From positions 19,310 through 83,309 of the forward strand of contig JALUTT010000164.1 of NCBI GenBank assembly GCA_027021705.1: DNA of 64,000 nucleotides, read 5' to 3'. A program made the translations under genes and the position numbers. Under the pieces are notes generated by a model. That model made no database searches and was not told where the DNA came from. It saw nothing but the letters and a program-made list of their open reading frames with translations. Below, in pieces: positions 1 to 64,000 of the stretch; within the stretch, counting starts at the first letter, position 1, and each line of letters starts with the position of its first letter. This stretch comes from Anaerolineae bacterium. GTDB lineage: Bacteria > Chloroflexota > Anaerolineae > S140-20.

Positions 1-2
1 TG

Positions 3-3000
3 ATTGAGCAATACCGTAGGACGTATGGTGACAATCCCTGGCCCTCCACAGTCAAGGCCCTGTTGGTGCAATCGGCTCACGACCTGAACGATGGAACAAG
101 CTGGTACAATCCAGGCCCTGATTACGCTTCTGGGTACGGCTTGGTTGATGCGAAAGCCGCTGTAGACCTGGTACGTGCGCAGGCAATTCGGCAGGACACC
201 ATTGACGTGGATGACGAGATTGATGTCTTTTCTGTATGGGTTATGACAGGGACTACCCAGGTCAAATTCACCCTGGCATGGGACGACCCAGCTGCGGTCG
301 AAAATGCTAACTCCACCCTGATCAACGATCTCGACTTGTTAGTGATTGATCCGAACGGGGACTCGTATCACGCATGGGTCCTCGAACCTATGACTCCGAC
401 CCTTGATGCGACGACCGGATGGAATGACAAGGATAACCTAGAACAGGTGCTTGTATCGGATCCAACCGGTCTGCCCCCTGGAAAATGGGAGATATGGGTC
501 TGGGGATGGGACGTGCAACAGGGGCCTCAAGATTACTCGCTGGTATCTGAGATGCTCTTTGACATCTTGAAGCCGCGAGGAGATGGACAAGTTTACGCAG
601 GCCCGGCATCCAGCCCTCAGAAAATCGTCATAGAGACCACCAAGCCCAGAGGTGGACTGGATACAAGCCAATTCCAAGTAATGATCGGCAAACAACCGGC
701 CCGGATTCTGACTCTCTACGAAGGGAGTGATCGGTACGTGCTTGAAGTGATGCCGGCCTCGCCCCCCGCCAACGGTAGCTACGATCTCTCCGTTATGATC
801 CCTGCAGCCTCGGTCTGGAATGTTAAAGAAGAAGCTGTCCTGTTTGCCGACGTAGCGAACGTAGATGTAGTTCTCACCATTGATCGCTCAGGAAGCATGG
901 GCACTAGTAAAATGGAAGCAGCCAAGGAAGCCGCCAAGCAGTTTGTGGACCTGATGCAATACGGCGATATGGTCGGCGTGGTGAGTTTCGACGACCTGGT
1001 TGAAACGAACTTTCCCCTGACCACGATTGAGCCCCCCCCTTCTGTTCCTCCTGCCTTCCACGATGATATGGAAGCAGGCACAAGCAACTGGATTGCTGAT
1101 ACCCCGTGGGCACTAACGACGGCTTCGTCCTTCAGCCCCTCTCACGCATGGACGGATAGTCCAGGCGGCAACTACGAGAACAACCTGAACATCTCTTTAC
1201 AGACTGCTACTCCCATCAGTGTTTCTAGTACGATTATTACCCCGGTTCTCCGCTTCTGGCACCGGTATGAACTTGAGCCGTGGGATGATCGAGGATATGT
1301 TGAAGTATCCACCGATGGTGGCAGTAACTGGATACACCTAGTTACTTTCACGGGGATCAATCCCACCTGGCATCAAGTTGAGTTGGACCTCAGCAACTAC
1401 AAAGGGCAGTACATTCTTGTCCGGTTCCGGCTCTCAACGGACTCCAGCACAACGTACGATGGCTGGTACATTGATGATGTGACGATAGGCCAAAGTAACG
1501 CCAATGCCAAAACATGGGCTAAAGACGCTATTGATTCGCTTTACAGCCGAGATATGACTTCCATTGGCGGCGGGTTGCAGCGTGCCCAAGAACAGCTATC
1601 CACGCGAGGTAATGCGAACCATCCTTGGGCCATCGTTCTGTTGAGTGACGGTCTGGAAAACAGGACGCCCTATGTCATAGATGTGCTACCTACCATCAAG
1701 GCCAGTAAGACAGTGGTGCATACGATTGGACTTGGTTCAGATGCCGACGAAGCTTTGATGCTGGATATTGCCTCCCAGACCGGAGGTACCTACAACTTCG
1801 CTCCCACCCCGGAGGAACTCTCAAGAGTTTACAACACGATTGCTGGTACAGTCGCTGATCGCCAGACCCTGCTCGCCATAACAGGCATTGCCCAACAGGG
1901 GGTAACAGATCAGATAGATGTCGTCGTGGATTCAACGATATCCGAGGCAACCTTCTCCATAAGCTGGTCTGATAGCAACAGTACCCTTGACCTGGAACTC
2001 CGCAAACCGAATGGGGATATCATTGATCCCACAGTCGCCGCAAGTGACCCGAACCTTGAATATGTAGCGGGTTCAACGTACCGGTATTACCGCATCAAGA
2101 AACCCGCCCTTGCCGTCGGTGTGTGGCAAATGCAAGTCACAGGAGGATTGATCTCAACATCTCAAGAGGAAGGTTACACCACTCTGACCTCGGGTGAGCC
2201 CTATGTGGCGCGCGTCACCGCCCAGACGAGCTTGACCATGCGATTCTACCTTGACCGCGATAGCTACCTCACGACTGAACCGATCAAGCTTATCGCGACT
2301 TTGTCGGATGATCAGCCTATCTTGGACGCTACAGTGACCGTCTCAATCCAACCACCCTCTCAGGCCGCCTACGCCATTAGGTCGAGCCAGTGGGTCGAGA
2401 CCAACGGCGACACCATACCCGACCCGGCAAAGGCTGCCGAGATTCAAGCACGATTTACCCAAAGGACCACGTCGGTAACCCTGTATGATGACGGTCTACA
2501 CGATGATGGTGAGGCCGACGATGGCGTATATGCTAACGCCTTCGGTGGGACATTCGACCCGGGGACTTACACCTTCTACGCATCGGCAAGCGGTACGTCC
2601 AATATAGGTGAAGCGTTCACCAGACAATCGGACATCGCAACATACATCGCTCCGAACCCTTCCCCGAATATCCATCAGATTTTCCTGCCTATGGTGACTC
2701 GCAATCTTGCCGGAAGAGCTGTCTACAATTGGCTCGATGCCACTGCCGGCGGCACCATCGTGGCAAATGGTGATGACACCTATGAATACGTTGACCTCCC
2801 GTTCGCCTTTAGCTTCTATGGCAACACCTATACGGGACTGTACGTGTCCTCAAACGGGTTCGTCAGCTTCGGCTCGGGATACGCTACTCACAGAAACCAT
2901 TGCATTCCCAGCGCCAGCGCTCCCAACAACGCTATCTACGCTTTCTGGGACGATTTGACACCCACGGGCGGCAGTAATGGCAATGTTTACGTGAAACAGA

Positions 3001-3248
3001 TTGACAGCGATACTGTCGTCATCGAATGGTATCGTGTCAGGAAGTACGGCACTGCTGACTACCAGACGTTCGAGATTGTTCTGAGAAGTGACCACTCAGC
3101 GACCCTGCAGTACCAATCTGTGAGCAATACCGACTCGGCGACAGTAGGTGTGGAGAACGCCACGGGTACGCTTGCCCAGCAATACATCTGTAACGGCACG
3201 GGGACACCTCCCACCAACCGGTCGGCGATCCGGTACACAACTCCGTAA
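3..3248 (+). CDS. 5'-truncated S8 (subtilisin-like) peptidase fused to vWA (with an inserted jelly-roll domain), a choice-of-anchor-X/CLCA-like beta domain, an internal IFLPMVTR motif and a C-terminal nidogen-like domain
   Basis: The frame is open from base 3 (IEQYRRTYGDNPWPSTVKALLVQSA...GYGLVDAKAAV, typical of an S8 C-terminus). It contains MIDAS DRSGS, LLSDG, LYDDGLHDDGEADDGVY and LPFAFSFYG...VSSNG...AFWDDL. Confidence 0.8.
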   Translation: MEQYRRTYGDNPWPSTVKALLVQSAHDLNDGTSWYNPGPDYASGYGLVDAKAAVDLVRAQAIRQDTIDVDDEIDVFSVWVMTGTTQVKFTLAWDDPAAVENANSTLINDLDLLVIDPNGDSYHAWVLEPMTPTLDATTGWNDKDNLEQVLVSDPTGLPPGKWEIWVWGWDVQQGPQDYSLVSEMLFDILKPRGDGQVYAGPASSPQKIVIETTKPRGGLDTSQFQVMIGKQPARILTLYEGSDRYVLEVMPASPPANGSYDLSVMIPAASVWNVKEEAVLFADVANVDVVLTIDRSGSMGTSKMEAAKEAAKQFVDLMQYGDMVGVVSFDDLVETNFPLTTIEPPPSVPPAFHDDMEAGTSNWIADTPWALTTASSFSPSHAWTDSPGGNYENNLNISLQTATPISVSSTIITPVLRFWHRYELEPWDDRGYVEVSTDGGSNWIHLVTFTGINPTWHQVELDLSNYKGQYILVRFRLSTDSSTTYDGWYIDDVTIGQSNANAKTWAKDAIDSLYSRDMTSIGGGLQRAQEQLSTRGNANHPWAIVLLSDGLENRTPYVIDVLPTIKASKTVVHTIGLGSDADEALMLDIASQTGGTYNFAPTPEELSRVYNTIAGTVADRQTLLAITGIAQQGVTDQIDVVVDSTISEATFSISWSDSNSTLDLELRKPNGDIIDPTVAASDPNLEYVAGSTYRYYRIKKPALAVGVWQMQVTGGLISTSQEEGYTTLTSGEPYVARVTAQTSLTMRFYLDRDSYLTTEPIKLIATLSDDQPILDATVTVSIQPPSQAAYAIRSSQWVETNGDTIPDPAKAAEIQARFTQRTTSVTLYDDGLHDDGEADDGVYANAFGGTFDPGTYTFYASASGTSNIGEAFTRQSDIATYIAPNPSPNIHQIFLPMVTRNLAGRAVYNWLDATAGGTIVANGDDTYEYVDLPFAFSFYGNTYTGLYVSSNGFVSFGSGYATHRNHCIPSASAPNNAIYAFWDDLTPTGGSNGNVYVKQIDSDTVVIEWYRVRKYGTADYQTFEIVLRSDHSATLQYQSVSNTDSATVGVENATGTLAQQYICNGTGTPPTNRSAIRYTTP

Positions 3249-3259
3249 CTTATTGTCAT

Positions 3260-3310
3260 ACAACGAGGGTGCCAGGGTGGGGATGCTCCACCTTAGCACC
3301 GTGTTACCCT
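3260..3310 (+). terminator. Imperfect GC hairpin after the S8/vWA gene, possible terminator
   Basis: ggtgc..gggtgg / ccacc..gcacc inverted repeat just after the stop; no clear U-tract. Confidence 0.35.
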
Positions 3311-3412
3311 AAACCTATGCTTGCCTTCAGCCCCCTAACTCTAGTACGAAGCTGGAAATAGCTTACTCGGTCAGCAAAGTACCCTTTCAAGGAACGTGTG
3401 AGGAGGTTGGAA

Positions 3413-4726
3413 ATGAGGAGGCCACCCTTGATCTGCCTGCTGGGCGCTGTGCTAGTGACCTACTTATTCATAGGGATATGGAAGGCTACCCAGGCTCAAG
3501 GGAAAGTAGAGCACCAGCTTTGCATTGCCTTGGACGGCTCCGGAAGCATCTCAACTGATGACTTCGCCCTTCAAGTCACCGGCCTGGCTAATGCTGTTGG
3601 GGATCCCTCAGTGGTTCCCCAAGATGGGTCCGTTGAATTCAGCCTCGTTCAATTCGGTACATCTGATCCAGAGGGTGCCCGGGTAGAAGTCCAGGCCGTG
3701 GTCATTGACAGTCCCCAGACCGCTTCAAGCGTCGTTGCCACCATCCGAGCGCTGGAGCAAGGTGGTAATGGTACACCTATGGACGCCGGAATCGACCTGT
3801 GTACAGCCCAGATCACCGGTTCGCTTCATTTCGCCGACGCGCGCCACCAGGTCATTAACTTGTCTACAGATGGACAACCGACCGACAGAACAGCCACCTT
3901 GGCAGCACGGGATGCAGCTGTAGCCGCCGGGATTGACGAACTGGATGCTGAAGCCGTTGGAACGAGTGCTGATGTGGACTTCCTGGCAACGTTGGTCTAC
4001 CCCCAGCCCGGCACTGTTATTCCACCTGGAAGCTACTCACCTGGTTTCGTCCGCGTGATCAGCTCGTTCGCCGATTTTGAGGAAGCCATCCGAGAAAAAC
4101 TGCGCTATGTTTTCCAATCAACTCCCACTCCTCCTCCCATTCCCCAGGCTTACCCCGTTTACCTCCCCCTCGTCGTCAAGCCGGCCGCCCTGCCCGACCT
4201 CATCGTCCGCTCCCTCACCGTCCAACCCTCCTCCCTTTGGGCCGGCCAGCCCGCCTCCATCACCCTCCTCATCGAAAACATCGGCACCGCCCCCGCCAAC
4301 GGCCCCTTCTGGGTGGACCTCTACATCAACCCCGACCCCGCCCTGATGCCCCCCAAGACCAACCAGACCTGGGACCGGGCCGGCAGTCAGTTCGGCATCG
4401 CCTGGCTCATCACCCCTTCCCGCTCCCTCGCCCCAGGCGACCAGATCACCCTCACCTCTCAAGACTACGCCGACGACTGGAGCTTCTGGCCCGGCTACTT
4501 CACCCGCGTCGGCGACCAGGTCCTCTACGCTCAGGTGGACTCCTACAACGGCTCTTCCCCCTTCGCCGCCGTCGAGGAGTCGGACGAGAGCAACAACGCC
4601 TTCGGCCCGGTCTTGGTTCCCGTCGTCTGCCCTGTCACCTTGGGCGAGAGCTGCCTCCCCCTGGGAGACCAGGGCTTCGACCGGCCCTTCCGGCCCGCGC
4701 CCCGGCCTCTCCGGCCTCGACCTTAG
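3413..4726 (+). CDS. Secreted DUF1194-like vWA protein with an internal YPVYLPLVVK motif and a C-terminal CARDB-like domain
   Basis: ATG 3413 follows AGGAGG; signal peptide; LDGSGS MIDAS, LSTDG; PDLIV...NIGT...VEESDESNN CARDB signature. Confidence 0.8.
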   Translation: MRRPPLICLLGAVLVTYLFIGIWKATQAQGKVEHQLCIALDGSGSISTDDFALQVTGLANAVGDPSVVPQDGSVEFSLVQFGTSDPEGARVEVQAVVIDSPQTASSVVATIRALEQGGNGTPMDAGIDLCTAQITGSLHFADARHQVINLSTDGQPTDRTATLAARDAAVAAGIDELDAEAVGTSADVDFLATLVYPQPGTVIPPGSYSPGFVRVISSFADFEEAIREKLRYVFQSTPTPPPIPQAYPVYLPLVVKPAALPDLIVRSLTVQPSSLWAGQPASITLLIENIGTAPANGPFWVDLYINPDPALMPPKTNQTWDRAGSQFGIAWLITPSRSLAPGDQITLTSQDYADDWSFWPGYFTRVGDQVLYAQVDSYNGSSPFAAVEESDESNNAFGPVLVPVVCPVTLGESCLPLGDQGFDRPFRPAPRPLRPRP

Positions 4727-5183
4727 AGGCTGTCACCCTCCCGCAGGTCACGCGGTGCCCGGCGACAGCGATGGTTTATCGGAGGCTGCCTTGACGCGCT
4801 TCAGACCGTGGGGGGAATCTGCAGGCGGGTTAGCTTAGTAACGCTCTTGGAGGAAAGAACGATGGAGAAGAGAGGACTTCGATGGTTCGTGATGATGGTC
4901 TTTCTGGCCAGCCTGCTGGTGGTAGGGCTTCCCGGTCGGGGGGCGGCGGCGTTGGGGGTGGGGGTGCAGTTGACGCCCCGCCCGACGGTGCCGCCGGGCA
5001 CGGTGCCTCCGCCGACGCCCTGCCCGCCGACCTCGACGCCGGCGTTGGCTCCTTCACCGACGCCGGCCCCGCCGCTGCTCGCTTCGCCGACGCCGACCTC
5101 GGTGGTCATCCTGCCCGAGGCCGGAGCTGCCCCGTCCGGTCCTGGGGTCTCGCTTCTGGTCGTCCTGGGCCTGCTGGCGGTGG
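4151..5183 (+). repeat. Copy 1 of a ~1 kb near-identical duplicated cassette (YLPL motif + CARDB + intergenic + LPEAG gene)
   Basis: Aligns by eye with 21864-22875, with few substitutions and two small indels. Confidence 0.95.
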
Positions 5184-5233
5184 TCGTCGGGTTGGCCTGG
5201 CGATGCCAATGGCGGGCAAGAGGGACTGTCTGA
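4862..5233 (+). CDS. Small Pro/Thr-rich secreted protein with an LPEAG sortase-like sorting signal
   Basis: ATG 4862 follows GGAGG; signal peptide, PT linker, then LPEAG + hydrophobic helix + basic tail (WRCQWRAR). Confidence 0.75.
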   Translation: MEKRGLRWFVMMVFLASLLVVGLPGRGAAALGVGVQLTPRPTVPPGTVPPPTPCPPTSTPALAPSPTPAPPLLASPTPTSVVILPEAGAAPSGPGVSLLVVLGLLAVVVGLAWRCQWRARGTV

Positions 5234-5343
5234 GAAACCCCCTGAACCCGACTCCGGTGAGCTACCCTTATCGCTGGGCACTGCCCAACCTGCGGAGGAT
5301 TAAGGGCATCAAAATACCTAAATCCACAGCGAGAGGTGAAAGT

Positions 5344-8300
5344 ATGAAGGGAGATGGAAAATTTTTCAGCATATTGCCTATCCTGCTAGTCCTGGCCTTG
5401 CTTGCGAGCGGAGCACTGACAGCGCGGAAGCCTCAGCCAGTCTCTACGCCCGCGTTGGTGACAGCAGCAGAGGGACTCCGCTCCTCCTCGGAGGGCTCCA
5501 TCGCCACCCTCTCTCCACTCCCGCCCAGCGAGCAAGGAGAGGGTGCCAGAAGACAGAATGAGAGCACAGCCTCCGTGGACGAAGCCGTTCGCGCCCATGC
5601 TCAGAACCTACTCGATAGCCTCCCCCTCGACTTCATCCCCAACCAAGGACAGGTAGACGAACAGGTGGACTTCTACGTTAAGGGTCGTGACAAACTCATT
5701 TACTTTACCCCCCAGGGCCTCACCTTCGTCCTCACCACCATCCTTGAAACGAACAGCACAGTCGGGATAGACAACATACTGAACCCCTCATCACCACCCA
5801 CCGCTCCTCATCCGCAATCTGCTACCCGCTGGGTCGTCAAACTGGACTTCGTGGACGCCAACCCCGACGTGCATCCCGTGGGCGAGGAGAAGACCGACAC
5901 CACCGTCTCCTACTTCAAGGGCTCCCCTGACCAATGGCACACCGGCATCCCCACCTATCGCCGCATCGTCTACAAAGACCTGTGGCCGGGGATTGACCTG
6001 GCCTTCACCGGCACGGTCAACGAGCTCAAGTACGAGTTCATCGTCCGTCCGGGAGCAGACCCGGACCGGATCCGTCTGACCTACCGAGGTGCGGAGGTGG
6101 TCCAGGCTGCTGACGGCTCTCTGGAGATCACCACCCCCGTCGGCGGCTTCACCGACGTCTCCCCCACCGCCTACCAGGAGATTGAAGGCCGCCGGGTGCC
6201 TGTGTCGGTGGCTTACGACCTGGCCCCCCCGGTCGCCGACCCGCAACCTGCAACCCGCCACGTACGATTCGCCGTCGGCCCTTACGACCCCACCCGCCCG
6301 TTGGTGCTCGACCCCGCCATCTTGATCTACTGCGGCTACATCGGTGGCACGGGCGGTGACTATGGCCTAGGCATTGCCGTGGATGAAGCAGGAAATGCCT
6401 ACGTTGTAGGCCAAACTTACTCCTCTGAAAGCAGAGGGTTTCCCGTGTCCGCCGGACCGGACCCGACTTTCAACGATGATGATGACCCAGATGCTTTTGT
6501 CGCCAAGGTGCGAGCGGATGGGACAGGGCTAGACTACTGCGGCTATATCGGCGGTGCAAACGAAGACTCTGGCTGGGACATCGCTGTGGATGGGGCAGGG
6601 AATGCCTATATCGTAGGCACGACTTACTCCTCTCCTAGTGAGGGATTTCCTGTGACCGTCGGGCCAGACTTGACCTTCAATGGCTCCAAGGACGCTTTCG
6701 TCGCCAAGGTGCGGGCCGATGGAACGAGGCTGGACTACTGCGGCTACATCGGTGGGACAGATGAGGACTCCGGGTGGGGCATCGCCGTGGATGGAGCAGG
6801 GAATGCCTACATCGTGGGCCGAACCTACTCCTCTGAAAGCGAGGGCTTCCCCGTAGCCGTTGGGCCGGATTTAACCTTCAATGGTGATGACAATTCGGAT
6901 GCCTTCGTCGCCAAGGTGCAGGCGGATGGAGCAAGGCTGGACTACTGTGGCTACATCGGTGGCATAGACAACGATCTGGGCTGGGACATCGCCGTGGATG
7001 AGATAGGAAATGCCTACATCGTGGGCACAACTTACTCCTCTTTCGGCGAGGGCTTTCCCGTGGCCGTCGGGCCGGACTTGACCTTCAATGATGATGATGA
7101 TGAGCCAGATGCCTTCGTCGCCAAGGTGCGGGCGGATGGAACAGGGCTGGATTACTGTGGCTACATCGGTGGGACAGACGAGGACTCCGGCTGGGGTATT
7201 GCCGTAGACGGAGCAGGGAATGCCTACGTTGTGGGTACAACTTACTCCTCCCCCGGTGAGGGCTTTCCCGTGGCCGTCGGGCCGGACTTGACCTTTAACG
7301 GCCTCAAAGATGCCTTCGTCGCCAGGGTGCGAGCCGACGGGAGGTGGCTCGACTACTGTGGCTACATTGGCGGGTTGGATTGGGACGAAGGTCTCGGCAT
7401 TGCTGTAGACAGGGTAGGGAACGCCTACGTCGCAGGCACGACTCACTCCTCCCCTAGCGAGAACTTTCCCGTGATCGTCGGGCCGGACCTGACCTTCAAC
7501 GGTGGCTACAAGGACGCTTTCGTAGCCAAGGTGCAGGCCGGCGGAGTAAGGCTCGACTACTGTGGTTACATTGGCGGCTCAGCTTCTGACTACGGTTACG
7601 GCATCGCCGTGGATGGGACAGGAAATACCTACGTTGTGGGCACAACCGACTCCTCCCCCATCGAGGGCTTCCCAGTAACCATTGGACCGAGTCTGACCTT
7701 CAACGGCTACAGAGACGCTTTCGTGGCCAGGATATGGGCAGAGAGTGGATCAGGGCCCTTTATCCTCCCAGTGTATCCCGGAACTCACACCATCAGCAAC
7801 ACTGTTATGCAAGGCGGAACAACTTACCGCTACTTCCGCTTGCTCGATTCGACCCACAACCCCATATCCAATGCCACTATCACCCTCAGCACTGGCAGCA
7901 CCGCCACCACTGATGCTCAAGGCTACTTCACCGCCACCATTGCCGCTGATTCTCTAGGAGGTGTCGGAAGCTACATGGTAAGCATTCAAAGCGTGACTTA
8001 CGGAGGTCAAACTTATGATACCGCTGGGCAGCCTGCTTTTCCCGTTCAGGTCACCGATCGGCGCTATTCCTATGCTTGGAGCTATGGAGCGTCTACAAAG
8101 CTTAAAGGTGGCATCTCTGCCGGCCTTATCGCTTACCTGCAATATACCACCTCAGGTGGCATGGAACTCAAGCTAGATGAAAGCGACCCCAACATCTCCT
8201 CAGATGACGTTGTTTCGATGAAAGAGGACTTCAGTGACGAGGTTGGCATCGGTGGCGGCATAGGGATTGAGGGAGAAGTAAATATCCTTATCTTGAAGAT

Positions 8301-10221
8301 CAAAGGAGGAGCATCAGCGACATCGGAGTGGGCCATTCGTTCCATCGGCAGTACTCAGGCACGCTTCTCCAACCCCTACTCAGATAATGACCGCAAGGCC
8401 GCGGGCGTTTTCCTACTAGCTTCGGTGATTGATAGCATCGGACAGGCTTTCCCTGGACAACCCCTTGCTATGCGGCTCTTAAAATTGTCCCTCGATCGTG
8501 GAGCGCCTTATCGGGATTACATCTCTCGCCAGCAAGCTGGGCTAGGGAGCAAAATCACCCCGCTTCAGGCCAACGTGGGCGCAAGCGCCTCTTTGGGCAT
8601 CAAGCGGAGTGGCCTCGCCTGGGAAGAGCGCATCCTGGGCTTCGACCTGGTGGATGTGGGCGTGACCGTCGTGCAAATGAACACCCTCACCGACTACCGT
8701 GACCGCAACGAGTGGGGATTGGGCTATGAATCCGAGCACGAGATAAATTGGTCACTGCTTTCCTGGCAGATCGGGGACCTCAGGAACAAGCTTGCTGGCA
8801 CCATCGGTGACGGAGCTAAAAAGGCTAAGGTGGAACTCATCTTTGACAGTGACACCAACGCCTTAAAGCGGTTAGAAATTTCGTTTACTGGTGAGGGAAA
8901 TCCCTATGCTTTTACCGATGTATTAAAGGAAGAAGTGACCTTTAAGCTCATTATCCCCGCCAATTCCCTGGGTGATGACCGTCTTGCTCGTTTAGTAAAC
9001 ATCATCCGTCTGCTGAGCGCTGCCCAACGAATCGACACCGATCCGCTCCAGATAGGGCCCTCAGCAATGGCCGAGGAACTGAACACCCTGTTGGAAGGTC
9101 TGAGATATGCCGAATACGAGATCACAGTAGATGATGGGGCCGAAACACGCTTTGAGATCAGCTTGAGCGTGACAGCAGGGATTGACATCAGCCTGGGGCC
9201 GGGCCTCAAAATCAAGAAAGTACGTAGCCTGGTGAGAGAACGGGGCGTCTTCATCAACGGCCATCCTTACAGAACCGAATCCTATAATGCCGATGCCTAC
9301 GTCTCCCGCCCTGGCAAGTCCTGGCAAAGTTTGTCCACCAACGCTATGGGCGGGCTGTGGCTCCTGGTGCAAGACGCTTTTAGTTGGGTTTGGAAACAAG
9401 TAACATCGGGCGCAGGCTGGGTCATCAGCGCTATCTCCCGGACGGTGGACGGCATCATCCAAGGTGGCGCGCAGATCATTGCTCCACCGGGCACACAGCT
9501 CCACACAACGAATCCTGACCTACGGACAGGACCTATACAGCAAACAGAGCCCATCACCATCACCGCCATCGGTTGGGCACCTACCAGGCTTGGGAGCAGC
9601 ACAGCCCTCAACCTAGGCCCGACAACCGTTACGGCCTCTGGTGAGGGACTCGTGATCGGTGGTATCTACGCATTCCAGCCTTACACTCTGACCCTGAGCC
9701 CCGGCGCCACCCTTGTCATCACTTATACCGATGAAGCGGTTGCGGGAGTGAATGAGCACGCGATCGGGATGTTCCGCTGGAACCCAGAGGAAAGCAACTG
9801 GCAACCGCTGACGGCAATCTCAGACACGGCCCGTAACGTATTCACCGCCACCATCACCCAATTGGGCACCTTTGCTCTCGGGTACGATGTCACCCCACCT
9901 CAGATCACCATCTTGGAACCGGCAGACGGCAGCATCAACAACAACACGTTACCCCTCATCAGCGCTCTGGTGGTGGATACAGGAGGAGGAGTTGACCCAT
10001 CCACAGTGGAGATGCGATTGGATGGGCGATCTGTGGCAGCGGATTACATCACCAGTACGGGACAGCTCGTTTACTTGCCCCCAACACCGCTGGCAAATGG
10101 TCTCCACACAATAACGGTCTCAGCAAGAGACGTGTTGGGGAACGTCGGTTCTACATTGGCCACCTTCACTGTAGAGATACACTACACTCTCTACCTGCCG
10201 CTGATACTGCAGGATCGGTAA
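5344..10221 (+). CDS. Large secreted SBBP beta-propeller protein (7 YCGYIGG blades) with an unknown Gly-rich central domain, a GAIN/ZU5-like domain, an Ig-like domain and a YLPLILQ tail
   Basis: ATG 5344 follows GAGGTG (the ORF track's upstream extension overlaps the LPEAG gene). Signal peptide; FIPNQGQ N-terminal domain; 7 repeats of DAFVAKV...YCGYIGG. Confidence 0.85.
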   Translation: MKGDGKFFSILPILLVLALLASGALTARKPQPVSTPALVTAAEGLRSSSEGSIATLSPLPPSEQGEGARRQNESTASVDEAVRAHAQNLLDSLPLDFIPNQGQVDEQVDFYVKGRDKLIYFTPQGLTFVLTTILETNSTVGIDNILNPSSPPTAPHPQSATRWVVKLDFVDANPDVHPVGEEKTDTTVSYFKGSPDQWHTGIPTYRRIVYKDLWPGIDLAFTGTVNELKYEFIVRPGADPDRIRLTYRGAEVVQAADGSLEITTPVGGFTDVSPTAYQEIEGRRVPVSVAYDLAPPVADPQPATRHVRFAVGPYDPTRPLVLDPAILIYCGYIGGTGGDYGLGIAVDEAGNAYVVGQTYSSESRGFPVSAGPDPTFNDDDDPDAFVAKVRADGTGLDYCGYIGGANEDSGWDIAVDGAGNAYIVGTTYSSPSEGFPVTVGPDLTFNGSKDAFVAKVRADGTRLDYCGYIGGTDEDSGWGIAVDGAGNAYIVGRTYSSESEGFPVAVGPDLTFNGDDNSDAFVAKVQADGARLDYCGYIGGIDNDLGWDIAVDEIGNAYIVGTTYSSFGEGFPVAVGPDLTFNDDDDEPDAFVAKVRADGTGLDYCGYIGGTDEDSGWGIAVDGAGNAYVVGTTYSSPGEGFPVAVGPDLTFNGLKDAFVARVRADGRWLDYCGYIGGLDWDEGLGIAVDRVGNAYVAGTTHSSPSENFPVIVGPDLTFNGGYKDAFVAKVQAGGVRLDYCGYIGGSASDYGYGIAVDGTGNTYVVGTTDSSPIEGFPVTIGPSLTFNGYRDAFVARIWAESGSGPFILPVYPGTHTISNTVMQGGTTYRYFRLLDSTHNPISNATITLSTGSTATTDAQGYFTATIAADSLGGVGSYMVSIQSVTYGGQTYDTAGQPAFPVQVTDRRYSYAWSYGASTKLKGGISAGLIAYLQYTTSGGMELKLDESDPNISSDDVVSMKEDFSDEVGIGGGIGIEGEVNILILKIKGGASATSEWAIRSIGSTQARFSNPYSDNDRKAAGVFLLASVIDSIGQAFPGQPLAMRLLKLSLDRGAPYRDYISRQQAGLGSKITPLQANVGASASLGIKRSGLAWEERILGFDLVDVGVTVVQMNTLTDYRDRNEWGLGYESEHEINWSLLSWQIGDLRNKLAGTIGDGAKKAKVELIFDSDTNALKRLEISFTGEGNPYAFTDVLKEEVTFKLIIPANSLGDDRLARLVNIIRLLSAAQRIDTDPLQIGPSAMAEELNTLLEGLRYAEYEITVDDGAETRFEISLSVTAGIDISLGPGLKIKKVRSLVRERGVFINGHPYRTESYNADAYVSRPGKSWQSLSTNAMGGLWLLVQDAFSWVWKQVTSGAGWVISAISRTVDGIIQGGAQIIAPPGTQLHTTNPDLRTGPIQQTEPITITAIGWAPTRLGSSTALNLGPTTVTASGEGLVIGGIYAFQPYTLTLSPGATLVITYTDEAVAGVNEHAIGMFRWNPEESNWQPLTAISDTARNVFTATITQLGTFALGYDVTPPQITILEPADGSINNNTLPLISALVVDTGGGVDPSTVEMRLDGRSVAADYITSTGQLVYLPPTPLANGLHTITVSARDVLGNVGSTLATFTVEIHYTLYLPLILQDR
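5821..6345 (+). repeat. High-identity DNA repeat (pre-propeller domain) shared with 23351-23875
   Basis: Long exact runs, e.g. tacttcaagggctcccctgaccaatggcacaccggcatccccacc, occur in both copies. Confidence 0.9.
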
Positions 10222-10327
10222 GCGAGCAGTCCTCTTAATGTTGGTCATTCAGTTGAGGGGAGTCGAGGTGCGGTAAACGAAGACCAGATATCCAGGTCCA
10301 TCGAGTGACCTGAATCGAGGCAATGTT

Positions 10328-11611
10328 ATGCGACGTGCCATCCGCTTCTGGGGGGAACTGAAGCCCATCGGCCGGCTGCTCCTCGGGTGCAGCGGGCTGA
10401 TCGCGCTGCTCTCCTGGGCCACAGCCGGCCTTATGCTCCTCGCCTTGCACCGCTGCCTCCGCTCCGAGGTGATCCCGGAAGCAACGGCCATCATCGCTCA
10501 GTTCGTCGCCTCTCCCACGCCATCCCCCTCGCCATCCGCTACCCCCACGCCGTCGCCCACCGCCACCGCGACCCCTACCTTCACCCCCACGCCATCGCCT
10601 ACCGCCACCGCAACGCCTACACCCACTCCCAGCCCCTCCCCCACACCAACATTCACCCTGACCCCGACTCCGCTGACCTCTGTCACCGGTGTGGAACCCG
10701 TGGGGCAGGTCGAGGGCAACGTCCAAGCGGTGGCTGCACGAGGTGACTACCTCTACCTGGGCGTTGGACCCTCGCTGGTCGTGGTGGACATCTCCGATCC
10801 GGCCACCCCCCAAACGATCGGGCAGGTTGACCTCCCCAGCCTGGGAGAAGGCCCCCTCACGCCCGACGTGCAAGAGATCATCCTTTCCGATGGGTACGCC
10901 TACGTCGGTGCCTGGGGGCTGGGCCTCTGCGTGGTGGAGGTCTCCGAACCCTCGGCACCGCGCGTGGCCGGATGCACCGATTTCGGAGGTATCCAAAACG
11001 AACTGGCCCTCTCCGATTCCTACGCCTATGTGACGGGCAAGCCCCTGCGAGTGGTAGATGTAGCGGACCCGACCACCCCCTACGAAGCGGCTCAGTTCAG
11101 GCTCGAGGGAGAGATCACCGACATCGCCATCGCCGACTCCTACGCCTATGTGGCCGCCGGGGGCGGAGGGATGTGGGTCGTGGACCTCTCCAACCCCACG
11201 GCCCCTCGTGAAGTGGGACATCTCAACCTCTACGCTGCCGGCCTCTTCATTGCCGCCCCCTACGCCTATGTCGTGGAGCGAGACCTGCCAACGGTCATAG
11301 CGAACCGCTACTACCTCTACAGCTTGGCCGTGGTGGACATCACCGACCCAACCCGCCCCCGCAAGGTGGGATACCTCAAGATGGGGTATCAGGCCCCTGC
11401 CGGCTGGACGCAACGCCTCTTCGTGGCCGGCCCCCTGGCCTACCTGGCTGCCTGGGAGGAGGGGCTGCGGATCGTGGACGTTTCCAACCCAAGCCGTCCC
11501 AGGGAGGTGGCCCACCATCCGGCCCGCGCTGTGGACATCTGGGTCTCCGGGGCCTACGCCTATGTAGCCACCGGAGAAGCGTTGCTCATCCTACGCCTCC
11601 AGGCCGACTGA
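10328..11611 (+). CDS. Membrane-anchored LVIVD-repeat beta-propeller protein with a Pro/Thr stalk
   Basis: N-terminal hydrophobic segment, (PT/PS)n linker, and about 7 repeats of YAYV...LxVVDVSxPxxP. Confidence 0.8.
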
Positions 11612-11635
11612 AGACCCAGGAGCTGGGTCAACGGT

Positions 11636-11664
11636 CGTAACGTTCTGCGGGTGAAAGGCTCTTT
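11636..11664 (+). promoter_or_regulatory. Predicted ECF sigma promoter CGTAAC-N17-CTCTTT
   Basis: Same hexamers and spacing as 46214-46242 (both read CGTAAC-N14-AGGCTCTTT) and same spacing as 45339-45367. Confidence 0.65.
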
Positions 11665-11682
11665 TCTAACGAAGTCTCTTTA

Positions 11683-11715
11683 CCCCGGCTCCGGCCGGAA
11701 ACGCCGGAGCCGGGG
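11683..11715. other. Perfect 13-bp GC hairpin in the leader of the TPR gene
   Basis: ccccggctccggc-cggaaac-gccggagccgggg. Confidence 0.8.
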
Positions 11716-11752
11716 GAGCACAAGACCTTCCTGATACCTTCACAGGCACACG

Positions 11753-12589
11753 ATGATCAACGAACTTCTGCATCCATCGAACGTCCTTGCACCGCGAGGG
11801 CCGGCGGGATGCCTGGACCGATCCCGGGTCCCGCTGGCCCACCTCTACTACTATCGCGGCTTTCTCTCCCTCAAAACCTGCCGCTACGAGACCGCCATTA
11901 GGGCCCTGCGCCGAGCCGTCGCCCTGGCCCCCCGCTGGCCGAGGCTTCGGCTGGCCTTGGGAGACGCGCTGGCTTCCCAAGGGCAGTGGCAAGCCGCCAT
12001 CGCCCAGTACGAATGGGCCGTCCTTCTGGCCCCCCATCGCCCCGACGCCTTGGCCGCCTTGGGGAGAGGGCTCCTAGTCACCGGCCGGACGGCCGAGGCC
12101 GTCCGGGTCTTCCGGCGGCTGCAAGCGATGGTGGACGAGGCGGTCCGGCACAGAGCAGGCAACCATATGGCCTCAGTGGCCTGCTGGGCACTCCAGGCCG
12201 GCGATGCCTGCCGAGAGGCGGGCCAATGGGATGCCGCCGCCGACCTCTATCGGCCCCTGACCCGCCTGCCCACCGAGACCCCTCTGCTGACAGCGATCGT
12301 GCGGGAGGCGGTGAACGAACTGAGTGATCTGTTGGCACGTCAAGGGCAATGGGAGGAACTGGCTGCGCTGGTGGAGCGGACGGCGGCGGACGATCCGCCG
12401 GCGCTGCGGGCGGTGAGGCGGGGGGACCTCTGGCGGGCCTTGGGGCAGCCTGGACGGGCTCGCGCCGAGTACACCCTGGCCATCGGCCTGGCGCAGACCG
12501 ATCCCCCGACGGGATGGGTGGCCGAGCTGGCCCGCCGGAGGCAGGAGGCCCTCACTCAACCGAAAGAAGGCGAAGGGAAAGTCCAATGA
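11753..12589 (+). CDS. Tetratricopeptide repeat protein with no signal peptide
   Basis: TPR patterns such as YETAIRALRRAVALAP, LGDALASQGQWQAAIAQYEWAVLLAP and GQPGRARAEYTLAI. Confidence 0.7.
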   Translation: MINELLHPSNVLAPRGPAGCLDRSRVPLAHLYYYRGFLSLKTCRYETAIRALRRAVALAPRWPRLRLALGDALASQGQWQAAIAQYEWAVLLAPHRPDALAALGRGLLVTGRTAEAVRVFRRLQAMVDEAVRHRAGNHMASVACWALQAGDACREAGQWDAAADLYRPLTRLPTETPLLTAIVREAVNELSDLLARQGQWEELAALVERTAADDPPALRAVRRGDLWRALGQPGRARAEYTLAIGLAQTDPPTGWVAELARRRQEALTQPKEGEGKVQ

Positions 12590-12595
12590 CAGGAT

Positions 12596-12874
12596 TTACG
12601 CGGTTAGCAACTGAGCGGTAGCTACTCTGCCCTGCACGGGAGCGGAGGCAGGCATTCCGCCGGTAATCGGTTCTCGCTGCAAGCGATCCTTGCCCTCACC
12701 GACCTTACCTAAGGTTTCTTTCGGGTGCCGGCGCAACCGCTGCAGTACGACGAAGGGGATCATTGCGAAGGCGCCGTGGGGGATCAAGGCTTGATCAACC
12801 CGACACCGGCACACCGCCAGGCCGCTGAACGGCTTGACATCGCGGAAGAGGATCTCGATGGACCAACGGCTTCG
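12596..12874 (-). mobile_element. Degenerate C-terminal fragment of an IS4-superfamily (IS701/ISH3-like) DDE transposase
   Basis: The minus strand reads RSRWSIEILFRDVKPFSGLAVCRCRVDQALIPHGAFAM, matching the RWxIExxFRxxK...GL...H motif; there is an in-frame stop just upstream. Confidence 0.75.
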
Positions 12875-12966
12875 TTTGCGCAGTCAAGTAGGGAGCGGCC
12901 ACTAGTGCCGCCCTCTACTTAGGCAGATAGGCCACAATGGGTGAAGGATGTGAATAGGAGGAACAA

Positions 12967-15588
12967 ATGCAAATCAGGAATACAGCTTACCGATGGTTGC
13001 TCATCGCGAGCAGTGTGCTCCTGTTGCTCCCGATGATGCCAAGTCGCCTAACGGTGGCTTCAACGGATCTCGCCTTCCAAACCCTCCGTTCCCTGGACAT
13101 TCTATCACCAACACAGAGTGATCCGGATTACGCCGGTCCCCATCACAGTCCCCAGAAGATCGTTATCCGTGTGACCAAGCCCGCTGACGGCTTGCAACGG
13201 AGTGATTTTACCGTCGAGGTCGGTGGAGAACCCGCCTATGTCGTCGTCGTCTGGGAGGGGAGTGATGAATACGCCCTTGAGGTCATTCCCCCCGATACAC
13301 TGGGCGCCAACGGGTTATATGACTTGATGGTCAGTGCTGCCGGTGAGAGTGACACAGAAGTCCAGGCGGTCAAATACGCCCCTGCCCAGAACGTGGATGT
13401 CGTCGTCGTCCTGGACCGGTCAGGAAGCATGTCCGGAAGCACAAACATCCCCGGCGTCAACAAACTGGAGGCTGCCAAGAAAGCAGCCATCCTCTTTGTG
13501 AACTTGATGGTGGATGGTGATAAGCTGGGGCTGGTCAGCTTCTCGACCATTGCTAAGCTGGAGTATGCCCTCACAACGGTCACAGCAGCCGTGCGCCAGG
13601 CCATTGTAGCGGCCATCACGCCCCTCTACCCCAGCGGCACGACAACCATTGGGGGCGGGCTTGAGGTCGCCCAAGACCAACTGGAGCAGTATGGCGCTGC
13701 CGACGAGCCTTGGGCTATCGTCCTGCTCTCCGACGGCCGGCACAATACGCCTCCCGATTGGTGGGATGTCCTGCCCCGTATTGAGCAGAGCAAGACCGCC
13801 GTACACACCATTGGATTGGGGACCGATGCGGATGAAGCAACAATGCTGGAGATCGCTTCACGGACCGGAGGAACCTATAGCTATGCCCCCGATGCCAGTC
13901 AACTCCAGCGCATCTACAACACCATTGCCGGGACCGTGCGCAATCAGCAGACACTGATCTCGCTGTCCGGCAACATCTCCCCCGGCGGAAACGTCACGAA
14001 AACCGTCATCGTGGATTCAACGGTGACCGAAGCGGTCTTCTCCGTGGGGTGGAACAAGGCGAGCACCCACATCCAGATGACCTTGATACGTCCCGATGGG
14101 AGCCTTCTGGACCCAACAGTAGCAGCCAGCGATCCCACCGTCCGATATGTCTCCGGTGCCACCTTTGCCTACTATCACGTGGAGCGTCCCCTGGTGGGAG
14201 AGTGGATCGTCCAGCTCAGCAGTAGCTCGACCACGCGGGCCGTTGGCGTGGCGGGGACAGACCAGGCCGATATAGATACTTACTCCCTGGTTGTGAGCGG
14301 CCAGACAAACCTGACGCTACGTCTCTACGCCGATGAGAGGACCTATCCCATCGCCGGGATCATTCGCCTCAGCGCCACGTTGGCCGATACGGAACCGATC
14401 ACCACGGCCCGCGTTGTGGGTGTTGGTACCGGACCGACGGGACACACTTACACTTTTAACCTCTATGACGATGGGGCGCACCAGGATGGGGCCGCAGCCG
14501 ATGGCGTCTATGCTGGTGCGTATCCCAAGACCTACGTCGAGGGCACCCACACCTTCGTAGTTCGGGCAGAGGGCAAGGCAACCAGCGGTGAAGCCTTCGT
14601 CCGTCAGGCCGAGATGGCTTTTAACGTCACAGGCACACCATCGTCCGACACCACGGTCAACGTCACGTTGCAGGAAGCGTGGAACTTGATTTCCTTCGAT
14701 GTAATGCCTCACGATACCGACGTAGCCACCGTGATGAACGCGATTGCCAACAATTACACGGCCGTGCTGGGCTTCGATGGCGAGGGATACAGTTACTACC
14801 CCCAACTTCCCGATACCATCAACACCCTTCAGGAGATGGATCCCTACCATGGCTACTGGATTCGGAGCACTGCCGTTGTGACGCTGCCTGTCGTTGGCCC
14901 TGAGGTGCCTGATAACACTCCCATCAGCCTACGCCCCGGATGGAACTTGGTGAGTTACCTACCCAATGCCTCAATGACCATCACCGATGCCCTCCGCTCG
15001 ATAGAGGGTCTGTACACAGCCGTTTTAGGCTATGATCAGGGTGCAATGTCCTCCTACCCGGATCTGCCCGGCTATATGAACACCCTCCACACGATGGAGC
15101 GCTTCCGGGGCTATTGGATTCATATGACTGCACCAGCTACCTTGATCTATCCCAGCGGTAACAACGCTGGGGTGATAGCTACTGCCTCCCTCCCCCCGAA
15201 CGCGCCTCAATCGGCGGCTGGTATCAATCCAACAAACCAGTGGGTCAACTTCTACGGCTTTGAGGTCCTAGTGGATGGAAAGCCGGCCCCAATCGGGACG
15301 ACGATCTCCGTCTATGATCCCGATGGTGTGAAGATCGGAGAGATGCAGATCCGCCGTGCAGGCACTTACGGCGTGCTCTCGGCCTACGCTGACGACCCGC
15401 TCACGCCGGAGGATGAGGGAGCTCTTCCGGGTGATCGGCTGACCTTCTATATCAACGGCCAGCCCGCCCTGGCGGTCGGTCCTGACCAGCCTATATGGAC
15501 AGCCCCTGGAGAACGTCATCAAGTCAACCTATGGATTGGGGCAGCGCCTTTCCGGGTCTACATCCCCCTGATCCTGCGAACTCCGTAA
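12967..15588 (+). CDS. Secreted vWA protein with a choice-of-anchor-X-like domain, two GWNL..GYWI repeats, a 'WVNFYG' domain and a VYIPLILR tail
   Basis: AGGAGG RBS; signal peptide; DRSGS MIDAS; LYDDGAHQDGAAADGVY; paralogous to the vWA part of 3..3248. Confidence 0.85.
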   Translation: MQIRNTAYRWLLIASSVLLLLPMMPSRLTVASTDLAFQTLRSLDILSPTQSDPDYAGPHHSPQKIVIRVTKPADGLQRSDFTVEVGGEPAYVVVVWEGSDEYALEVIPPDTLGANGLYDLMVSAAGESDTEVQAVKYAPAQNVDVVVVLDRSGSMSGSTNIPGVNKLEAAKKAAILFVNLMVDGDKLGLVSFSTIAKLEYALTTVTAAVRQAIVAAITPLYPSGTTTIGGGLEVAQDQLEQYGAADEPWAIVLLSDGRHNTPPDWWDVLPRIEQSKTAVHTIGLGTDADEATMLEIASRTGGTYSYAPDASQLQRIYNTIAGTVRNQQTLISLSGNISPGGNVTKTVIVDSTVTEAVFSVGWNKASTHIQMTLIRPDGSLLDPTVAASDPTVRYVSGATFAYYHVERPLVGEWIVQLSSSSTTRAVGVAGTDQADIDTYSLVVSGQTNLTLRLYADERTYPIAGIIRLSATLADTEPITTARVVGVGTGPTGHTYTFNLYDDGAHQDGAAADGVYAGAYPKTYVEGTHTFVVRAEGKATSGEAFVRQAEMAFNVTGTPSSDTTVNVTLQEAWNLISFDVMPHDTDVATVMNAIANNYTAVLGFDGEGYSYYPQLPDTINTLQEMDPYHGYWIRSTAVVTLPVVGPEVPDNTPISLRPGWNLVSYLPNASMTITDALRSIEGLYTAVLGYDQGAMSSYPDLPGYMNTLHTMERFRGYWIHMTAPATLIYPSGNNAGVIATASLPPNAPQSAAGINPTNQWVNFYGFEVLVDGKPAPIGTTISVYDPDGVKIGEMQIRRAGTYGVLSAYADDPLTPEDEGALPGDRLTFYINGQPALAVGPDQPIWTAPGERHQVNLWIGAAPFRVYIPLILRTP

Positions 15589-15631
15589 GGAGCTGGCTCG
15601 GAACGGGCAAAAGCGTGCTCTCAATCCTCAA

Positions 15632-15653
15632 GAAAGGGAGTCCGCTCTCTTTC
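15632..15653. terminator. Hairpin, probable intrinsic terminator
   Basis: gaaagggag-tccg-ctctctttc. Confidence 0.5.
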
Positions 15654-15721
15654 AAAAGCAATATCGTGTAATCACAAAGGTGCATCGAAGAATGGGAGAG
15701 AATCTACCGTAAGGAGGGAGT

Positions 15722-16606
15722 ATGACACACTGGAAGATAGGGAACGGGCTTATGCACACCGGCATCCGCATCATCACGGTGCTGGTCGTGCTCGCTGTTG
15801 GTAGCCTGTCTCCTGCCTGGGCCCGATCTGGAGCCCAGGTCAGTCCCACTACAGAGTGGGTCAACTTCTACGGAGTGAACACCACCTGGAACGGGGAGCT
15901 TGTTCCGGCAGGAACAGTAATTGCCGCCTACGATCCTCAAGGGACGTTGTGTGGTCAGTTTGTCGTCCACACGCCGGGCCGCTACGGCTTGTTGGCCTGC
16001 TACCGGGATGATCCCAATACACCCGAAGACGAAGGCGCCGAACCTGGCGATAGCATCACGTTCACGATGAATGGTCAGGCTGCGGTCCAGCTTGGTCCGG
16101 ACAGCGCTCGCTGGACCAGCAATGGCGACCTGATGCAGGTGGAGTTGAGCGCTGGAGGAGCGGCCAGTGCTCCGTCGGGTACAATCCGAGGCACGGTCTT
16201 TCTCGACGCCGATGGGGATGGCATTTATGACGCCGGAGAGGCACCCATTGCTGGCGTTACAGTCACCGCGATCTCTAATGGCGGCTTTGAAATCCCCCTG
16301 AGATCTGGAGAAGATGGTACTTTCGGTTTTGTCGGAATACACTCGGCCCACTGGACACTGCGGGTAACCGTGCCCGAGGGCTATGCTGCCAGCGGCCCAA
16401 CCCTCTACACAGACATCTGGCTCGGTGCAGGGAACTGGCAGGTCCTGGACAAGAACTTCGGTCTGGTCAGCACAGCCCCCCTCCTGCTCCCCGTCGCCGG
16501 CAGTGAATCGCAGGGGCTCACCATCGCTCTGGGGCTCCTCATCGGCGGCGGTCTGCTGGTCGGAGGGAACCTGTCCCTGAGGCGAAGGAGGCAACGGCAG
16601 GGATAG
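15722..16606 (+). CDS. Secreted 'WVNFYG' domain + SdrD-B-like domain protein with an LPVAG sortase-like anchor
   Basis: Signal peptide; GTIRGTVFLDADGDGIYDAGEAPIAGVTVT; LPVAG + hydrophobic helix + RRRRQR. Confidence 0.8.
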   Translation: MTHWKIGNGLMHTGIRIITVLVVLAVGSLSPAWARSGAQVSPTTEWVNFYGVNTTWNGELVPAGTVIAAYDPQGTLCGQFVVHTPGRYGLLACYRDDPNTPEDEGAEPGDSITFTMNGQAAVQLGPDSARWTSNGDLMQVELSAGGAASAPSGTIRGTVFLDADGDGIYDAGEAPIAGVTVTAISNGGFEIPLRSGEDGTFGFVGIHSAHWTLRVTVPEGYAASGPTLYTDIWLGAGNWQVLDKNFGLVSTAPLLLPVAGSESQGLTIALGLLIGGGLLVGGNLSLRRRRQRQG

Positions 16607-16761
16607 ACCTCAGCACAACCGACAGCGCACCTGAATGGCTGGACCTGGCAGGTCTGGACGGGGCTGCGCCTCTTGCCCAAGGCAACCAGATCACCTATGT
16701 CAGAGAAGCAGCCGCCGCAAAGACCTACCAGGTCCTTATTCGTTTACAAACGGGGGGAAGG

Positions 16762-19143
16762 ATGTTAACTCGCGTAAGAATGATTCTTCTAACGGTGGCC
16801 GTACCGTTGGTACTAGCACTGTTGCCAGGCGTGCTCACCGCCGGACATGCCGGTCGTATAGCAGGCAATAAGGGTATGTTTGTTACAGCTCGTTCCTCTT
16901 CTTCTGATGCTTGGAATGTGGAGCTCGTAAGCCAGATTGGCGGTTCTACCCTCGCTGCAGTCGTGAGAGGAGACTACGTCTATATCGGTGAGGGGCCACG
17001 GTTAACGATTCTGGAAGTTTCCACCCCAACCGCTCCGATCGTTCTCGGACGGACTGAGGTATTACCCGGCATAGTCCAAGATATAGCGATAGCAGGCAAC
17101 TATGCTTACATTGCCGACGCCCAGGGAGGCTTACGCATCGTAGATGTCTCTAATCCAGCTGCCCCTAGTGAGTTGGGAATCTTTGACACAACAGGGATAG
17201 TTCAAGGAGTGGCCGTAGCTGGAAGCTACGCCTATATCGTGGACTATAAGGATGGCCTGTACATCATTGACATCTCTAATCCAGCCACTCCTAAAGAAGC
17301 CGGATTCTACGCAACACCAAGCACTGCTCTGGGCGTGGCCGTAGCAGGAAGGTATGCTTACATCGCGGACTACGACAGCGGCTTGCATATCATTGATGTC
17401 TCTAATCCGGCCACCCCCAGGAGGATAGGATCTTATGATACGCCCGGTCACGCCCAAAATGTGACAGTGGTCGGCAGATATGCTTATGTTGCAGATTACT
17501 GGGGTGGGGTGCGCATTATTGACGTCTCCGACCCATCAACTCCCATTGAGGTGAGCAACTTCCAAACAACATCAGGACCAGGAGGCCCGGTAGATGTGGC
17601 AGTGGCCGGAAACTACGCCTACATCGCTGATTATGGAGGCGGCCTCCATATCCTAAACGTCTCCAACCCTGCTCTTCCCACCGAAGTGGGTGCTTACGAT
17701 ACCACGAGCCTACTCGCAGGCATCGCGGTGACCGGCACCTATGCTTACGCTGCTGCTTGGAGTGGTGGTCTACACATTGTTGACATCTCCAACCCTGCTT
17801 TACCCTCAGAAGTAGGAGCCTATGATCCACCGGGATACACCGAGGGCTTAACCGTGTCCAAGGGCTATGCCTACATAGCTGATTATAGCGCCGGGTTGCG
17901 CATCATTGATGTCTCTCAACCTACCACTCCCATCCAAGTAGGTACCTACACGACACCGGGACTCGGCCGAAACGTGACTGTGGTCGGCGACTACGCCTAT
18001 GTGGCCGATGGCGATCTACATATCATCGAGGTCTCCAATCCCGCCGCTCCCGTCGGGGTAAGCACTCATACCACACCAGGGGCAGCGTGGAACACAGCCC
18101 TCGACGGAGACTACCTCTATGTTGCCAACTACGGCACCGGTCTGAGCATCATCAATGTCTCCAACCCTTCAGCTCCCACCGATGTCAGCTTCCTCGCTAT
18201 GCCGGGAGGAGCTTTCGACGTGGCAGTAGTGGGAAACTATGCCTATGTCGCCAATGCTCCTACGTGGAGTGGGGATCACTGGATAGGCGCCGGCCTGCGC
18301 ATCCTCGATGTCTCCAATCCAGCAGATCCCAGTGAGGTCAGCTTCTATGCTACACCAGGGCTTGCCCGCGAGGTCACTGTGGCCAAGGGATATGCTTACA
18401 TCGCCGATGGGGGCCCCGGCCTTCGTATCCTTGATGTCTCCAACCCGACTGCTCCCAGCGAGATAGGATCTTTTACATCTGGACTTGCTATGGGAGTGTC
18501 TATAGCTTGGAATTATGCTTTCATCACTGGGAGTAAATTATACGTCATTGACATCTCCGACCCTGCATCCCCCCGGGAAGTAGGCTCTTACACCACATCA
18601 GGAGGCGGAGGTGTGGAGATAGCCGGACACTACGCCTACGTTGCTGACGGGAGCGGAGGACTGCTCATTCTGAAGCCTCCACTGCCTATCTCAGCCACCA
18701 TCTCCAGCGACAATGGCGTTCTCTCCTCTACAGTAGATAACACTGCTTACTTCTTTCCAACGGGGACCTTCACTGCCCCCGTACTTATCACCCATACCAT
18801 CCGATTCCCCAAAGATGCTCCCCTGCCAAGAGATTTGGTGGGTATCGGCCACTACTTTAGGACCACAGCGACATACAGTGGGACCGGTCGGCCAGCTCAG
18901 ATTGCGCAGCCCTACACCATCACTGTGAGATACACTGAAGCAGCAAGAGGAACGGCTATGGAGAGCACGTTGGCCCTCTACTGGTGGAATGAGGAAGCAA
19001 AACAGTGGTCTCGGCAGGGTATTACCAGCACGGTGAACACGGCTACTAACCAAATCACCACCCAAGTGGACCGTCTCGCCTTTTTCGCCGTGCTGGGAGA
19101 GACCCAACGAGTCTACCTGCCGTTGACATCGAAAGGGCCATAA
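16762..19143 (+). CDS. Secreted LVIVD-repeat protein (about two propellers) with a GAIN/ZU5-like domain and a VYLPLTSK tail
   Basis: About 14 YAYIAD..GLxIIDVSNP repeats; signal peptide. Confidence 0.85.
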   Translation: MLTRVRMILLTVAVPLVLALLPGVLTAGHAGRIAGNKGMFVTARSSSSDAWNVELVSQIGGSTLAAVVRGDYVYIGEGPRLTILEVSTPTAPIVLGRTEVLPGIVQDIAIAGNYAYIADAQGGLRIVDVSNPAAPSELGIFDTTGIVQGVAVAGSYAYIVDYKDGLYIIDISNPATPKEAGFYATPSTALGVAVAGRYAYIADYDSGLHIIDVSNPATPRRIGSYDTPGHAQNVTVVGRYAYVADYWGGVRIIDVSDPSTPIEVSNFQTTSGPGGPVDVAVAGNYAYIADYGGGLHILNVSNPALPTEVGAYDTTSLLAGIAVTGTYAYAAAWSGGLHIVDISNPALPSEVGAYDPPGYTEGLTVSKGYAYIADYSAGLRIIDVSQPTTPIQVGTYTTPGLGRNVTVVGDYAYVADGDLHIIEVSNPAAPVGVSTHTTPGAAWNTALDGDYLYVANYGTGLSIINVSNPSAPTDVSFLAMPGGAFDVAVVGNYAYVANAPTWSGDHWIGAGLRILDVSNPADPSEVSFYATPGLAREVTVAKGYAYIADGGPGLRILDVSNPTAPSEIGSFTSGLAMGVSIAWNYAFITGSKLYVIDISDPASPREVGSYTTSGGGGVEIAGHYAYVADGSGGLLILKPPLPISATISSDNGVLSSTVDNTAYFFPTGTFTAPVLITHTIRFPKDAPLPRDLVGIGHYFRTTATYSGTGRPAQIAQPYTITVRYTEAARGTAMESTLALYWWNEEAKQWSRQGITSTVNTATNQITTQVDRLAFFAVLGETQRVYLPLTSKGP

Positions 19144-19298
19144 CCTGGATTCCCCCCCCGTCCTGGAGGCCCAACATCGAGACTGCGACCTTACCTGAAA
19201 TCTAACAATCTAACAACGGGTTGGGTGTGATCCCCCCTTAGCCACGCTCAAGACGTTAAGGTGACCAAATCGCGATAGATCCGAAGGAGGGCTCGAAA

Positions 19299-22200
19299 AT
19301 GCGCGATGTTTCTAGGGCTGTCCGGCTGATGATGCTCATCGTCGTCCTCGCCGGGATGGTGTACCTCCTCTTGTGGGGGCTCTCTATCTACGCCGCCGAA
19401 GGAGCACGCCTCCCCGCCGAGACAAAGGCCCGCGAGGATGCCGTCCTCCAGGAGGCCCTCGCCCCCGGCACCTCCCCGGTGATGACCTTCGCATCCGCCA
19501 ACGTCGTCCTGACCGTCACTGTGGAGGCCACTTCTACCGTAGCCTGGGGAGAAGTGGCTTACTTCGTCAACTACTCCGTCAGCGACTCTCCCGCCCCCAG
19601 CGCCACCCTGGTCTTCACGATGCCGGTGACCTCCTACACCTACGATGGGGTGCGCTACGAGTACCAGGCCGACTGGGCCGGGTTCGCCACGGGCGATTAC
19701 ACCTATGATTATGCCTCCCGTCGGATCATCTGGACCTTGGGTACGGTGCCGGACGGCACGGCGGGGCAGGAGATGGTCATCGTACGGTTTCCCGCCGGTC
19801 CTCTTGATGGCAGCGTCTTTCGGACCACGGCGGCCTTTGGGGATGCAGGGGGAACCCACATCACGGCGGATGCCCCCCCTGTCATCATCCGCACCGAGGC
19901 CCTGGTCCAGCTGGAGAGCATCTACCCAGGGGAAGTATGCCCCGCGCGATCCATCCACTACTCACTGATCACCCGCAACACCGGCACCAGCGACCTCTTC
20001 AACCTGGTGCTCACCGACACCCTGCCGACCGGCATCACCCTGATCACGGCGACTATGCCTTTCAGTCAGGCCGGTTCGGTGATCACTTGGACGTTCCCCT
20101 ATCTACCTGTAGGCGACGATTGGCTGGTTGACGTGGTCATCACAACCGATGCAAGCCTAGCAGGAACAAGCGTTCCCAACCTGGCCCGCGTCACGTGTGA
20201 CCAGAACACTTCAGACGATGCCCAGTATGACATCCAGGTCCTACAGCCCTACCTCATCCTATCCAAACAAGGCCCTTCTTACATCCGCCCAGGGGATACC
20301 TTCACCTACTGCATCAAGCTCCAGGGCAGCTGCATTTCAGGACAGGCTGTGATGACAGACACCTTGCCGGTCGGGCTGACGGCAATCACGGCCACACCAC
20401 CCTACACGTTGGCCGGAAACCAGGTCATTTGGCCCCACGTGAGTGTGGACCGGCTCTACACCCTTACGGTTCAGGCAGATAACGGCCTCGCCTTGGGCAC
20501 AGCTGTGACCAATCTCGCTGAAGCCTTAGATCCAGGAGTCTTTACGGTCTCTATGACCCACTTCGCTTTGGTGACGCCAACAGTGCCCTTAGAAGCCGAC
20601 AAATTCAGATACTCCGTGTACGCCTCAGTTGGCTTCTTCCGTATAAAGCTTGCCAACTCGAGCACAACTCCCGTCACCGACCTAGACATCGTAGATCGAG
20701 TGCCCACGAACACTCTTTTCACCTACGCCACCTCGACACGCTGTTCCTGCTGGTGCTTCGCTCCCACCGTATCCATCAGTGTACATTACACCCCCTCTCT
20801 GGCGGCACCTCCCCTCGACGATCCTGGATGGCTGCCCTATTCAGGAGGCAGCGGGCCCTACGGCTCCGAGACCCGGTGGGTCCGCTGGCATATCCCTTCC
20901 CTGGCTTATCAGTGCACAACGTTGGAGATAGGGGTTCTGCACCTCGGTCTCCCCGAGGGCACTCTCATCTACAACACTGCCTGGTACACCAGCCCCCAGG
21001 CCTCCGGCATCCTCACGGCTACCTATACCGTCCCACCCCAACCTCCCCTCTACCTCTCCACTTGGGCCTACCCCTCCCTGGTCAGCCCTGACCAGGAGGT
21101 CGAGTTTGGGATTGAGTATTGGAACCCTACCAACATCTCGGCCACCCACACCCTCCTCACCTCCACCCTCCCCATCACCGCCAGCTTCGTCAGCGCCGAT
21201 CAGGGTGGGACCTACATCTCTAAAACCCATCAGGTCGTCTGGGACCTGGACACCCTCGGTCCTGACAAGCGGGGCATCGTGACCGTGCGCGTCTTCGTCC
21301 CCCGAGGCACCCTCGACCGCTCCCCCATCTGCCACCAGGCCCTCCTCAGCTCCGCCGAGCACCCAACGGCGGGACCCAAGGAAGCGTGCAGCACCGTGCG
21401 GGCCAGGCTGGTCTTCAAAGTCACCAAGGAGAGCGACAGCCCCATCTACCTCCCCGGCAGCACCGTCACCTACACCCTCACCTACCGCAACATCGGCGAC
21501 GGCGCCGTCGCCCACCTCAGCGTCCTGGACCGCCTCCCCAAGGAGATGACCTTCGTCACCGCCACCGCCTCCCCCGACGAGAAACTCCTCTTCAGCGACA
21601 ACCCCGCCTCCTCCGACGCCCCGCCCCCCCTCGACGACCCCTCCTGGACCCCCCATCCCCCCACCAGAACCACCTGGGTCCGCTGGAAACGCCTTGCCCC
21701 CGTCCAGATCGAAACCACCTACGCGATGACCCTCGTCCTGCGCAACCAGCCCACCTCCCCCATCGGCACCCAGATCACCAACACCGTCATCATCGTGGGG
21801 GAAAACCTCCCCTTCGCCCGCACCGCCCAGAGCATCCACCTGGTCGAGCAGATCCCTCACGTCTACCCCGTCTACCTCCCCCTCATCGTCAAGCCGGCCG
21901 CCCTGCCCGACCTCATCGTCCGCTCCCTCACCGTCCAACCCTCCTCCCTTTGGGCCGGCCAGCCCGCCTCCATCACCCTCCTCATCGAGAACATCGGCAC
22001 CGCCCCCGCCAACGGCCCCTTCTGGGTGGACCTCTACATCAACCCCGACCCCGCCCTGATGCCCCCCAAGACCAACCAGACCTGGGACCAGGCCGGCAGT
22101 CAGTTCGGCATCGCCTGGCTCATCACCCCCTCCCTCTCCCTCGCCCCAGGCGACCAGATCACCCTCACCTCTCAAGACTACGCCGACGACTGGAGCTTCT

Positions 22201-22439
22201 GGCCCGGCTACTTCACCCGGGTCGGCGACCAGGTCCTCTACGCTCAGGTGGACTCCTACAACGGCTCTTCCCCCTTCGCCGCCGTCGAGGAGTCGGACGA
22301 GAGCAACAACGCCTTCGGCCCGGTCTTGGTTCCCGTCGTCTGCCCTGTCACCTTGGGCGAGAGCTGCCTCCCCCTGGAGGACCAGGGCTTCGACCAGTCC
22401 TTCCGGCCTGCACCCCGGCCTCTCCGGCCTCGACCTTAG
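19299..22439 (+). CDS. Secreted DUF11 (B_ant)-repeat protein with an internal YPVYLPLIVK motif and a C-terminal CARDB-like domain
   Basis: Repeated PGxTxTY...N.G....LTDTLP motifs; the C-terminal ~190 aa are almost identical to those of 3413..4726. Confidence 0.85.
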   Translation: MRDVSRAVRLMMLIVVLAGMVYLLLWGLSIYAAEGARLPAETKAREDAVLQEALAPGTSPVMTFASANVVLTVTVEATSTVAWGEVAYFVNYSVSDSPAPSATLVFTMPVTSYTYDGVRYEYQADWAGFATGDYTYDYASRRIIWTLGTVPDGTAGQEMVIVRFPAGPLDGSVFRTTAAFGDAGGTHITADAPPVIIRTEALVQLESIYPGEVCPARSIHYSLITRNTGTSDLFNLVLTDTLPTGITLITATMPFSQAGSVITWTFPYLPVGDDWLVDVVITTDASLAGTSVPNLARVTCDQNTSDDAQYDIQVLQPYLILSKQGPSYIRPGDTFTYCIKLQGSCISGQAVMTDTLPVGLTAITATPPYTLAGNQVIWPHVSVDRLYTLTVQADNGLALGTAVTNLAEALDPGVFTVSMTHFALVTPTVPLEADKFRYSVYASVGFFRIKLANSSTTPVTDLDIVDRVPTNTLFTYATSTRCSCWCFAPTVSISVHYTPSLAAPPLDDPGWLPYSGGSGPYGSETRWVRWHIPSLAYQCTTLEIGVLHLGLPEGTLIYNTAWYTSPQASGILTATYTVPPQPPLYLSTWAYPSLVSPDQEVEFGIEYWNPTNISATHTLLTSTLPITASFVSADQGGTYISKTHQVVWDLDTLGPDKRGIVTVRVFVPRGTLDRSPICHQALLSSAEHPTAGPKEACSTVRARLVFKVTKESDSPIYLPGSTVTYTLTYRNIGDGAVAHLSVLDRLPKEMTFVTATASPDEKLLFSDNPASSDAPPPLDDPSWTPHPPTRTTWVRWKRLAPVQIETTYAMTLVLRNQPTSPIGTQITNTVIIVGENLPFARTAQSIHLVEQIPHVYPVYLPLIVKPAALPDLIVRSLTVQPSSLWAGQPASITLLIENIGTAPANGPFWVDLYINPDPALMPPKTNQTWDQAGSQFGIAWLITPSLSLAPGDQITLTSQDYADDWSFWPGYFTRVGDQVLYAQVDSYNGSSPFAAVEESDESNNAFGPVLVPVVCPVTLGESCLPLEDQGFDQSFRPAPRPLRPRP

Positions 22440-22875
22440 AGGCTGTCACCCTCCCGCAGGTCACGCGGTGCCCGGCGACAGCGATGGTTTATCGGAGGCT
22501 GCCTATGACGCGCTTCAGACCGTGGGGGGAACCTGCGGGAGGGTTAGCTTAGCAAACGCTCAACGCTCTTGGAGGAAAGAACGATGGAGAAGAGAGGACT
22601 TCGATGGTTCGTGCTGATGGCCTTTCTGGCCGGCCTGCTGGTGGTAGGGCTTCCCGGTCGGGGGGTGGCGGCGTTGGGGGTGGGGGTGCAGTTGACGCCC
22701 CGGCCGACGGTGCCGCCGGGCACGGTGCCTCCGCCGACGCCCTGCCCGCCGACCTCGACGCCGGCGTTGGCTCCTTCACCGACGCCGACCTCGGTGGTCA
22801 TCCTGCCCGAGGCCGGGGCTGCCCCGTCCGGTCCTGGGGTCTCGCTTCTGCTCGTCCTGGGCCTGCTGGCGGTGG
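21864..22875 (+). repeat. Copy 2 of the ~1 kb duplicated cassette
   Basis: Matches 4151-5183; it lacks 27 bp that lie between ccgacgccg microhomologies in the LPEAG gene. Confidence 0.95.
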
Positions 22876-22946
22876 GAGCCGGGCTGGCCTGCAAGGGCAA
22901 GGGATGGAAGGCAAAGGCGTGTTTGTGTTGGAGGTGTTACCAATGA
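22584..22946 (+). CDS. Second copy of the small Pro/Thr-rich LPEAG protein
   Basis: ATG 22584 follows GGAGG; its TGA overlaps the next ATG (ATGA). Confidence 0.75.
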   Translation: MEKRGLRWFVLMAFLAGLLVVGLPGRGVAALGVGVQLTPRPTVPPGTVPPPTPCPPTSTPALAPSPTPTSVVILPEAGAAPSGPGVSLLLVLGLLAVGAGLACKGKGWKAKACLCWRCYQ

Positions 22947-25648
22947 CCACCCCAAGATCCGCTCTGCTCACCCTGCTCACCCTGCTCGCTCTCCTGCTCA
23001 GCTTTGTTTCACCACCCAGACCGCCGAATGGGGCCTTGGGCGACGCCGATGCCGCCGACGCCCCCTCCCCCGGCACTCCCGGCGCCCTCGGCAACTCGGC
23101 GCTTCAAACGCCCCCCGACACCGCCACCCGCGCCCGCGTGAAAGCCCTCCTCAACCAACTCCCCCTCTACTTCGTCGAGAACCAGGGCCAGGCGGACGAA
23201 CAGGTGGACTTCTACATCAAAGGCCACGACAAAACCATCTACTTCACCCCCCAGGGCCTCACCTTCGTCCTCACCGAACACCGCCCGGCCGACGACGAGC
23301 CTCGCTCACCCTTCGCCCGTTCGCCACTCGGTCCTCGCCACCTGCCACCCGCCACCCGCTGGGTCATCAAACTGGACTTCGTGGACGCCAACCTCGACGT
23401 GCATCCCGTGGGTGAGGAGAAGGCCGACGCCGTTGTCTCCTACTTCAAGGGCTCCCCTGACCAATGGCACACCGGCATCCCCACCTACCGCCGCATCGTC
23501 TACAAGGACCTGTGGCCGGGGATTGACCTGGCCTTCACCGGCACGGTCAACGAGCTCAAGTACGAGTTCATCGTCCGTCCGGGGGCGGACCCGGGCCGGA
23601 TTCGTCTGGCCTACCGGGGTGCGGAGGTGGCTCAGGCCGCCGACGGCCAACTGGAGGTCGCCACCCCCATCGGCGGCTTCACCGACGCGCCCCCCGTCGC
23701 CTACCAGGAGATCGAAGGCCGCCGGGTGCCTGTGTCGGTGGCTTACGACCTGGCTTCTCCGGTCGCCGACCCGCAACCTGCAACCCGCCACGTACAATTC
23801 GCCGTCGGCCCCTACGACCCCACCCGCCCGTTGGTGCTCGACCCTGCCATCTTGATCTACTGCGGCTACATCGGCGGCGCGGACAATGACCATGGCTCTG
23901 ACATCGCCGTGGACGGGGCAGGGAACGCCTACGTCGTGGGCTGGACCTCCTCTTCCGAAAGCGAGGGCTTCCCGGTGGCCGGAGGGCCGGACCCGACCTA
24001 CAACGGCGACGGGGATGCCTTTGTGGCGAAGGTGCGGGCCGACGGGACGGGGCTGACCTACTGCGGCTACATCGGCGGCGCGGACTGGGACCAAGGCTCT
24101 GGTATCGCCGTAGATGAAGCAGGCAACACCTACGTTGTCGGCTGGACCACCTCTTCCGAGGATGAGGGTTTCCCCGTAACCACCGGGCCGGACCTGACTT
24201 ACAATGGCGACGGTACTTTCGGTGGAGACACCTTCGTGGCCAAAGTAGATGCCAACGGGACAAGGCTGGATTATTGTGGCTACATCGGCGGATCGGACGA
24301 TGACTGGGGCTACGGAGTTGCGGTGGACCAGGCAGGGAGTGCCTACATCGCAGGTCGGACTTGGTCCTCTGCTAGTGAAGGCTTTCCCGTGGTCGTCGGG
24401 CCGGACCTGACTTACAACGGCGATGGCATTTACGGGGGAGGGGATGCCTTTGTGGCCAAGGTACGGGCCGACGGGACAGGATTGGATTACTGCGGTTACA
24501 TCGGTGGGTCGGACGGAGACGCAGGCCGGGACATTGCTGTGGACGGTGGAGGAAATGCCTACGTTGTAGGCGACACCGGATCCTCTAAGAATGCGGGCTT
24601 CCCTGTGACCGTTGGACCGGACCTGACCTACAACGGCGACTGGGACGTTTTTGTGGCAAAAGTGCAAGCCGACGGGATGGGTCTGATTTACTGCGGCTAT
24701 ATCGGCGGATCGGACCCCGAGTGGGGTTACGGCATTGCAGTGGACAAAGCAGGGAACGCCTACGTCACAGGTGGTACCTCCTCCGCCGAAAGTGAAGGCT
24801 TTCCTGTAACCGTCGGGCCGGACCTTACCTACAACGGTGGCTACTATGGGGATGCTTTTGTGGCGAAAGTGCGAGCCGACGGAATGGGGCTGGATTACTG
24901 CGGTTACATCGGCGGACCAGGTAACGATGAAGGCAACAGCGTTGCAGTGGACATGGCAGGAAATGCCTATGTCGTGGGGAGCACCACCTCTCCCGAAAGT
25001 GAGGGCTTCCCTGTGACCGTTGGACCGGACCTGACCTACAACGGCGGCCTGGATGCCTTCATAGCCAGGGTACGGGCCGACGGGACGGGGTTGGACTACT
25101 GCGGTTACATCGGCGGACCGGGTGACGATAGAGGCGACGGCGTTGCCGTGGACAAAGCAGGAAATGCCTACGTCGTGGGGGGCACCACCTCTCCTGAAGA
25201 CGAAGGTTTCCCTGTGACCATCGGGCCAGACCTGACCTACCATGGCAAGGGTGATGCCTTCGTCGCCAAGGTGAGCACGAGCGCCAGGCCTGCGTTGATC
25301 TCCTTCAGCCTATCCACTGCCTCAGCGGTCCCTACCGGTCAGCCGCTGACAACTATCGTCCACGTACGGAACGCCAGCACAACCTCTCAGGATGCAACGC
25401 TCACCCTCTTACTCCGGCAAGGAAGCACCGTTCTGAGCACACGCACTCTCACCCTCTCTCTGGCTGCCGACACGGCCGCCAAGTGGATAACCAGCTTTGG
25501 TTCGCGTCGCCCCGGACGGTATCGAATGGAAGCCATTCTTGCAGTCAACGGAACGGTCCTGGCCTCTCAAGGTCGTGACATCCTGATCACCGCTCCCAAT
25601 GCTCCGCGTTGGGTTCTAGACCACGCGGACGACGTCGAAGCAACGTGA
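22943..25648 (+). CDS. Secreted SBBP beta-propeller protein (7 blades) with an Ig-like domain, possibly 3'-truncated
   Basis: ATG 22943 follows GGAGGTG; signal peptide; 7 YCGYIGG repeats; ends abruptly with no YLPL tail. Confidence 0.8.
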   Translation: MTTPRSALLTLLTLLALLLSFVSPPRPPNGALGDADAADAPSPGTPGALGNSALQTPPDTATRARVKALLNQLPLYFVENQGQADEQVDFYIKGHDKTIYFTPQGLTFVLTEHRPADDEPRSPFARSPLGPRHLPPATRWVIKLDFVDANLDVHPVGEEKADAVVSYFKGSPDQWHTGIPTYRRIVYKDLWPGIDLAFTGTVNELKYEFIVRPGADPGRIRLAYRGAEVAQAADGQLEVATPIGGFTDAPPVAYQEIEGRRVPVSVAYDLASPVADPQPATRHVQFAVGPYDPTRPLVLDPAILIYCGYIGGADNDHGSDIAVDGAGNAYVVGWTSSSESEGFPVAGGPDPTYNGDGDAFVAKVRADGTGLTYCGYIGGADWDQGSGIAVDEAGNTYVVGWTTSSEDEGFPVTTGPDLTYNGDGTFGGDTFVAKVDANGTRLDYCGYIGGSDDDWGYGVAVDQAGSAYIAGRTWSSASEGFPVVVGPDLTYNGDGIYGGGDAFVAKVRADGTGLDYCGYIGGSDGDAGRDIAVDGGGNAYVVGDTGSSKNAGFPVTVGPDLTYNGDWDVFVAKVQADGMGLIYCGYIGGSDPEWGYGIAVDKAGNAYVTGGTSSAESEGFPVTVGPDLTYNGGYYGDAFVAKVRADGMGLDYCGYIGGPGNDEGNSVAVDMAGNAYVVGSTTSPESEGFPVTVGPDLTYNGGLDAFIARVRADGTGLDYCGYIGGPGDDRGDGVAVDKAGNAYVVGGTTSPEDEGFPVTIGPDLTYHGKGDAFVAKVSTSARPALISFSLSTASAVPTGQPLTTIVHVRNASTTSQDATLTLLLRQGSTVLSTRTLTLSLAADTAAKWITSFGSRRPGRYRMEAILAVNGTVLASQGRDILITAPNAPRWVLDHADDVEAT

Positions 25649-25766
25649 TACTGCCTAGCGGCCTCGATAAGGTGCTTTTCAGAACCCTGCTTGCTCCTCT
25701 ACCGCTTCAAGCAACCTGGTTGAAGAGGGCCACCGCACGACAAAATATGCTCACGGGAGGTGATTG

Positions 25767-27998
25767 ATGAAGCGTTATTCCCTTGCTACCCTGCTCATCA
25801 TCGCAGGGCTACTGTTGGGCAGCATCTCAACGACCGGGATGGGTGCCCCAGAGGCCATCTCAGACCCTACCCAACTCACCTCCCCCGATTCCCCAGGGAG
25901 CATCCCCAGAACCGCCGGGTCGGGGCCCCCGAGGAAAGCTGGGGCAACTCAGTATGGAGAGAATGTGGAACTGATGGGCCATATCGGTGGCTACATCAAC
26001 ACCGTGGCTGTACAGGGACACTATGCCTACATCGGTGAGGGACCGCAGCTAACCATCCTAGACATCTCCAACCCCGCTTCCCCAACCGTGGTGGGCAAAA
26101 CGGCGCTGCTGCCCGCCAACGTACAAGACATCGCCGTCGCCGGCGATTATGCCTATGTGACCGCCGGGGCAGATGGAGGGCTACGGGTGGTGGACATAAG
26201 CAATCCCGCCAACCCCACAGAGGTGGGGCATTACGACACGCCAGGAAGCGCGGTAGGCGTAGCCGTGGCCGGCCACTACGCTTACGTAGCCGACGGGAAC
26301 GACGGAGGGTTGCGAATCGTGGATGTGAGCGATCCCACCAACCCCGTCGAAGTCGGCTCCTACGATACGCCGGGGAGTGCCAGAGGCGTGGCTACGGCTG
26401 GCAACTACGCCTATATGGCCGACGGAAGCAGCGGGTTGCGGGTGTTGGATGTGGGCGACCCCACCGCCCCTACCGAGGTCGGCTCCTACGATACACCAGG
26501 AGATGCTCGAAGTGTGGCTATGGTCGGTAACTATGCCTATATAGCCGACGGGGACAGTGGGGGGCTGCGGATCGTGGATGTGAGCAACCCCACCAGCCCC
26601 ACGGAGGTCGGCTTCTGCTACACGATGGGGTATGCTTTCAGCGTGGCTGTGGCCGGTGACTACGCCTATATGGCCAATTATCGGGCCGGACTGCAAGTGG
26701 TAGATGTGAGTGATCCGGCCAATCCTACCGGGGTTGGCTCCTATGACACGCCGGGAAACGTCTGGGATGTGGCTGCCGGTGGCGGTTATGCCTATGTAGC
26801 CGACGCCTATTATGGGTTGTGGGTGATGGATGTAAGCAATCCCACTGCCCCGGCTGAAGCGGGCTTCTACGACACGCCGGGGAACGCCGTGAGCGTGGCC
26901 GTGGCCGGCAGTTATGCCTATGTAACCGCCGGAAGAGGTGGAGGGCTGCGGGTGGTGGACGTGAGTGATCCCGGCGCTCCTGCCGAGATCGGCTTCTACG
27001 ATACACCCGGGTATGCCATAGGCGTGGCTGTAGCCGGCAACTATGTCTATGTAGCCGCCGGATCTGACGGACTGCGGGTGGTGGATGTGAGCAATCCTAC
27101 CGCACCCACCGAGGTTGGGTTCTACTACGTGCTGGGGCAGCGGGCCTATGGCGTGGCTGTAGCCGGCAACTATGCCTATGTAGCCGCCGGATCTGCTGGA
27201 CTGCGGGTGGTGAACGTGAGCAACCCTACCGCTCCCATCGCTGTTGGCTACTACAGTGCACCAGGCTGGATCCCTGACGCCGCTGTGGTCGGGAGTTACA
27301 CCTATGTAGCCGCCGGAAAGGATGGCGGGCTGCGGATCGCAGACGTGAGTGATCCTACCAATCCCACGGAGGTAGGGCATTACGACACGCCAGGAAGCGC
27401 AGTAGGCGTCGCCGTGGCCGGCTACTACGCCTATGTGGCCGATGGAGACAGTGGCCTGCGGGTGGTAGAGGTGAGTGACCCCACCAACCCCACTGAGGTC
27501 GGTTTCTACGACACGCCGGGGGGTGCCAAAGGCGTGGCCGTGGCCGGGAACTACGCCTACGTCGCCGCTGGGGATGGAGGCCTGCGTGTGGTAGACGTGA
27601 GTGATCCCACCAACCCTATCGAGATAGGCTACTACGATACACTGGGGGAGGCCGAAGACGTGGCAGTAGCCGGGAACTACATCTACGTGGCTGATGGAGA
27701 TAGCGGGCTGGTCATCCTGCGGTATACAGGCGGCGGCCCAACGTCTACCCCAACGCCCGCACTGACGCCAAGCCCCACTTCTCCCCCTGGTTCCACAGCC
27801 ACTCCGACACCTATGGCGCAGGAACCCCGCCGGCGAGCTGATGGGCACCACCGCCGACACCGATACCCTCTATTGGTCCCTTGGAAATGGCTCTTCTTGG
27901 AGTGCGCCTCAGGTGCTTCAGACCGGTGTCAACGGTATCATTGGCCTCACCGCCGCCCGCCACGACGGCAGCCGGATGGTCGTCGCCCACAACCGTGA
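25767..27998 (+). CDS. Secreted LVIVD-repeat protein whose C-terminus is corrupted after the PT linker
   Basis: About 14 YDTPG.A..VAVAG.YAYVA repeats; after ~27812 the frame turns into Arg/His-rich junk. Confidence 0.75.
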   Translation: MKRYSLATLLIIAGLLLGSISTTGMGAPEAISDPTQLTSPDSPGSIPRTAGSGPPRKAGATQYGENVELMGHIGGYINTVAVQGHYAYIGEGPQLTILDISNPASPTVVGKTALLPANVQDIAVAGDYAYVTAGADGGLRVVDISNPANPTEVGHYDTPGSAVGVAVAGHYAYVADGNDGGLRIVDVSDPTNPVEVGSYDTPGSARGVATAGNYAYMADGSSGLRVLDVGDPTAPTEVGSYDTPGDARSVAMVGNYAYIADGDSGGLRIVDVSNPTSPTEVGFCYTMGYAFSVAVAGDYAYMANYRAGLQVVDVSDPANPTGVGSYDTPGNVWDVAAGGGYAYVADAYYGLWVMDVSNPTAPAEAGFYDTPGNAVSVAVAGSYAYVTAGRGGGLRVVDVSDPGAPAEIGFYDTPGYAIGVAVAGNYVYVAAGSDGLRVVDVSNPTAPTEVGFYYVLGQRAYGVAVAGNYAYVAAGSAGLRVVNVSNPTAPIAVGYYSAPGWIPDAAVVGSYTYVAAGKDGGLRIADVSDPTNPTEVGHYDTPGSAVGVAVAGYYAYVADGDSGLRVVEVSDPTNPTEVGFYDTPGGAKGVAVAGNYAYVAAGDGGLRVVDVSDPTNPIEIGYYDTLGEAEDVAVAGNYIYVADGDSGLVILRYTGGGPTSTPTPALTPSPTSPPGSTATPTPMAQEPRRRADGHHRRHRYPLLVPWKWLFLECASGASDRCQRYHWPHRRPPRRQPDGRRPQP

Positions 27999-28547
27999 GG
28001 CTAGTCGAAGGCTCCGCCGCCATCCTCGACCACACTGCCGCCCAGGACCCTTAGGGCAACCTCGTCCTCCTGTGGCAGGGTTCTCTCCCGAAGGGGTGGA
28101 TGTCTTCTATGCCACCTATGATGAGACTTTCAACGCCTTCAGCCTGGTCGCCCAACTGACCCACGATCAGCTACTTTTCCCGCGGCCCTCCGGCTGAACA
28201 ACCCAGAGACGGGGCCGGTGGTAGCTCAGGTCACCTTGGGAAGTCTGGAGACCGGTGCCAAGGAGCAGGCCCAGGCGGTGTGGGATGCTTCGACGACCGC
28301 TGTCGGCTGGCATCAGGCCTACGCCATCGTGGACCCAACGGACGGGATCACGGAGGCCGATGAGGAGAACAACCTCGGTTGGGCAGGGGTGGGACTTCTG
28401 CCCGACCTGGTGCTGCGGCCCACGGCAGTGATCACCGGCATCAACGCCGATGGGACCCAGGCGGCGAGCCTGTGGGTCTTCGGCGCGCAGGTCTGCGCCC
28501 GAACTGCTCATTTTCGACCGTTGGCCAATCTCAAACGGGCACGCTAG
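27812..28547 (+). pseudogene. Decayed fragments of another surface protein (beta-rich repeats + CARDB)
   Basis: Plausible peptides in shifting frames: WRRNPAGELMGTT..LYWS..SWSAPQ; QDP*GNLVLLWQG; GVDVFYATYD; AIVDPTDGITEADEENN..LPDLVL. Confidence 0.65.
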
Positions 28548-28639
28548 ACAATGCATTATTCGCGAGGCCCTGCACCACTGTCCGGCTCAACTAACTATCA
28601 CGCTTCAACCAGCTGCATAGTTCGTGAGGAGGAAAAAGG

Positions 28640-31600
28640 ATGAACAGGCGCAAGTTATTCAATCTGGTGTTCACTGCTATGTTACTATTGGGCTTGTTGC
28701 CGGCCATGATGAGCATTGCTCAGACATCTCCTCGACAAAGAGAATCTATGACCCGTGAGGAAGGGATCCAGACGAACACACCAACGGCCCCGCAGCAAGC
28801 GCTAAGACCCGTGGTGAGCTTGCCGCTCAAACACGACGTCTCTCCTCCTTTATCGAGCATCAAACCAATTCCTCCCAAACCAGGAGAGGTCTTGCGCGAG
28901 ATCCCGCGCCTGCCCATGCCTAAGGCACTAGCCAGCCAGTCCAAGGGTAGAGCGTTGGGACCTATCCTCCAGGACCGACCGGGTACGATTAACATGGCCC
29001 CCACCATTCAAAACTTTGAAGGTATCAACAACGTCAATGGGGTGTTGCCGCCCGATACCCAAGGTGACGTTGGCCCCAATCACTATGTCCAGTGGGTCAA
29101 CCTCTCCTTCGCTATCTGGGACAAGGACGGCAACCTGCTGTACGGCCCGGCTGATGGCAACACCCTGTGGGTCGGCTTTGGGGGGATATGTGAGAGCAAC
29201 AACGACGGCGACCCTATCACCCTCTACGACCCCATCGCCGACCGCTGGCTAATGAGCCAGTTTGCCCTGAACTTTCCCAACGATTTCCACCAGTGTATCG
29301 CCATCTCTCAAACAGGGGATCCCACCGGCGCCTGGTACCGCTATGACTATCAGGTCAGCACAACCAAGATGAACGACTACCCCAAGTTCGGGGTCTGGCC
29401 GGATGCCTACTATATGACGGCCAACCAGTTCGACGGCAGCACGTTCGCCTGGGCAGGGGCAGGTGTGTGGGCCTTTGAGCGGGACAAGATGCTCACCGGC
29501 GATGCTGCCCAGATGGTCTACTTTGACCTGTATGGGGTTAACCCCAACTACGGAGGCATGCTTCCTGCCGACCTGGATGGCTGGACCCTGCCGCCGAGTG
29601 GCACCCCCGGCCTCTTTGTCGAGTGGGACGACAGCGACTGGCTGGACGACCCCGCTGACACGCTTCGCATCTGGGAGTTCCATGTGGACTGGGACACACC
29701 GGCCAACTCGACCTTTGGCATTGGTGGGGCCCCCAACTATATGGTCACTACTGCCGACGTAGACCCCGATATGTGCGGTGGTTCCCGCAACTGCATCCCC
29801 CAGCCAGGTGGCACAGCCCTGGATGCCATCGCAGACCGGTTGATGTACCGCCTGCAGTACCGCAACTTTGGTAGCTACCAGACCCTGGTCTCCAACCACA
29901 CGGTAGATGTGGATGGCATCGACCACGCCGGCATCCACTGGTTCGAGTTACGGAACAATGGCGGCGGTTGGAATATGTATCAGGAAGGCGTCTACGCCCC
30001 GGACAGCGACCACCGATGGATGGGCAGCGTGGCTTTGGATCGGCAGGGCAACATGGCGATGGGCTATAGCGTCTCCAGCGGCGATACCTACCCTTCCATA
30101 CGTTATGCGGGTCGCCTGGCAGGCGACCCGCTGGGCACCCTGCCCCAGGCCGAGGTCGAGATCATCGCCGGCAGTGGCTATCAACAACACTCCTCCGGCA
30201 GGTGGGGCGACTATAGTATGATAGCCGTAGACCCAGTGGACGACTGCACCTTCTGGTACACCCAAGAGTACTACGAAGTCGTCGGCACCGCTCCCTGGCA
30301 GACCCGCATCGCTTCCTTCCAGTTTCCCAGCTGCCTGGGCCCCACAGGCACCCTGAGCGGCACGGTCACGGAGGACGGCAGCGGCACGCCCATCATCGGT
30401 GCGAAGATAACAGCCGAGACTAATCCGACCTTTGTGACCTACAGCCAACCGCCCAACGGAGCCTATGAGCTCTCCGCCATCCCCACGGGGACCTACACGG
30501 TGACCGCCCAGGCCTACGGCTACCTGCCCCAGACCTCCACCGGGGTGCAAGTCTATTCCGGCACCGTCACCACCCAGGACTTTCAACTGAGCGCAGCGCC
30601 CAGCTATGTCATCAGCGGCACCGTTACCGATGCAACCACTGGCTGGCCCCTCTACGCCCGTATAGACATTGACGGCTATCCAGGCGACGCTATCTGGACC
30701 AATCCGGAGACCGGGTTCTACAGCATCACCCTGGTGGCCGGGATCACCTACAATTTTGACGTGGCCGCCTGGGTGGATGGCTATCTGCCCGAAAACCGTG
30801 ATGTCGCAGTGGCGGACAATGCCACCGAGAACTTTGCTCTGGAGGCCGACCTGGCGACCTGCAATGCGCCCGGCTATGAACCGTCCTACGCCTATCTGGA
30901 AGACTTTGAAGCTGATGATGGCAACTACACCCACGGCGGGGACGAAGACGAATGGGAGTGGGGCACACCGATCGGCTGGCCCGACGGTTGCGCCGACGGC
31001 ACGAGCTGCTGGGGCACCGACCTGGACGACACCTACGGAGATAACGCCGACAACTGGTTGATGTCTCCGGTGATCACCCTCAATGGGATGCATGGACAAA
31101 ACACAACGCTCGCCTGGCAACAGGCCTGGGAGATCGAAAGTAGCACTTGGGATCATGCTTACGCCGAGATCACGCTTGATGGAGGCGCGACCTGGATCGA
31201 GATGTGGTCGCACACGGGCGGGACGGCCACCGAAGACTGGCAGGAGTTAAAATATGAGTTTACCGTCCCTGCCAGCGAGCAGATCCAGATCCGATGGCGT
31301 ATGACCAGCGACGGTTCGATCACGTACCGGGGCCTCTATGTGGACCGCGTAAGTATCCTCCGAGCATGCGTCCCGCTACCCGGTGGCCTAGTGGTGGGCA
31401 ACGTCTACGACGACAACACGGGTGATCCGCTGGTCGGCGCCGAGGTGGAGAACGAGGACAGCTACGCCACGACCACCGAAGCCACGCCCAATGACCCGGC
31501 CATAAACGACGGCTTCTACACCCTCTTCTCCCCGACCGGCTCCAAGACCTTCACCGCCACAATGAGCGGCGGCTACGCCCCTGACGTAGCGAGCGTCACT

Positions 31601-34600
31601 GTGGTCCAGAGCGACACCGTACGCCAGGACTTTTACCTGGCGGCCGGCTGGCTCTCTTACGCACCGCCAGCTCTGGAAGTGACCCTCGAACTGGGTATGA
31701 CCACCTCCCTTCCCCTTACGCTGAGCAACAACGGCGGGGTCCCAGCCAATTACGAACTGCTCGAGCTGGACAAAGGCTGGGGTCCTCTCGGTCCCTTCGA
31801 GTCGCCTCTGTACGTCGTCAAACCTTCCAAGTCCTATAGCCTGACTGCTGAAGGATTAACCCTGCTCGATCCGCCCCAAGCTCCACCCTACGCTGCCGGC
31901 GACATCATCCAAGCTTGGCCGACCGGCTTGACCTACGCTTGGGGGCTAGGATATAACACCCTGGCTACGGACTTGTGGCTGGGGAACATTGGGGCTGGCG
32001 GTGGCGATGACCTGGATTACCGCTTCTTGCCCGATGGCACCAACACAGGCGACGCCATAGACACCTCATCATGGATCGGCTACTGGGCCGGAGACATAAC
32101 CTTCAACCAGAACACCGGAATGCTCTGGCAGGTCAATGTCGGCGGCGATAACTGCATCTACGAACTGGATCCGGTCAGCCTGGCGCCGACCGGCAACAAC
32201 ATCTGCCCCGGCTTTAGCACCTCTCAGCGCGGCCTGGCCTATGACCCCACGACCGACACCTACTTTGCCGGCGGGTGGAACGACTCGATGATCCACCACT
32301 TTGCCTCGGATGGCACTATGCTGGACGAGGTGAACGTGTCCCTAGCCATCGCCGGTCTGGCTTACAACCCCGACACCCAGCACTTGTTCGTCATAGTCAA
32401 CGCTTCCCCGAACCTAGTCTACGTGTTGGACGCGACCAACAACTATGCTGTCCTGGGTCAGTTCTCCGTCGCCAGCTTTAGCGACTACGGCGGCGCCGGC
32501 CTGGCAATGGACTGCGACGGCACGCTGTGGGCTGTAGATCAACAGGCGCAAACCGTCTACCAGTTCGAGTCGGGCGAATCTACCACGATGTGCTCTTTCG
32601 ACGTGCTATGGCTCAGCGAGGACCCCATCAGTGGCACCGTTGCTTCGATGGCCAACACGCCCATCACCGTCACCTTCGACGCCGGTCAAGTGGCTCAGCC
32701 AGGAACCTACTATGCTCAACTCAAAGTCAAGGACGACACTCCCTACGACGTGCCTAACGCCCCCGTAACCATGACCGTCACCGCGCCCCCCACCTGGGGC
32801 AAGCTGAACGGCACCGTCACTGGCCTAGGCTACTGCGACGCCGACCCCAACCCCCTAGAGGGCGCTCAGATCCACATCCAGTCTGCCAACGCGGCGGTCA
32901 CGACCACGACCGTGCTGAGTGAGGACTTTGAGACCTGGCTGCCCACCGGCTGGACCATCGTCACCAATGGCGGCGACTGTACGTGGGAGAGCACGGCAAC
33001 GACCGGACGGCCCAACTATGCCGGCGGGGATGGTGAGGCCGCCGATGCCGACAGTGACTGGTGCGGCAGCGGAACCACTATGGACACCGAGCTGTGGACG
33101 CCAGCCATAGACCTCTCTGGCTACGACGAGGCCAAGCTGGACTTCGTTGCCGCCTACAACGACATCACTGCAGGTGGTGGTGACTACTTTGCAGTGGACG
33201 TCAGCTCCGACGGCGGCGCAACCTGGACTAACCTGCTCTCCTGGAACGAGGACCACGACGCCACCGGGCCGGGGGAGGCAGTCAGCATTGATCTGACGCC
33301 TTACTTGTCCGACCAGGTCGTGGTGCGATTCCACTATGTCGCCCCTGGCTGGGACTGGTGGGCAGAGGTAGACCAGGTGCGCGTCATCGGTTCTGTCTAC
33401 ACAGGAATCTGGTCGTTGGAGACCGACGAGAACGGCTACTACCAGGTCTGGTTTGACGAGGCCTATAGTCCTGTGACCGTGACCGTCACCCATCCCGACC
33501 ACGAGGATGGAATGGTTACCGAGGTAGCGGTGACCAGCCAGATGACGATCACTCAGGACTTTGACCTGCGCTGGCTCAAGCCCTGTGGCAGCGCCAGCCC
33601 GCCCTTCATGGAGGTCACCGTGGTGCGCGGCACCTCGGAGACGCTGCCGCTGGTGTTAAGCAACGACGGCGCGATGGACATGGCTTTCGAGATGAGGGAA
33701 ACCACAAAGACTTTGTCCTTGCCGTTGCCAACAACCAACCGAGCAGCCGGACACGGAGAATGGCTGTACCGCGCTTCACAAGGTGTTGCGTTATCAACCA
33801 ACACAGGTGAACAGAAATTAGCCTACCCTGCCGCCTACCGTTGGGAACCTGCTGCACCCAGCCAGTTCAACGTGCTGGTCTACGCCGATGACTTTATCCA
33901 CACGCCTCCCAATACGTACGTGGACCGGGCTTTGCAGGCGCTGGGAATCGCCTACACCGCTCACTATGACGGAGATTTCTCTGGCTTTGCAGCCGATCTC
34001 AGCAATGGCGGGCCGTGGGACCTGGTGATCTTTGAAAACACCAGCTACAACTCCAATGGTGTAGGCTTTCCAGAGATGCTGGCTTACGTTCAGGACGGAG
34101 GCAAGCTGGCCGCCGAGATTTGGACTATGCTGTGGGACAACACTGACCCGCTGTATGCCGAGATGGGTGTGAGCTATGTAAGTAACGACGTAGCAGCCCC
34201 CCCTGTCTACTGGTGGGCACCGAGCCACAACATCTTTAACGTCCCAGAGAGCGCACCCGAATGGTTGACCCGCAACTGCCCAGCCAGGTGGTCCTGCGGG
34301 CAATACCTTGATCCTGTGTCCGGAGTATCCATCGCTTTGGCCGGCTACACCACACCCGGGCCCAACGTTGGCCAAGCCACACTGATCCTGCGGAACGATG
34401 AGCAAACAGTCTACAAGGGGTTTGCCGACATCACCACCGACGCAGATATCGATGGAGACGGAACTCCGGACGGCATTGAGCTATGGGAGAACATCGCCAC
34501 TGGGTTGCTGGAGGGCTTTGGCGGCGCCGACATTCCCTGGCTCGACGAAGACCCCATCGCCGGCACCGTGTCCACCGACAGCAGTGTCCCGGTCAGCATC

Positions 34601-35563
34601 ACTTTCACCGCCTTCCCGACCATGACCGGTGGTATTTACACCGCGACCCTCATCGTAAAGACCGATGATCCGGTCAACAGCAGCCTTGACCTTCCGGTGA
34701 CTATGACTGTCGTCTATGCGCCGGTTTGCAGCTTTACGGCCAGCAGCCCAGACGATCTGGGCATGACCACTATCTTTACCAACACCACCGACGAGGGCTA
34801 CTCACCGACCACTTATCGTTGGAACTTTGGCGACGGAAGTGGGGTCAGCGCTGCAGCCAATCCCACCCACACGTACAACCTGCCCGGTCTCTACACCGCC
34901 GTCCTGACCGCCACGAACGCCTACGGCGCCAATGTCTGCACGGCCACGGTATCGGTCGAGGGTGTGGTGGCCGGCTTTACCTCCAACAGCCCGGTCCTGC
35001 TGGGCGAGGAAATGGTCTTTACCAACACCACCGTCGCCAACCCAGGCATCGTGCAGTGGATGTGGACTTTTGGCGACAGCGGAATTGCCTACACCGAGAA
35101 CCCAGTCCACACCTACACGGCTCCCGGCACCTACACCGTGACTCTGCTCGCGGCCATCGCTCCCAGCGGTCCGAACAGCCCAGAGGCACTGGAGAACGTC
35201 TACGACTTTTACGTGGACACCGTGGAGGTCATCACCGCATGCCAGCCAGTGACCGGTGCAAGCTTTAGCTGGTTGCCGGCCACACCGGTAGAGAACGAGA
35301 CAGTGACCTTCACTGGGACAGTGGCAGCTGGAACATCGCCCATCACCTACACCTGGGCCTTTGGCGACGGCGCGACGGCGAGCGGAGCCACCGTAGCCCA
35401 CGCTTATACATCGGCCGGCAACTACACGGTGTGGATGACAGCCACCAATTGCAACGGTACAGGCGTGTCGGTCATCTCGGACACGCTGGCCATAGCAGCG
35501 CCCGTATCTTCCATGCACCCCGTCTATCTGCCGCTCATCGGCAAAAATACAAGCGGCAACTAG
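28640..35563 (+). CDS. Giant secreted multidomain protein (N-terminal PPD..GPNH..RWGDY domain, carboxypeptidase-regulatory-like Ig domains, jelly-roll domains, a propeller, 3 PKD domains) with a VYLPLIGK tail
   Basis: GAGGAGG RBS; signal peptide; GTLSGTVT..G.PI.GA; WxFGDG/S PKD motifs. Confidence 0.85.
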   Translation: MNRRKLFNLVFTAMLLLGLLPAMMSIAQTSPRQRESMTREEGIQTNTPTAPQQALRPVVSLPLKHDVSPPLSSIKPIPPKPGEVLREIPRLPMPKALASQSKGRALGPILQDRPGTINMAPTIQNFEGINNVNGVLPPDTQGDVGPNHYVQWVNLSFAIWDKDGNLLYGPADGNTLWVGFGGICESNNDGDPITLYDPIADRWLMSQFALNFPNDFHQCIAISQTGDPTGAWYRYDYQVSTTKMNDYPKFGVWPDAYYMTANQFDGSTFAWAGAGVWAFERDKMLTGDAAQMVYFDLYGVNPNYGGMLPADLDGWTLPPSGTPGLFVEWDDSDWLDDPADTLRIWEFHVDWDTPANSTFGIGGAPNYMVTTADVDPDMCGGSRNCIPQPGGTALDAIADRLMYRLQYRNFGSYQTLVSNHTVDVDGIDHAGIHWFELRNNGGGWNMYQEGVYAPDSDHRWMGSVALDRQGNMAMGYSVSSGDTYPSIRYAGRLAGDPLGTLPQAEVEIIAGSGYQQHSSGRWGDYSMIAVDPVDDCTFWYTQEYYEVVGTAPWQTRIASFQFPSCLGPTGTLSGTVTEDGSGTPIIGAKITAETNPTFVTYSQPPNGAYELSAIPTGTYTVTAQAYGYLPQTSTGVQVYSGTVTTQDFQLSAAPSYVISGTVTDATTGWPLYARIDIDGYPGDAIWTNPETGFYSITLVAGITYNFDVAAWVDGYLPENRDVAVADNATENFALEADLATCNAPGYEPSYAYLEDFEADDGNYTHGGDEDEWEWGTPIGWPDGCADGTSCWGTDLDDTYGDNADNWLMSPVITLNGMHGQNTTLAWQQAWEIESSTWDHAYAEITLDGGATWIEMWSHTGGTATEDWQELKYEFTVPASEQIQIRWRMTSDGSITYRGLYVDRVSILRACVPLPGGLVVGNVYDDNTGDPLVGAEVENEDSYATTTEATPNDPAINDGFYTLFSPTGSKTFTATMSGGYAPDVASVTVVQSDTVRQDFYLAAGWLSYAPPALEVTLELGMTTSLPLTLSNNGGVPANYELLELDKGWGPLGPFESPLYVVKPSKSYSLTAEGLTLLDPPQAPPYAAGDIIQAWPTGLTYAWGLGYNTLATDLWLGNIGAGGGDDLDYRFLPDGTNTGDAIDTSSWIGYWAGDITFNQNTGMLWQVNVGGDNCIYELDPVSLAPTGNNICPGFSTSQRGLAYDPTTDTYFAGGWNDSMIHHFASDGTMLDEVNVSLAIAGLAYNPDTQHLFVIVNASPNLVYVLDATNNYAVLGQFSVASFSDYGGAGLAMDCDGTLWAVDQQAQTVYQFESGESTTMCSFDVLWLSEDPISGTVASMANTPITVTFDAGQVAQPGTYYAQLKVKDDTPYDVPNAPVTMTVTAPPTWGKLNGTVTGLGYCDADPNPLEGAQIHIQSANAAVTTTTVLSEDFETWLPTGWTIVTNGGDCTWESTATTGRPNYAGGDGEAADADSDWCGSGTTMDTELWTPAIDLSGYDEAKLDFVAAYNDITAGGGDYFAVDVSSDGGATWTNLLSWNEDHDATGPGEAVSIDLTPYLSDQVVVRFHYVAPGWDWWAEVDQVRVIGSVYTGIWSLETDENGYYQVWFDEAYSPVTVTVTHPDHEDGMVTEVAVTSQMTITQDFDLRWLKPCGSASPPFMEVTVVRGTSETLPLVLSNDGAMDMAFEMRETTKTLSLPLPTTNRAAGHGEWLYRASQGVALSTNTGEQKLAYPAAYRWEPAAPSQFNVLVYADDFIHTPPNTYVDRALQALGIAYTAHYDGDFSGFAADLSNGGPWDLVIFENTSYNSNGVGFPEMLAYVQDGGKLAAEIWTMLWDNTDPLYAEMGVSYVSNDVAAPPVYWWAPSHNIFNVPESAPEWLTRNCPARWSCGQYLDPVSGVSIALAGYTTPGPNVGQATLILRNDEQTVYKGFADITTDADIDGDGTPDGIELWENIATGLLEGFGGADIPWLDEDPIAGTVSTDSSVPVSITFTAFPTMTGGIYTATLIVKTDDPVNSSLDLPVTMTVVYAPVCSFTASSPDDLGMTTIFTNTTDEGYSPTTYRWNFGDGSGVSAAANPTHTYNLPGLYTAVLTATNAYGANVCTATVSVEGVVAGFTSNSPVLLGEEMVFTNTTVANPGIVQWMWTFGDSGIAYTENPVHTYTAPGTYTVTLLAAIAPSGPNSPEALENVYDFYVDTVEVITACQPVTGASFSWLPATPVENETVTFTGTVAAGTSPITYTWAFGDGATASGATVAHAYTSAGNYTVWMTATNCNGTGVSVISDTLAIAAPVSSMHPVYLPLIGKNTSGN

Positions 35564-35646
35564 CTCTGCTGGCAACTGTAGAAGCTGCCAATTGGAGAGA
35601 TGATGGTTCTACCTGCCTCTAACCTAGAAAAAGGGGCAGGACAACC

Positions 35647-35843
35647 GCTACTCTGTTCTTACCGGTGATTACCCATAAGTGAGCAAGAGGATGGGCTGTG
35701 GTAGGCCGTCCACGAATTTCTCGCGGATACACGAATGGGGCGGCTCCTGATTCGTGTATTCGTGCCCCATTCGTGGACGGCCCATCTCCCCACCCCCAAG
35801 ATATGGGTAATCACTACTGTTCTTAAGGTAGCGAGAACGTAGC
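35647..35843. repeat. Nested palindromic element (MITE/REP-like) between convergent genes
   Basis: gtgattacccata/tatgggtaatcac, ggccgtccacgaat/attcgtggacggcc and atacacgaat/attcgtgtat arms. Confidence 0.8.
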
Positions 35844-35878
35844 CCTCGCTCACCAGCCGAAAGGCATCGAAAGAATCC

Positions 35879-38800
35879 CTACCGACCGCCTTCCTTCAAG
35901 AGCAAAGGAAGGAAGAGGACGTGTTGGAAGGGCTCCCCTCCCGACCCAGGTGACGCCAGCAAGAGGTAGGTGCCCAACGCCGTCACCGGCGCCACCACCG
36001 CTTGCTGCCCCTCGTCCAGATGGGCCGGGACCTCCACCCACGTCTGACGAACCGGGTCCCATCGGTAGAGCCCCAGGGCCTCCGGCCTCACCGACGACGT
36101 GATGAGGGCGTCGTCGTAGTGCAGCTTTAGGACCGCCGGCCGCTCCAGGCTCGCCAACGCCCCCGACGCCGTGATGTCGTAGGGATGGCCCACCGGCACC
36201 AACCCCTGAGGTGGCGGCCCCGGCACCGCCCCCGGCGGCGTGATCACCACGTAGGCTCCATCGCCCGGCAGGCTGCCGGACGCCAGGTGCAAACTCAGGT
36301 TCCCATCGTTGGCGTAGAGGTCCCAGCTTCGATCCCCGGTCACCCGATGCAGCCGGTAGGTGGCCTGCAACCAGACCAGCCGCTCACCCACACTCCCCAC
36401 TGCCCGAATGCGCCCCATCCCCCGCGCCGTGGCCTCCAGAGAGACGGCCCCGCTATAGATGCCCGTGGCAGGGCTGTAGGCCAGGGTGGGAACATAACCG
36501 GTCTCCCCGCCCGGCTCCGTGATGACAACGGTGGGGTCTGCGTCGGGGCCAAAGCCGAGCAGGAAGATCAGCAAGTCAATCCGGTCGGGGTCCTGGCCCG
36601 GCTCGGCCACCACCCGCAGGTGGGGGATCGAACCGGTGCTCTGGACTGCCGAACCGGTCACCGGGGCCATCGTCAGGTTGAGGGTCATCGCCGTTCCCAC
36701 GGTGACGCTCCCCGCCAGCCCCCCGTCGAAAGAGGCAGCCCGCAACGTGTCTCCTGCAATGGCCCCGTAGACCGCCAGGCGGCCATTGCCGTCGGTGAAC
36801 CCCTGGCCGATAACCCGCCCATCCTGTTTGTAGAGGGCGACGATGGCCCCCCAGTAAGGCCCTTGGGGACCGTAGACGGTCAACTGACGAGGAGGGGGTG
36901 AGGGACCTTCTTGATGGACCTGGACCAGGGGCCACGCCGGCAGGCTGGATGGCATCCCCTCGGGCCCGGCCACGACACCTCCCCGATCGGCCGGGGTTGC
37001 GAGCCGCCAGCGCGGTGGGTCTTGGACGTCCCCGTACATCCGGCCCAGCGTCTCCCAATCCGACTCGCCGCGAAGCTGCCATTGAGCCGTATTCTCGCAC
37101 CGGTCAGACCAGAGGCCGGGAACGCCCCGCATCGCCAGTTCGCTGCTGGTGTAGTGGTAATCCATCGCACTGGCGTTGGTCGCATCGGTAGCGGGATTGC
37201 GGTTCTCCGGTCCGGTGCAAGAGGCCGGCACCTCACCGATCAGATTCCCGTCCTGGTCGAACAAGTAAGCAAAGTACTCATCGTACAGGTAGAGGGCGTA
37301 GTGGCCAAACTCATGGGCCAGGGTACGGTAGCCTTCGGGCCGGTCCCACGCTCCCTGGTTGCTGCTGTGACCATCCCACCCCCGGCCTATCCGAATGACG
37401 TGGGACCTATCATCGGAGGTGATGCCCCCCACGTAAGCGTGGGGCCGGACGACGTTCTTGGTCGCCACCTGCACATCGGCCTCCGCCCAGTAAGCCCCAT
37501 CGTCGTAGAGCGCCACCTGTCCCAAAGCCATCTGCCCATCGGTGAGGTCGTAGAGGTAGTCGGAGGCGTAGCGGACCGCCCGGGCGATCTCGTCCAGGTA
37601 GGCTTGGGTAGCATCCCATTCGATGGAGACGAGCAAATTGAAGAGGATGAGAGGGTGGCTCTCCCGAAGGACCAGTCGCTGCTCGCCGGAACCGCTGACG
37701 ACGAAGGGACGAGCGCTGCCGTCGGTATCCCAGATCAGGCTGGTCCGATAGACGCGGTAGGCCCAGCCCCCGTGGCCGGCCCGGGCCGTGGGTTGCTCCG
37801 CTTGGAGGGCCAGGGCGACCAGCGTGGTCCCCATATCCAGCGGACCGGCGTTGAGCAACCCGGCCCGGTCGGTGGTCCCAACGGCCTCGCCATCGGCATA
37901 GACCGTGGCCCCGGCGACGGGATTGCCCCCCTCATCCACCACCCGAATGAACCAGGGAGCCGCCACCCGGAAGGGAGGACTCTTGCCGTCCTGGGCAGGC
38001 CATAGGATAGGACCAAGGCGGTAACCAGGCTGAGCCCGGATGCGGAAGACCACGTTGTCGCTCTTGATCAGGTCCGCGCCGGCGTCCCAGACAAAGAGAT
38101 GCGACGTTCCCTCAGGCGAGGCAGAAAGCGCCGTCGTCCCATCGCCGCCGGGACCAGGCGTGGCCGGGAACCACGCCCCCCCACCGTTGGGCGAGAACTC
38201 CGGGAAGATGCGGGCGACAGGATCCCCCTCGGGATCGAAGAGGGTGTACAGAATCGAGACCTGGGTTTGGGTGATGATGTGGGGAGTTGGAGCGAGGGGC
38301 GCGTCGTGAGTGGGCCCAGGGCGGGGGATGACCACGTAAGGGGGATCGTTCACCGACGGAGCAGGGGTCCGTCGGGGGTTCCGGTAGAGCAGATTCCGGC
38401 TGACACTGCTCACCGCCAGGTCCAGGTCCCCATCGCCATCGTAATCCCCCCAAGCCAGGCCGGGGGTGCTATCGGCCTCGGCCGAGGACCAGACAGCCTC
38501 GGTCGCCAGCACCCCTCCGTCGTTGCGGTAGAGCCGGTTGGGCTGGCGATGGTTGCCCGCAACCAGATCCAGGTCCCCGTCGCCGTCATAATCCCCCCAG
38601 GCCAGGGCCGAGGTCCGATCCGACTCGTCCGAGGACCAGACCGCGCTGGTGGTCAGGACACCGTCGTCATTGCGGTAGAGCCGGTTGGGCTGCCCCGTCG
38701 CCGTCCCGTTGCCCACCGCCAGGTCCAGGTCTCCATCGCCGTCGTAGTCCCCCCATGAGAGGCTGGTGGTGTTGTCCTCCTCGGCCGAGGACCAGACGGC

Positions 38801-40606
38801 TTCGGACGTCAGCACGCCGCCGTCGTTGCGGTAGAGCCGGTTGGATTGGCCGGCGAAGTCCGGTCGCCCGTTGCCCACCGCCAGGTCCAGGTCCCCATCG
38901 CCGTCGTAATCCCCCCAGGCAACGCTGCGGGTGGTGTCGGCCTCGTCGGAGGACCAGACCGCGCCGGTGGTCAGGACACCGTCGTCGTTGCGGTAGAGCC
39001 GGTTGGGCTGACCGTCGTTGCCCACGACCAGGTCCAGGTCCCCGTCGCCGTCGTAATCCCCCCAGGCGACGCTGCGGGTAGCGTCGGCCTCGTCGGAGGA
39101 CCAGACCGCGCCGGTGGTCAGAACGCCGCCGTCATTGCGGTAGAGCCGGTTGGGTTGGCCGTCGTTGCCTACGGCCAAGTCCAGGTCCCCGTCGCCGTCG
39201 TAATCCCCCCAGGCGACGCTGCGGGTAGCGTCGGCCTCGTCGGAGGACCAGACCGCGCCGGTGGTCAGGACACCGTCGTCATTGCGGTAGAGCCGGTTGG
39301 GCTGCCCATCGTTGCCCACGACCAGGTCCAGGTCCCCGTCACCGTCGTAATCCCCCCAGGCCAAGCCGGAAGAAGGCTCCTCCTCGGCCGAGGTCCAAAC
39401 CGGGCCGTCCAACACCACGCCGTCGTTGCGGTAGAGCCGGTTGGGCTGATTGAGGTTTCCTACCGCGATGTCCAAGTCTCCATCGTTATCGTAGTCCCCC
39501 CAGGCCACCCCTATCGTGTAGTCCACCTCGGCTGAGGTCCAGATGGCCTCGGCCGTCAACACACCACCGTCGTTGCGATAGATTCGGTTGGGCACCCCCC
39601 CGTGGGAACCGCCTCCCGTCAGCAGGTCCAGATCACCATCAGCATCGTAGTCCCCCCAGGCCACGCTCCAGATCAGATCCTGCTCGACAGAAGACCAGAC
39701 GGCCCCGGTCGTCAGCATCCCACCGTCGTTGCGGTAGAGCCGATGGGGGGCCAGGCCGTTGCCGGCGACCAGGTCCAGGTCCCCGTCGCCGTCGTAGTCC
39801 CCCCAGCCGGCGTCGGTCGTGGGGTCCGACTCATCCGAGGACCAGACGGCGCTGGCCGTTAGCACACCGCCATCGTTGCGGTGGAGTTCGTTCACGCCGT
39901 TGCGCCCTACGGCCAGGTCCAGGTCTCCATCGTTGTCGTAGTCGCCCCAGAGCACGACGGACACGGGGTCCACGTCTGCCGAGGACCAGACCGCGCCGGT
40001 CGTCAAGGTTCCCCCATCGTTGCGATAGAGCTGGATCGGCTGTCCCCCGTTCCCGACGGCCAGGTCCAGGTCCCCGTCGCCGTCGTAGTCCCCCCAGGCA
40101 ACGCTGCGGGTGGTGTCGGCCTCCTCGGAGGACCAGACCGCGCCAGTGGTCAGGACGCCGCCGTCGTTGCGGTAGAGCCGGTTAGGCTGACCCTCGTTGC
40201 CCACCGCCAGGTCTAGGTCCCCGTCGCCGTCGTAATCCCCCCAGGCAACGCTGCGGGTGGTGTCGGCCTCCTCGGAGGTCCAAACGGCCACCGTGGTCAG
40301 CACGCCATGATCGTTGCGGTACAGGTGGTTGGGGCCGTTGTTGCCCACGACCAGGTCCAGGTCTCCGTCGTTGTCGTAGTCCCCCCAGGCTATGCTCCTG
40401 GTCACGGCCGCCTCTGTGGACACCCAGGCCGACGTGAAGGCAGGCGGGTCGGTCTGGGCCGCAAGGCGCCGATGGGGAGACAACAAGGGCAGAAGAAGGA
40501 TCGAGAGGGTGAGCCAGAGGCCAACGTTCCTCCGGCGATTGCCTTCAGAGGTGATGGCCGGCGGGGTGGCCGGTCTACTGCCGGATGAGAGAGGTCTATC
40601 GGACAT
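35879..40606 (-). CDS. Secreted FG-GAP/VCBS-repeat protein (14 repeats) with a CLCA-like Zn-metalloprotease domain, a GAIN/ZU5-like domain and an LFLPLLLK tail
   Basis: 14 x WGDYDxDGDLD; HEFGHYALYLYDEY; signal peptide. Confidence 0.85.
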   Translation of the reverse strand: MSDRPLSSGSRPATPPAITSEGNRRRNVGLWLTLSILLLPLLSPHRRLAAQTDPPAFTSAWVSTEAAVTRSIAWGDYDNDGDLDLVVGNNGPNHLYRNDHGVLTTVAVWTSEEADTTRSVAWGDYDGDGDLDLAVGNEGQPNRLYRNDGGVLTTGAVWSSEEADTTRSVAWGDYDGDGDLDLAVGNGGQPIQLYRNDGGTLTTGAVWSSADVDPVSVVLWGDYDNDGDLDLAVGRNGVNELHRNDGGVLTASAVWSSDESDPTTDAGWGDYDGDGDLDLVAGNGLAPHRLYRNDGGMLTTGAVWSSVEQDLIWSVAWGDYDADGDLDLLTGGGSHGGVPNRIYRNDGGVLTAEAIWTSAEVDYTIGVAWGDYDNDGDLDIAVGNLNQPNRLYRNDGVVLDGPVWTSAEEEPSSGLAWGDYDGDGDLDLVVGNDGQPNRLYRNDDGVLTTGAVWSSDEADATRSVAWGDYDGDGDLDLAVGNDGQPNRLYRNDGGVLTTGAVWSSDEADATRSVAWGDYDGDGDLDLVVGNDGQPNRLYRNDDGVLTTGAVWSSDEADTTRSVAWGDYDGDGDLDLAVGNGRPDFAGQSNRLYRNDGGVLTSEAVWSSAEEDNTTSLSWGDYDGDGDLDLAVGNGTATGQPNRLYRNDDGVLTTSAVWSSDESDRTSALAWGDYDGDGDLDLVAGNHRQPNRLYRNDGGVLATEAVWSSAEADSTPGLAWGDYDGDGDLDLAVSSVSRNLLYRNPRRTPAPSVNDPPYVVIPRPGPTHDAPLAPTPHIITQTQVSILYTLFDPEGDPVARIFPEFSPNGGGAWFPATPGPGGDGTTALSASPEGTSHLFVWDAGADLIKSDNVVFRIRAQPGYRLGPILWPAQDGKSPPFRVAAPWFIRVVDEGGNPVAGATVYADGEAVGTTDRAGLLNAGPLDMGTTLVALALQAEQPTARAGHGGWAYRVYRTSLIWDTDGSARPFVVSGSGEQRLVLRESHPLILFNLLVSIEWDATQAYLDEIARAVRYASDYLYDLTDGQMALGQVALYDDGAYWAEADVQVATKNVVRPHAYVGGITSDDRSHVIRIGRGWDGHSSNQGAWDRPEGYRTLAHEFGHYALYLYDEYFAYLFDQDGNLIGEVPASCTGPENRNPATDATNASAMDYHYTSSELAMRGVPGLWSDRCENTAQWQLRGESDWETLGRMYGDVQDPPRWRLATPADRGGVVAGPEGMPSSLPAWPLVQVHQEGPSPPPRQLTVYGPQGPYWGAIVALYKQDGRVIGQGFTDGNGRLAVYGAIAGDTLRAASFDGGLAGSVTVGTAMTLNLTMAPVTGSAVQSTGSIPHLRVVAEPGQDPDRIDLLIFLLGFGPDADPTVVITEPGGETGYVPTLAYSPATGIYSGAVSLEATARGMGRIRAVGSVGERLVWLQATYRLHRVTGDRSWDLYANDGNLSLHLASGSLPGDGAYVVITPPGAVPGPPPQGLVPVGHPYDITASGALASLERPAVLKLHYDDALITSSVRPEALGLYRWDPVRQTWVEVPAHLDEGQQAVVAPVTALGTYLLLASPGSGGEPFQHVLFLPLLLKEGGR

Positions 40607-40627
40607 CGGCGGTCTCCCTTCTTGCGC

Positions 40628-41911
40628 TCACCGGAGCACCACCGGCAGGTAGACCTGGTACGCTGCCACCTGCCAGCTCAGTTCCCAGAGGTCGAGGCGC
40701 GGTGTCGCGCCGGCCACCGTTGAGGAGAACGTAGCCCGTAGCCGGAGGGCAGGGTATTGGTGAGGATCGAGATGGCTAAGGTGGGTCCTGCTGACAACGT
40801 GGGTCAACAGCACCGTGCCGTTCAGGTCCAAGAGGTCCACCGTCAGCGTCGCGGTGGGAGGGCTCACCACGGCGGTGAAAGTCAAGCTCCCCCAGGCGGC
40901 TATCGCCATCGAGGGGGTGATGGGCTGCGAGAGGATGGTTCCCTCCCCCGGCGTGTTCGCCAGGACCACCCCCTGCTCGTCTGGAGATCCGCCGAGGGTC
41001 ACGTTGGCGCTCCCCGCCGGGTCAAGACCGCTGAAATCGTCGAAGTCGTCCCGCCACACCGGGGTGCTCATCAGAGCGTAGGTGGTGAAGCGCGACGTGG
41101 CGACTGTGAGATAGCGCTGCGCGGAGAAGAGCCGCCCTCCCAACCTCTCCCAGCGTCGGTGGAAGGCATCCCAGGCGAAGATGGCCAAGGTATGCGGGTC
41201 GGCGCCGGCCAACGTTGTCTCGTCGTAGTAAAACCGCAAGTCCATCGGCCTGTTGGTCACGAGGAGGGCACCGGCAGCCCGCACACTGTAGGGGCTGCCC
41301 ACAAGGCGGTGGCCGGGAGGAGGCGGACCGGGAGGCGCGAAACCGGGCACGATGACCACGTAGGTATCGGCAGGAAGGGTATCCGTGCCGACCAGGGTCA
41401 GTTGCAGGTTGCCATCCACGGAACGGATCGTCTGGAGGGTCGAGGCAGGCACGTAAGCCCGGTAGAAGTCCACCGTCCCCGTATCCAGGCCCGTCGTCGT
41501 GGTGATGCTCAGCGGTCCCGAGGCCCCGGTTCCCGGCGTGAAGCCCGGCGCCGTCGTGGTGTAGAGCTGGTCGGTATCCGAGTAGACCATCGTGTACGAA
41601 TCCTTGTCGTGGCCGGGACCGATGCCCACGTTAAGGAATACATCCCCATCCAGCTTCCCCACGCCTCCCGCCTTGATGAAAAGCGCCGTCCCATCCTGGC
41701 TGGGCACAACGTCGAGGAAGGGAGCGAGGGCAGATGCTTGCTGCTTCAAAGGAGGGGCACCACCTGTCGGTTCCGGGGCCGGCACCTGCCCGGCCACTGG
41801 CCTGACCGCGCTTTTGGCGGTAGAATAGAGGGTAGCCCCGGTCATCAAGAGGAGGCCGAGCAACAAGGTGATCAACCGCGTGTAACCGTTGGGACGATGC
41901 TTAGAGATCAT
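40628..41911 (-). CDS. Secreted protein sharing a ~220-aa module with the C-terminus of the downstream FG-GAP protein; VYLPVVLR tail
   Basis: ATG 41911 follows AGGAG; signal peptide; DGNLQL...YVVI.P...PGPPP.G...VG.PY is shared with 35879..40606. Confidence 0.8.
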   Translation of the reverse strand: MISKHRPNGYTRLITLLLGLLLMTGATLYSTAKSAVRPVAGQVPAPEPTGGAPPLKQQASALAPFLDVVPSQDGTALFIKAGGVGKLDGDVFLNVGIGPGHDKDSYTMVYSDTDQLYTTTAPGFTPGTGASGPLSITTTTGLDTGTVDFYRAYVPASTLQTIRSVDGNLQLTLVGTDTLPADTYVVIVPGFAPPGPPPPGHRLVGSPYSVRAAGALLVTNRPMDLRFYYDETTLAGADPHTLAIFAWDAFHRRWERLGGRLFSAQRYLTVATSRFTTYALMSTPVWRDDFDDFSGLDPAGSANVTLGGSPDEQGVVLANTPGEGTILSQPITPSMAIAAWGSLTFTAVVSPPTATLTVDLLDLNGTVLLTHVVSRTHLSHLDPHQYPALRLRATFSSTVAGATPRLDLWELSWQVAAYQVYLPVVLR

Positions 41912-42000
41912 CTTTCTACTCCTACGGGGATGACGACCGTTCCTCACCCCTTTCCCCGGCCGGGGCGCGTCCTGAGCCATCCATAGGAGAGGACACGCCG

Positions 42001-44346
42001 ATGCCAACCCCAGCAGAGGAACCAGGACGAGGCCTGATCAACGCCTTCTTCACCGCTCTTAACACCCGCCACTTGGATCGGTGTGAGGCCGCTTTAGACC
42101 AACTCGAAGCTTTGGCCCGTCATCAGCCGGCCTATGCCCCTTGGTGCACCTACCTCCGAGGCATCCTGATCAACGAACGGGACTGCGACTGGGCCGAGGC
42201 CGAGGCGATCTTCAGCCGTCTATTGGAGACAGACCTGGAGCCTGCGTTGCACGGTCGGGTGCTCCTGGCTCTGGGGCGGTCGTACCAGTACCAAGGCCGT
42301 TGGCAGGAAGCCCTCCACACCTATGAAGCTGCCGTTTCCCTCTTCATCGAGCTCAACCGACCTGTTGACCAAGCTAAGGCGTGGAAACAGATGGCGATTT
42401 GCTGCCGACGCGGGTTCACTCAGGGCGACTTCAACGCGGCTGCCCTGGACCAAGGGATCACCTACTGTCGGCGGGCTTTGGACCTGCTGGAGGCCATTGA
42501 AGCGCCTTCACCGAGCGTGGTCTGGCTGATCGGTTCCGTGTGGAACACCCTGGGGCTCATCCACCGGAGCCTGCGCCAATGGGATGAGGCCATCGCCTGC
42601 TATCAACGGGACCTGGCCCTCTGCCGCTCTCTAGGCGACCGCCTGGGCGAAGGACTCTCTTACGGCAACCTGGGCGAGGTCTACCAGAGGCGTGGGCCGG
42701 ATACTTGGCCCCAGGCTCTGGATGCCTACCGGCAGGCCCTGGCAATCATCCGAGAGTTCGATGATCGCTACGAAGAGATTGAAGTCCTGGCCAATCTAGG
42801 CTCCCTGCACCGGGAAATGGGGAAGCCGGTACGGGCCTTGGAGCACTATGACCGGGCCATCGGCCTGATTGAAGCGCTGCGGGCTGGTGCTTCATCGGAG
42901 GAAGCCCGCGCCGGGTTTCTGGCGACAACGGTAGATGTCTACGCCAACACCGTGTTGCTCTGCCTAGAGATGGAGCGAGGTGATCAGGCTTTCGATTACG
43001 GGGAACGGGCCCGGTCACGGGCTTTCCTCGACGTCCTGGTGTCTCACTCGCCGGCCCTCGCCCGCCGGATGGTGGCGGTGCCGACAACGCTGGCCCAGGT
43101 CCAGGCAGCCCTCCCCCCCGATGCCTTGCTGTTGGAGTACTTTACCACCGGTCTGGTGGAAGCCCAGGATCGCCGGCCGGCCTCGTCCCATCGCCAGGTC
43201 TACCGCCACCGCTTCCCCCCGGCCCGGACGCTGATCTTCGCCATCACCCGACAGGGCTTCTGGGTCCACGACACGGGCCTCTCTCCCAACGACCTGCTTC
43301 CCCGCCGGCTCGACAGCGTCGTAGAGCGGCATTTCTTGAAGCCAGAACTCCGGCGTCGGCTATACGATCATCTCATCGCTCCGGTGGAACCGCTCCTCCG
43401 AGGCCGGCGTCGGCTCTACCTGGTCCCCCACGGTCCCCTCCACTACATCCCCTTCCAGGCTCTCATCGCTCCCGACGGAGATACGCTACTGCGGGAAGGA
43501 GGTCCCTCGTTCGTCTACGCCCCCAGCGCGACCTTTCTCCTCCATAGCCGGCAGCGAACGGAAGGAGCCGCGCCTGCCCCTCTCTTGGCACTGGGCTACA
43601 ATGGACAGGACCGGATGGCCCTGCGCTTTGCAGAAGCGGAAGCCCAGCGTGTTGCCCAGGTCACCGGAGGGCGAGCTCTGATCGGCCCTACGCCCAAGAA
43701 GGCAATCCTCTATCGGGAAGCAGCCGGTCACCAGGTGCTCCACATCTCCTGCCACGGTGAGTTCGACCCCGATCTCCCCCTGGCCTCTGCCCTCTACCTA
43801 GGCCCCGGAGAGACCCTGACGGCGATGGAAGTGCTAGAGCACCTTCGTCTGCGCTGTGATTTGGTGGTTCTGAGCGCCTGTGAGAGCGGTCTCAGTCGGG
43901 TGCGCCGGGGAGATGAGTTGATCGGCCTGACGCGGGCCTTTTTCTACGCAGGCACTTCGGCATTGCTTTCCACCCTGTGGCGAGTGGACGAACGCTCAAC
44001 CCTGATCCTGATGGAGCAGTTCTACCAGGGCCTGCAGGCCGGGCTGGGCTTTGCCGACGCTCTCAGCCGGGCTCAGCTCTACCTGAAGAGCCTGTCCCGG
44101 CGCGAAGCTTCGAAGCTCCTAGAGCGCTTCCTGCTGGAGGACTCCGCCTCAGCTTGGCCGACCCTTTTCGAGGTCTTGCGCCGGCCCCAGACCCATCCCA
44201 AGGGATGGGCAGAATCGGCGATGGACGAGCAGACCGGGCTGGGATGGGCGAGGAGGCACGAGGAACGCCCCTTTGCCGATCCGTACCACTGGGCTCCTTT
44301 CATCCTTACAGGAGATCGCACCCTGTTAGGAGTAGAGGTGAGGTGA
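42001..44346 (+). CDS. TPR + CHAT (caspase HetF associated with TPRs) cysteine protease
   Basis: N-terminal TPRs; ERARSRAFLD; LVPHGPLHYIPF; catalytic HISCHG and VLSACESG; PYHWAPFIL. Confidence 0.92.
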   Translation: MPTPAEEPGRGLINAFFTALNTRHLDRCEAALDQLEALARHQPAYAPWCTYLRGILINERDCDWAEAEAIFSRLLETDLEPALHGRVLLALGRSYQYQGRWQEALHTYEAAVSLFIELNRPVDQAKAWKQMAICCRRGFTQGDFNAAALDQGITYCRRALDLLEAIEAPSPSVVWLIGSVWNTLGLIHRSLRQWDEAIACYQRDLALCRSLGDRLGEGLSYGNLGEVYQRRGPDTWPQALDAYRQALAIIREFDDRYEEIEVLANLGSLHREMGKPVRALEHYDRAIGLIEALRAGASSEEARAGFLATTVDVYANTVLLCLEMERGDQAFDYGERARSRAFLDVLVSHSPALARRMVAVPTTLAQVQAALPPDALLLEYFTTGLVEAQDRRPASSHRQVYRHRFPPARTLIFAITRQGFWVHDTGLSPNDLLPRRLDSVVERHFLKPELRRRLYDHLIAPVEPLLRGRRRLYLVPHGPLHYIPFQALIAPDGDTLLREGGPSFVYAPSATFLLHSRQRTEGAAPAPLLALGYNGQDRMALRFAEAEAQRVAQVTGGRALIGPTPKKAILYREAAGHQVLHISCHGEFDPDLPLASALYLGPGETLTAMEVLEHLRLRCDLVVLSACESGLSRVRRGDELIGLTRAFFYAGTSALLSTLWRVDERSTLILMEQFYQGLQAGLGFADALSRAQLYLKSLSRREASKLLERFLLEDSASAWPTLFEVLRRPQTHPKGWAESAMDEQTGLGWARRHEERPFADPYHWAPFILTGDRTLLGVEVR

Positions 44347-44475
44347 GGTTGACAGAAGGGATGGGGGCTACTGTGATCCCACGCTCCGCGCGGGGACTTT
44401 CCCGTTCTCTAGCTGAAGAGGAGAAGATGGACAGTGGATCCCCAATCCTTACTCTTACGGTAACCACCGCGAGAG

Positions 44476-45315
44476 TCAGGACCGGGGTGTGATCTCGAGG
44501 GCAAGATAGGCCAAGTCGTCTCTGAGGACCCGCTCGAAAAGCACCAGGCCGAAAGCGTCGGTCTGTCGAATTCCTAGAATCGTTTTCCCCCGCCTAAGAG
44601 CCACCGTTGTACCTGCCAGATAAGGCCATCCCCCTTTGCTGGGAATGTTGACCTCGACGGTCAGTGTGCAGTAAGCCGAATCAGCCTGTTCTGCCTCGGC
44701 TGTGACCGTGACTTCCATATCCTCAACAGCCTCTTTCAGGGAAAACTGCCACAGGATGTTGGGGGCCCTGTTGGACTTCAGGCCGGCAGCGTAAGCTGGC
44801 TGATAGGCCGATGACTGCAAAGCGCGAAGCAGTTCCGACGAAAACTCGATGACCAAGCGTCCCAGAGCATCTTGATACCAAGCTCTGCCGCCCTCTGGAG
44901 GTTCCTTGGTCAACTCCGCTTGGAGAAAGGGCAGTTTGGGCTCTGGGTAATGGGGAGGCTCCCTCTCCTCCTCGCCGTAAGCCAAATCGAGCATCTCTAG
45001 GAGCGCTACGTATTCCGCCGAGCAGTAAGGGCAGGTCTCCAGGTGAACTGCAACCGGATGCCACCGGGCTTCCTCTGCCTGTCCCCTCGTCTCCGCCTGA
45101 AGGTACTCGGGCAACAGTGCCTGACATGCCTGACAAGTCAACAGGTCTTCCTCATCCATCGCCAGGGCTCGGAGAAACTGTTCCATTCTACGCTCGCAGC
45201 GGGGACAAGTGCTTACGTGGTGGACAATGGCATCCAGCACAGTAGGATCACGGTTCGGATCTTTCAAGTAGGTCAGTAGCCCTTCGATGACTGTACGGCA
45301 TCCTGCCGTCTGCAT
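44476..45315 (-). CDS. Soluble anti-sigma factor-like protein with two zf-HC2 (ZAS) motifs and a C-terminal beta-sandwich
   Basis: HVSTCPRC and CQACQALLPEYL...HLETCPYC; no TM segment; directly downstream of an ECF sigma gene. Confidence 0.8.
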   Translation of the reverse strand: MQTAGCRTVIEGLLTYLKDPNRDPTVLDAIVHHVSTCPRCERRMEQFLRALAMDEEDLLTCQACQALLPEYLQAETRGQAEEARWHPVAVHLETCPYCSAEYVALLEMLDLAYGEEEREPPHYPEPKLPFLQAELTKEPPEGGRAWYQDALGRLVIEFSSELLRALQSSAYQPAYAAGLKSNRAPNILWQFSLKEAVEDMEVTVTAEAEQADSAYCTLTVEVNIPSKGGWPYLAGTTVALRRGKTILGIRQTDAFGLVLFERVLRDDLAYLALEITPRS

Positions 45316-45338
45316 AGACTTTCCCCTTCGTCACAAGT

Positions 45339-45367
45339 AAAGAGTAAGCTAACCCTGGAATATTACA
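45339..45367 (-). promoter_or_regulatory. Predicted ECF promoter TGTAAT-N17-CTCTTT upstream of the anti-sigma gene
   Basis: Minus strand reads tgtaat-attccagggttagctta-ctcttt, 23 nt before ATG 45315. Confidence 0.65.
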
Positions 45368-45388
45368 ACGCAAGGATGGGTATTGCGT

Positions 45389-46117
45389 TCACAATGCTCC
45401 TGGCGCAAAATACTCCCTTAACGCCTTGTCCTCTCGCAGTCGTGCGATGCCCCGATGCCGAAGCACCCGGACATGGCCGGCTGTGATCCCCAGTCGGTCT
45501 CCAATCGCCTCATCGCTCAGCCCGCCGAAGAATTTCAGCACGATCACCTCTCGCTGCCGTTCATCGGGCAAGCGATGAAGAGCCTCGATCAGGACCTGCG
45601 CTCGTTCTCGCCGATCCAGACTGGCAGATGGAGACGGAACACCGCCTTCGGCAATGGGCTCCAGTGCGGAGCTGTGATCTCTTGCCCGCTGCTCCTGCTG
45701 GAAAGCATGGCGCAACTTGTTCAGGGCGAAAGCCAGGAATGCGCCAGGACTCCGGCAACGGTCTATCTGCTCGTAAATAAGGACCAGAGCCCGTTGGGTC
45801 ACGTCCTCGGCCAACTCCGGCCACCGGTTGTAGGCAACCCGGAACAAGAAGCGGAACAATTCGCGGTATCCCTGCTCCCGTCGGTCCGGCCTTTCCGCCT
45901 GCAGGCAAGCCTCATAGAGCACAAGGGTGTACTGATGTTTGACCAGCCGTTTCAGCTCGGTCGGCGATGCGACCGATGAAGCGGAGTCAAGCACCCTCTC
46001 CACCAGGACATCGGCGGGCAGCAAGCGCCAGCCGTACTGCGCCATCAAATCCTGCACAATGCCCAGGCAGGTCTGATAGGCGGTCACCTCCCCTGTTAAG
46101 CCCGTCTCGCGCCTCAT
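45389..46117 (-). CDS. ECF-type sigma-70 factor with an N-terminal extension
   Basis: Region 2 LAEDVTQRALVLIY..F; region 4 LPDERQREVIVLKFFGGLSDEAIGDRLGITAGHVRVLRHRG; ATG 46117 follows GAGGAGG. Confidence 0.9.
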   Translation of the reverse strand: MRRETGLTGEVTAYQTCLGIVQDLMAQYGWRLLPADVLVERVLDSASSVASPTELKRLVKHQYTLVLYEACLQAERPDRREQGYRELFRFLFRVAYNRWPELAEDVTQRALVLIYEQIDRCRSPGAFLAFALNKLRHAFQQEQRARDHSSALEPIAEGGVPSPSASLDRRERAQVLIEALHRLPDERQREVIVLKFFGGLSDEAIGDRLGITAGHVRVLRHRGIARLREDKALREYFAPGAL

Positions 46118-46144
46118 TCCCCCCTCCTCAACGGTGGCTGTTCT

Positions 46145-46153
46145 ATTATAGCA
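46145..46153 (-). promoter_or_regulatory. Extended -10 (TGCTATAAT) housekeeping promoter for the ECF sigma gene
   Basis: Plus strand attatagca, 28 nt upstream of the start codon. Confidence 0.65.
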
Positions 46154-46213
46154 CACTTGTGGGGTAGTTGGAAGCCCCCAATGGCCCCCTGCAGAAGACC
46201 ATCTCCGAATCTC

Positions 46214-46242
46214 CGTAACATCTCCCCAGGGAGAGGCTCTTT
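46214..46242 (+). promoter_or_regulatory. Predicted ECF promoter CGTAAC-N17-CTCTTT, divergent from the sigma gene
   Basis: cgtaac-atctccccagggagagg-ctcttt. Confidence 0.65.
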
Positions 46243-46350
46243 CTTAGCGGAGAAGCTTCAGTATAGACCCTGGAAGCGGCCAGGGCGTTCCCTGGAACCC
46301 ACTACCTTAGCGGGTTCCTCACCGGCTGTCTGACTCATATTACCACAGAA

Positions 46351-46430
46351 AAACTGCGGGAAACTACGGTTTTGCTTCGGGGGGGTGCGGGAAATGGCCA
46401 AAAACTGCGAGAAACTGCGAGAAACTGCGG
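46351..46430 (+). repeat. 10-bp-period AAACTRCG direct repeats (candidate operator)
   Basis: Units at 46351, 46361, 46402, 46412 and 46422. Confidence 0.8.
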
Positions 46431-46462
46431 AGTGCGGGGCCTTAGAATGGGCTCAACAGCGC

Positions 46463-46491
46463 TTGAAATCCCCGCCAAGCTGTGCTACAAT
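46463..46491 (+). promoter_or_regulatory. Sigma-70 promoter TTGAAA-N17-TACAAT (with extended TG) for the kinase operon
   Basis: ttgaaa 46463-68; tgctacaat 46483-91. Confidence 0.75.
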
Positions 46492-46662
46492 AGAGAAGCC
46501 CCTAACGACGCAGAATACCCCGCAGGGCTCCACGAAACCAAGACGGCGGTCAGGGCCGTCAGGCCCTGGTGAGCGTCACGGCAGCCCATCAGCCCGCCGA
46601 CCTTCCGCATCCTCGGCGGGCTTCGCCTATCCCATCCCTGGTTCTCTTCGACCGGAGGCACG

Positions 46663-48660
46663 ATGCCGATACCCGTGGACAGCCCGCTCATCGGCCTGCG
46701 CTTGGGTAGACGTTATGAGATTCAAGAGCCCCTGGGCGGAGGAGGGATGGCCCTCGTCTTCGTAGCCCACGATTCCATCCTCGACCGCCTAGTGGCCATC
46801 AAAGCGGTCGAACTCCGACCCGAGGCCGTTGAGACGTTTATCCGCGAAGCCCGCACCATCGCCCGGTTGGACCATCCCCACATCCTGGACGTCTACGACC
46901 TGGGAACCGAGCAAATCGGCGAAGAGAATCTGGTCTACCTGGTGATGCAACTGGCCAGCGGTGGCGCGCTGACCAACCGGTTGCGCGAAGGTCCTCTACC
47001 TCCTAATGAGGTAAAACGCATCCTGTATCAGGTGAGCAATGCATTGGACTACGCCCACCGCCAGGGGGTTGTCCATCTCGATCTGAAACCCGCCAACATC
47101 CTCTTTGACGAGCACGGCAACGTGCTGGTGGCCGACTTCGGCTTGGCCCAATTGCTCTACAACGCCGATCCCGTCAAGGCCGACGCTTTCGTCGGCACAC
47201 TGGCCTATACGCCGCCTGAGCAGATGTTGGGCCGAGAGATCACCCCGGCCTCCGATGTCTACGCGCTGGGCCTCGCCCTCCACGAAATGTTGACGGGCGA
47301 ACTGCCGGAACGAGAATGGACCGACGAAGGACTCATCTCCCATCCGGCACCCTCGCTTCCGCCTGCCATCCGCGCCGTTCTCGAAAAGGCCACCCACCAC
47401 CATTCCGGTCAGCGCTACGCCACAGCCGGGGAGTTGGCCGAGGCGTTTGCGGAGGCCCTGGCACGCTCCTCGTTCGGCCTGCACGCACGACGGGAACCCT
47501 CACCCATTCCTCCAGGACCGTCTGTCGAGGTGCCGACAGAAGCCGGTGTCCTACGGCGGTGGCCTGGACCGATGCTGCGCCTTGGCCTGATTTCGGTCCT
47601 GGTGCTTATCGCAGTCGGCCTCTCATTGCTGGGATGGGAGCGGTGGAAAGCGCGGGGGCTTGCGGATCGGGCCTCGGCAGCTCTCCCTTCGTCCCATTCG
47701 TCCGATGCTCCCACCCCGTCCCCGTCACCGCTTCCCACCCCTACTCCCACCTTCACGCCATCCCCCTCGCCGTCACCAACGCCCCAGCCGTCGCCCACGC
47801 CGCTCCTAACACCAACCCCTTCTGTTCGCTATGCCCTCATACGGGTCGAGCGTCTAAGCGTTTATGCCGGGCCTGGAGAGCAATGCCAAAAATTGGGGGA
47901 GGTTTATCGGGGAAGCCGCCTGCCCCTGCGAGGTCGAACGGCCGATGGCGCCTGGTGGCAGGTGGAATACTTGGGGCGGGAAGGCTGGATCCGAGCTCAA
48001 CCGATCAGGGCCGATATGCCCATAGAGGCCATCCCAATCGTGAACCCACCCCCTTGCCCAACGGCCCTCCCTACGGTTTCGCCCACGCCGACAGCGTCGC
48101 CGACACCCCGCCCCCTCGAACTGAGTAGCTCATTCCGTCTGCAGAACCCCGGCTTTGAGGGGATCCGGGACAACATCATCCCCGGCTGGAACTGGTGGGC
48201 CTTCGACAACTATTCTCCGAAGGAGGATTACGACCCTGCTACCAGCTTCGAGACGCCTCTCTTCAAACAGGCCGACGATCCAGCCCGTTTCATCAACGGA
48301 CCAACCCTGCAGGTTGACGGGGCGGGATTCCTGAAATTCCGCGCTTATGTCTTCCAATCCGTCAACGTAGGCCCCGGTACCGCCGTGCGTTTCTCCGCCG
48401 CAGCCAGCGCGTATACCGATGCCAAAGCGATCAACGTCGCCGTCGGCGTGGACCCCAACGGGGGTCCTGGCTGTCAGAACGCCCACTGGGGCACGGTGCG
48501 GGAGCTCCATCAGAACGATGGGGTAGTGCGGTTGGTTGCTCCGTTGGTGACGGCGGGACCCACCGGCTGGGTGACGCTTTGCCTCTACGCCGAGCCCCTC
48601 TATCCTGCCGTCAACAACGCGGCTTTCTTCGACGACGCCGTGTTGATCGTGATACCCTAG
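46663..48660 (+). CDS. Transmembrane Hanks-type Ser/Thr kinase with an extracellular SH3-like domain and a jelly-roll domain
   Basis: LGGGGMALV, VAIK, HLDLKPAN, DFG; TM segment; PT linker; VYAGPG...WWQVEY..GWI. Confidence 0.9.
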   Translation: MPIPVDSPLIGLRLGRRYEIQEPLGGGGMALVFVAHDSILDRLVAIKAVELRPEAVETFIREARTIARLDHPHILDVYDLGTEQIGEENLVYLVMQLASGGALTNRLREGPLPPNEVKRILYQVSNALDYAHRQGVVHLDLKPANILFDEHGNVLVADFGLAQLLYNADPVKADAFVGTLAYTPPEQMLGREITPASDVYALGLALHEMLTGELPEREWTDEGLISHPAPSLPPAIRAVLEKATHHHSGQRYATAGELAEAFAEALARSSFGLHARREPSPIPPGPSVEVPTEAGVLRRWPGPMLRLGLISVLVLIAVGLSLLGWERWKARGLADRASAALPSSHSSDAPTPSPSPLPTPTPTFTPSPSPSPTPQPSPTPLLTPTPSVRYALIRVERLSVYAGPGEQCQKLGEVYRGSRLPLRGRTADGAWWQVEYLGREGWIRAQPIRADMPIEAIPIVNPPPCPTALPTVSPTPTASPTPRPLELSSSFRLQNPGFEGIRDNIIPGWNWWAFDNYSPKEDYDPATSFETPLFKQADDPARFINGPTLQVDGAGFLKFRAYVFQSVNVGPGTAVRFSAAASAYTDAKAINVAVGVDPNGGPGCQNAHWGTVRELHQNDGVVRLVAPLVTAGPTGWVTLCLYAEPLYPAVNNAAFFDDAVLIVIP

Positions 48661-48673
48661 GAACGGTCATCCT

Positions 48674-51409
48674 ATGCAAGCAGACCTCCTCGGCATACGC
48701 CTGAACGGGCGATACGAGCTGCAACATTTCCTGGGTAGAGGAGGGATGGCCCTCGTCCTGACCGCCCACGATCACGTCCTTGACCGCCAAGTGGCCGTCA
48801 AGATCGTCCGACCGGATCTCACCTGGTCCTCCGACGCTGCCGATACCTTCATCCGCGAGGCTCGCATCATCGCCCGGCTGGACCATCCTCACATCTTACA
48901 CATCTACGACTTGGGCACCGAGCGCATCGGCCACAAACCCCTCGTCTACCTGGTGATGCAATGGGCCGGCGGTGGAACCCTAGCCCATCGGCTGGAGGCC
49001 GGCCCCCTCCCCCCTGACGAGGTTCAGAAGATCCTGCAACAGGTGGGCGATGCGCTGGACTACGCCCACCGCCAAGGTGTCATTCACCTCGACTTGAAGC
49101 CGGCCAACATCCTCTTCGACGAGCACGGCAACGCGCTGGTGGCCGACTTCGGCCTGGCCAAGCTGCTGCAGGAAACGACCCACGCGAAGGCCGACACGGG
49201 TGTGGGCACGCCCGCCTATATGGCCCCTGAACAGTGGTTAGGAGGGAAAGTCAGCCCCTCCTCCGACGTCTACGCCCTGGGCCTCATCCTATATCAGATG
49301 CTGACAGGCCAACTGCCGGAGCGCAAGTGGACAGAACAAGGACCCGTCCCCCAGCCGGAGGCCTCTCTGCCACCGGACGCCCGCCCGATCATTGAAAAGG
49401 CCATCCAAACCGATCCCAACCGGCGCTACGCCACCGCAGGCGAGATGGTTCGGGCCTTTTTGGAAACGTCCCGCCCCCAGCAGGTCACCGCGAGGCCATC
49501 TTGGCACAAGGCGCTCCCTGAAAGAGAACCCGAACCGGAGATTCAGGAGAGCCGGCGGAAGATCCCTCTACGCCCTCTCGCCATCGGGATGGCCCTCATC
49601 ATCGTTATCGTGGGGCTCCTGCTCTCGGGGGCGGGATTGCAACGATCCCGGGGGACAGCAGGGAAGGAGGCAGCAGCCCTCGCTGCCCTGCCAGCCTCCA
49701 CGGTCATCACCACGGCTACCTTTACGCCGACACCGACACCCTCACCCTCACCCTCACCTTCGCCCTCTCCCACACCCTCTCTCACCCCATCATTGACCCC
49801 CACCCCGTCACCGGTCCCCTATGCTGTGGTGATCGTAGAACGAGCGACCATTTACGCCGGGCCGGGAGAGACCTACGAGCCCCTGGGGGAGGTAAAACGG
49901 GGCGACCGCCTTCTCGTGAGAGGACGGTTAGCCGATGGAGAATGGCTGCAAGTGGATTACGTGGGGTGGCTGGGATGGATATCGGCGCAGGCCGTGACCC
50001 TCTCCCTTCCTCCCACCAGCCTTCCCCTCGTCGAAACCCCACCTATTCCAACCTTGACCCCCACACCGGTCCCAACGGCCACACCAATGCCCACGCCGAC
50101 TCCAGCCTGTCCCACAGAGCCAACCGGTGAGTTTGCGTATCTGTGGCGCAACCCCTTGGTACAGGACCGTCTGGGCTGCCCCTTTGACTCCCCCTCCATC
50201 ATCAAGGGGGTCATCGAGGCATTCCAGAACGGCTTGATGTACTGGCGGGAAGACCTACGGTGGATCTACGTCATCTACAACGACGGACACTGGGAGAGTT
50301 ACGAGGACACCTGGGCACCACCCGAACCGGAGCGAATCGGGCTAACCCCTCCCCCCGGCCTGGTGGAACCCCGGCGGGGCTTCGGCAAAGTCTGGAGGGA
50401 ACAACTCGGTGGCCCTGAAGCCGCCATCGGTTGGGCCACCGAGGAGGAATACCCGCTGCCATCCAGGATCCAGAACTACGAGCGGGGGATGATCCTGGAG
50501 GTCAATTCGGTCACTTACCTGCTCTACAGCGATATGAGCTGGCAAGATGCGAGGATGATCCCACCATCTCCCCCGACCCCGACAGCGCCGCCGGAGCCTA
50601 TAGGCCTCCCCTCCCACTGGCGCATCGTCTTCGCCTCCGAGCGGTCGGGCAACATCGAGCTCTACATCATGAATGCCGACGGCAGCGACCAGCGCCGGCT
50701 GACCGACAACCCGGCCGAGGACGACCGCCCCGCCGTCTCCCCCGACGGACAGTGGATCGCCTTCCAGTCCGACCGCGATGGGAACTCGGAAATCTACGTG
50801 ATGCGGGTGGACGGTAGCGAGCTGCGGCGGGTGACGACCAACCCAGGCAAGGACCACCTGCCCAAGTGGTCGCCCGACGGTCGGTGGATCCTCTTCAGCT
50901 CCGAGCGAAACGGCGTCTTCGATCTCTACGCCATCCGTCCCGATGGCACCGGTCTGCGCCGGATCACCCGGGACGAGTTCTACGACGGGTACGCCAGTTG
51001 GTCCAAAGGCGACTGGATCGTCTACCACTCCGGCGAGGGAGAGAAAGCCTACACCACCTGGGAGATCGTCGTGATCAAGGCCGACGGCAGCGGCCGCCGC
51101 CAGCTCACCCACAACGACGTCAACGACTGGTCGCCCAACTGGTCACCCGACGGACGGAGCATCCTCTTCATCAGCCGGCGAGGGGGCGACCCCGCCATCT
51201 ATATGATGGACGCCGACGGCAGTAACCCCCGCCTGGTGTACGACAGCCCCGGCTACGAATGGGGAGCTTCCTTCTCGCCCGACGGCCAGTGGATCGCCTT
51301 CACCTCTGACCAAAGCGGCGAGCACGAGGTCTACGTGATGAAGAGCGACGGCAGCTACGTCACCCGCCTGACCTACGAAGGGGGATGGTACCCGAGCTGG
51401 GTGCCCTGA
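48674..51409 (+). CDS. Transmembrane Ser/Thr kinase with an SH3-like domain, an LGCP/RGFGKVW domain and a TolB-like (PD40) propeller
   Basis: LGRGGMA, VAVK, HLDLKPAN, DFG, GTPAYMAPE; repeated SPDGxWIxFxSxR. Confidence 0.9.
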   Translation: MQADLLGIRLNGRYELQHFLGRGGMALVLTAHDHVLDRQVAVKIVRPDLTWSSDAADTFIREARIIARLDHPHILHIYDLGTERIGHKPLVYLVMQWAGGGTLAHRLEAGPLPPDEVQKILQQVGDALDYAHRQGVIHLDLKPANILFDEHGNALVADFGLAKLLQETTHAKADTGVGTPAYMAPEQWLGGKVSPSSDVYALGLILYQMLTGQLPERKWTEQGPVPQPEASLPPDARPIIEKAIQTDPNRRYATAGEMVRAFLETSRPQQVTARPSWHKALPEREPEPEIQESRRKIPLRPLAIGMALIIVIVGLLLSGAGLQRSRGTAGKEAAALAALPASTVITTATFTPTPTPSPSPSPSPSPTPSLTPSLTPTPSPVPYAVVIVERATIYAGPGETYEPLGEVKRGDRLLVRGRLADGEWLQVDYVGWLGWISAQAVTLSLPPTSLPLVETPPIPTLTPTPVPTATPMPTPTPACPTEPTGEFAYLWRNPLVQDRLGCPFDSPSIIKGVIEAFQNGLMYWREDLRWIYVIYNDGHWESYEDTWAPPEPERIGLTPPPGLVEPRRGFGKVWREQLGGPEAAIGWATEEEYPLPSRIQNYERGMILEVNSVTYLLYSDMSWQDARMIPPSPPTPTAPPEPIGLPSHWRIVFASERSGNIELYIMNADGSDQRRLTDNPAEDDRPAVSPDGQWIAFQSDRDGNSEIYVMRVDGSELRRVTTNPGKDHLPKWSPDGRWILFSSERNGVFDLYAIRPDGTGLRRITRDEFYDGYASWSKGDWIVYHSGEGEKAYTTWEIVVIKADGSGRRQLTHNDVNDWSPNWSPDGRSILFISRRGGDPAIYMMDADGSNPRLVYDSPGYEWGASFSPDGQWIAFTSDQSGEHEVYVMKSDGSYVTRLTYEGGWYPSWVP

Positions 51410-51467
51410 GGGTGTGGTCGTGAGCGTCCGCAACTGGAGAGCCAGAGCGAGCGCAGACCGCTGCGGC

Positions 51468-51674
51468 TCAGAACACCACCCGCCCGCTGACCAGAAGGCA
51501 AAGGCAGCCCAGAACGGTGATGTTCAGGAAGAGCATCAACGAGAGGAGCCATCGCTGCTGCGGCGTCAGTGCCCGCAAGAGCTGGCTCAACTGTGTGACT
51601 CTCCCGGCTTCTTCCTCGTAGTAAGGTTCCTCAGCCATTGCCTGGGCCGAGCGTTCTCGCAGGTCCTCAAACAT
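51468..51674 (-). CDS. Small membrane protein
   Basis: AGGGGAGG RBS before a minus-strand ATG; C-terminal hydrophobic helix. Confidence 0.6.
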   Translation of the reverse strand: MFEDLRERSAQAMAEEPYYEEEAGRVTQLSQLLRALTPQQRWLLSLMLFLNITVLGCLCLLVSGRVVF

Positions 51675-51740
51675 AGGTCCCTCCCCTTTGCCAATGAATG
51701 GGCCAACAACTGTCCGCCTTGACCGACGTCCTGGCTAGCG

Positions 51741-52574
51741 TCAACGGCTGCGCTCCCACTCCCGGATCGCCTCTTGGAGGACGCGCCGGATCAGGGGATC
51801 CGGCACCTCCGTCGGCGAGGCGTAGAAGGCTGTGTCCACCTGGATGCGCAGCGTCCCATCGGGAGCTTGAGTGACGTGGACCTGACGGTCTTGCAGGGCC
51901 GGCTCGGCCAGGAGCCGCCGCTGCAGGATCGCCTCGATCTCCTCCGCCAGGTTCAACCGGATGCCGGGCCGCTCCCAAAGCCGCATATCCTGCCGGCGAA
52001 AGGGCACCGGGTCCATACTCAGCAGGGGACGCGAGCGCTTGGGCGGTGGGCTTCCCTGGCGGGCCAACTCCCGCAGGAAGGCCGCAGCCGCCTCGGGATC
52101 GGCCGGTGCAGTTCCTTCCCCCGCTGCAGGGGGCTCCGCCGACCCGCCAGGGGTAGGTGTCCTGGAGGCAACCTGTTGTGCTCCGGGACGGACGGCCACT
52201 GCCGGCCCGGCAAAAGCGATCAGGTCCTGGATGATGGCCACCACCTGTCGGCCCACACCCCCATCTCGAATCTCCGTCAGGTGGCGGTAGCGTTGACCCT
52301 CCACCTCGACCACCAGCCGGCCCTCCTGGTCCCGCAGGAGACGCATCACCGGCCGCAGGTCCGTGACCACCTCAGGCCGGTGGGCTGGCTCTGCTTCCTG
52401 CCGGACCACCTCTTGAGCCGAAGACGCCTCCACAGGACGGGACTCCCTCCGCCGTTTCCCCTGATCCTTTCCCCCACCCATATAGCGCAGGAGCAAGACC
52501 AGAAGCCCGCCGGCGATCAGAAAGGACAACCCGGTCGCTGCCAACAACAGTTCGGGAGGCCAAGTTCCAATCAT
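51741..52574 (-). CDS. Hypothetical protein with an N-terminal TM helix
   Basis: AGGAGG RBS; hydrophobic N-terminus; two globular segments joined by a Pro/Ala linker. Confidence 0.65.
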   Translation of the reverse strand: MIGTWPPELLLAATGLSFLIAGGLLVLLLRYMGGGKDQGKRRRESRPVEASSAQEVVRQEAEPAHRPEVVTDLRPVMRLLRDQEGRLVVEVEGQRYRHLTEIRDGGVGRQVVAIIQDLIAFAGPAVAVRPGAQQVASRTPTPGGSAEPPAAGEGTAPADPEAAAAFLRELARQGSPPPKRSRPLLSMDPVPFRRQDMRLWERPGIRLNLAEEIEAILQRRLLAEPALQDRQVHVTQAPDGTLRIQVDTAFYASPTEVPDPLIRRVLQEAIREWERSR

Positions 52575-52649
52575 CGCAACCCTCCTAAACCTCTACCACC
52601 GACTTCTTACATACCGTCCCACACACTATGCGGTACGCAACACATCCCT

Positions 52650-53756
52650 TTAGCCGACCCGCCGTAGATCGCGGGGGAAGGTCGTCAGACTCTCACATCC
52701 CGCTTCTGTGATCACCACATCATCCTCGATGCGCACCCCTCCGCGCCCTGGCAGATAGATGCCCGGCTCCACCGTGAAGGTCATCCCCGGTTGCAGAACC
52801 AGCCCATTGCCCTCGACGATGTAGGGCGGTTCGTGCACCTCCAGGCCGATGCCGTGGCCCGTACGATGGATGAAAAAGTCACCGTAGCCGGCTTCTTCGA
52901 TGACCCGCCGGGCTGCCCGGTCCACCTCCTGAGCCGGCACCCCCGGACCGACGGCTGCTCGTCCCGCCTCATTGGCCCTTTGCACCACCTGGTAGATCTG
53001 CGCCATCTCTGGGTCCGGCTCCCCCACCGCAAAAGTGCGGGTGATGTCGGAGATGTAGCCGTCGAGGACGACGCCGCAGTCCACGATCAACATATCTCCC
53101 GGGCGCAGGGGGTGACCGCCAGGCAGCGCATGGGGCAGTGCACCGTTGGGGCCGGTCAACACCAAGGGCTCAAAGGCCAGCCCCTCCGCCCCTTCCTCCA
53201 GAAAGGCCCTCCAGAGCCGGTTGGCCACCTCCCGCTCCGTCATCCCCGGCTGCAGGGAATCCACCACCCGCTGTAGCGCCGCTTCCGTCAGGCGCACTGC
53301 CTGACGCATCCGGTCCACTTCCTCCGGCTCCTTGGTCATCCGCAGGGTGCTCAAAAGCGGCTCTGCCTCCACCAGGTCGAAATGAGGGACGACCTGCTGC
53401 AAGAGCGTCAGTTCCGTCACCCGCATCGTCAGGTACTCGACGGCCAGGCGGCGGCCCTCTATCCCCAACGCTTGAGCCGCCCGGCGGAAAGCCACCGTTG
53501 GCCCTTCCTCGTCCGTGTACGGGAAGAACTGCCACGCCAGGGGAAAGGGACCCCGCTGGGCCTTCGTCACCTCCAGAGCCGGCAGGGCCAGGGTGGGAGG
53601 CCGATCCGGGGCGAGGAAAGCCACCAACGGTCGTTCGCTCAAGGGAAAGCGCAGACCGGTCAGGTAGAACAGGTTAGCTCCTGGCATCAGCGCCAAGCAA
53701 TCGACCCGCCGATCCGCCATCACCCGGTACAGCCGTTCCAATCGTTGTGCAAGCAT
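52650..53756 (-). CDS. Xaa-Pro peptidase (M24B family)
   Basis: Creatinase-like N-domain; D...YISDITRT, HRTGHGIGLEVHE, TVEPGIY, RIED. Confidence 0.92.
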   Translation of the reverse strand: MLAQRLERLYRVMADRRVDCLALMPGANLFYLTGLRFPLSERPLVAFLAPDRPPTLALPALEVTKAQRGPFPLAWQFFPYTDEEGPTVAFRRAAQALGIEGRRLAVEYLTMRVTELTLLQQVVPHFDLVEAEPLLSTLRMTKEPEEVDRMRQAVRLTEAALQRVVDSLQPGMTEREVANRLWRAFLEEGAEGLAFEPLVLTGPNGALPHALPGGHPLRPGDMLIVDCGVVLDGYISDITRTFAVGEPDPEMAQIYQVVQRANEAGRAAVGPGVPAQEVDRAARRVIEEAGYGDFFIHRTGHGIGLEVHEPPYIVEGNGLVLQPGMTFTVEPGIYLPGRGGVRIEDDVVITEAGCESLTTFPRDLRRVG

Positions 53757-53889
53757 CGCTTCCTCCCTGGCACTCTACGGTTGGTCCCCCCAATTATAAC
53801 ATCTCTTCCCAAAAAGCGAAACTTTTTCGCCCCTTTGGAGTATTAGCAGGTAGAGCAGGAAGGCTCTTCTCTACACCGGAGGTAAAACG

Positions 53890-54099
53890 ATGCGCAAGTT
53901 CCTCAGTTTTCTGGCGGGAGCAGTCAGCGGTGCCACTGTAGGAGCGACCGTCGCGCTTCTCCTGACCCCGGGATCCGGCCCCGAACTCCGCCAGCAGTTC
54001 AGCATGCGCCTGGCCGAGTTAATTGACGAGAGCAAACGTGCTGCCGTAGAACGGCGGATCGAACTGGAGACCCAATTGGCCGACCTGAAGAAGGGCTGA
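53890..54099 (+). CDS. YtxH-domain protein
   Basis: FLAGAVSGATVGATVALLLTPGSGPELR. Confidence 0.8.
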   Translation: MRKFLSFLAGAVSGATVGATVALLLTPGSGPELRQQFSMRLAELIDESKRAAVERRIELETQLADLKKG

Positions 54100-54300
54100 T
54101 GCCAAGCCCTTGGAGGACATCTTCCATCCCACCCCGGCCCTGTTCCGCTCGACCAGGCGGCCACCTGGCTATCCGACCGCCGCCTGCCGCTTGTTGCCTG
54201 CCGCCCACCTGGCTGACCGACCGCTTGGCCCTCTGACCACCCGACTATCTGACCACCTGACTACCTCCCCATCTTCCCCGTTGCTCACCCTCCCGAAAGG

Positions 54301-54309
54301 TGTTATAAT
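54301..54309 (+). promoter_or_regulatory. Extended -10 (TGTTATAAT) for the coiled-coil/selB operon
   Basis: Consensus TGnTATAAT 43 nt before ATG 54352. Confidence 0.65.
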
Positions 54310-54351
54310 CTCCTCCACCATCCGTTGATAGCTTGCCAAACGAGGGAGATT

Positions 54352-55578
54352 ATGGCGACCCAGGCAATGGACATCACCCAGTTGACCCAATTGGTGCGCT
54401 GGCTGGAGGCCGAGCGCCGCAAGGATCGGGCCATCATCCAGGCTCTCCAGGAAAAGGTGGAGAGCCAGGCCAACGAACTTACCCTTCAGGCCCGTCGGAT
54501 CAACGAGTTGGAGGGCCGGCTGGCCCAGACTAGGGCCGAACTCACCCGCTTCAAGCAGATCGAGCAGGCCATCGAGCAGTTGCGGGAGGAGCTGACCCAA
54601 CTGGTGGAACGCAACGAAGTCAAGCGCCTCAAGGCGGAACAGGAGATGAAACGGCTGCGGGAGGTGGAACGGGAGGACATCGCCCGCCAGTTGGGAGAGC
54701 TACGCAAGATGGTCCGTCCCCTGCTACAATTGCCCGAAGGCCTGACTTCCCTGCGCACCGAGGACTCCCGCCTCAACGGGATGATCATAACCCTTCAACA
54801 GGCCCTAAAGGACCTGGAGCGGCTTCTGGAGAACCGGACCGAGCCCTTGGCCTATCTGGACGAGCACGTGCGTCAGAACAACCGTCGCATCCAAGAGATT
54901 GCCGAGCAGATTCCCCCCCTCTACAAGCAACTAGGAGAACTGGAGGACAAACTACCGCTGCTAGAACAAGGAATCCAGCGCAAGAACAAAGCGATAGACG
55001 AGGCAGCCGAACTGCTCCAACAGCAGGCCCAACTCATCGAGGCCCAACGAGTAGACCACTTTCGCTGGGAACAACAGGCTGCTGAGTGGGCCGAACTGGT
55101 GGAAGAGATTCAGAAGAAAGCCGATTTGCTGGCAGCCCAGTCTCAGCGCTTCGTAGAGCAACGGGAGGAGGTCCGGCGGGCCCTGGCTCGGCTCCAGGAA
55201 TTTCAAGAGCGCCTGGCCGTCCAGATGAACGAAGTGGCAGAGCGCCAGCGACTGGCCGAAGAGCGACAGAAGCGGACGTTGGAGGAGTGGCAGGCTGAGC
55301 GGGCCCGCGATTGGAAGCACTTCACCGTGCTCAACGATGAACGGTGGCGGGAAAACGCCCGTCACACCCAAAAGATCGTCTCCCGTATTTCTGCCATCGA
55401 GTCCCACCTACCGACCCTCTACGACCAGATCCAGGCGCTGTGGGAGGTGGAAGAAACCTGGGCTCAAACCTTTATGGTAGGCCCCCGTGAGTGGCTGGCC
55501 CACTGGAACGACCTGGTGAAACGACGGATCCCTACGCCGGAACTGGAGAAGCCGACCAGAAGAGAGCAGGGGGGATAG
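54352..55578 (+). CDS. Long coiled-coil protein
   Basis: E/Q/R/L-rich heptads throughout; ATG follows GAGGGAG. Confidence 0.75.
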   Translation: MATQAMDITQLTQLVRWLEAERRKDRAIIQALQEKVESQANELTLQARRINELEGRLAQTRAELTRFKQIEQAIEQLREELTQLVERNEVKRLKAEQEMKRLREVEREDIARQLGELRKMVRPLLQLPEGLTSLRTEDSRLNGMIITLQQALKDLERLLENRTEPLAYLDEHVRQNNRRIQEIAEQIPPLYKQLGELEDKLPLLEQGIQRKNKAIDEAAELLQQQAQLIEAQRVDHFRWEQQAAEWAELVEEIQKKADLLAAQSQRFVEQREEVRRALARLQEFQERLAVQMNEVAERQRLAEERQKRTLEEWQAERARDWKHFTVLNDERWRENARHTQKIVSRISAIESHLPTLYDQIQALWEVEETWAQTFMVGPREWLAHWNDLVKRRIPTPELEKPTRREQGG

Positions 55579-55584
55579 GCAAGT

Positions 55585-57474
55585 ATGCGCGTCATCGGGA
55601 CAGCGGGCCACGTTGACCACGGCAAGTCCACGCTGGTAAAAGCGCTGACCGGCATAGACCCCGACCGGCTGCGGGAAGAGAAAGAACGCCAGATGACCAT
55701 TGACCTGGGCTTCGCCTGGCTGACCCTGCCCGGCGGGGAACCGGTCGGCATCGTGGACGTGCCCGGGCACAAGGACTTCATCGAGAACATGCTGGCCGGT
55801 GTAGGGGGCATTGACGCCGCCCTCTTCGTCGTCGCCGCCGATGAGGGCGTTATGCCCCAAACGCGGGAGCACCTGGCCATCCTGGACCTCCTGGAGGTGA
55901 AGACGGGGGTGGTGGCCATCACCAAAGCGGACCTCTCCGAGAGTCCAGAGTGGCTGGAACTGGTGATGGCCGAAGTCTCCGAGACGCTGGAGGGAACCTG
56001 TCTGGAAGGAGCTCCCCTGGTCCCTGTCTCGGCCAAGACGGGCGAGGGGCTCACCAAGTTGCTCGCCGCTCTAGAGGAAGTGCTGGCGACCAGCGAACCC
56101 CGCCGCGACCGGGGACGCCCCCGGCTGCCTGTAGACCGCGTCTTCACCATCAGCGGCTTCGGAACCGTCGTCACGGGAACGCTGATTGACGGTTCCTTCG
56201 TGGTGGGCCAAGAGGTGGAAATCCAACCCCAGGGCCTGCGGGCCCGCATCCGGGGGCTCCAGACCCACAAACGGGCCATCGAGAAGGCCGTCCCCGGCAG
56301 CCGGGTGGCCGTCAACCTCTCCGGCGTGAGCAAAGAGCAACTCTGGCGGGGGAGTGTGGTCACCACGCCCGGCTGGCTCCGCCCCACCCTGCTGGTAGAT
56401 GCCCGCCTGCGCTACCTGGAGGACGCCCGCCATCCACTGCGCCACAATGCCGAGGTGAAGTTCTTCAGCGGCTCAACGGAAGTGATGGCCCGGGTGCGGC
56501 TGCTGAGCCATCAGGAACTCCCCCCCGGCGAGACGGGATGGGTTCAGCTCCGACTGGCCGAACCGGTTCCCCTGGTCAAAGGCGACCGTTTCATCATCCG
56601 ACGCCCCTCTCCACCCGCCACCGTCGGTGGCGGGCTGGTCGTGGACCCTCATCCAGGGCGCAAACACCGACGCTTCCGACCCGAAGTCCTATCCCGCCTG
56701 GAGACGCTGGCCCACGGAACGCCGGCCGAGGTCGCCCTGGAGACCCTGGAGCGAGAAGGGCCCCTGACCGGACGTGACCTGGCCCAGGCCAGTGGCCTGG
56801 GCCGGGAAGTGTGGCCGGCTCTGGATGAACTGATCGCCGCCGAGCAGGTCGTCATCCTAGCCCCTCAGCCCGGCGGCCACCTCTCCAACCAGGTCCTGAT
56901 CTCCCGTTCGGGCTGGACGGCACTGCTGGAACGGATGGAGCAAGAGCTGCGAGCCTACCACCGGCGCTACCCTCTGCGCCCTGGCATCCCCCGCGAGGCG
57001 CTGCGCCAGCAGTTGCGCCTTGCGCCCCGCACCTTCAACAACTTTCTGGCTCGGGCAGCCGTCGAAGGCTACGTGGTAGAGGAAGGGACTACCGTTCGGC
57101 ACCCCGAGCACCAGATCCGCTTCACCGAAGAGCAGGAGGCCCGTATCCAGCGCCTGCTGCGCCGTTTCCAGGCCCAGCCCTATACCCCTCCTGGTGTCAA
57201 AGAGAGCAAGGCCCTGGTTGGAGAGGAGGTGCTGGCCGCCCTGCTGAGCCGGGGCACGCTTATCCAGATTTCTGAGGAAATCCTCTTCCTGCAGGAAACC
57301 TACCAGGAGATGGTCGCCTGGGTCAAGCAGACCATCCAGGAGCGGGGAAGCGTGACGGTGGCACAGCTACGCGACGCCTTCCACACCAGCCGCAAGTACG
57401 CCCTGGCCCTCTTGGAACACTTGGACGCCAGCGGCGTCACCCGTCGCGTGGGCGACGAGCGGATCCTGCGATGA
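55585..57474 (+). CDS. selB: Selenocysteine-specific translation elongation factor
   Basis: GTAGHVDHGKS, MTIDLGFA, DVPGH, and C-terminal winged helices ending SRKYALALLEHLD...RRVGDER. Confidence 0.96.
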   Translation: MRVIGTAGHVDHGKSTLVKALTGIDPDRLREEKERQMTIDLGFAWLTLPGGEPVGIVDVPGHKDFIENMLAGVGGIDAALFVVAADEGVMPQTREHLAILDLLEVKTGVVAITKADLSESPEWLELVMAEVSETLEGTCLEGAPLVPVSAKTGEGLTKLLAALEEVLATSEPRRDRGRPRLPVDRVFTISGFGTVVTGTLIDGSFVVGQEVEIQPQGLRARIRGLQTHKRAIEKAVPGSRVAVNLSGVSKEQLWRGSVVTTPGWLRPTLLVDARLRYLEDARHPLRHNAEVKFFSGSTEVMARVRLLSHQELPPGETGWVQLRLAEPVPLVKGDRFIIRRPSPPATVGGGLVVDPHPGRKHRRFRPEVLSRLETLAHGTPAEVALETLEREGPLTGRDLAQASGLGREVWPALDELIAAEQVVILAPQPGGHLSNQVLISRSGWTALLERMEQELRAYHRRYPLRPGIPREALRQQLRLAPRTFNNFLARAAVEGYVVEEGTTVRHPEHQIRFTEEQEARIQRLLRRFQAQPYTPPGVKESKALVGEEVLAALLSRGTLIQISEEILFLQETYQEMVAWVKQTIQERGSVTVAQLRDAFHTSRKYALALLEHLDASGVTRRVGDERILR

Positions 57475-57508
57475 ACGAGGCCGGCGGGGAGCATAACGGA
57501 TCCGAGAT

Positions 57509-57575
57509 GGGGCGGTGTAGAAAGGCCGCGCCGCTCTGCCTAGTGGGGATGCGACTCCCCCTTCTACAACGCCCC
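57509..57575. terminator. Inverted repeat between the convergent selB and V4R genes
   Basis: ggggcggtgtagaa...ttctacaacgcccc. Confidence 0.5.
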
Positions 57576-58241
57576 CTAACCAACGGGCGTCTTGTTGATC
57601 TCCCAGACACAGGCCGGGGCCCCTAGGGCCCGGCAGGCAACCTCACGGACTTGGAACTTCTTCCCTCCGGTGACCCAGCTCGCCCCTTCCTCGAAAGCCC
57701 CTACCCAGAGGGCACACAAGGGCTCACTGGCCTGCTTGCCGGCGCAGGAGGGGCACTCGACGGCTTGATAGACGAACTTGTCATCCTGCTCCTCGATGGT
57801 CAGATGGAGCTCAACCCCCGCCTTGTTGTAGATCTCCCGGAAGCCGTTGGCCATCTGGAGCAGGGCAGCATGGAGCTGCTTGTTGGTGGGGAGCATCTTT
57901 AGAGCAGCGCTGGCCAGGTTGAAGATGCCAGGCAGGTCCTCGATGGTCCGACGGGCCGCATAGCGCCCCATACGCTGCACAAGGCCCTTGCCGGCCCGTC
58001 CGTGAAGCTCCAACACGGCCACACCAAAGTTGGTGAAGTCCCGGAAGGTCAGGTCGCCCAACTCCATATCGTTGGGCGGCGGTGAACCGATGAGCCGCTC
58101 CAGGCCCGCGTGGCGGAGCACCTCGGTCACGCCATCGGAGCCGATGGCTTCCTCCATCGCCTGAATGGCCCAGAGCATATAGCCATTGGGAAGCTTGATG
58201 TCAGCAATGGGATCGGGTTGCGGGCGGTCTGTGATGCTCAT
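57576..58241 (-). CDS. V4R (4-vinyl reductase) domain protein
   Basis: ECPSC...LC...G..E...EVACRALGAPACVW; ATG 58241 follows AAGGAG. Confidence 0.85.
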   Translation of the reverse strand: MSITDRPQPDPIADIKLPNGYMLWAIQAMEEAIGSDGVTEVLRHAGLERLIGSPPPNDMELGDLTFRDFTNFGVAVLELHGRAGKGLVQRMGRYAARRTIEDLPGIFNLASAALKMLPTNKQLHAALLQMANGFREIYNKAGVELHLTIEEQDDKFVYQAVECPSCAGKQASEPLCALWVGAFEEGASWVTGGKKFQVREVACRALGAPACVWEINKTPVG

Positions 58242-58279
58242 GGTGGCTGACTCCTTTCGTGATGGTGTTGAGAAGCGGG

Positions 58280-58801
58280 CTATTCCTCCTCTATCCGCAG
58301 ACGTGTTCCCCGGATGTCCCGGTCCAATTCCCAGGGATAGACAATCCAACGGTCCGTGACGGCGGCAAAGTAGTCGGGACGCAAGTGTGGAAAGAGGGAC
58401 TCCTTGGGCTTGTAGTGTAGCACCGCCGTCTCCGGCTTCCCACCGGCCGCCTCCACCCGCCGACAGACGGTGACAATGGTCCGTCCCCCCCGCCACACAT
58501 CGTCCACCACGAGGATCCGCTTCCCCTCCAGCAACGTCTCTTCGGGAAACTGCAGGAAGGTGGGCCAGGCGAAGAGACGTGCCTGGCGGGAGAGATCGGC
58601 CGAGAACTCCACCGAGGCGGTCAGGACGTGGCGGATGTCCAAGGCAGCGCAGAGGAGCCCACCGGGAACAATCCCCCCCCGGGTGATGATCAGAAGCGCA
58701 TCAAAAGGTCCCTCCATCTGAAGCAACAAGTGGTCAATGAGGGCATCCACATCCCGCCAGGTTAGCGCCTCCTGGCGAGGCGGTCCTTCTCTCTCGAACA
58801 A
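58280..58801 (-). CDS. Type I phosphoribosyltransferase (xanthine/hypoxanthine-like)
   Basis: ITRGGIVPG, ILVVDDVWRGGRT, WIVYPWE. Confidence 0.88.
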   Translation of the reverse strand: MFEREGPPRQEALTWRDVDALIDHLLLQMEGPFDALLIITRGGIVPGGLLCAALDIRHVLTASVEFSADLSRQARLFAWPTFLQFPEETLLEGKRILVVDDVWRGGRTIVTVCRRVEAAGGKPETAVLHYKPKESLFPHLRPDYFAAVTDRWIVYPWELDRDIRGTRLRIEEE

Positions 58802-58825
58802 TCTCCTCCCTCCAAAGCTCTTCTC

Positions 58826-60724
58826 TCAAGGCCAGCGGGCTTCGACGACTACAGGACGGTGATCTGAGGCGACGGTCTCCGGCACGTGGGCTTCCTCTGG
58901 AAACAGGCCTCGCAACCAGACGTAGTCAATCCGTTTCTCCGGCGACTCTGAGGGCTCCGTCGGGGCCGGCTCCAGCCCCAACTGACGGAAAGGATCCACA
59001 AAGCCCGCAGCCTCCAGCCGACGGTAGACCGGCGAATCGGGGAGGCTGTTCAGGTCCCCACCGAAGAGGGCCGGCTCGGCATCGCCGATGAAGGCCACCG
59101 CTTCCTCGATCTGGCGTATCCGCTCCTCCTCTGTCAGGCCCAGCCAGATGCCATAAGCATCCAGCCGCCTTTCCCCCACCCGTAGCCGGGCGTGGACGAT
59201 GGCCGTCTGCTCCAGGGCGCTGGTCAGCCAGACACCATCGGCAGCCTCGACCGGCCAACGGGAAAGAAGGGCAATGCCGCTCAGTTGCTCCAACGTAGGC
59301 TGGTAGACGACCTGCATCCCCAGCCGGCGCCCCAACCAGAGGGCATTGTCCACCCCGTAGCTTGTGATGCGGGCGGCATCCACCTCCTGCAGGAAGACCA
59401 CTTCGACCCCATTCTCCTCCAACGCCTGAGCCATCGCCTCCAATCGGTAGCGCCAGTGGGTATCGTACCCATAGTGGATGTTGTAGGTCGCTGCCCGGAC
59501 CCTTCCCTCCGGCGACGGCGGGACCAAGCGGGGCGGACGGGCGATCCAGGCGATCAGAAGGCCCAAAGCGACAAAGGCCAGAACCTGGATGGAGGAGTGG
59601 CGGATCCGAAGAGCCTCCACATCCCCGAAGGCAGCCCCGCCCATCGTGGGCAGCGCCGTAACCAGGGCGGCCAGAAGGAGAATCGGCAGCCCCATCCCCC
59701 GGAAGAAGGGCAAGGTGTAAGGATAGGTGAAGGTGAAGGCATAGGCAAAGTGCAGAACCAGGAAGAAGAGCCCTCCCAAAGCCAACGCCCGGCCCGTCCG
59801 CTCCTTCTCCTCTACGGGACAGTCAGCCAACGCATAGGGGATGGCCAGCAGTCCCAACCACTGAGCCAGCAAGAGCGCTCCAGCACTGAGAGGTCCTAAC
59901 GCCATCCGCCCCAAGATCAGGCTGAGCAACAGGGCGACGATGAACAAGACCCCTCCCATCGGCCAGAGAAAGTTGACGAGCCGCTCCATCAAGCGGCGAG
60001 AGAGCCGCCCTAAAGGGAGGCCGGTGACCAGAAAGAGGGCCGGTGCCAGGAACCCGTAGGCCTGGCTCCCGGAGACCAACCCGCTGCTCCAGCGGGTCAG
60101 CGCATTGGGAAAGGCCAGCAGCGCCGTCTCTAGGAAGAGCAACGCCCCAATGGCCAGCCCATCGCCCACTTCCACCCGGTACTGGGGAGCAATCTCGTGG
60201 AAGGGGCCTCGCCGATGCAGGAGAAGGGTGAGGCCCAGCAAGCCCAGAGAGAGCACCCCTTGCCAGGGGAGCCAACCCGGTCGTAACGTGATGTCGTAGG
60301 TGTGGCCCAAGGCTCGGACCAACTGGTCACCCAACAACGCCAGGATCAGCCAACTGGGGACGGACAGAGGCGTGTAACGCAGCCGGAGGGTCAGGTAGGC
60401 CATCGCCGCCGCGATAAGGACCAGTCCACTGACAAACCGCACCATTGGGTGATCCACCGTCAATGGCACCCGAGCCAGAAAGACCAGGGCGGCCAACCAG
60501 CGAGGGAATCCCTGTCCGTGACGGCGGGGGATGACGGCCGGGATCAGGAAAGCCAGAAAGGTCACAACCACCGCCAGGCCCGTAACGACGAGGGGAACGC
60601 GACCGGCGAAGATGGTATCGTAGATCAGGCCAAAGAGCACCGAGAACAGAACCCGAACCGCCTGTAAGAGGAAGAAGAGCACGGCTGTGGCTTCGATGGA
60701 CTGCCACTGTTTGGGGTCAGTCAT
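58826..60724 (-). CDS. Multi-pass membrane protein with a C-terminal endonuclease/exonuclease/phosphatase domain
   Basis: Many TM helices; TYNIHYG, LQEVD, GDLN, RIDYV, SDHRP. Confidence 0.88.
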   Translation of the reverse strand: MTDPKQWQSIEATAVLFFLLQAVRVLFSVLFGLIYDTIFAGRVPLVVTGLAVVVTFLAFLIPAVIPRRHGQGFPRWLAALVFLARVPLTVDHPMVRFVSGLVLIAAAMAYLTLRLRYTPLSVPSWLILALLGDQLVRALGHTYDITLRPGWLPWQGVLSLGLLGLTLLLHRRGPFHEIAPQYRVEVGDGLAIGALLFLETALLAFPNALTRWSSGLVSGSQAYGFLAPALFLVTGLPLGRLSRRLMERLVNFLWPMGGVLFIVALLLSLILGRMALGPLSAGALLLAQWLGLLAIPYALADCPVEEKERTGRALALGGLFFLVLHFAYAFTFTYPYTLPFFRGMGLPILLLAALVTALPTMGGAAFGDVEALRIRHSSIQVLAFVALGLLIAWIARPPRLVPPSPEGRVRAATYNIHYGYDTHWRYRLEAMAQALEENGVEVVFLQEVDAARITSYGVDNALWLGRRLGMQVVYQPTLEQLSGIALLSRWPVEAADGVWLTSALEQTAIVHARLRVGERRLDAYGIWLGLTEEERIRQIEEAVAFIGDAEPALFGGDLNSLPDSPVYRRLEAAGFVDPFRQLGLEPAPTEPSESPEKRIDYVWLRGLFPEEAHVPETVASDHRPVVVEARWP

Positions 60725-60824
60725 CGTGACCTCGCTGTAGAAGTTACAAATGGGGCAGGGACCTTGGTGGAAGGGACAGACCGAGGAGCGCGGTCCAGGA
60801 TACGCCGATGGGAATCGTGGCTCT

Positions 60825-60833
60825 ATTGTACCA
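60825..60833 (-). promoter_or_regulatory. Extended -10 (TGGTACAAT) for the EEP/PRT/V4R operon
   Basis: Plus strand attgtacca. Confidence 0.55.
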
Positions 60834-60887
60834 TACCCTTTCTGGAAGGCAACCCCTGGGTACGGGCAAAGCCTCGATCGTTCACCC

Positions 60888-60953
60888 TCTAATGCCCATC
60901 TAACGCTTATCTTTTGGATTTCTAATGGTTCTCTTGCGTCCGTCTAATGCGGG
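60888..60953 (+). promoter_or_regulatory. Six phased 11-bp units starting with TCT (TCTAAY in four) upstream of hsp20
   Basis: tctaatgccca|tctaacgctta|tcttttggatt|tctaatggttc|tcttgcgtccg|tctaatgcggg, followed by a TAAACT -10 candidate at 60959. Confidence 0.7.
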
Positions 60954-61043
60954 TCGGGTAAACTAAGGGCGGTTTAGGGCGGCGCACCTCGTGCGTCGCA
61001 CCCCAACGTCCGTCGTGATCAGAGTCAGAAGGAGGTGAGAGCG

Positions 61044-61493
61044 ATGGCCGAGCTGACCCGTTGGGAGCCCTTCCGTGAACTGATGTCCTTGCGCGAAGCG
61101 ATGGATCGTCTCTTCGAAGAGAGCTTCGTCCGACCGGGATTCGGTTTGCTGGCCCCTGTCGCCGAGACGCTGGCGGTGGATATGTACGAGACCGATGATG
61201 CCATCATCGTCAAGGCTTCCATCCCCGGCATCAAGCCTGAGGACATTGACGTCTCGGTGACGGGCGATACCCTTACCATCAAAGGCGAGATCAAAGAGGA
61301 CAAGGAGATCAAAGAGGAACAGTACTACCGGCGCGAACGGCGCTATGGCTCCTTCTGCCGCAACATCTCCCTGCCGGTGGCCATTCAGGCGGATAAAGCC
61401 GCGGCCGAGTTCGAACATGGCGTGCTGACCTTGCGGCTGCCCAAGGCCGAAGCGGCCAAACCCAAGACCATCAAGGTCAAAGCCAAGAAGTAG
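61044..61493 (+). CDS. Hsp20/alpha-crystallin small heat shock protein
   Basis: VDMYET, PGIKPEDIDV, ERRYGSF, GVLTLRLPK, and an IxV tail. Confidence 0.95.
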   Translation: MAELTRWEPFRELMSLREAMDRLFEESFVRPGFGLLAPVAETLAVDMYETDDAIIVKASIPGIKPEDIDVSVTGDTLTIKGEIKEDKEIKEEQYYRRERRYGSFCRNISLPVAIQADKAAAEFEHGVLTLRLPKAEAAKPKTIKVKAKK

Positions 61494-61502
61494 CCGGATA
61501 CG

Positions 61503-61534
61503 GGGGCGTCCCCGTCGGCTGCAGGGGACGCCCC
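61503..61534. terminator. GC hairpin between the hsp20 genes
   Basis: ggggcgtcccc...ggggacgcccc; no U-tract, so it could be a stabilising stem. Confidence 0.45.
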
Positions 61535-61621
61535 GCCATTCTTACGGCACCCCCCTCAGCGATAACAACGCGCGAGCCTGACGTGAATCCGTCCCATCAT
61601 ATGAGAAGGAGGTGGTGAGCG

Positions 61622-62056
61622 ATGACCGTGATGCGTTGGTCCCCTGCCCGTGATCTGATGAGCCTGCGTGAGGCGATGGATCGGCTGTTCGAGGAAAGCT
61701 TCGTGCGTGTGGCCGAGCCCCGTCCTCGAGAGGGACGCCTGCCTATTGACGCCTACGCCACGTCGGAGGAGATCGTGATCGTCGCCCCCCTGCCCGGCGC
61801 CACCCCCGATGACGTGGAGATCACACTGGATGGGGATATGCTGACCATCCGGGCCGAACTGCCGGCCCCGCTGGAGAACGTGGACTACATCTTTCAGGAG
61901 CGGGCCTATGGCACCTTCAGCCGGACGCTGACCCTCAACGTGCCTGTGGACCGCGATCAGATCGAGGCAACCTTCCAGAACGGCCTACTGACGCTGACGC
62001 TGCCCAAGGCTGAGGCCGTGCGCCCCAAGACGATCAAGGTGAAGGCCAAGAGGTAG
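61622..62056 (+). CDS. Second Hsp20/alpha-crystallin protein
   Basis: ERAYGTFSR, NGLLTLTLPK; shares LMSLREAMDRLFEESFVR with the first. Confidence 0.95.
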   Translation: MTVMRWSPARDLMSLREAMDRLFEESFVRVAEPRPREGRLPIDAYATSEEIVIVAPLPGATPDDVEITLDGDMLTIRAELPAPLENVDYIFQERAYGTFSRTLTLNVPVDRDQIEATFQNGLLTLTLPKAEAVRPKTIKVKAKR

Positions 62057-62110
62057 ATAGCGGGCCAGGTGGACACAGATCTATCCAGAGCTTCGAGGAA
62101 CAGAAGGCCA

Positions 62111-62142
62111 AGAGCCACGGGAGAAACCGTGGCTCTCTTTTT
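62111..62142 (+). terminator. Intrinsic terminator after the hsp20 pair
   Basis: agagccacgg-gagaaa-ccgtggctct-cttttt. Confidence 0.8.
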
Positions 62143-62163
62143 CCCCCTCGTCCTTCAATCTTC

Positions 62164-63105
62164 TCAGTGCCGCGCAGATCTCTTTCCAACGCCCATCCTC
62201 AAGGAACGCAAGGGGTCTGGTACCATCCAGCGGGGTTGGACCAACTCCCGCAGTTGAGGAAGGGCTGCCTCGGCAGCAGCCTCGCCTGCCGCGATCACGT
62301 CTCGGGCCCGCCCGAAGCCCGACAGGATACTCACCTCGGCGGGGATGGCAGGCCGGAGCAGCAGGTCAGGCTGAACCTCGGCCAGCTTGCGCTCCTGCAA
62401 TGCTTCCATCATCACCTCCAACGCTTCGCTAAAGACCTCCACCCACTGGATCAGGACGCCGGGGACAAAGCGATGCTTCCCAACAGTCTGCCAGAAAGTG
62501 GCCTCCTGAGTTCGGGCGGTCACGTCTACAGCGATGATTACCTCGCCTCCCAGGTCCCGTGCCACATCCACCGGCAGGTTGTTGAGCACACCACCATCCA
62601 CCAACCGAGCCTCCCCCTGGTTCACAGGGACGAAGAGGCCCGGTAGCGAGATGGTGGCCCGGATGGCAGCCGCTACCGACCCCTCCTGCAGGATCACCTC
62701 CTGTCCGCTGTGCAGGTCCACCGCTACCAAGGCCAGCGGGTGGGATAGGTCAGCGAAGGTGGCACCATTCAGAAGTCGCTCAAAGTAGTCCTGGACCCGC
62801 TTGCCCTCCAGCAGCCCTCCCTGGCCCGGGGCGGGATCGGCCAGGCGGACGAGCTGCCGCACTTGCGAGAGCGCCAGCGCCTCCTGCTCCAGCGTCTCAG
62901 GGCTGACACCCGCAGCGTAAGCCGCAGCCACAACCCCTCCCATACTGGTGCCAGCCAAGCAATCCACTGGGATGCCTTCTCGCTCCAGGACCTTGAGCAC
63001 ACCGATGTGAGCCAATCCCCGGGCTCCACCCCCGCTCAGGGCCAGCCCAACTCGGGGCCGACGATAGATCTTCCCGGCCAGTCGCTTTCCTTTCGCTCGC
63101 ATCAC
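62164..63105 (-). CDS. Patatin-like phospholipase (RssA/NTE family)
   Basis: SGGGARG, GTSMG, DGG. Confidence 0.92.
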   Translation of the reverse strand: MMRAKGKRLAGKIYRRPRVGLALSGGGARGLAHIGVLKVLEREGIPVDCLAGTSMGGVVAAAYAAGVSPETLEQEALALSQVRQLVRLADPAPGQGGLLEGKRVQDYFERLLNGATFADLSHPLALVAVDLHSGQEVILQEGSVAAAIRATISLPGLFVPVNQGEARLVDGGVLNNLPVDVARDLGGEVIIAVDVTARTQEATFWQTVGKHRFVPGVLIQWVEVFSEALEVMMEALQERKLAEVQPDLLLRPAIPAEVSILSGFGRARDVIAAGEAAAEAALPQLRELVQPRWMVPDPLRSLRMGVGKRSARH

Positions 63106-63749
63106 AACCCCTTTCCTTCCAGAAGCACGCGCAGGCTGCGCAGTAGGATTCCCCCATCGTAGAAGAGCCGTCGCCAGGGGCGCATCTTCCGCACCTGGGC
63201 CACGTAAGCGTAGTCCAGGGCGATCTCCTCATCGAAACTTTTGGTGCGTCCCTTATGCACTTGCTGCAGCCCCACCAGGCCCGCTCGCGCCAGCCGCTTG
63301 CGCACGATCCCTTCGGCCAGCTCCCGCTCGTACTCAAAGGGAGCTGGCGGGCGTGGACCCACGAAGCTCATCTCGCCCCGCAGGATGTTGAGGAGCTGAG
63401 GGAGTTCGTCCAGATACCAGCGCCGCAGATAGCGTCCCACCCGCGTATGGCCCCGTCCCTCCCGCTCCAGGTACTTGACCGTTAGCCCCCGACGGTGGAC
63501 CTCCTGGATGGCGCTGACCCGCATCGTGCGGAACTTGAGGAGTGTAAAGGGCCGGCCGGCCGAGATACGCCGCTCCCGATGGAAGACCGGCCCCCGATCC
63601 TCCGGCCAGAGCCACCCATCCAGTTTGATGGCCAGGGCAACCAGGCCGAATAGGGGCGCGGTCACCACCAAACCGATGCCGGCCAGCACGCGGTCGAAAC
63701 CTTCTTTCAACCAGTCTGTCTCCACCGGTTCGGGGATGGTGGTTGGCAT
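63102..63749 (-). CDS. Bacterial sugar transferase (polyprenyl glycosylphosphotransferase domain)
   Basis: KFRTM, LDELPQLLNILRGEMSFVGPRP; ATG 63749 follows GGGAGG. Confidence 0.9.
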   Translation of the reverse strand: MPTTIPEPVETDWLKEGFDRVLAGIGLVVTAPLFGLVALAIKLDGWLWPEDRGPVFHRERRISAGRPFTLLKFRTMRVSAIQEVHRRGLTVKYLEREGRGHTRVGRYLRRWYLDELPQLLNILRGEMSFVGPRPPAPFEYERELAEGIVRKRLARAGLVGLQQVHKGRTKSFDEEIALDYAYVAQVRKMRPWRRLFYDGGILLRSLRVLLEGKGL

Positions 63750-63887
63750 CCTCCCTTCCCCCTTGGTCGGTCTCCTGTCGAGGAGGACAGCATCGTTGCC
63801 CCCTTGGCCGTCGCTCCCGCACCCTCTCGAGCACCCCTCAATCATACCACACATCAGCCTCTCCGACCACCGGGGACGACGCGACCG

Positions 63888-63998
63888 TCACGAGTTTGGG
63901 ACATCATTCTGAGTTGCCTCCAAAGGCCAGACAACGCTCAGGCCGGCGCAAAGGGAAGCCATCGGCACCTGGCTGATGTCGTAGCCGGCCAACTCCAG
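63888..63998 (-). CDS. 3' end of an unidentified gene entering from the right edge
   Basis: Open frame LELAGYDISQVPMASLCAGLSVVWPLEATQNDVPNS*; too short to assign. Confidence 0.35.
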   Translation of the reverse strand: MELAGYDISQVPMASLCAGLSVVWPLEATQNDVPNS

Positions 63999-64000
63999 CG

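Follow-up and report, generated by a model that had tools for sequence, protein, structure and literature searches.

A short box recurs in nine proteins encoded in the window

The window – the whole stretch of 64,000 nucleotides of an Anaerolineae genome analysed here – was searched in six frames with the pattern [VLI][YF][LI]P[LMV]xx[KRQ], yielding ten matches as compared to 0.17 on average, and never more than 1, in 100 dinucleotide-preserving shuffles. The match at 35527–35550 on the minus strand was rejected as an artefact, the antisense reading of the copy at 35522. The other nine are the tagged peptides claimed by an earlier inspection of this DNA (the sequence-only reading), all of which are present at their claimed coordinates (Table 1). 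Six copies are terminal, located 0–5 residues ahead of the stop codon (ORFs C, F, H and L on the plus strand, ORFs M and N on the minus strand); the three copies in ORFs A, B and I each lie 181 residues ahead of the stop.

Each of the eight complete carriers begins with a signal-peptide-like segment, and a hydrophobic run of at least 15 residues is absent from the last 60 of every one, in agreement with the proposal that the carriers are exported and lack a C-terminal transmembrane helix. For ORF C the signal peptide is visible only with a start approximately 155 codons inside the longest ORF, and the true start is probably near 5344; the probable start of ORF N is 41911. ORF A, which the 5′ end of the window truncates, encodes at full length in the genome (C164:17722–22557) a protein of 1611 amino acids with a signal peptide, a surface protein as judged by its domains. 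The description of the carriers as otherwise unrelated holds roughly, but not for two pairs: ORFs B and I share a duplicated module (93.8% DNA identity across 1058 bases), and the C-terminal part of ORF M has one domain in common with ORF N.

Table 1. Box carriers, box copies and downstream domains in the window (ORF and domain limits as predicted; bit scores refer to NCBIfam models)
Feature	Position	Strand	Description
ORF A	3..3248	+	Cut at window 5′ end; VWA, MAM-like, choice-of-anchor X/J; long-form carrier
YLP-box IFLPMVTR, ORF A, internal	2679..2702	+	NF053834 15.8–16.4 bits (cut-off 10)
NIDO-like terminal domain after ORF A box	2703..3245	+	PF06119, E = 5e-07
ORF B	3398..4726	+	Long-form carrier
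YLP-box VYLPLVVK, ORF B, internal	4157..4180	+	NF050076 15.4 bits, above cut-off 15
CARDB beta-sandwich and tail ending RPLRPRP, ORF B	4181..4723	+	PF07705; downstream half of long-form module
ORF C	4882..10221	+	DUF7948, SBBP beta-propeller, Ig-like; short-form carrier
YLP-box LYLPLILQ, then DR and stop, ORF C	10189..10212	+	NF053834 10.9 bits
ORF F	12967..15588	+	VWA and choice-of-anchor X; short-form carrier
YLP-box VYIPLILR, then TP and stop, ORF F	15556..15579	+	Pattern match only
ORF H	16762..19143	+	LVIVD beta-propeller and choice-of-anchor B; short-form carrier
YLP-box VYLPLTSK, then GP and stop, ORF H	19111..19134	+	Pattern match only
ORF I	19299..22439	+	DUF11 repeats; long-form carrier, module as in ORF B
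YLP-box VYLPLIVK, ORF I, internal	21870..21893	+	NF053834 12.7 bits
CARDB module after ORF I box	21894–22436	+	
ORF L, 2307 aa	28640..35563	+	PKD, MAM-like, choice-of-anchor J; short-form carrier
YLP-box VYLPLIGK, then NTSGN and stop, ORF L	35522..35545	+	NF053834 13.5–13.9 bits
ORF M, 1575 aa	35879..40606	-	FG-GAP repeats; short-form carrier
YLP-box LFLPLLLK, then EGGR and stop, ORF M	35894..35917	-	Pattern match only
ORF N	40628..42007	-	Conserved family without Pfam model; short-form carrier
YLP-box VYLPVVLR, stop directly after, ORF N	40631..40654	-	NF050076 15.1 bits, NF053834 13.8 bits

The tag is the NCBIfam YLP-box

The tag is not undescribed, being already curated as the NCBIfam ‘YLP-box putative sorting motif’, with two models, NF050076 (sort_motif_YLP) and NF053834 (ultrashort_CTERM). 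The NCBIfam box is the same thing as ours: 10–11 residues ending exported proteins, with many copies per genome. We found the models to provide the motif label only, with no attached mechanism, enzyme or paper, and our literature search retrieved neither a paper nor an experiment on the YLP-box. At the curated cut-offs of 15 bits for NF050076 and 10 bits for NF053834, the genome has 68 and 56 matches, respectively. In the window, NF053834 exceeds its cut-off for six of the nine copies (ORFs A, 16.4; L, 13.9; N, 13.8; B, 12.9; I, 12.7; C, 10.9) and NF050076 does so for ORF B (15.4), ORF A (16, counting frame neighbours) and ORF N (15.1, scored on the C-terminal 40 residues). The tags of ORFs F, H and M fit the pattern but are listed by neither model. 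Because the models are so short that control genomes also match over the cut-off (2/14 for NF050076 and 10/14 for NF053834), single matches are meaningless and per-genome counts are noisy: one genome, G143, has a box count of 0 although its PorU-like protein (see below) ends in a His-type tag.

The box is concentrated at the C-termini of large exported proteins

Using a crude set of 4008 ORFs covering the whole genome, we found 59 strict matches, 45 of them within the last 14 residues; per-protein shuffling (n = 20) gave 5.8 strict matches overall and 0.15 at C-termini. Some six strict matches lie deep in cytoplasmic-looking proteins, which is the chance level. Equal frequency in cytoplasmic proteins, one of the outcomes that the sequence-only reading named as refuting its proposal, is thus not what we observe. 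A relaxed pattern retrieved 71 carriers with a median length of 896 amino acids as compared to 327 for all ORFs; 53 of the 71 satisfy a crude signal-peptide rule, versus 673 of the 4008 ORFs overall. The carriers are mostly large, multi-domain, surface-type proteins, and choice-of-anchor domains X, J and B occur among them.

The consensus in this genome reads aromatic/His, R/Q/D, V/I/L, Y/F, L, P, L/V, V, L, R/K. In the sequence logo, hydrophobic residues occupy both faces of the peptide (positions -2, 0, 2, 4 and 6 on one, 1, 3 and 5 on the other), and a basic residue closes it. Since synonymous codons vary freely in the tag – all four Pro codons are used, as are eight codons at the Arg/Lys position – selection acts on the peptide and not on a DNA element. 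What follows the box is variable. About a quarter of the carriers (18/71) stop exactly at the last box position, and the same is true for 64 of the 103 relatives of ORF N, out of 120 homologues, that have the tag at their end; among orthologues the tail after the R/K ranges from 0 to 8 residues. Judging from these sequences, the tail after the box is dispensable.

The box comes in a short and a long form and lies outside the adjoining folds

Two architectures are observed. In the short form the box is followed by 0–6 residues and the stop codon, and in the long form by one terminal beta-sandwich domain; the latter is not covered by the NCBIfam name ‘ultrashort CTERM’. The internal copies pointed out by the sequence-only reading thus exist as claimed, but they are not exceptions: they represent a long form of this signal that is found repeatedly. 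ORF B is organised as a signal peptide, a VWA/DUF1194 domain, a Pro-rich linker, the box, a CARDB domain and a Pro-rich tail. Among single-stretch matches to its module, 97 of 130 have a strict box at a distance of 141–218 residues (median 174) from the end; a terminal tag in addition to the internal box occurs in none of these 97. No box was found in the 19 tandem-CARDB matches. The commonest long form, in which the CARDB domain is followed by a Pro-rich tail often ending in [LI]PxRP, is widespread, and the [LI]PxRP motif is found in the tails of relatives.

In the AlphaFold2 model of the ORF B module (mean pLDDT 90.7), the best PDB matches of which are the CARDB domains 2kl6 and 3idu, the box is predicted as coil and the first strand begins at residue 27; the box region is nevertheless ordered, with block-mean pLDDT of 83–84. 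The ORF N model (mean pLDDT 86.6) has its last strand at residues 405–415, and the tag (residues 420–427) is coil, with block-mean pLDDT dropping to approximately 60. In both predicted folds, therefore, the box lies outside the adjoining domain, and it is not modelled as the last strand of the domain that precedes it, another outcome by which the sequence-only reading would have been refuted.

These models bear on the possibility that the peptide has no sorting role, being a structural end-piece, a last strand or a relic of common descent. Some carriers do have a terminal domain in common, with a pre-tag strand of the HF[ST]DFAL type in 8 of the 71. However, the domains ahead of the box are unrelated in fold (PKD, Ig-like, LVIVD-associated, FG-GAP, C25 catalytic and VWA), the box is outside the fold in both models, it is conserved while the surrounding residues vary, and known anchors take its position in homologues. 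We give such an explanation very little credence.

Known anchoring signals replace the box in homologues

At the position of the ORF B box, its VWA/DUF1194 homologues have other endings: LPVTG plus a helix in one (P0122), PEP-CTERM in six (P0128, P0131, P0133, P0134, P0138 and P0152), and other helix-plus-basic anchors in some others. Together with the NCBIfam label and the choice-of-anchor X, J and B carriers, this exchange of anchors supports the view of the tag as a sorting-type signal. We favour the interpretation that the YLP-box is a post-export signal for surface sorting or retention, recognised by a putative reader, and assign it a probability of about 0.62.

As the sequence-only reading held, the tag is unlike both LPXTG and PEP-CTERM in that the box comes without a membrane helix. 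The likeness to LPXTG lies in the C-terminal location on surface proteins exported by Sec, in the LP core and in the shared cargo domain families (as in P0122); however, the LPXTG signal continues into a helix and a basic tail, whereas the short form of the YLP-box is followed by only 0–6 residues and no helix. PEP-CTERM signals, processed by exosortases, occupy the same position on homologous cargo in the six ORF B relatives above, but here, as with PGF-CTERM and archaeosortase, a membrane helix is present that the box does not have.

The LP in the box core, and copies reading LPLT or LPVT, invite the suggestion that the box is a variant LPx[TV] signal for the genome’s ordinary sortases. The genome encodes two sortases, and in family f35 a sortase gene adjoins one PorU-like paralogue. 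Yet neither a membrane helix nor a charged tail follows the box, and the two sortases have some seven classical LPx[TA]G-plus-helix substrates in the same genome, ORF G of the window included. Nor does the box track sortase (PF04203, found in 206 of 301 Chloroflexota genomes): sortase is equally common in tag-poor lineages (20/20 genomes of family f2, and 176/268 among those below five box matches), and the single-contig genome G071 has no PF04203 match while all eight of its box matches are perfect C-terminal tags. The sortase-less but tagged G071 and the tag-poor but sortase-rich f2 exclude sortase as the general reader, and we consider the variant-signal explanation highly improbable. Exosortase is likewise excluded as a general reader, the source genome (94.9% complete) having no exosortase/archaeosortase match (TIGR04178).

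The one enzyme candidate that can be named is a PorU-like C25 peptidase

A PorU-like C25 cysteine peptidase could read the box and act in the manner of a sortase. A cut at or near the box would shed the short tail or, in the long form, the whole terminal domain, and the cargo would possibly be handed to an acceptor in the envelope, in parallel to PorU acting on type IX CTD cargo; PorU is reported to cleave its cargo and to transfer it by transpeptidation (PMC4560394; PMC4804311). The genome encodes such a protein outside the window (C77:52271–55186; 971 amino acids). Its best PDB match is PorU (6za2), and it aligns to positions 10–731 of the 1095 in the NCBIfam model ‘T9SS sortase PorU’ (NF033707) with 243 bits; since the cut-off is 420, we rejected full PorU membership. 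The catalytic His825 and Cys859 show no variation across 75 homologues. The enzyme is itself boxed, in parallel to PorU with its own C-terminal domain: after a conserved NRTIVPW linker the box ends 103 (strict) to 110 (loose) of the 120 closest homologues.

The search for a co-distributed enzyme suggested by the sequence-only reading was carried out across the 301 Chloroflexota genomes, 33 of which have at least five box matches. A strong C25 match (E < 1e-40) is present in 26 of these 33 tag-rich genomes versus 16 of the 268 others. Over the phylum as a whole, C25 tracks the tag much more closely than do the two cargo families taken as controls, LVIVD (14/33 tag-rich genomes) and the ORF N family (1/33). 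We inspected seven of the 16 tag-poor C25 genomes. In G161, G242, G016, G050 and G100, which belong to families without a tag-rich genome, the C25 proteins end untagged, and in G143 and G259 they end in a box variant.

On the other hand, about eight families, not independent of one another, underlie the co-distribution, and in five tag-bearing genomes the PorU-like C25 is missing or inactive. No C25 match is found at E ≤ 1 in G271 (99% complete, four contigs; three of five box matches within six residues of the stop), G258 (three of five matches are real C-terminal tags) or G234 (two of four), and none at E ≤ 1e-5 in G044 (four of seven). In G226 (99% complete, 12 box matches) the sole C25 homologue has Gln in place of the catalytic His and Ser in place of the Cys. 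Three further genomes (G012, G049 and G282) have weak and partial C25 matches only. The PorU-like gene has no neighbour conserved across families. Furthermore, there is no bond to cut after the last box residue in roughly a quarter of the carriers in the source genome and in most of the tagged ORF N relatives, and because so many carriers end exactly there, cleavage at this point is not a general step.

The wider comparison with type IX secretion is similarly divided. The likeness consists of the PorU-like C25 with its catalytic His and Cys, itself tagged and co-distributed with the box, and of the beta-sandwich domain that ends both type IX CTD cargo and the YLP long form. The type IX CTD, however, is a domain, whereas the YLP-box is a linear peptide of 8–10 residues and the domain downstream of it is CARDB; cutting by PorU is reported to be sequence-independent (PMC4804311). 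As to other T9SS parts, the source genome has no match to the T9SS CTD (TIGR04183, E ≤ 0.01) or to PorV (NF033710); the zero matches to SprA_N (PF14349) carry no weight, since the control for that search matched in no genome. Taken together, we consider it unlikely that the PorU-like peptidase reads the box.

Possible docking without a covalent step

Alternatively, in line with the first option of the sequence-only reading, the box may be a docking peptide that needs no covalent step and binds in a groove of, or adds a strand to, an envelope scaffold; a wall-anchored protein, sheath or surface layer could play this part. A peptide hydrophobic on both faces and closed by a basic residue suits burial; the 18 carriers with the box at the extreme end have no leaving group; and the long-form model predicts an ordered, non-strand conformation for the box. 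Docking requires no enzyme, which suits the tag-bearing G044, a genome with neither a C25 (E ≤ 1e-5) nor a sortase match. A weak hint comes from two ORF N relatives in which a dockerin-like segment replaces the box at the end, the Pfam match being below the cut-off (E = 0.005). However, a docking peptide need not be terminal, and it is processed signals that typically keep so strictly to the end. Our receptor search recovered no candidate, a box-less, anchored CARDB protein being absent from the source genome, and we saw no conserved neighbour gene, whether beside the PorU-like gene or, as a recurrent enzyme gene, beside the tagged genes of the source genome. We regard a purely docking peptide as doubtful.

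Discussion

In the sorting or retention reading, the YLP-box is a short linear signal located C-terminally on proteins that several Chloroflexota lineages export by Sec. Within this reading, docking without a covalent step has nearly an even chance and cleavage or trimming of the box by an enzyme somewhat below that, and a mode of action other than these two is distinctly unlikely. In lacking an assigned enzyme the box resembles the orphan sorting signals of the Haft myxosortase preprint (10.1101/2023.06.07.544157), which presents candidate C-terminal signals without a known enzyme. The signals described there have an invariant Cys in common, MYXO-CTERM being tripartite, and the terms ‘YLP’, ‘Chloroflex’ and ‘ultrashort’ do not occur in the preprint, where the tag goes unmentioned.

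To the motif as already known, our analysis adds the long form, the swapping of anchors, the location of the box outside the predicted folds, the exclusion of sortase and exosortase as general readers, and a PorU-like candidate. We envisage that, once the protein has been exported and its signal peptide removed, the box would be accessible in an extended conformation, hydrophobic and with a basic residue at its end. An envelope factor specific to the lineage would then bind it, with or without cleavage, and hold the protein at the cell surface, although tagged proteins may instead be released to the medium or serve in secretion. The box would thereby serve these proteins as LPXTG or PEP-CTERM signals serve their homologues in other bacteria.

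Occurrence of the YLP-box in the window and in the source genome

All nine copies of the pattern [VLI][YF][LI]P[LMV]xx[KRQ] – the YLP-box, or tag – that a sequence-only reading had listed in the window were located: six lie 0–5 residues before a stop codon and three 181 residues before it. Six-frame matches number ten, whereas 100 dinucleotide-preserving shuffles averaged 0.17 and never exceeded 1; the tenth (35527-35550, minus strand) is the 35522 copy read in antisense. Each of the eight complete carriers begins with a signal-peptide-like stretch, and a C-terminal helix is absent from all of them, in agreement with the earlier description. Synonymous codon variation inside the tag indicates that it is the peptide that is conserved.

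The enrichment extends to the source genome, a 5.19-Mb assembly with 183 contigs (94.9% complete, 4.5% contaminated), where the window spans 19310-83309 of contig C164. Among 4008 crudely predicted ORFs of at least 80 amino acids the strict pattern has 59 matches, 45 of them within the last 14 residues, while twenty per-protein shuffles yield an expectation of 5.8 overall and 0.15 at the C-terminus. A relaxed pattern returns 71 C-terminal carriers, at least two of which (C50:32531 and C176:10981) are false positives that look like cytoplasmic regulators; looser patterns are mimicked by the ends of histidine kinases, such as '...TFTIWLPA'. Carriers are long (median 896 amino acids versus 327 for all ORFs), and a crude signal-peptide rule is satisfied by 53 of the 71, as compared to 673 of the 4008 ORFs. 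Several of the 18 carriers that fail the rule have a plain signal peptide behind an over-long N-terminus.

The tag is a real observation, yet one already catalogued. Scanned as pieces of 39–54 residues, six of the nine window copies match the NCBIfam models NF050076 (sort_motif_YLP) or NF053834 (ultrashort_CTERM), which share the description 'YLP-box putative sorting motif-containing protein'; genome-wide, the two models have 68 and 56 matches, respectively. Full-length carriers searched against NCBIfam gave no YLP-box match, because models this short get lost in long queries. As the models also exceed their cut-offs in control genomes (2 of 14 for NF050076, 10 of 14 for NF053834), we place weight only on counts and position. 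In the published literature we found no paper on the tag (those on a 'YLP motif' are unrelated eukaryotic work), nothing on Chloroflexi C-terminal sorting signals with sortase or on PorU or C25 peptidases in Chloroflexota, and no bacterial result joining choice-of-anchor, sorting signal, Chloroflexota and NCBIfam. The terms 'YLP', 'Chloroflex' and 'ultrashort' each occur zero times in Haft's preprint on orphan sorting signals (10.1101/2023.06.07.544157). Since the tag is already catalogued, what the window contributes is leads.

Genomic setting of the tagged proteins

The first 42 kb of the window form an island of surface-type proteins with VWA, MAM-like, choice-of-anchor X/J/B, FG-GAP, PKD, DUF11 and CARDB domains as well as LVIVD and SBBP propellers. 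Downstream lie genes for a TPR-CHAT protein, a sigma/anti-sigma pair, two Ser/Thr kinases, an M24 peptidase, SelB and others; no tRNA genes were found.

Features of the window discussed in the text
Feature	Coordinates	Strand	Description
ORF D	10328-11611		untagged LVIVD protein, N-terminal hydrophobic segment
TPR protein	11753-12589		untagged
ORF G	15722-16606	+	untagged SdrD-B-like protein
ORF H	16762-19143		carrier with [ID]HF[ST]DFAL.G strand
ORF J			untagged, in island
ORF K	25764-28600	+	untagged LVIVD protein
ORF M	35879-40606		carrier with [ID]HF[ST]DFAL.G strand
ORF N	40628-42007	-	carrier; well-conserved family (50-88% identity) without Pfam model
SelB	55585-57474	+	selenocysteine-specific elongation factor, ordinary gene

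ORF G ends in LPVAGS, a hydrophobic helix and RRRRQRQG, a classical sortase-type signal amid the YLP-box island. ORF K has an apparent frame change near its 3' end, after which protein-like sequence goes on in other frames; no box was found at its CARDB-like end (28218-28547), and breakage of the gene or an error in the assembly may account for this. A duplication of 1058 bases with 93.8% identity (4151-5199 and 21864-22891) spans the box-plus-CARDB module of carriers ORF B and ORF I together with the DNA upstream of ORFs C and J, which beyond the duplication are 75% identical (5620-7577 versus 23159-25116). The [ID]HF[ST]DFAL.G strand lies within 32 residues upstream of the box in 8 of the 71 carriers of the genome and in the matching C-terminal segment of none of the 3937 other ORFs; these carriers seem to share a terminal domain preceding the tag.

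The box lies where sorting signals lie and, in two models, outside the adjoining folds

The ends of homologues of ORF B's VWA/DUF1194 part carry known anchors: one (P0122) ends in LPVTG followed by a helix, six have PEP-CTERM as their terminal signal, and others end in helix-plus-basic anchors. Judged from these sequences, the box stands where sorting signals stand, and the 'choice-of-anchor' NCBIfam matches of the carriers imply the same placement by definition. Among homologues of ORF N the tag is at the end in 103 of 120; four have an extra domain in its place and two a weakly dockerin-like end, a reading that is weak (Pfam E = 0.005, below cut-off). A search of the ESM Atlas with ORF N gave no usable match.

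The sequence-only reading had itself raised the objection that the box might simply be the last strand of the preceding domain; in both cases modelled, the box is instead predicted to lie outside the adjoining fold. The model of the ORF B module (43-sequence alignment, mean pLDDT 90.7) starts with coil (residues 1-26), which includes the box at 13-20 (block-mean pLDDT 83-84); the first strand begins at residue 27. The domain itself is a CARDB sandwich (best PDB matches 2kl6 and 3idu, target TM-scores 0.78-0.84). The ORF N model (65-sequence alignment, mean pLDDT 86.6) has an N-terminal helix (10-28), a low-confidence linker reaching about residue 60, and then a beta-rich body of high confidence with its last strand at 405-415; the tag at 420-427 is coil (mean pLDDT of the last block, 60).

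A long form of the signal

The sequence-only reading had also described internal copies followed by one more domain. This description was correct, but the copies amount to a long form of the signal, in which the box is followed by one terminal beta-sandwich domain. Each exported protein of the genome with an internal box has one domain of 176-189 residues after it, of four unrelated kinds: NIDO-like (ORF A), CARDB (ORFs B and I), MAM-like (contig C49) and lamin-tail (C132).

The ORF B module, consisting of the box, a CARDB domain and a Pro-rich tail, retrieved 2631 cluster representatives at E <= 0.001 (1076 at E <= 1e-10), and we inspected 149 relatives among the matches listed. Despite very different protein lengths, 130 of these have a single, C-terminal match. 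A strict box lies 141-218 residues from the end (median 174) in 97 of the 130, just ahead of the 'PDLVV' with which the domain opens, and variant boxes occupy this position in several of the others. In none of the 130 is there a terminal tag as well, and none of the 19 tandem-CARDB relatives has a box. The tails frequently finish with [LI]PxRP, and P.RP is present in the last 16 residues of 45 out of 131 long-form proteins versus 0 of 131 in a control segment. [LI]PxRP appears as a second short motif of the long-form tails (P0158-P0304, relatives of window 4121-4723), often with a 'VTG.NP' stretch ahead of it; the ORF B tail, RPLRPRP, is consistent with the motif.

The source genome holds four complete box-plus-CARDB modules, all four with their own box upstream, and two partial CARDB-like matches besides, both on carriers with a terminal tag. 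No CARDB-type receptor was found in this genome.

The best-supported reading of the box is a post-export signal for surface sorting or retention that is read as an exposed linear peptide and comes in one short form (the box, up to six residues and the stop) and one long form.

Candidate readers of the signal

Sortase is excluded as the general reader by its distribution: it is present in 206 of 301 sampled Chloroflexota genomes, including all 20 of the tag-poor family f2, and a genome with no sortase match (G071) has eight perfect tags out of eight. The source genome has two sortases with about seven classical substrates of their own, ORF G among them; neither exosortase nor archaeosortase was found in this 94.9% complete assembly. 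When the 305 non-carrier ORFs within three genes of carriers are clustered by BLAST, most of the recurrent groups consist of regulators, glycosyltransferases or other surface proteins, and none offers a candidate enzyme. The ORF N family was dropped as a part of the system, as it is found in 1 of the 301 genomes.

The only lead for a reader is a PorU-like C25 cysteine peptidase encoded outside the window (C77:52271-55186), a protein of 971 amino acids that is itself tagged. Its best PDB match is PorU (6za2), and it scores 243 bits against the NCBIfam PorU model, short of the 420-bit cut-off. Across 75 homologues, His825, Cys859 and the proline of the enzyme's own box do not vary. Its homologues are annotated 'C25 family cysteine peptidase' and come from MAGs labelled Anaerolineae, Thermoflexales or Chloroflexi; of 120, 103-110 have the box at their end. 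In the co-distribution analysis, which covered four families and one alignment, a strong C25 match (E < 1e-40) was present in 26 of the 33 genomes with at least five box matches (three of the other seven have a weak match and four none) and in 16 of the 268 with fewer (252 without), in a sample of 301 genomes whose members are not independent. One unpublished genome, G203, is among the 33 and among the four without a match, and leaving it out gives 26 of 32; the unpublished G038, G264, G131 and G168 are counted in totals only. Cargo controls are far patchier than C25, with LVIVD in 14 and the ORF N family in one of the 33 tag-rich genomes. In the 16 loci retrieved, tag-bearing families have PorU-like proteins with the box or a variant of it at the end, among them that of G143, a genome with a box-model score of 0. 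The C25 proteins of families f2, f8, f12, f22 and f39 have untagged ends; those of f2 and f8 lack the first ~250 residues and those of f12, f22 and f39 are more divergent.

Counter-examples weigh on the other side. G271, G258 and G234 have real tags, yet no C25 match even at E <= 1, and G044 has real tags with no C25 at E <= 1e-5. In G226, with 12 box matches, the sole C25 copy (locus L020) has the catalytic His replaced by Gln and the Cys by Ser, yet retains a terminal box, LFLPVIRR; judged from its sequence, it is probably a pseudo-peptidase without activity. In many tags nothing follows the last box position, and cutting behind the box therefore cannot be general. Neither a T9SS C-terminal domain nor PorV was found in the source genome; a SprA search gave 0 matches there, its control likewise matching nothing. 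As a single query, less sensitive than a family model, the PorU-like protein found nothing in five genomes, two of which have weak matches by the Pfam model. Overall, these data cast the peptidase as the closest companion of the tag, though not an obligatory one.

No neighbour of the PorU-like gene is universal across the 16 loci. In f19 (G223 and G011) an LPxTG-type protein is encoded directly upstream; in f35 and f4 the upstream gene encodes an uncharacterised protein of ~290 amino acids, with no relative in the source genome. One PorU-like paralogue of f35 directly adjoins a gene for a 302-amino-acid sortase (L007 of G215, with matches in G048, G058, G094, G139 and G183), and in G215 it ends in LYLPLTIADY. 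The PorU-like family's own tags (P0001-P0120) have 56 Phe versus 45 Tyr at the Tyr position and lean to polar residues at position 6, while cargo tags have 52 Tyr versus 16 Phe in the source genome and 97 versus 4 in the ORF N family; the difference may be mere family drift.

We give the PorU-like peptidase about one chance in five of being a reader and consider it worth a bench test. An entire surface-attachment pathway without T9SS, built on the box and this peptidase, is similarly unlikely. In such a pathway exported proteins would be recognised by the enzyme through their box, trimmed of whatever comes after it – a few residues or, in the long form, the CARDB-type end domain, which would then correspond to the T9SS C-terminal domain – and attached to the envelope; a second reader would serve tag-bearing genomes without an active C25 copy.

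Implications for the Chloroflexota surface

The cell envelope of Chloroflexota is poorly understood. In the source genome about 70 large surface-type proteins bear the tag, which also recurs in several Chloroflexota lineages. To the catalogued tag the window adds the long form of the signal, the setting aside of sortase and exosortase as general readers, and one testable enzyme candidate, counter-examples included. A sorting signal of about ten residues without a membrane helix would be the shortest of its kind. Its reader, once found, would provide a very small tag for surface display and would show how filamentous Chloroflexota build their surface.

What the first reader, a model, noticed from the sequence alone, without database searches (positions are those of the whole stretch)
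4151..22875. Domain shuffling caught in the act: a 1-kb cassette duplicated with its breakpoint at the YLPL motif
Seen: 4151-5183 and 21864-22875 are near-identical. Identity starts at Y-P-V-Y-L-P, so one CARDB tail is grafted onto unrelated heads (DUF1194-like vWA versus DUF11 repeats). It ends inside the TM-coding part of the LPEAG gene, and both copies are followed by an SBBP gene. The very C-rich codon style runs well upstream of the junction in the DUF11 gene but starts abruptly near 4120-4150 in the vWA gene. Inference: the DUF11 locus was the donor, and tag-coding DNA serves as a recombination joint for building new surface proteins.
Basis: partly seen in the sequence, partly recalled or inferred. 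Interest (0 to 1): 0.72.

Follow-up and report, generated by a model that had tools for sequence, protein, structure and literature searches.

The report
Portable two-gene anchor cassette, recently copied
A 1-kb piece of DNA occurs twice in this bacterial genome and places the same protein tail, plus a small neighbouring gene, behind two unrelated surface proteins; across Chloroflexota that tail and neighbour usually sit together, so they likely form a kit that tethers whichever surface protein it is copied onto, whereas the idea that the short tag's DNA itself drives the swap is only partly supported.

Summary
The duplicate is real: 4151-5183 and 21864-22875 are 97.6% identical outside three gaps, read depth over it is about the sum of the two flanks, and both junctions appear in a second study. 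Outgroups make the DUF11 gene the donor. The motif is NCBIfam's YLP-box (noted before by this scan in other genomes; the cassette was not). In relatives, head swaps do cluster at the tag (8 of 10), and a second contig holds an equivalent 1.2-kb duplicate. But here the tag was most likely imported with the tail, not used as a crossover site: shared sequence starts about 20 nt before it, 0 of 52 vWA-head relatives carry it, and only this pair among 84 tags in the genome shows a recent junction. A second near-identical tract lies in the SBBP genes, pointing to patchy ectopic recombination between neighbouring loci. And the cassette is a conserved gene pair: YLP-box, CARDB-type domain ending in a Pro-Arg-Pro motif, followed by an exported partner that starts with the same motif (54 of 68, background 18 of 541). 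Binding between them is inferred, untested.

The parts
4151..5183 (+). Cassette copy A (recipient locus): YLP-box, CARDB-type tail, 100-bp element, most of the LPEAG partner gene
21864..22875 (+). Cassette copy B (likely donor locus)
4139..4150 (+). Weakly similar left edge (I-P-Q-A vs I-P-H-V at 21852-21863; 7 of 12 nt); likely true start of shared ancestry
   Evidence: a related strain carries the A-like base at 21857
3398..4726 (+). vWA (DUF1194) head + YLP-box + CARDB tail gene, 437-442 aa; the chimera
19299..22439 (+). DUF11-repeat head + YLP-box + CARDB tail gene, 1046 aa; architecture also found in another organism
4160..4180 (+). YLP-box of copy A, internal (181 aa before the stop)
   Evidence: NF050076 16.1 bits (cut-off 15), NF053834 14.2 (cut-off 10)
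21873..21893 (+). YLP-box of copy B, internal
   Evidence: NF053834 14.3 (cut-off 10); NF050076 14.0, under its cut-off of 15
4190..4627 (+). CARDB-type beta-sandwich (copy B about 21903-22340)
   Evidence: Pfam PF07705; model matches 3idu, Z 11.7, rmsd 1.9 over 106 residues
4691..4723 (+). C-terminal Pro-Arg-Pro motif of the tail (copy B 22404-22436)
   Evidence: sequence; similar end in 76 of 123 terminal domains vs 112 of 2127 control ORFs
4733..4830 (+). 100-bp dispersed element with inverted ends (REP/MITE-like), copy B 22446-22545; 215 hits in the genome
4862..5233 (+). Partner gene A: signal peptide, PRPT motif (4976-4987), P/T-rich linker, LPEAG (5111-5125), TM, basic tail; 123 aa
22584..22946 (+). 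Partner gene B, 120 aa; PRPT 22698-22709, LPEAG 22803-22817; stop overlaps the SBBP start
5821..6345 (+). Second near-identical tract, in the DUF7948 part of SBBP gene A (gene 5341-10221)
   Evidence: 485 of 525 nt identical to 23351-23875; synonymous identity 0.71-0.96; third paralog 60-84%
23351..23875 (+). Matching tract in SBBP gene B (gene 22943-25648)
   Evidence: shared read pieces at raised depth

Best explanation
The two copies hold one conserved unit, a YLP-box tag, a CARDB-type tail and a small exported partner gene, which was likely copied from the DUF11 locus onto the end of the vWA gene by ectopic recombination, and whose edge likely lies at the tag because the unit only works whole, not because tag DNA is a recombination site. 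Shown: two real copies; the same unit behind dozens of unrelated heads in Chloroflexota; junctions clustering in the linker that holds the tag; a second homogenised tract 620 bp downstream. Inferred: exchange was anchored on the right by related partner/SBBP DNA and joined on the left through a few shared bases in the Pro-rich linker about 20 nt before the tag, either in one step or as an older fusion whose interior was later refreshed by gene conversion (I cannot separate the two). The vWA protein thereby likely lost a SdrD_B-LPVTG sortase tail and gained a tail that is predicted to dock on the partner: the CARDB-type domain would bind a Pro-Arg-Pro peptide, present at its own C-terminus and at the mature N-terminus of the wall- or membrane-anchored partner. 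That binding step is untested.
For: Copies real. Donor polarity from outgroups and from two C-rich patches in an otherwise low-GC3 A locus. Tag imported: shared sequence from about -21 nt, shared Y-P-V absent from P0055 and seen in no other tagged protein examined, 0 of 52 head relatives tagged. Unit: tag 10-23 aa before the domain in 126 of 145 domains and, with a tag-free profile, in 92 of 125 (69 strict; 3 of 2200 random windows); 46 head clusters among 123 and 38 among 115. Partner: signal peptide + [PT]RP in 62 of 102 next ORFs vs 0 of 52 after tag-and-stop genes, 54 of 68 vs 18 of 541, in at least three unrelated partner families; all 4 tag-CARDB genes of this genome have such a partner next door or 2 kb on; the sister tails L039/L040 (SH-aLRT 98) have a similar short LPxTG partner. 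L167 duplicated exactly tail + whole partner. Second tract. Left edge more diverged than the interior, 7 of 34 vs 11 of 554, p 2e-5.
Against: In L189/L184 likeness starts after the tag and each head keeps a different tag, and 19 of 123 heads have a homologue in this genome that ends tag-then-stop: both fit tails being added at a resident tag. The vWA gene's direct ancestor is not seen (nearest 63%), so it may have had a tag. DNA beyond the right end (5200-5600) is no more alike than shuffles (p 0.17-0.53), so a pre-existing right-hand anchor next to the tract is not shown. If the edge is counted from 4151 only, its excess divergence is not significant (2 of 22, p 0.08). 40 of 102 next ORFs lack the motif by my rule, only 29 of 62 motif partners have a TM in their last 60 residues, and the loci are kin, so counts overstate.
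Confidence: 0.6

Rival explanations
1. Tag DNA is the joint: the vWA gene already ended in a YLP-box, and a crossover in the 20-30 nt of similar tag-coding DNA appended the tail; with about 70 tag-ended genes the genome has many acceptors.
For: 8 of 10 junctions within -19..+29 aa of the tag over about 11,000 aa surveyed (7 of 9 independent, p 1e-3 under my rough assumption that a quarter of linkers hold the tag). L189/L184 diverge in the tag and agree after it. 9 of 46 head clusters also occur as tag-then-stop. Two differences flank a 12-nt identical core inside the tag (4159, 4172). 7% of tag pairs share 12 nt or more.
Against: Shared sequence starts upstream of the tag here, in L167 (about -33 nt) and in L133/L124 (about -21 nt). 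0 of 52 head relatives tagged. Tag DNA averages 60% identity; 0.34% of pairs share 20 nt, below the 25-35 bp MEPS quoted in PMC6382021 (passages). Only 1 of 110 dispersed duplicates and one pair among 84 tags is affected; other recent patches in tagged genes end far from tags.
Confidence: 0.22
2. The 100-bp inverted-repeat element in the middle of the cassette is nicked by a REP-associated transposase, and repair from the other locus copies about 500 bp on each side.
For: Element sits near the centre of both copies; the L167 duplicate also has a palindrome after the stop; the genome encodes two Y1_Tnp proteins; a degenerate inverted remnant lies at 5252-5295.
Against: 215 hits in the genome but none of the other 109 dispersed duplicates contains one; both Y1_Tnp genes are flanked by other repeats; the second tract holds no element; it does not explain the in-frame join.
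Confidence: 0.07
3. Both copies came from a third source (another gene or incoming DNA), so neither locus is the donor; the last third of the DUF11 gene would then be an import too.
For: C-rich style in the DUF11 gene starts near 20900-21200, where two other runs show a contig break and a 2.5-fold depth drop.
Against: P0055 aligns with the DUF11 protein end to end, across that point; no third copy in the 95%-complete assembly.
Confidence: 0.08
4. Assembly artefact: one copy placed twice, or a chimera of strains.
For: Short-read metagenome assembly in 183 contigs with 4.5% contamination; no long reads; which right flank follows which left flank is not proven by contigs.
Against: Depth about doubles over the repeat with four unique flanks at equal depth; 24 fixed differences; both junctions seen in another study; a separate assembly gives the same vWA-tag-CARDB protein with two changes.
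Confidence: 0.03

Closest known systems
YLP-box putative sorting motif (NCBIfam NF050076 sort_motif_YLP, NF053834 ultrashort_CTERM)
   Same: Both junction motifs score over at least one model's cut-off; 57 of 70 regex hits in the genome are C-terminal.
   Different: Here the box is internal, followed by a 181-aa tail. The tail's own C-terminal Pro-Arg-Pro motif and the partner gene match no NCBIfam model. No paper in the library names the box.
Staphylococcus aureus lpl cluster unit of evolution (Tsuru and Kobayashi 2008, PMC2568036; abstract and outline seen)
   Same: The moving unit spans the 3' part of one ORF, the intergenic DNA and the next ORF.
   Different: lpl genes are tandem paralogs recombining at a highly conserved central sequence in every ORF; here heads are unrelated and the tag DNA is short and only 60% alike.
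Homology-facilitated illegitimate recombination (HFIR; passages of PMC6382021; the one-anchor-plus-microhomology picture is recalled from de Vries and Wackernagel 2002, not read)
   Same: Homologous DNA on one side (partner/SBBP paralogs), a few shared bases on the other.
   Different: Described for natural transformation; here an intragenomic, 17.7-kb-distant donor is inferred, and the DNA directly right of the tract is not detectably homologous.
Domain shuffling of bacterial adhesins (PMC10952558, 5 passages; P. gingivalis gingipain adhesin domains with ABM motifs, PMC5266723, 12 of 30 passages)
   Same: Modular surface proteins gain and swap domains; short motifs flank the swapped domains.
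   Different: The passages seen do not describe an anchor kit that spans two genes.
CARDB domain (Pfam PF07705; PF1109, PDB 3idu)
   Same: Fold and Pfam match.
   Different: This subfamily is about 140 aa with invariant F-W-V-D-x-Y, two further conserved Trp and acidic residues, is C-terminal in 123 of 125 cases and is tied to the tag and partner.
Sortase cell-wall sorting signal (LPxTG + TM + basic tail)
   Same: Partner has LPEAG + TM + basic tail; two sortases in the genome; 12 similar tails.
   Different: Ala replaces Thr; no anchor model matched; partners elsewhere use LPxTG, IPEP-type or no anchor.

Membership tests
YLP-box (NF050076 / NF053834) | HMM score over the curated cut-off | tested here: met
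   Copy A 16.1 (15) and 14.2 (10); copy B 14.3 (10) but 14.0 (15) on NF050076
YLP-box (NF050076 / NF053834) | Position at the extreme C-terminus (implied by the model name ultrashort_CTERM) | tested here: not met
   181 residues follow in both proteins; internal position is the rule for this tail
YLP-box (NF050076 / NF053834) | Acts as a sorting signal | not testable with these tools
   Putative even in NCBIfam; no paper found
CARDB (PF07705) | Pfam score over cut-off and Ig-like beta-sandwich fold | tested here: met
   32.2 bits (22.7); 36 of 47 relatives match; 3idu Z 11.7, rmsd 1.9, 106 aligned
Sortase substrate (partner gene) | LPxTG-like motif + TM + basic tail, signal peptide, sortase in the genome | tested here: inconclusive
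   Layout present and two sortases over cut-off; motif is LPEAG and no anchor model matched
lpl-type unit of evolution | Unit = 3' ORF part + intergenic + next ORF | tested here: met
lpl-type unit of evolution | Highly conserved DNA in every paralog that serves homologous recombination | tested here: not met
   Tag DNA 60% alike, 20-nt exact runs in 0.34% of 3486 pairs
HFIR product | Homologous anchor on one side | tested here: inconclusive
   Partner ends faintly alike and SBBP genes paralogous with a 92% tract, but 5200-5600 not above shuffles
HFIR product | 3-10 bp microhomology at the illegitimate join | tested here: inconclusive
   7 of 12 nt at 4139-4150; the pre-event recipient sequence is unknown
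Transposon or MITE-borne cassette | Terminal inverted repeats or target-site duplication at the cassette ends; transposase inside | tested here: not met
   No shared direct repeat of 5 nt or more and no inverted match over 6 nt between ends; none; no transposase or recombinase family among 14 proteins scanned

The most novel reading that the evidence does not exclude
YLP-box + CARDB-type domain + Pro-Arg-Pro, paired with a downstream exported protein that displays the same Pro-Arg-Pro motif at its mature N-terminus, is an undescribed, phylum-wide, portable two-gene tether: the domain swaps its own C-terminal peptide for the partner's, so any secreted protein onto which the 1-kb kit is copied becomes non-covalently tied to the cell surface. 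This window and L167 catch the kit being copied, here replacing a sortase anchor.
Probability: 0.35. Interest if true: 0.72.

Novelty: new variant of a known kind. Interest (0 to 1): 0.5.

Why it matters
Mosaic surface proteins made by ectopic recombination are well known, so the duplicate alone is ordinary. Its value is what it outlines. The copied piece matches a gene pair conserved across Anaerolineae, Caldilineaceae, Chloroflexia and Herpetosiphonaceae (titles; 749 representatives at E under 1e-30) that no NCBIfam model or paper in my searches describes. It gives a concrete, cheap test of how YLP-box cargo might be held on the cell, an open question since the box is only a curated motif, and two near-identical natural chimeras to use as substrates. 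It also shows the tag linker is the favoured swap point for this tail, which bears on how Chloroflexota build their large surface-protein repertoires.

Tried and rejected
Complex prediction of the CARDB-type domain with the partner peptide was not available, so there is no verdict on binding. The ESM Atlas gave no answer. A monomer model from a deeper alignment raised confidence of residues 181-190 from 44 to 76; rows had been picked for the motif and coordinates could not be inspected, so I draw nothing from it. No RNA holder listed. Rfam: no match in the window; a riboswitch reading of the 100-bp element was dropped. Idea that the A-specific end of the partner gene is the remnant of the vWA protein's old sortase tail: scores 10-15 against P0002-P0004, within the 8-20 background; not supported. 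Excision or amplification of the 17.7 kb: depth inside (66, 56) equals outside (61, 54) in one run of contigs; rare events would not show. No genome with a vWA-SdrD_B-LPVTG gene among 400 class genomes with this query, so its neighbourhood could not be read. Partner search in 300 genomes gave only weak low-complexity hits. Transposon ends: none. Paper searches that found nothing on the motif or the pair; supplements were not read and could mention the motif. 60 of 137 loci have a 10-nt inverted repeat after the tail's stop, without a control, so not used. Rows dropped: domains with under 45-60 aa upstream or partial profile cover, 40 of 142 loci without a callable next ORF, 14 near-copies before the tree, which is the quick tree only, 25 of 150 hits not full-length.
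Full report
Observation. The window lies at the end of an 83-kb contig of a 5.19-Mb, 66% GC assembly in 183 contigs, 95% complete. Its DNA occurs in hydrothermal vent metagenomes. The closest relatives of its proteins are titled Anaerolineae or Chloroflexota, so the organism is likely of that class (inference). In the tail 12 of 192 codons differ, 6 silently. Domain calls are confirmed, as is the codon step in the vWA gene, C3 0.34 to 0.71.

Is it real? In the run that may be the source, the four unique flanks have contig depths 61, 66, 56 and 54 and the shared pieces 110 and 98; both unique upstream contigs stop 30 bases after the last difference inside the tag. In a second study, from a strain about 1% different, one contig crosses the vWA junction without a difference, variants are read across the DUF11 junction, and the shared piece again has about the summed depth. 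Contig depth is not a copy number, and contigs cannot phase left and right flanks, but two copies are the plain reading. Depth inside and outside the 17.7 kb is equal, so no common deletion or circle shows.

Direction. A full-length homologue of the DUF11 protein, tag and tail included, exists in another organism (P0055, 558 of 1007 identical). The 52 other proteins found with the vWA head carry no YLP-box; the three closest (62-63%) end in SdrD_B, LPVTG and a TM helix, many others in PEP-type tails (five more loci agree). So the vWA gene is the chimera and has likely changed its anchor.

The tag. The motif is the YLP-box of NCBIfam (name first met in earlier findings of this scan, then tested). 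It ends 57 of 70 regex hits in this genome. No paper in the library names it.

A second tract. The SBBP genes behind both copies share 485 of 525 nt at 5821-6345 and 23351-23875, silent sites included, against 60-84% to a third paralog. Between the tracts lie about 620 bp that are poorly alike in the first 400 and patchy (up to 83%) after. In locus A both tracts are C-rich patches in low-GC3 genes; in locus B they belong to one C-rich stretch from about 21000 to 24000. The two loci have therefore exchanged DNA in patches, B to A. The genome is repeat-rich: 4378 pairs of 150 bp or more at 88% or more.

Do swaps fall at the tag? Among 145 full-length copies of this tail domain in fetched loci, 126 have the tag 10-23 residues upstream (the queries included the tag, a bias). 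With a tag-free profile against 1.84 billion representatives, 92 of 125 have it by a relaxed and 69 by a strict pattern, against 3 of 2200 random windows; many of the rest look degenerate. Heads fall into 46 clusters among 123 and 38 among 115; on a quick tree of 109 tails ten head groups need 23 changes where 9 is the minimum and shuffles give 43. Of 36 linked pairs with tails 70% identical or more, 26 stay alike to the end of the sequence held, and 10 show a junction: 8 within -19 to +29 residues of the tag, 2 further up. Locus L167 holds an independent 1.2-kb direct duplicate that starts about 30 nt before the tag and runs through the tail and the whole next gene, behind DUF7507/DUF11 and PPC-Big_9 heads whose last domains are still about one third alike.

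Is tag DNA the joint? Clustering is expected under two readings: crossover in tag homology, or survival only of fusions that keep tag and tail together. At DNA level, likeness starts about 21 nt before the tag here, 33 nt before it in L167, 21 nt before it in L133/L124, 3-15 nt before it in L005/L006, and after it in L189/L184. Here both copies share a Y-P-V just before the tag that P0055 lacks and that no other tagged protein examined has (its count of 4 is these two proteins entered twice). Tag DNA of different genes in this genome is 60% alike; 7% of 3486 pairs share 12 nt and 0.34% share 20 nt, short of the 25-35 bp given for RecA in PMC6382021 (passages). Only this pair among 84 tags, and 1 of 110 dispersed duplicates, has an end at a tag; other recent patches in tagged genes end hundreds of bases away. 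For the other side: L189/L184, and 19 of 123 heads having tag-then-stop homologues at 30-57% identity. I conclude the tag was imported here, while crossover at a resident tag may happen in some cases.

What the cassette is. The next ORF could be called for 102 of 142 loci. In 62 it has a signal peptide followed closely by a [PT]-R-P motif, against 0 of 52 ORFs after tag-then-stop genes in this genome; by a stricter signal rule 54 of 68 against 18 of 541. The partners belong to at least three unrelated groups: a carboxypeptidase-regulatory-like fold (my label from memory), a Trp-rich domain, and short P/T-rich LPxTG proteins like the one here; 29 of 62 have a TM near the end. The tail itself ends in a similar motif in 76 of 123 terminal domains against 112 of 2127 control ORFs (alignment consensus LPPRP from rows chosen for it). 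All four tag-CARDB genes of this genome have such a partner adjacent or 2 kb on, and the sister tails have a partner of the same build. These loci are kin, so the counts overstate independence, but the motif persists while the partner body changes.

How it likely works. Shown: a CARDB fold with conserved aromatic and acidic residues, the paired motifs, the conserved gene order, sortases in the genome. Inferred, from the general knowledge that aromatic grooves bind proline-rich peptides (recalled): the domain binds Pro-Arg-Pro, first its own tail, then the partner's exposed N-terminus, so the large protein is tethered through the small anchored one. That would explain why the duplicates here and in L167 span tail plus partner, and why a vWA protein could give up its own sortase tail. 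Alternatives are that the motif is a processing signal shared by co-exported proteins, or a relic of a split gene. Binding was not tested.

The 100-bp element. It lies mid-cassette, has 14-bp inverted ends and 215 hits on 62 contigs. It came along with the copy; nothing ties it to the ends.

Verdict. Observation confirmed; donor confirmed; tag-as-joint partly supported. The event belongs to a known kind, ectopic recombination that shuffles surface-protein modules, closest to the two-gene unit of the S. aureus lpl cluster (PMC2568036, abstract and outline), but without a long conserved crossover sequence. The new element is the conserved tag-tail-partner kit. Interest 0.5; about 0.7 if the tether is shown.

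Noticed in passing
window 4733-4830 and 22446-22545; genome-wide: 100-bp element with 14-bp inverted ends, 215 hits on 62 contigs, 119 of them clustered; no Rfam match; the two Y1_Tnp genes are flanked by other repeats, so its mobiliser is unknown. A degenerate inverted remnant lies at 5252-5295.
   Followed up: partly
window 12967-15588 and 15722-16606: A second cargo/partner-like pair: the last domain before the YLP-box of the large vWA protein is repeated (48% over 125 aa) at the N-terminus of the next gene, which ends SdrD_B-LPVAG-TM. Same logic of a shared element at cargo end and partner start.
   Followed up: partly
protein P0065 (cluster of the vWA protein): Near-identical vWA head (one change in 233 aa) joined to an unrelated 35-aa end without a tag, about 30 nt before the cassette edge; that end is not in this genome. 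Real allele or chimeric contig.
   Followed up: partly
window 19300-21026: In two runs of another study the 5' part of the DUF11 gene has 2-3 times the depth of its 3' part, with a contig break at about 21000, near where the C-rich codon style begins: possibly another context for this head in related strains.
   Followed up: no
window 21852-21872: A related strain reads two other bases here, making a perfect 9-bp tandem repeat just before the tag; the Y-P-V likely arose by that small duplication.
   Followed up: partly
window 63-3248; contigs C49, C132, C125, C77: Other internal YLP-boxes followed by different tails of about 175-200 aa or more (NIDO-like in the window), so CARDB is not the only tail added after the tag.
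   Followed up: no
L167:427-1640 and 4989-6165: Independent 1.2-kb duplicate of tag + CARDB tail + palindrome + whole partner gene behind two different heads.
   Followed up: yes
G000 C14:14321-16453 and C49:17400-18500: Two Y1_Tnp (RAYT-like) genes each beside long tandem arrays of their own repeat; a further 120-bp dispersed family with over 150 hits exists.
   Followed up: no
window 1-30000: Cluster of large exported proteins with GC 52-60%, below the genome's 66%, several ending in a YLP-box; the ORF at 25764-27998 appears frameshifted near 27900 with CARDB-like coding continuing to about 28550.
   Followed up: no
G000 C56:28476-30539: A 677-aa ORF sits between the C56 tag-CARDB gene and its PRP-LPVTG partner, apparently inserted into the pair.
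   Followed up: no

Follow-up and report, generated by a model that had tools for sequence, protein, structure and literature searches.

A conserved bipartite promoter-like motif around an ECF-type sigma factor gene of Anaerolineae and its probable feedback on a candidate anti-sigma gene

A bipartite motif, GTAAY-N17-CTCTT(W), recurs around an ECF-type sigma factor gene in an Anaerolineae bacterium and at orthologous loci in related genomes and metagenomes. We consider it probable, at roughly three chances in four, that the sigma factor encoded at 45389-46117 (minus strand) uses this motif as its target promoter, chiefly to feed back on the neighbouring gene for a candidate anti-sigma factor. 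Most likely, the motif is read by the sigma factor; as gene switches of bacteria go, the arrangement is well supported but of a rather ordinary kind. The case is made from sequence conservation, positions, statistics and domain content, both in a 64,000-nt stretch of DNA, hereafter the window (GCA_027021705.1 JALUTT010000164.1:19310-83309; Table 1), and in the sequences compared with it. A first-pass annotation of the window had proposed that the sigma factor, itself made from a housekeeping promoter, drives its anti-sigma gene, a divergent transcript and a distant TPR gene, thereby tying a CHAT module to an island of adhesins. The promoter-like element, the wiring of the sigma gene, the anti-sigma candidate, the divergent copy and the TPR-gene site were borne out, but the tie between CHAT and adhesins was not.

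Table 1. Features of the window, with coordinates counted from its first nucleotide.
Feature	Coordinates	Strand	Details
P(TPR) candidate, CGTAAC-N17-CTCTTT	11636..11664	+	exact match; 88 nt ahead of TPR gene
G+C-rich hairpin, ~13 bp stem	11683..11716	+	predicted 5' leader of TPR transcript
TPR protein gene, 278 aa, soluble	11753..12589	+	Pfam TPR families; inside surface-protein island
TPR-CHAT caspase-like protein, 781 aa	42001..44346	+	Pfam CHAT 5.3e-57; convergent with anti-sigma gene
Anti-sigma candidate, 279 aa, soluble	44476..45315	-	two tandem zinc-anti-sigma-like motifs, C-terminal beta-sandwich
P(anti), TGTAAT-N17-CTCTTT	45339..45367	-	exact match; ends 23 nt short of anti-sigma ATG
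ECF-type sigma factor, 242 aa	45389..46117	-	regions 2 and 4, conserved N-terminal extension of ~75 aa
Sigma-70-type promoter of sigma gene, TTCCAA-N17-TATAAT with TGn	46145..46173	-	read from sequence
P(div), CGTAAC-N17-CTCTTT	46214..46242	+	exact match; back to back with sigma gene's own promoter
Sigma-70-like promoter, TTGAAA-N17-TACAAT with TG	46463..46491	+	10/12 consensus-scan matches; fronts kinase genes
Two membrane Ser/Thr protein kinase genes	46663..48660, 48674..51409	+	nearest genes beyond P(div), 420 nt away

The motif in the window and at orthologous sigma loci

The first-pass annotation rested on three YGTAAY-N17-CTCTTT sites, and their coordinates, strands and 17-nt spacers were all reproduced; their intergenic placement agrees with an open reading frame map and crude gene calls. 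The three spacers are unrelated in sequence, conservation being limited to the two half-sites. None of 100 dinucleotide-preserving shuffles of the window contained a match, but the count alone overstates significance because the motif was defined post hoc from the same sites. The whole assembly (5,190,633 bases, 183 contigs, 66% G+C) contains five matches on both strands, three of them in the window. The independent tests of the motif were orthologous loci and a matrix trained on foreign sites.

The first-pass annotation had suggested looking for the motif near homologous sigma loci, and it is present there: GTAAY-N17-CTC(C/T)T lies just ahead of the gene downstream of sigma in all 24 Anaerolineae orthologous loci that hold this region. 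On the sequences compared, the motif thus marks the sigma locus as a phylogenetic footprint. In one genome of the same family (G001), whose sigma factor is 59% identical, an exact GTAAY-N17-CTCTTT stands between sigma and the next gene and a second exact copy, divergent, lies upstream of sigma. Four further genome loci encode sigma factors 50-57% identical; three of these (L015-L017) fit the pattern and the fourth (L018) carries the variant GTAAT-N17-CTCCTA at the orthologous position.

A metagenome scan returned 73 sigma loci, 21 of them at 50% identity or more, one being the window itself. Across the 20 foreign loci (~76 kb), GTAAY-N17-CTC[CT]T matched 31 times. Eighteen matches are sense and lie 27-71 nt past the sigma match, in each of the 18 loci holding that region, and the other 13 are antisense, 72-398 nt upstream of sigma; in these loci no match fell outside the two positions and none was sense upstream of sigma. 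When 16 sigma/anti-sigma spacers, picked by position only, were aligned with MAFFT, the sole invariant intergenic columns were TGTAA and CTC.T, and no gap separated the two blocks, so the spacer is fixed at 17 nt. The motif stands 19-42 nt from the downstream start codon, in strict orientation and with no dyad symmetry. The sigma-linked, bipartite promoter-like element proposed earlier is therefore found at the same two positions around orthologous sigma genes in other genomes and in metagenomes. The loci are not independent, many being related to one another; the close relatives found were all labelled Anaerolineae or Chloroflexia, and the pattern used to choose the foreign training sites came from the motif of the first-pass annotation.

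The resulting consensus is tGTAAYgTTT-N-CTCTTW, with a 17-nt spacer. Every site found combines a GTAAY -35 element with this spacer, and the sites have the bipartite, asymmetric form and the own-locus position of ECF-type promoters. The -10 element is CTCTT and not of the CGT type, a core that is typical of many ECF promoters. This atypical half, along with the absence of the motif from the sigma gene itself when most ECF sigma factors are described as positively autoregulated, could point to a different reader, either some further alternative sigma factor or a regulator that binds DNA asymmetrically and controls the anti-sigma and divergent genes. We regard such a reader as improbable, since the motif accompanies this group of sigma orthologues in 24 loci and, in each relative's genome, is found almost solely there, and since an AAC-type -35, a rigid spacer, strict orientation and the lack of dyad symmetry fit a sigma-read promoter. 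Moreover, a similar motif, GTATCAG/CTCC, is predicted for ECF54, a group with the same CHAT/TPR context, in the available part of its description (PMC7826278).

The claim of a divergent promoter is supported by the frequency of the second copy among orthologous loci. Upstream of sigma, it is found in 12 of the 15 metagenome loci with at least 250 nt of upstream sequence (missing in L070, L072 and L081) and in L014, L015 and L017; in L016 and L018 the divergent copy is 1.1-2.6 kb off. The neighbour that it faces varies. It is a class III cyclase gene in L014, L069, L075 and L079, with no orthologue of the cyclase in the genome under study (best match 35% identical), and lipoprotein genes in others. 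No gene lies within 420 nt of P(div) in the window. The kinase genes beyond (Pfam Pkinase 1e-45 and 9.4e-49, one transmembrane segment apiece) do not need P(div), as they have a sigma-70-like promoter of their own.

The divergent site also provides what can be said for the copies being remnants of a repeat or mobile element, or terminator-like hairpins, with no promoter function. A terminator scan flagged the spacer at 46214 for its 5-bp hairpin and the T-rich run behind it, and a separate repeat family occurs 100 nt downstream. Such an origin is very hard to credit, given that the spacers of the three copies share nothing beyond the half-sites, that no plus-strand gene ends before 46214, that the genome holds only five copies, and that orthologous positions are retained at 50-65% protein identity. 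Rfam gave no match at the gathering threshold in the window and none at E <= 0.1 in loci L014-L018, which counts against a repeat or terminator family and indicates that the divergent transcripts are not a known RNA family.

The sigma gene, its candidate inhibitor and the TPR-CHAT neighbour

The sigma protein matches Pfam Sigma70_r2 at 24.4 bits (cut-off 24) and Sigma70_r4 at 42.6 bits, with a linker of ~28 residues, and the TIGR02937 sigma70-ECF model at 74.1 bits (cut-off 42.9). It has regions 2 and 4 only, with no region 3, as in ECF (group 4) sigma factors, and its closest solved chains are SigW and SigE. Conservation of the N-terminal extension was read from an alignment of six orthologues. 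The start codon is most likely the ATG at 46117 and not the GTG at 46156; the ATG is preferred because a TGcTATAAT box (46145-46153, minus strand) falls inside the longer frame.

Most orthologous loci likewise have a TGnTATAAT-like or, in one clade, a TTGCnn-N17-TATCAT box 30-60 nt upstream of sigma. The motif was never found in sense orientation upstream of the sigma gene in 26 loci (the window, five genome loci and 20 metagenome loci), which is not the layout of a positively autoregulated operon. Together, these observations support the proposal that the sigma factor is made from a housekeeping-type promoter. With a sigma-70-type promoter ahead of the sigma gene, and never a sense motif, the wiring would be that of negative feedback.

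The gene that the motif precedes had been taken for an anti-sigma gene, and two lines of evidence, invariant cysteine/histidine motifs and modelled sigma binding, agree with that assignment. The protein contains C6..H33xxxC37xxC40 and C61..H91xxxC95xxC98, invariant in seven orthologues, and shows the sequence features of a ZAS domain (HxxxCxxC, an upstream Cys/His and a helical N-terminal domain). In an AF2 model (mean pLDDT 67.9), helices span residues 4-51 and 61-115 ahead of the C-terminal beta-sandwich; no hydrophobic 19-residue window of the protein reaches 1.6. No family model backs the anti-sigma assignment. The RsrA model matched weakly (4.5e-5, 23.5 bits, under the cut-off of 62.5), and orthologue matches to zf-HC2 were sub-threshold, the best reaching 21.0 bits (cut-off 22.2) in L018. 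A profile search of the PDB found RsiW at E = 0.34 and nothing significant, and the best Foldseek match in the PDB was ChrR (E = 0.014, probability 0.33), with none at E <= 0.001.

A model of the sigma/anti-sigma complex scored 0.67, against 0.34 for the best control; the mark applied to such models is reached by 116 of 157 solved complexes and by 2 of 215 mismatched pairs. Runs agreed in at least 75% of contacts, the pLDDT of the partner was at least 78, and the model set the first HxxxCxxC module against sigma region 4 and the second against region 2. Because solved sigma/anti-sigma complexes exist, the pass may reflect likeness to them. The downstream protein is a candidate soluble anti-sigma factor with tandem HxxxCxxC modules.

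On its other side, the anti-sigma gene adjoins a CHAT gene in all four genome loci with sequence there (L014, L015, L017 and L018) and in eight of nine metagenome loci tested. The TPR-CHAT protein of the window has no signal peptide or transmembrane segment (maximum KD(19) 1.46) and, read by eye, retains His and Cys in HISCHG and LSACESG contexts. No defence genes were seen.

The distant TPR-gene site and the size of the regulon

A genome scan with a weight matrix, compared with shuffled sequence as the first-pass annotation had advised, placed the window sites near the top, with P(anti) and P(TPR) above shuffles. With a matrix of nine foreign sites, the window sites ranked 2nd, 4th and 7th in the genome, and seven sites scored 20 or more, compared with a mean of 1.3 (maximum 3) over 20 local shuffles. 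With a matrix of 32 non-redundant foreign sites, P(anti) ranked 1st (25.9), P(TPR) 2nd (23.4) and P(div) 4th (18.8). In promoter-like positions, which make up 4.2% of strand positions, only P(anti) and P(TPR) scored 16 or more. Anywhere in shuffled genomes, a score of 18 or more, the range of P(div), was reached 1.27 times on average, which weakens the case for that site.

Three other high-scoring sites were rejected. At C36:7844 there is a tandem TGTAATGTACCC repeat, with a TTGACA-N17-TATACT promoter and pyrB downstream of it; C73:80385 falls in A+T-rich sequence that no clear gene follows; and C91:1015 is antisense within a gene.

The site ahead of the TPR gene, ~34 kb from the sigma gene, had been assigned to the same regulon, and its standing in the genome scan upholds that assignment. 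The TPR protein has no TM-like window, and its 25% identity to the TPR part of the CHAT protein is generic likeness only. Five relatives yielded only generic TPR matches and no orthologue against which P(TPR) could be footprinted. A chance match at 11636, with a motif that is real at the sigma locus and a purely local regulon having no link to the island, is thus a possible reading, albeit a clearly less probable one. In its favour, the motif in relatives is essentially limited to the sigma locus, shuffled genomes reach a score of 22 or more anywhere 0.20 times on average, and the 13-bp hairpin directly after the site might do no more than terminate the gene upstream. Against it, a matrix built from foreign sites only finds just one better match in 5.19 Mb, and the site occupies a promoter-like position, where scores of 23.4 or more averaged 0.017 per genome across 60 local shuffles and just one of the 60 gave any match so high. 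Its extended -35, GTAACGTTyTG, is also that of foreign anti-sigma sites such as L082, and the TPR gene has no second predicted promoter, a search of 11400-13100 having returned none of sigma-70 type. With about 0.02 such sites expected, we judge from the sequence statistics that the link of the TPR gene to the regulon is statistically credible.

The hairpin lies in a segment (11670-11760) that folds at -38.2 kcal/mol (z = -3.68), with none of 200 shuffles as stable, and may double as the terminator of the upstream LVIVD gene. A VWA gene is located 378 nt downstream of the TPR gene.

The proposal that the motif ties the CHAT module to the adhesin island was not supported as worded. Within the island the motif is on one cytoplasmic TPR gene only and on no other gene, those for the large surface/adhesin proteins included. 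There was also no sign of a large regulon. In five relatives, a loose pattern compared with its reversed control gave 3 vs 4 (G001), 7 vs 10 (G041), 2 vs 5 (G042), 4 vs 1 (G043) and 1 vs 0 (G044) matches, no enrichment overall; because the loose pattern does not exceed the control, the evidence rests on position. In these relatives, 2-3 of 1-7 genome-wide pattern matches are at the sigma locus, to which the motif is nearly confined.

A proposed feedback switch and its relation to known systems

We infer the reading of the motif by sigma, the start sites, the anti-sigma activity and the input signal from the arrangement described above. The sigma gene would be transcribed from its sigma-70-type promoter, without the motif, and a sigma-dependent promoter within the 73 nt that separate sigma from the next gene would drive the latter alone, giving an anti-sigma leader of roughly 15-17 nt. 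The soluble anti-sigma protein would bind sigma through its tandem modules, one contacting region 4 and the other region 2. Freed sigma would raise the level of its own inhibitor, hence negative feedback and a pulse-like or self-limiting response, of the type demonstrated for SigH-RshA in C. glutamicum. The second copy would fire away from sigma, back to back with the housekeeping promoter, towards a variable neighbour, here by way of a 420-nt leader followed by the two Ser/Thr kinase genes. The third copy, 34 kb off, probably drives the cytoplasmic TPR gene, and the regulon would be very small, with about three promoters. Its input probably arises in the cytoplasm, through thiol/zinc chemistry at the tandem Cys/His modules, cleavage by TPR-CHAT, or both.

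In B. subtilis sigW-rsiW and R. sphaeroides rpoE-chrR, the promoter lies upstream of sigma, with positive feedback and co-expression. The present locus resembles these systems in its group 4 sigma factor, adjacent anti-sigma gene and bipartite promoter with an AAC-containing -35 at its own locus; it differs in that the promoter always lies between sigma and anti-sigma (0/26 sense upstream of sigma).

To our knowledge, experimental documentation of a design in which only the inhibitor receives feedback has until now come mainly from C. glutamicum. The SigH consensus of that system, GGAA-N-GTT, differs from the motif found here. In the available part of Busche et al. 2012 (PMC3489674), sigH-rshA is expressed from four housekeeping promoters, with rshA alone under a further, SigH-dependent one, a layout proposed to allow quick shut-off of the response; deletion of rshA upregulated 61 putative transcription units. 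As far as that account extends, both systems combine housekeeping transcription of sigma, a sigma promoter on the anti-sigma gene alone and a soluble anti-sigma with a Cys/His motif of zinc-anti-sigma type. Here, however, the host belongs to Chloroflexota (Anaerolineae) and not Actinobacteria, the anti-sigma candidate has two tandem HxxxCxxC modules and a beta-sandwich, a conserved TPR-CHAT gene lies alongside, and the regulon would comprise ~3 promoters instead of 61 units.

Compared by description, the nearest described group is ECF54, although a closer one may exist. In the portions of the sources at hand, ECF54 has a predicted promoter of GTATCAG (-35) and CTCC (-10) and CHAT/TPR neighbours (Casas-Pastor et al. 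2021, PMC7826278), and its members are reported to be 100% actinobacterial, to lie near subtilases and to lack a recognised anti-sigma factor (PMC7826278; review PMC8999054). On that description, the two share CHAT and TPR proteins conserved next to sigma, and the beta-sandwich modelled in the +1 protein of the window is reminiscent of the carboxypeptidase-regulatory-like +1 gene of ECF54; CarboxypepD_reg itself was matched only in orthologue L017, below threshold (25.5 bits, cut-off 32.3). The promoters are similar but not identical, with GTAAC(G) and CTCTT here, and the +1 protein here bears two anti-sigma-like motifs. Unlike in ECF54, no subtilase was found among the window ORFs scanned. 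A literature search and the available part of the ECF re-classification supplement gave no description of a Chloroflexi ECF sigma factor with this motif.

In M. xanthus DdvS-DdvA, a periplasmic TPR-CHAT domain is fused to a membrane-spanning anti-sigma factor, and the system controls a CBASS/CRISPR defence island (available part of PMC11506125). To the extent described there, a TPR-CHAT caspase-like domain is part of the same switch in both cases. Here, by contrast, the anti-sigma and TPR-CHAT proteins are the products of separate genes, and in neither does any hydrophobic 19-residue window reach 1.6, which sets the locus apart from the DdvA type.

In summary, the motif provides a concrete candidate promoter for an uncharacterised clade of ECF sigma factors from uncultured Anaerolineae, with a wiring conserved across more than 20 loci in which feedback acts on the inhibitor only, with no positive autoregulation. 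It also suggests that sigma factors found alongside cytoplasmic TPR-CHAT caspase-like proteins may have a soluble tandem-ZAS protein as their partner, which bears on how ECF54-like 'orphan' sigma factors are controlled. More tentatively, and with less confidence than in the promoter assignment, we suggest that the locus might be a wholly cytoplasmic ECF switch, gated by proteolysis (TPR-CHAT cleaving the anti-sigma) or sensing thiols, that acts as a self-resetting pulse generator and is the Chloroflexota counterpart of ECF54, an uncharacterised group of Actinobacteria. If so, the only conserved outputs of the sigma factor would be its own inhibitor and one neighbouring gene for signalling or the envelope (cyclase, kinase or lipoprotein), and the conserved +1 beta-sandwich protein of ECF54 would be the anti-sigma factor that has seemed to be 'missing' there. 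Looking forward, the sigma/anti-sigma/promoter trio could be tried as an orthogonal expression switch.

Motif sites in the window and in orthologous loci

The first-pass annotation had placed three copies of the bipartite motif YGTAAY-N17-CTCTTT, a candidate promoter for the ECF-type sigma factor encoded in the window, and all three were found exactly as placed in position, strand and 17-nt spacing (see table). No match occurred in 100 dinucleotide-preserving shuffles of the window, and the assembly (G000; 5.19 Mb, 183 contigs, 66% G+C; window at C164:19310-83309) contains five matches on both strands, three of them in the window. Because the pattern was built from these same three sites, the shuffle and genome counts alone would overstate the case, and evidence independent of the window was therefore sought.

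Features of the window, with the five top-ranked positions of its genome (rank and score in a G000 scan with a matrix of 32 foreign sites)
Feature	Position	Strand	Description	Rank (score)
Anti-sigma site	45367-45339	-	TGTAAT-N17-CTCTTT, exact match, 17-nt spacer	1 (25.9)
TPR site	11636-11664	+	CGTAAC-N17-CTCTTT, exact match, 17-nt spacer	2 (23.4)
Genomic match	C36:7844			3 (22.2)
Divergent site	46214-46242	+	CGTAAC-N17-CTCTTT, exact match, 17-nt spacer	4 (18.8)
Genomic match	C73:80385			5 (18.7)
Sigma gene, longest frame	45389-46156	-	Pfam sigma-70 regions 2 and 4; NCBIfam sigma70-ECF	
TGcTATAAT box	46145-46153	-	within longest sigma frame	
Anti-sigma candidate gene	44476-45315	-	next after sigma	
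TPR-CHAT gene	42001-44346	+	convergent with anti-sigma candidate gene	
TPR gene	11753-12589	+	278 aa; among surface-protein genes of bases 1-35,563	
Hairpin	11683-11716	+	stable, G+C-rich, 13 bp; z = -3.68	
Repeat copy	46335-46440	+	AGAAAAACTGCGRGAAACTACGG ... GAAAAACTGCGAGAAACTGCGGAG family	
FG-GAP gene	35879-40606	-	large FG-GAP repeat protein	
ORF	40628-42007	-	459 aa, between FG-GAP and CHAT genes	

Among 41 genomes surveyed (G000 and 40 relatives), the only close sigma homologue outside G000 was in G001, from the same family (59% identity); the other nine matches were at most 36% identical. The G001 locus carries an exact GTAAY-N17-CTCTTT in the gap after sigma, 24 nt ahead of the ATG of the following gene, and a second, divergent exact site upstream of sigma, beside a TGgTATAAT box. 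Scanning a single genome from each species added four orthologous loci at 50-57% identity, each carrying the label Anaerolineae or Chloroflexia; three have the motif before the downstream gene, and the fourth reads GTAAT-N17-CTCCTA. When metagenomes were scanned with the sigma alignment, 73 loci were found, 21 of them at 50% identity or above, including the window's own contig. In the 20 loci foreign to the window, ~76 kb in all, GTAAY-N17-CTC[CT]T matched 31 times: 18 matches were sense, 27-71 nt beyond the end of the sigma match, one in each of the 18 loci containing that region, and 13 were antisense, 72-398 nt upstream of the sigma match. The pattern occurred nowhere else in these loci, and never in sense orientation upstream of sigma. 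The divergent copy was present in 12 of 15 metagenome loci with at least 250 nt of upstream sequence, the exceptions being L070, L072 and L081.

Alignment of 16 spacers between sigma and the downstream gene, picked by position only, left TGTAA, CTC and one T as invariant columns, with no gap separating the two blocks; outside them, only the start-codon region was nearly invariant. Several orthologous loci are closely related to each other, and after deduplication the 18 + 14 distinct foreign sites gave the consensus tGTAAYgTTTnG ... gCTCTTWtat. This phylogenetic footprinting strongly supports the prediction that the motif is a promoter, putatively read by the sigma factor.

In one metagenome clade (L072 at ~1128, L073, L076, L080 and L086) the anti-sigma frame appears to open at an ATG 4-5 nt past the -10 hexamer, with a change in the usual ATG (to AAG in L072, for example). 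The anti-sigma mRNA would be leaderless in this clade, and transcription would then begin at the point expected from the promoter model.

Genome-wide scans and putative targets

With a matrix from nine foreign sites, the window sites ranked 2nd, 4th and 7th of all G000 positions, and there were seven matches at a score of 20 or above, compared with 1.3 on average and never more than 3 in 20 shuffles keeping local composition. Crude gene calls for G000 gave 3602 genes (84% coding); a position counted as promoter-like if it was non-coding and had a start in the same orientation 10-300 nt downstream, which applied to 4.2% of strand positions. In such positions the anti-sigma and TPR sites alone scored 16 or more, and the number of matches at 23.4 or above averaged 0.017 across 60 shuffles. 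In five relatives, a loose pattern was no commoner than its reversed control, so that the regulon is very small in every genome examined and the case rests on where the sites lie, not on how many there are.

Three further matches were set aside as unlikely targets: C36:7844 belongs to a tandem repeat upstream of the sigma-70 promoter of pyrB, C73:80385 has no clear downstream gene, and a match on contig C91 lies antisense inside a gene. The C36 repeat (7817-7845, minus strand), a tandem TGTAATGTACCC that mimics the motif, is followed by a TTGACA-N17-TATACT promoter, a hairpin that resembles an attenuator and has a T-run, and the aspartate carbamoyltransferase-like gene; the repeat may serve the pyrimidine operon as a regulator site. 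Elsewhere, a third exact motif copy lies ~4 kb from the sigma locus of a relative (L061 1501-1528, plus strand; G043:C5:384750), with an ORF of at least 478 aa following after 66 nt and looking helical-repeat-like as judged by eye only, suggesting that every genome brings in an extra motif target of its own.

The TPR site is the sole promoter-like element predicted in the spacer before the TPR gene, and this gene is probably linked to the motif. The hairpin directly after the site may have either or both of two roles: terminator of the upstream LVIVD gene, and stabiliser or attenuator at the 5' end of the TPR transcript. Large VWA, LVIVD, SBBP, DUF11, CARDB and PKD proteins are encoded in bases 1-35,563, every one on the plus strand; extending the motif link from the TPR gene to control of this adhesin island, as had been proposed, is a step that is unsupported.

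The divergent copy precedes a class III cyclase orthologue in four loci (L014, L069, L075 and L079; 60-65% identical between loci) and lipoprotein-like ORFs in others. The L014 gene (5528-6226, plus strand) encodes a conserved class III adenylate/guanylate cyclase-like protein. The orthologue is absent from the window's genome, where two membrane Ser/Thr kinase genes (Pfam), divergent from sigma, occupy that place; the first gene after the divergent site is a kinase, 420 nt away, with its own predicted TTGAAA-N17-TACAAT promoter. Between the putative divergent ECF-type promoter and that of the kinases lies a member of a ~100-nt repeat family, AGAAAAACTGCGRGAAACTACGG ... GAAAAACTGCGAGAAACTGCGGAG, with further G000 copies at C24:21877-22277 (+), C108:18787-19197 (-) and C176:2797-3198 (+). 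Every copy has a -10-like box ahead (TATTAC, TGTATC or TATTAT), Rfam gave no match for the family, and the repeats could represent either a family of small RNA genes or a regulator binding-site array.

The sigma factor and its candidate anti-sigma partner

At 74.1 bits, the sigma protein exceeds the cut-off of the NCBIfam sigma70-ECF model (42.9 bits). Because the TGcTATAAT box falls within the longest frame, the start is likely the ATG at 46117, preceded by GAGGAGGGGGG, giving a 242-aa product whose N-terminal extension of ~75 residues is conserved.

For the downstream protein, a Pfam scan found no family above threshold and structure searches returned no significant match; the RsrA model scored 23.5 bits (cut-off 62.5), and zf-HC2 in the L018 orthologue fell just below its cut-off (21.0 versus 22.2 bits). 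Across seven orthologues, C6..H33xxxC37xxC40 and C61..H91xxxC95xxC98 are invariant, and judged from its sequence the protein amounts to two tandem zinc-anti-sigma-like modules. A complex model of sigma with candidate residues 1-135 scored 0.67 (best control, 0.34), which may reflect likeness to solved complexes rather than proof of binding, because sigma/anti-sigma complexes have already been solved. Of 157 solved complexes, 116 attained the mark for this score, as did 2 of 215 mismatched pairs. At least 75% of contacts were shared between runs, the partner's pLDDT was 78 or higher, and the model puts module 1 on sigma region 4, with module 2 lying on region 2. No TM-like segment was found in the anti-sigma candidate, sigma, TPR-CHAT or TPR proteins.

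The TPR-CHAT gene adjoins the anti-sigma gene in the window, in all four genome loci whose sequence extends that far and in 8 of the 9 metagenome loci checked. The FG-GAP gene adjoins the sigma/anti-sigma/CHAT module, and the intervening 459-aa ORF has no Pfam or NCBIfam match. In L076, a metagenome locus, a large FG-GAP repeat protein (1869-3329, plus strand) stands where the CHAT gene would be.

Proposed wiring and known systems

The suggestion that sigma is expressed from a housekeeping TGnTATAAT promoter fits the sequences: most loci have such a box, or TTGCnn-N17-TATCAT, upstream of sigma. In the proposed mechanism, the sigma gene would be transcribed from this sigma-70-type promoter, the sigma-dependent promoter in the sigma/anti-sigma gap would drive the inhibitor only, and the locus would be a switch that limits its own response and has about three outputs. 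We read the locus in this way because the same arrangement has been shown experimentally for SigH-RshA of C. glutamicum; sigH-rshA is described as having four housekeeping promoters and a SigH-dependent promoter that drives rshA alone, proposed to allow quick shut-down of the response (PMC3489674). As to the input, the tandem Cys/His sites point to possible thiol or zinc chemistry, and the TPR-CHAT gene to possible proteolysis.

Compared by published description, the Anaerolineae sigma family resembles ECF54 in context and motif. ECF54 is reported as 100% Actinobacteria, with a carboxypeptidase-regulatory-like +1 protein, subtilase, CHAT and TPR neighbours, a predicted GTATCAG / CTCC promoter and, in that description, no recognised anti-sigma factor (PMC7826278); proteolytic control has been proposed in a review (PMC8999054). 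The Anaerolineae family, however, belongs to another phylum and its own +1 protein has anti-sigma-like motifs. In the DdvS-DdvA system of M. xanthus, a zinc-bound anti-sigma domain is described as joined across the membrane to a periplasmic TPR-CHAT domain (PMC11506125), whereas the anti-sigma candidate and TPR-CHAT here are separate proteins, predicted to be soluble. The wiring of the locus is uncommon but documented; the partner proteins here, a tandem-ZAS anti-sigma candidate and a cytoplasmic TPR-CHAT protein, are so far uncharacterised.
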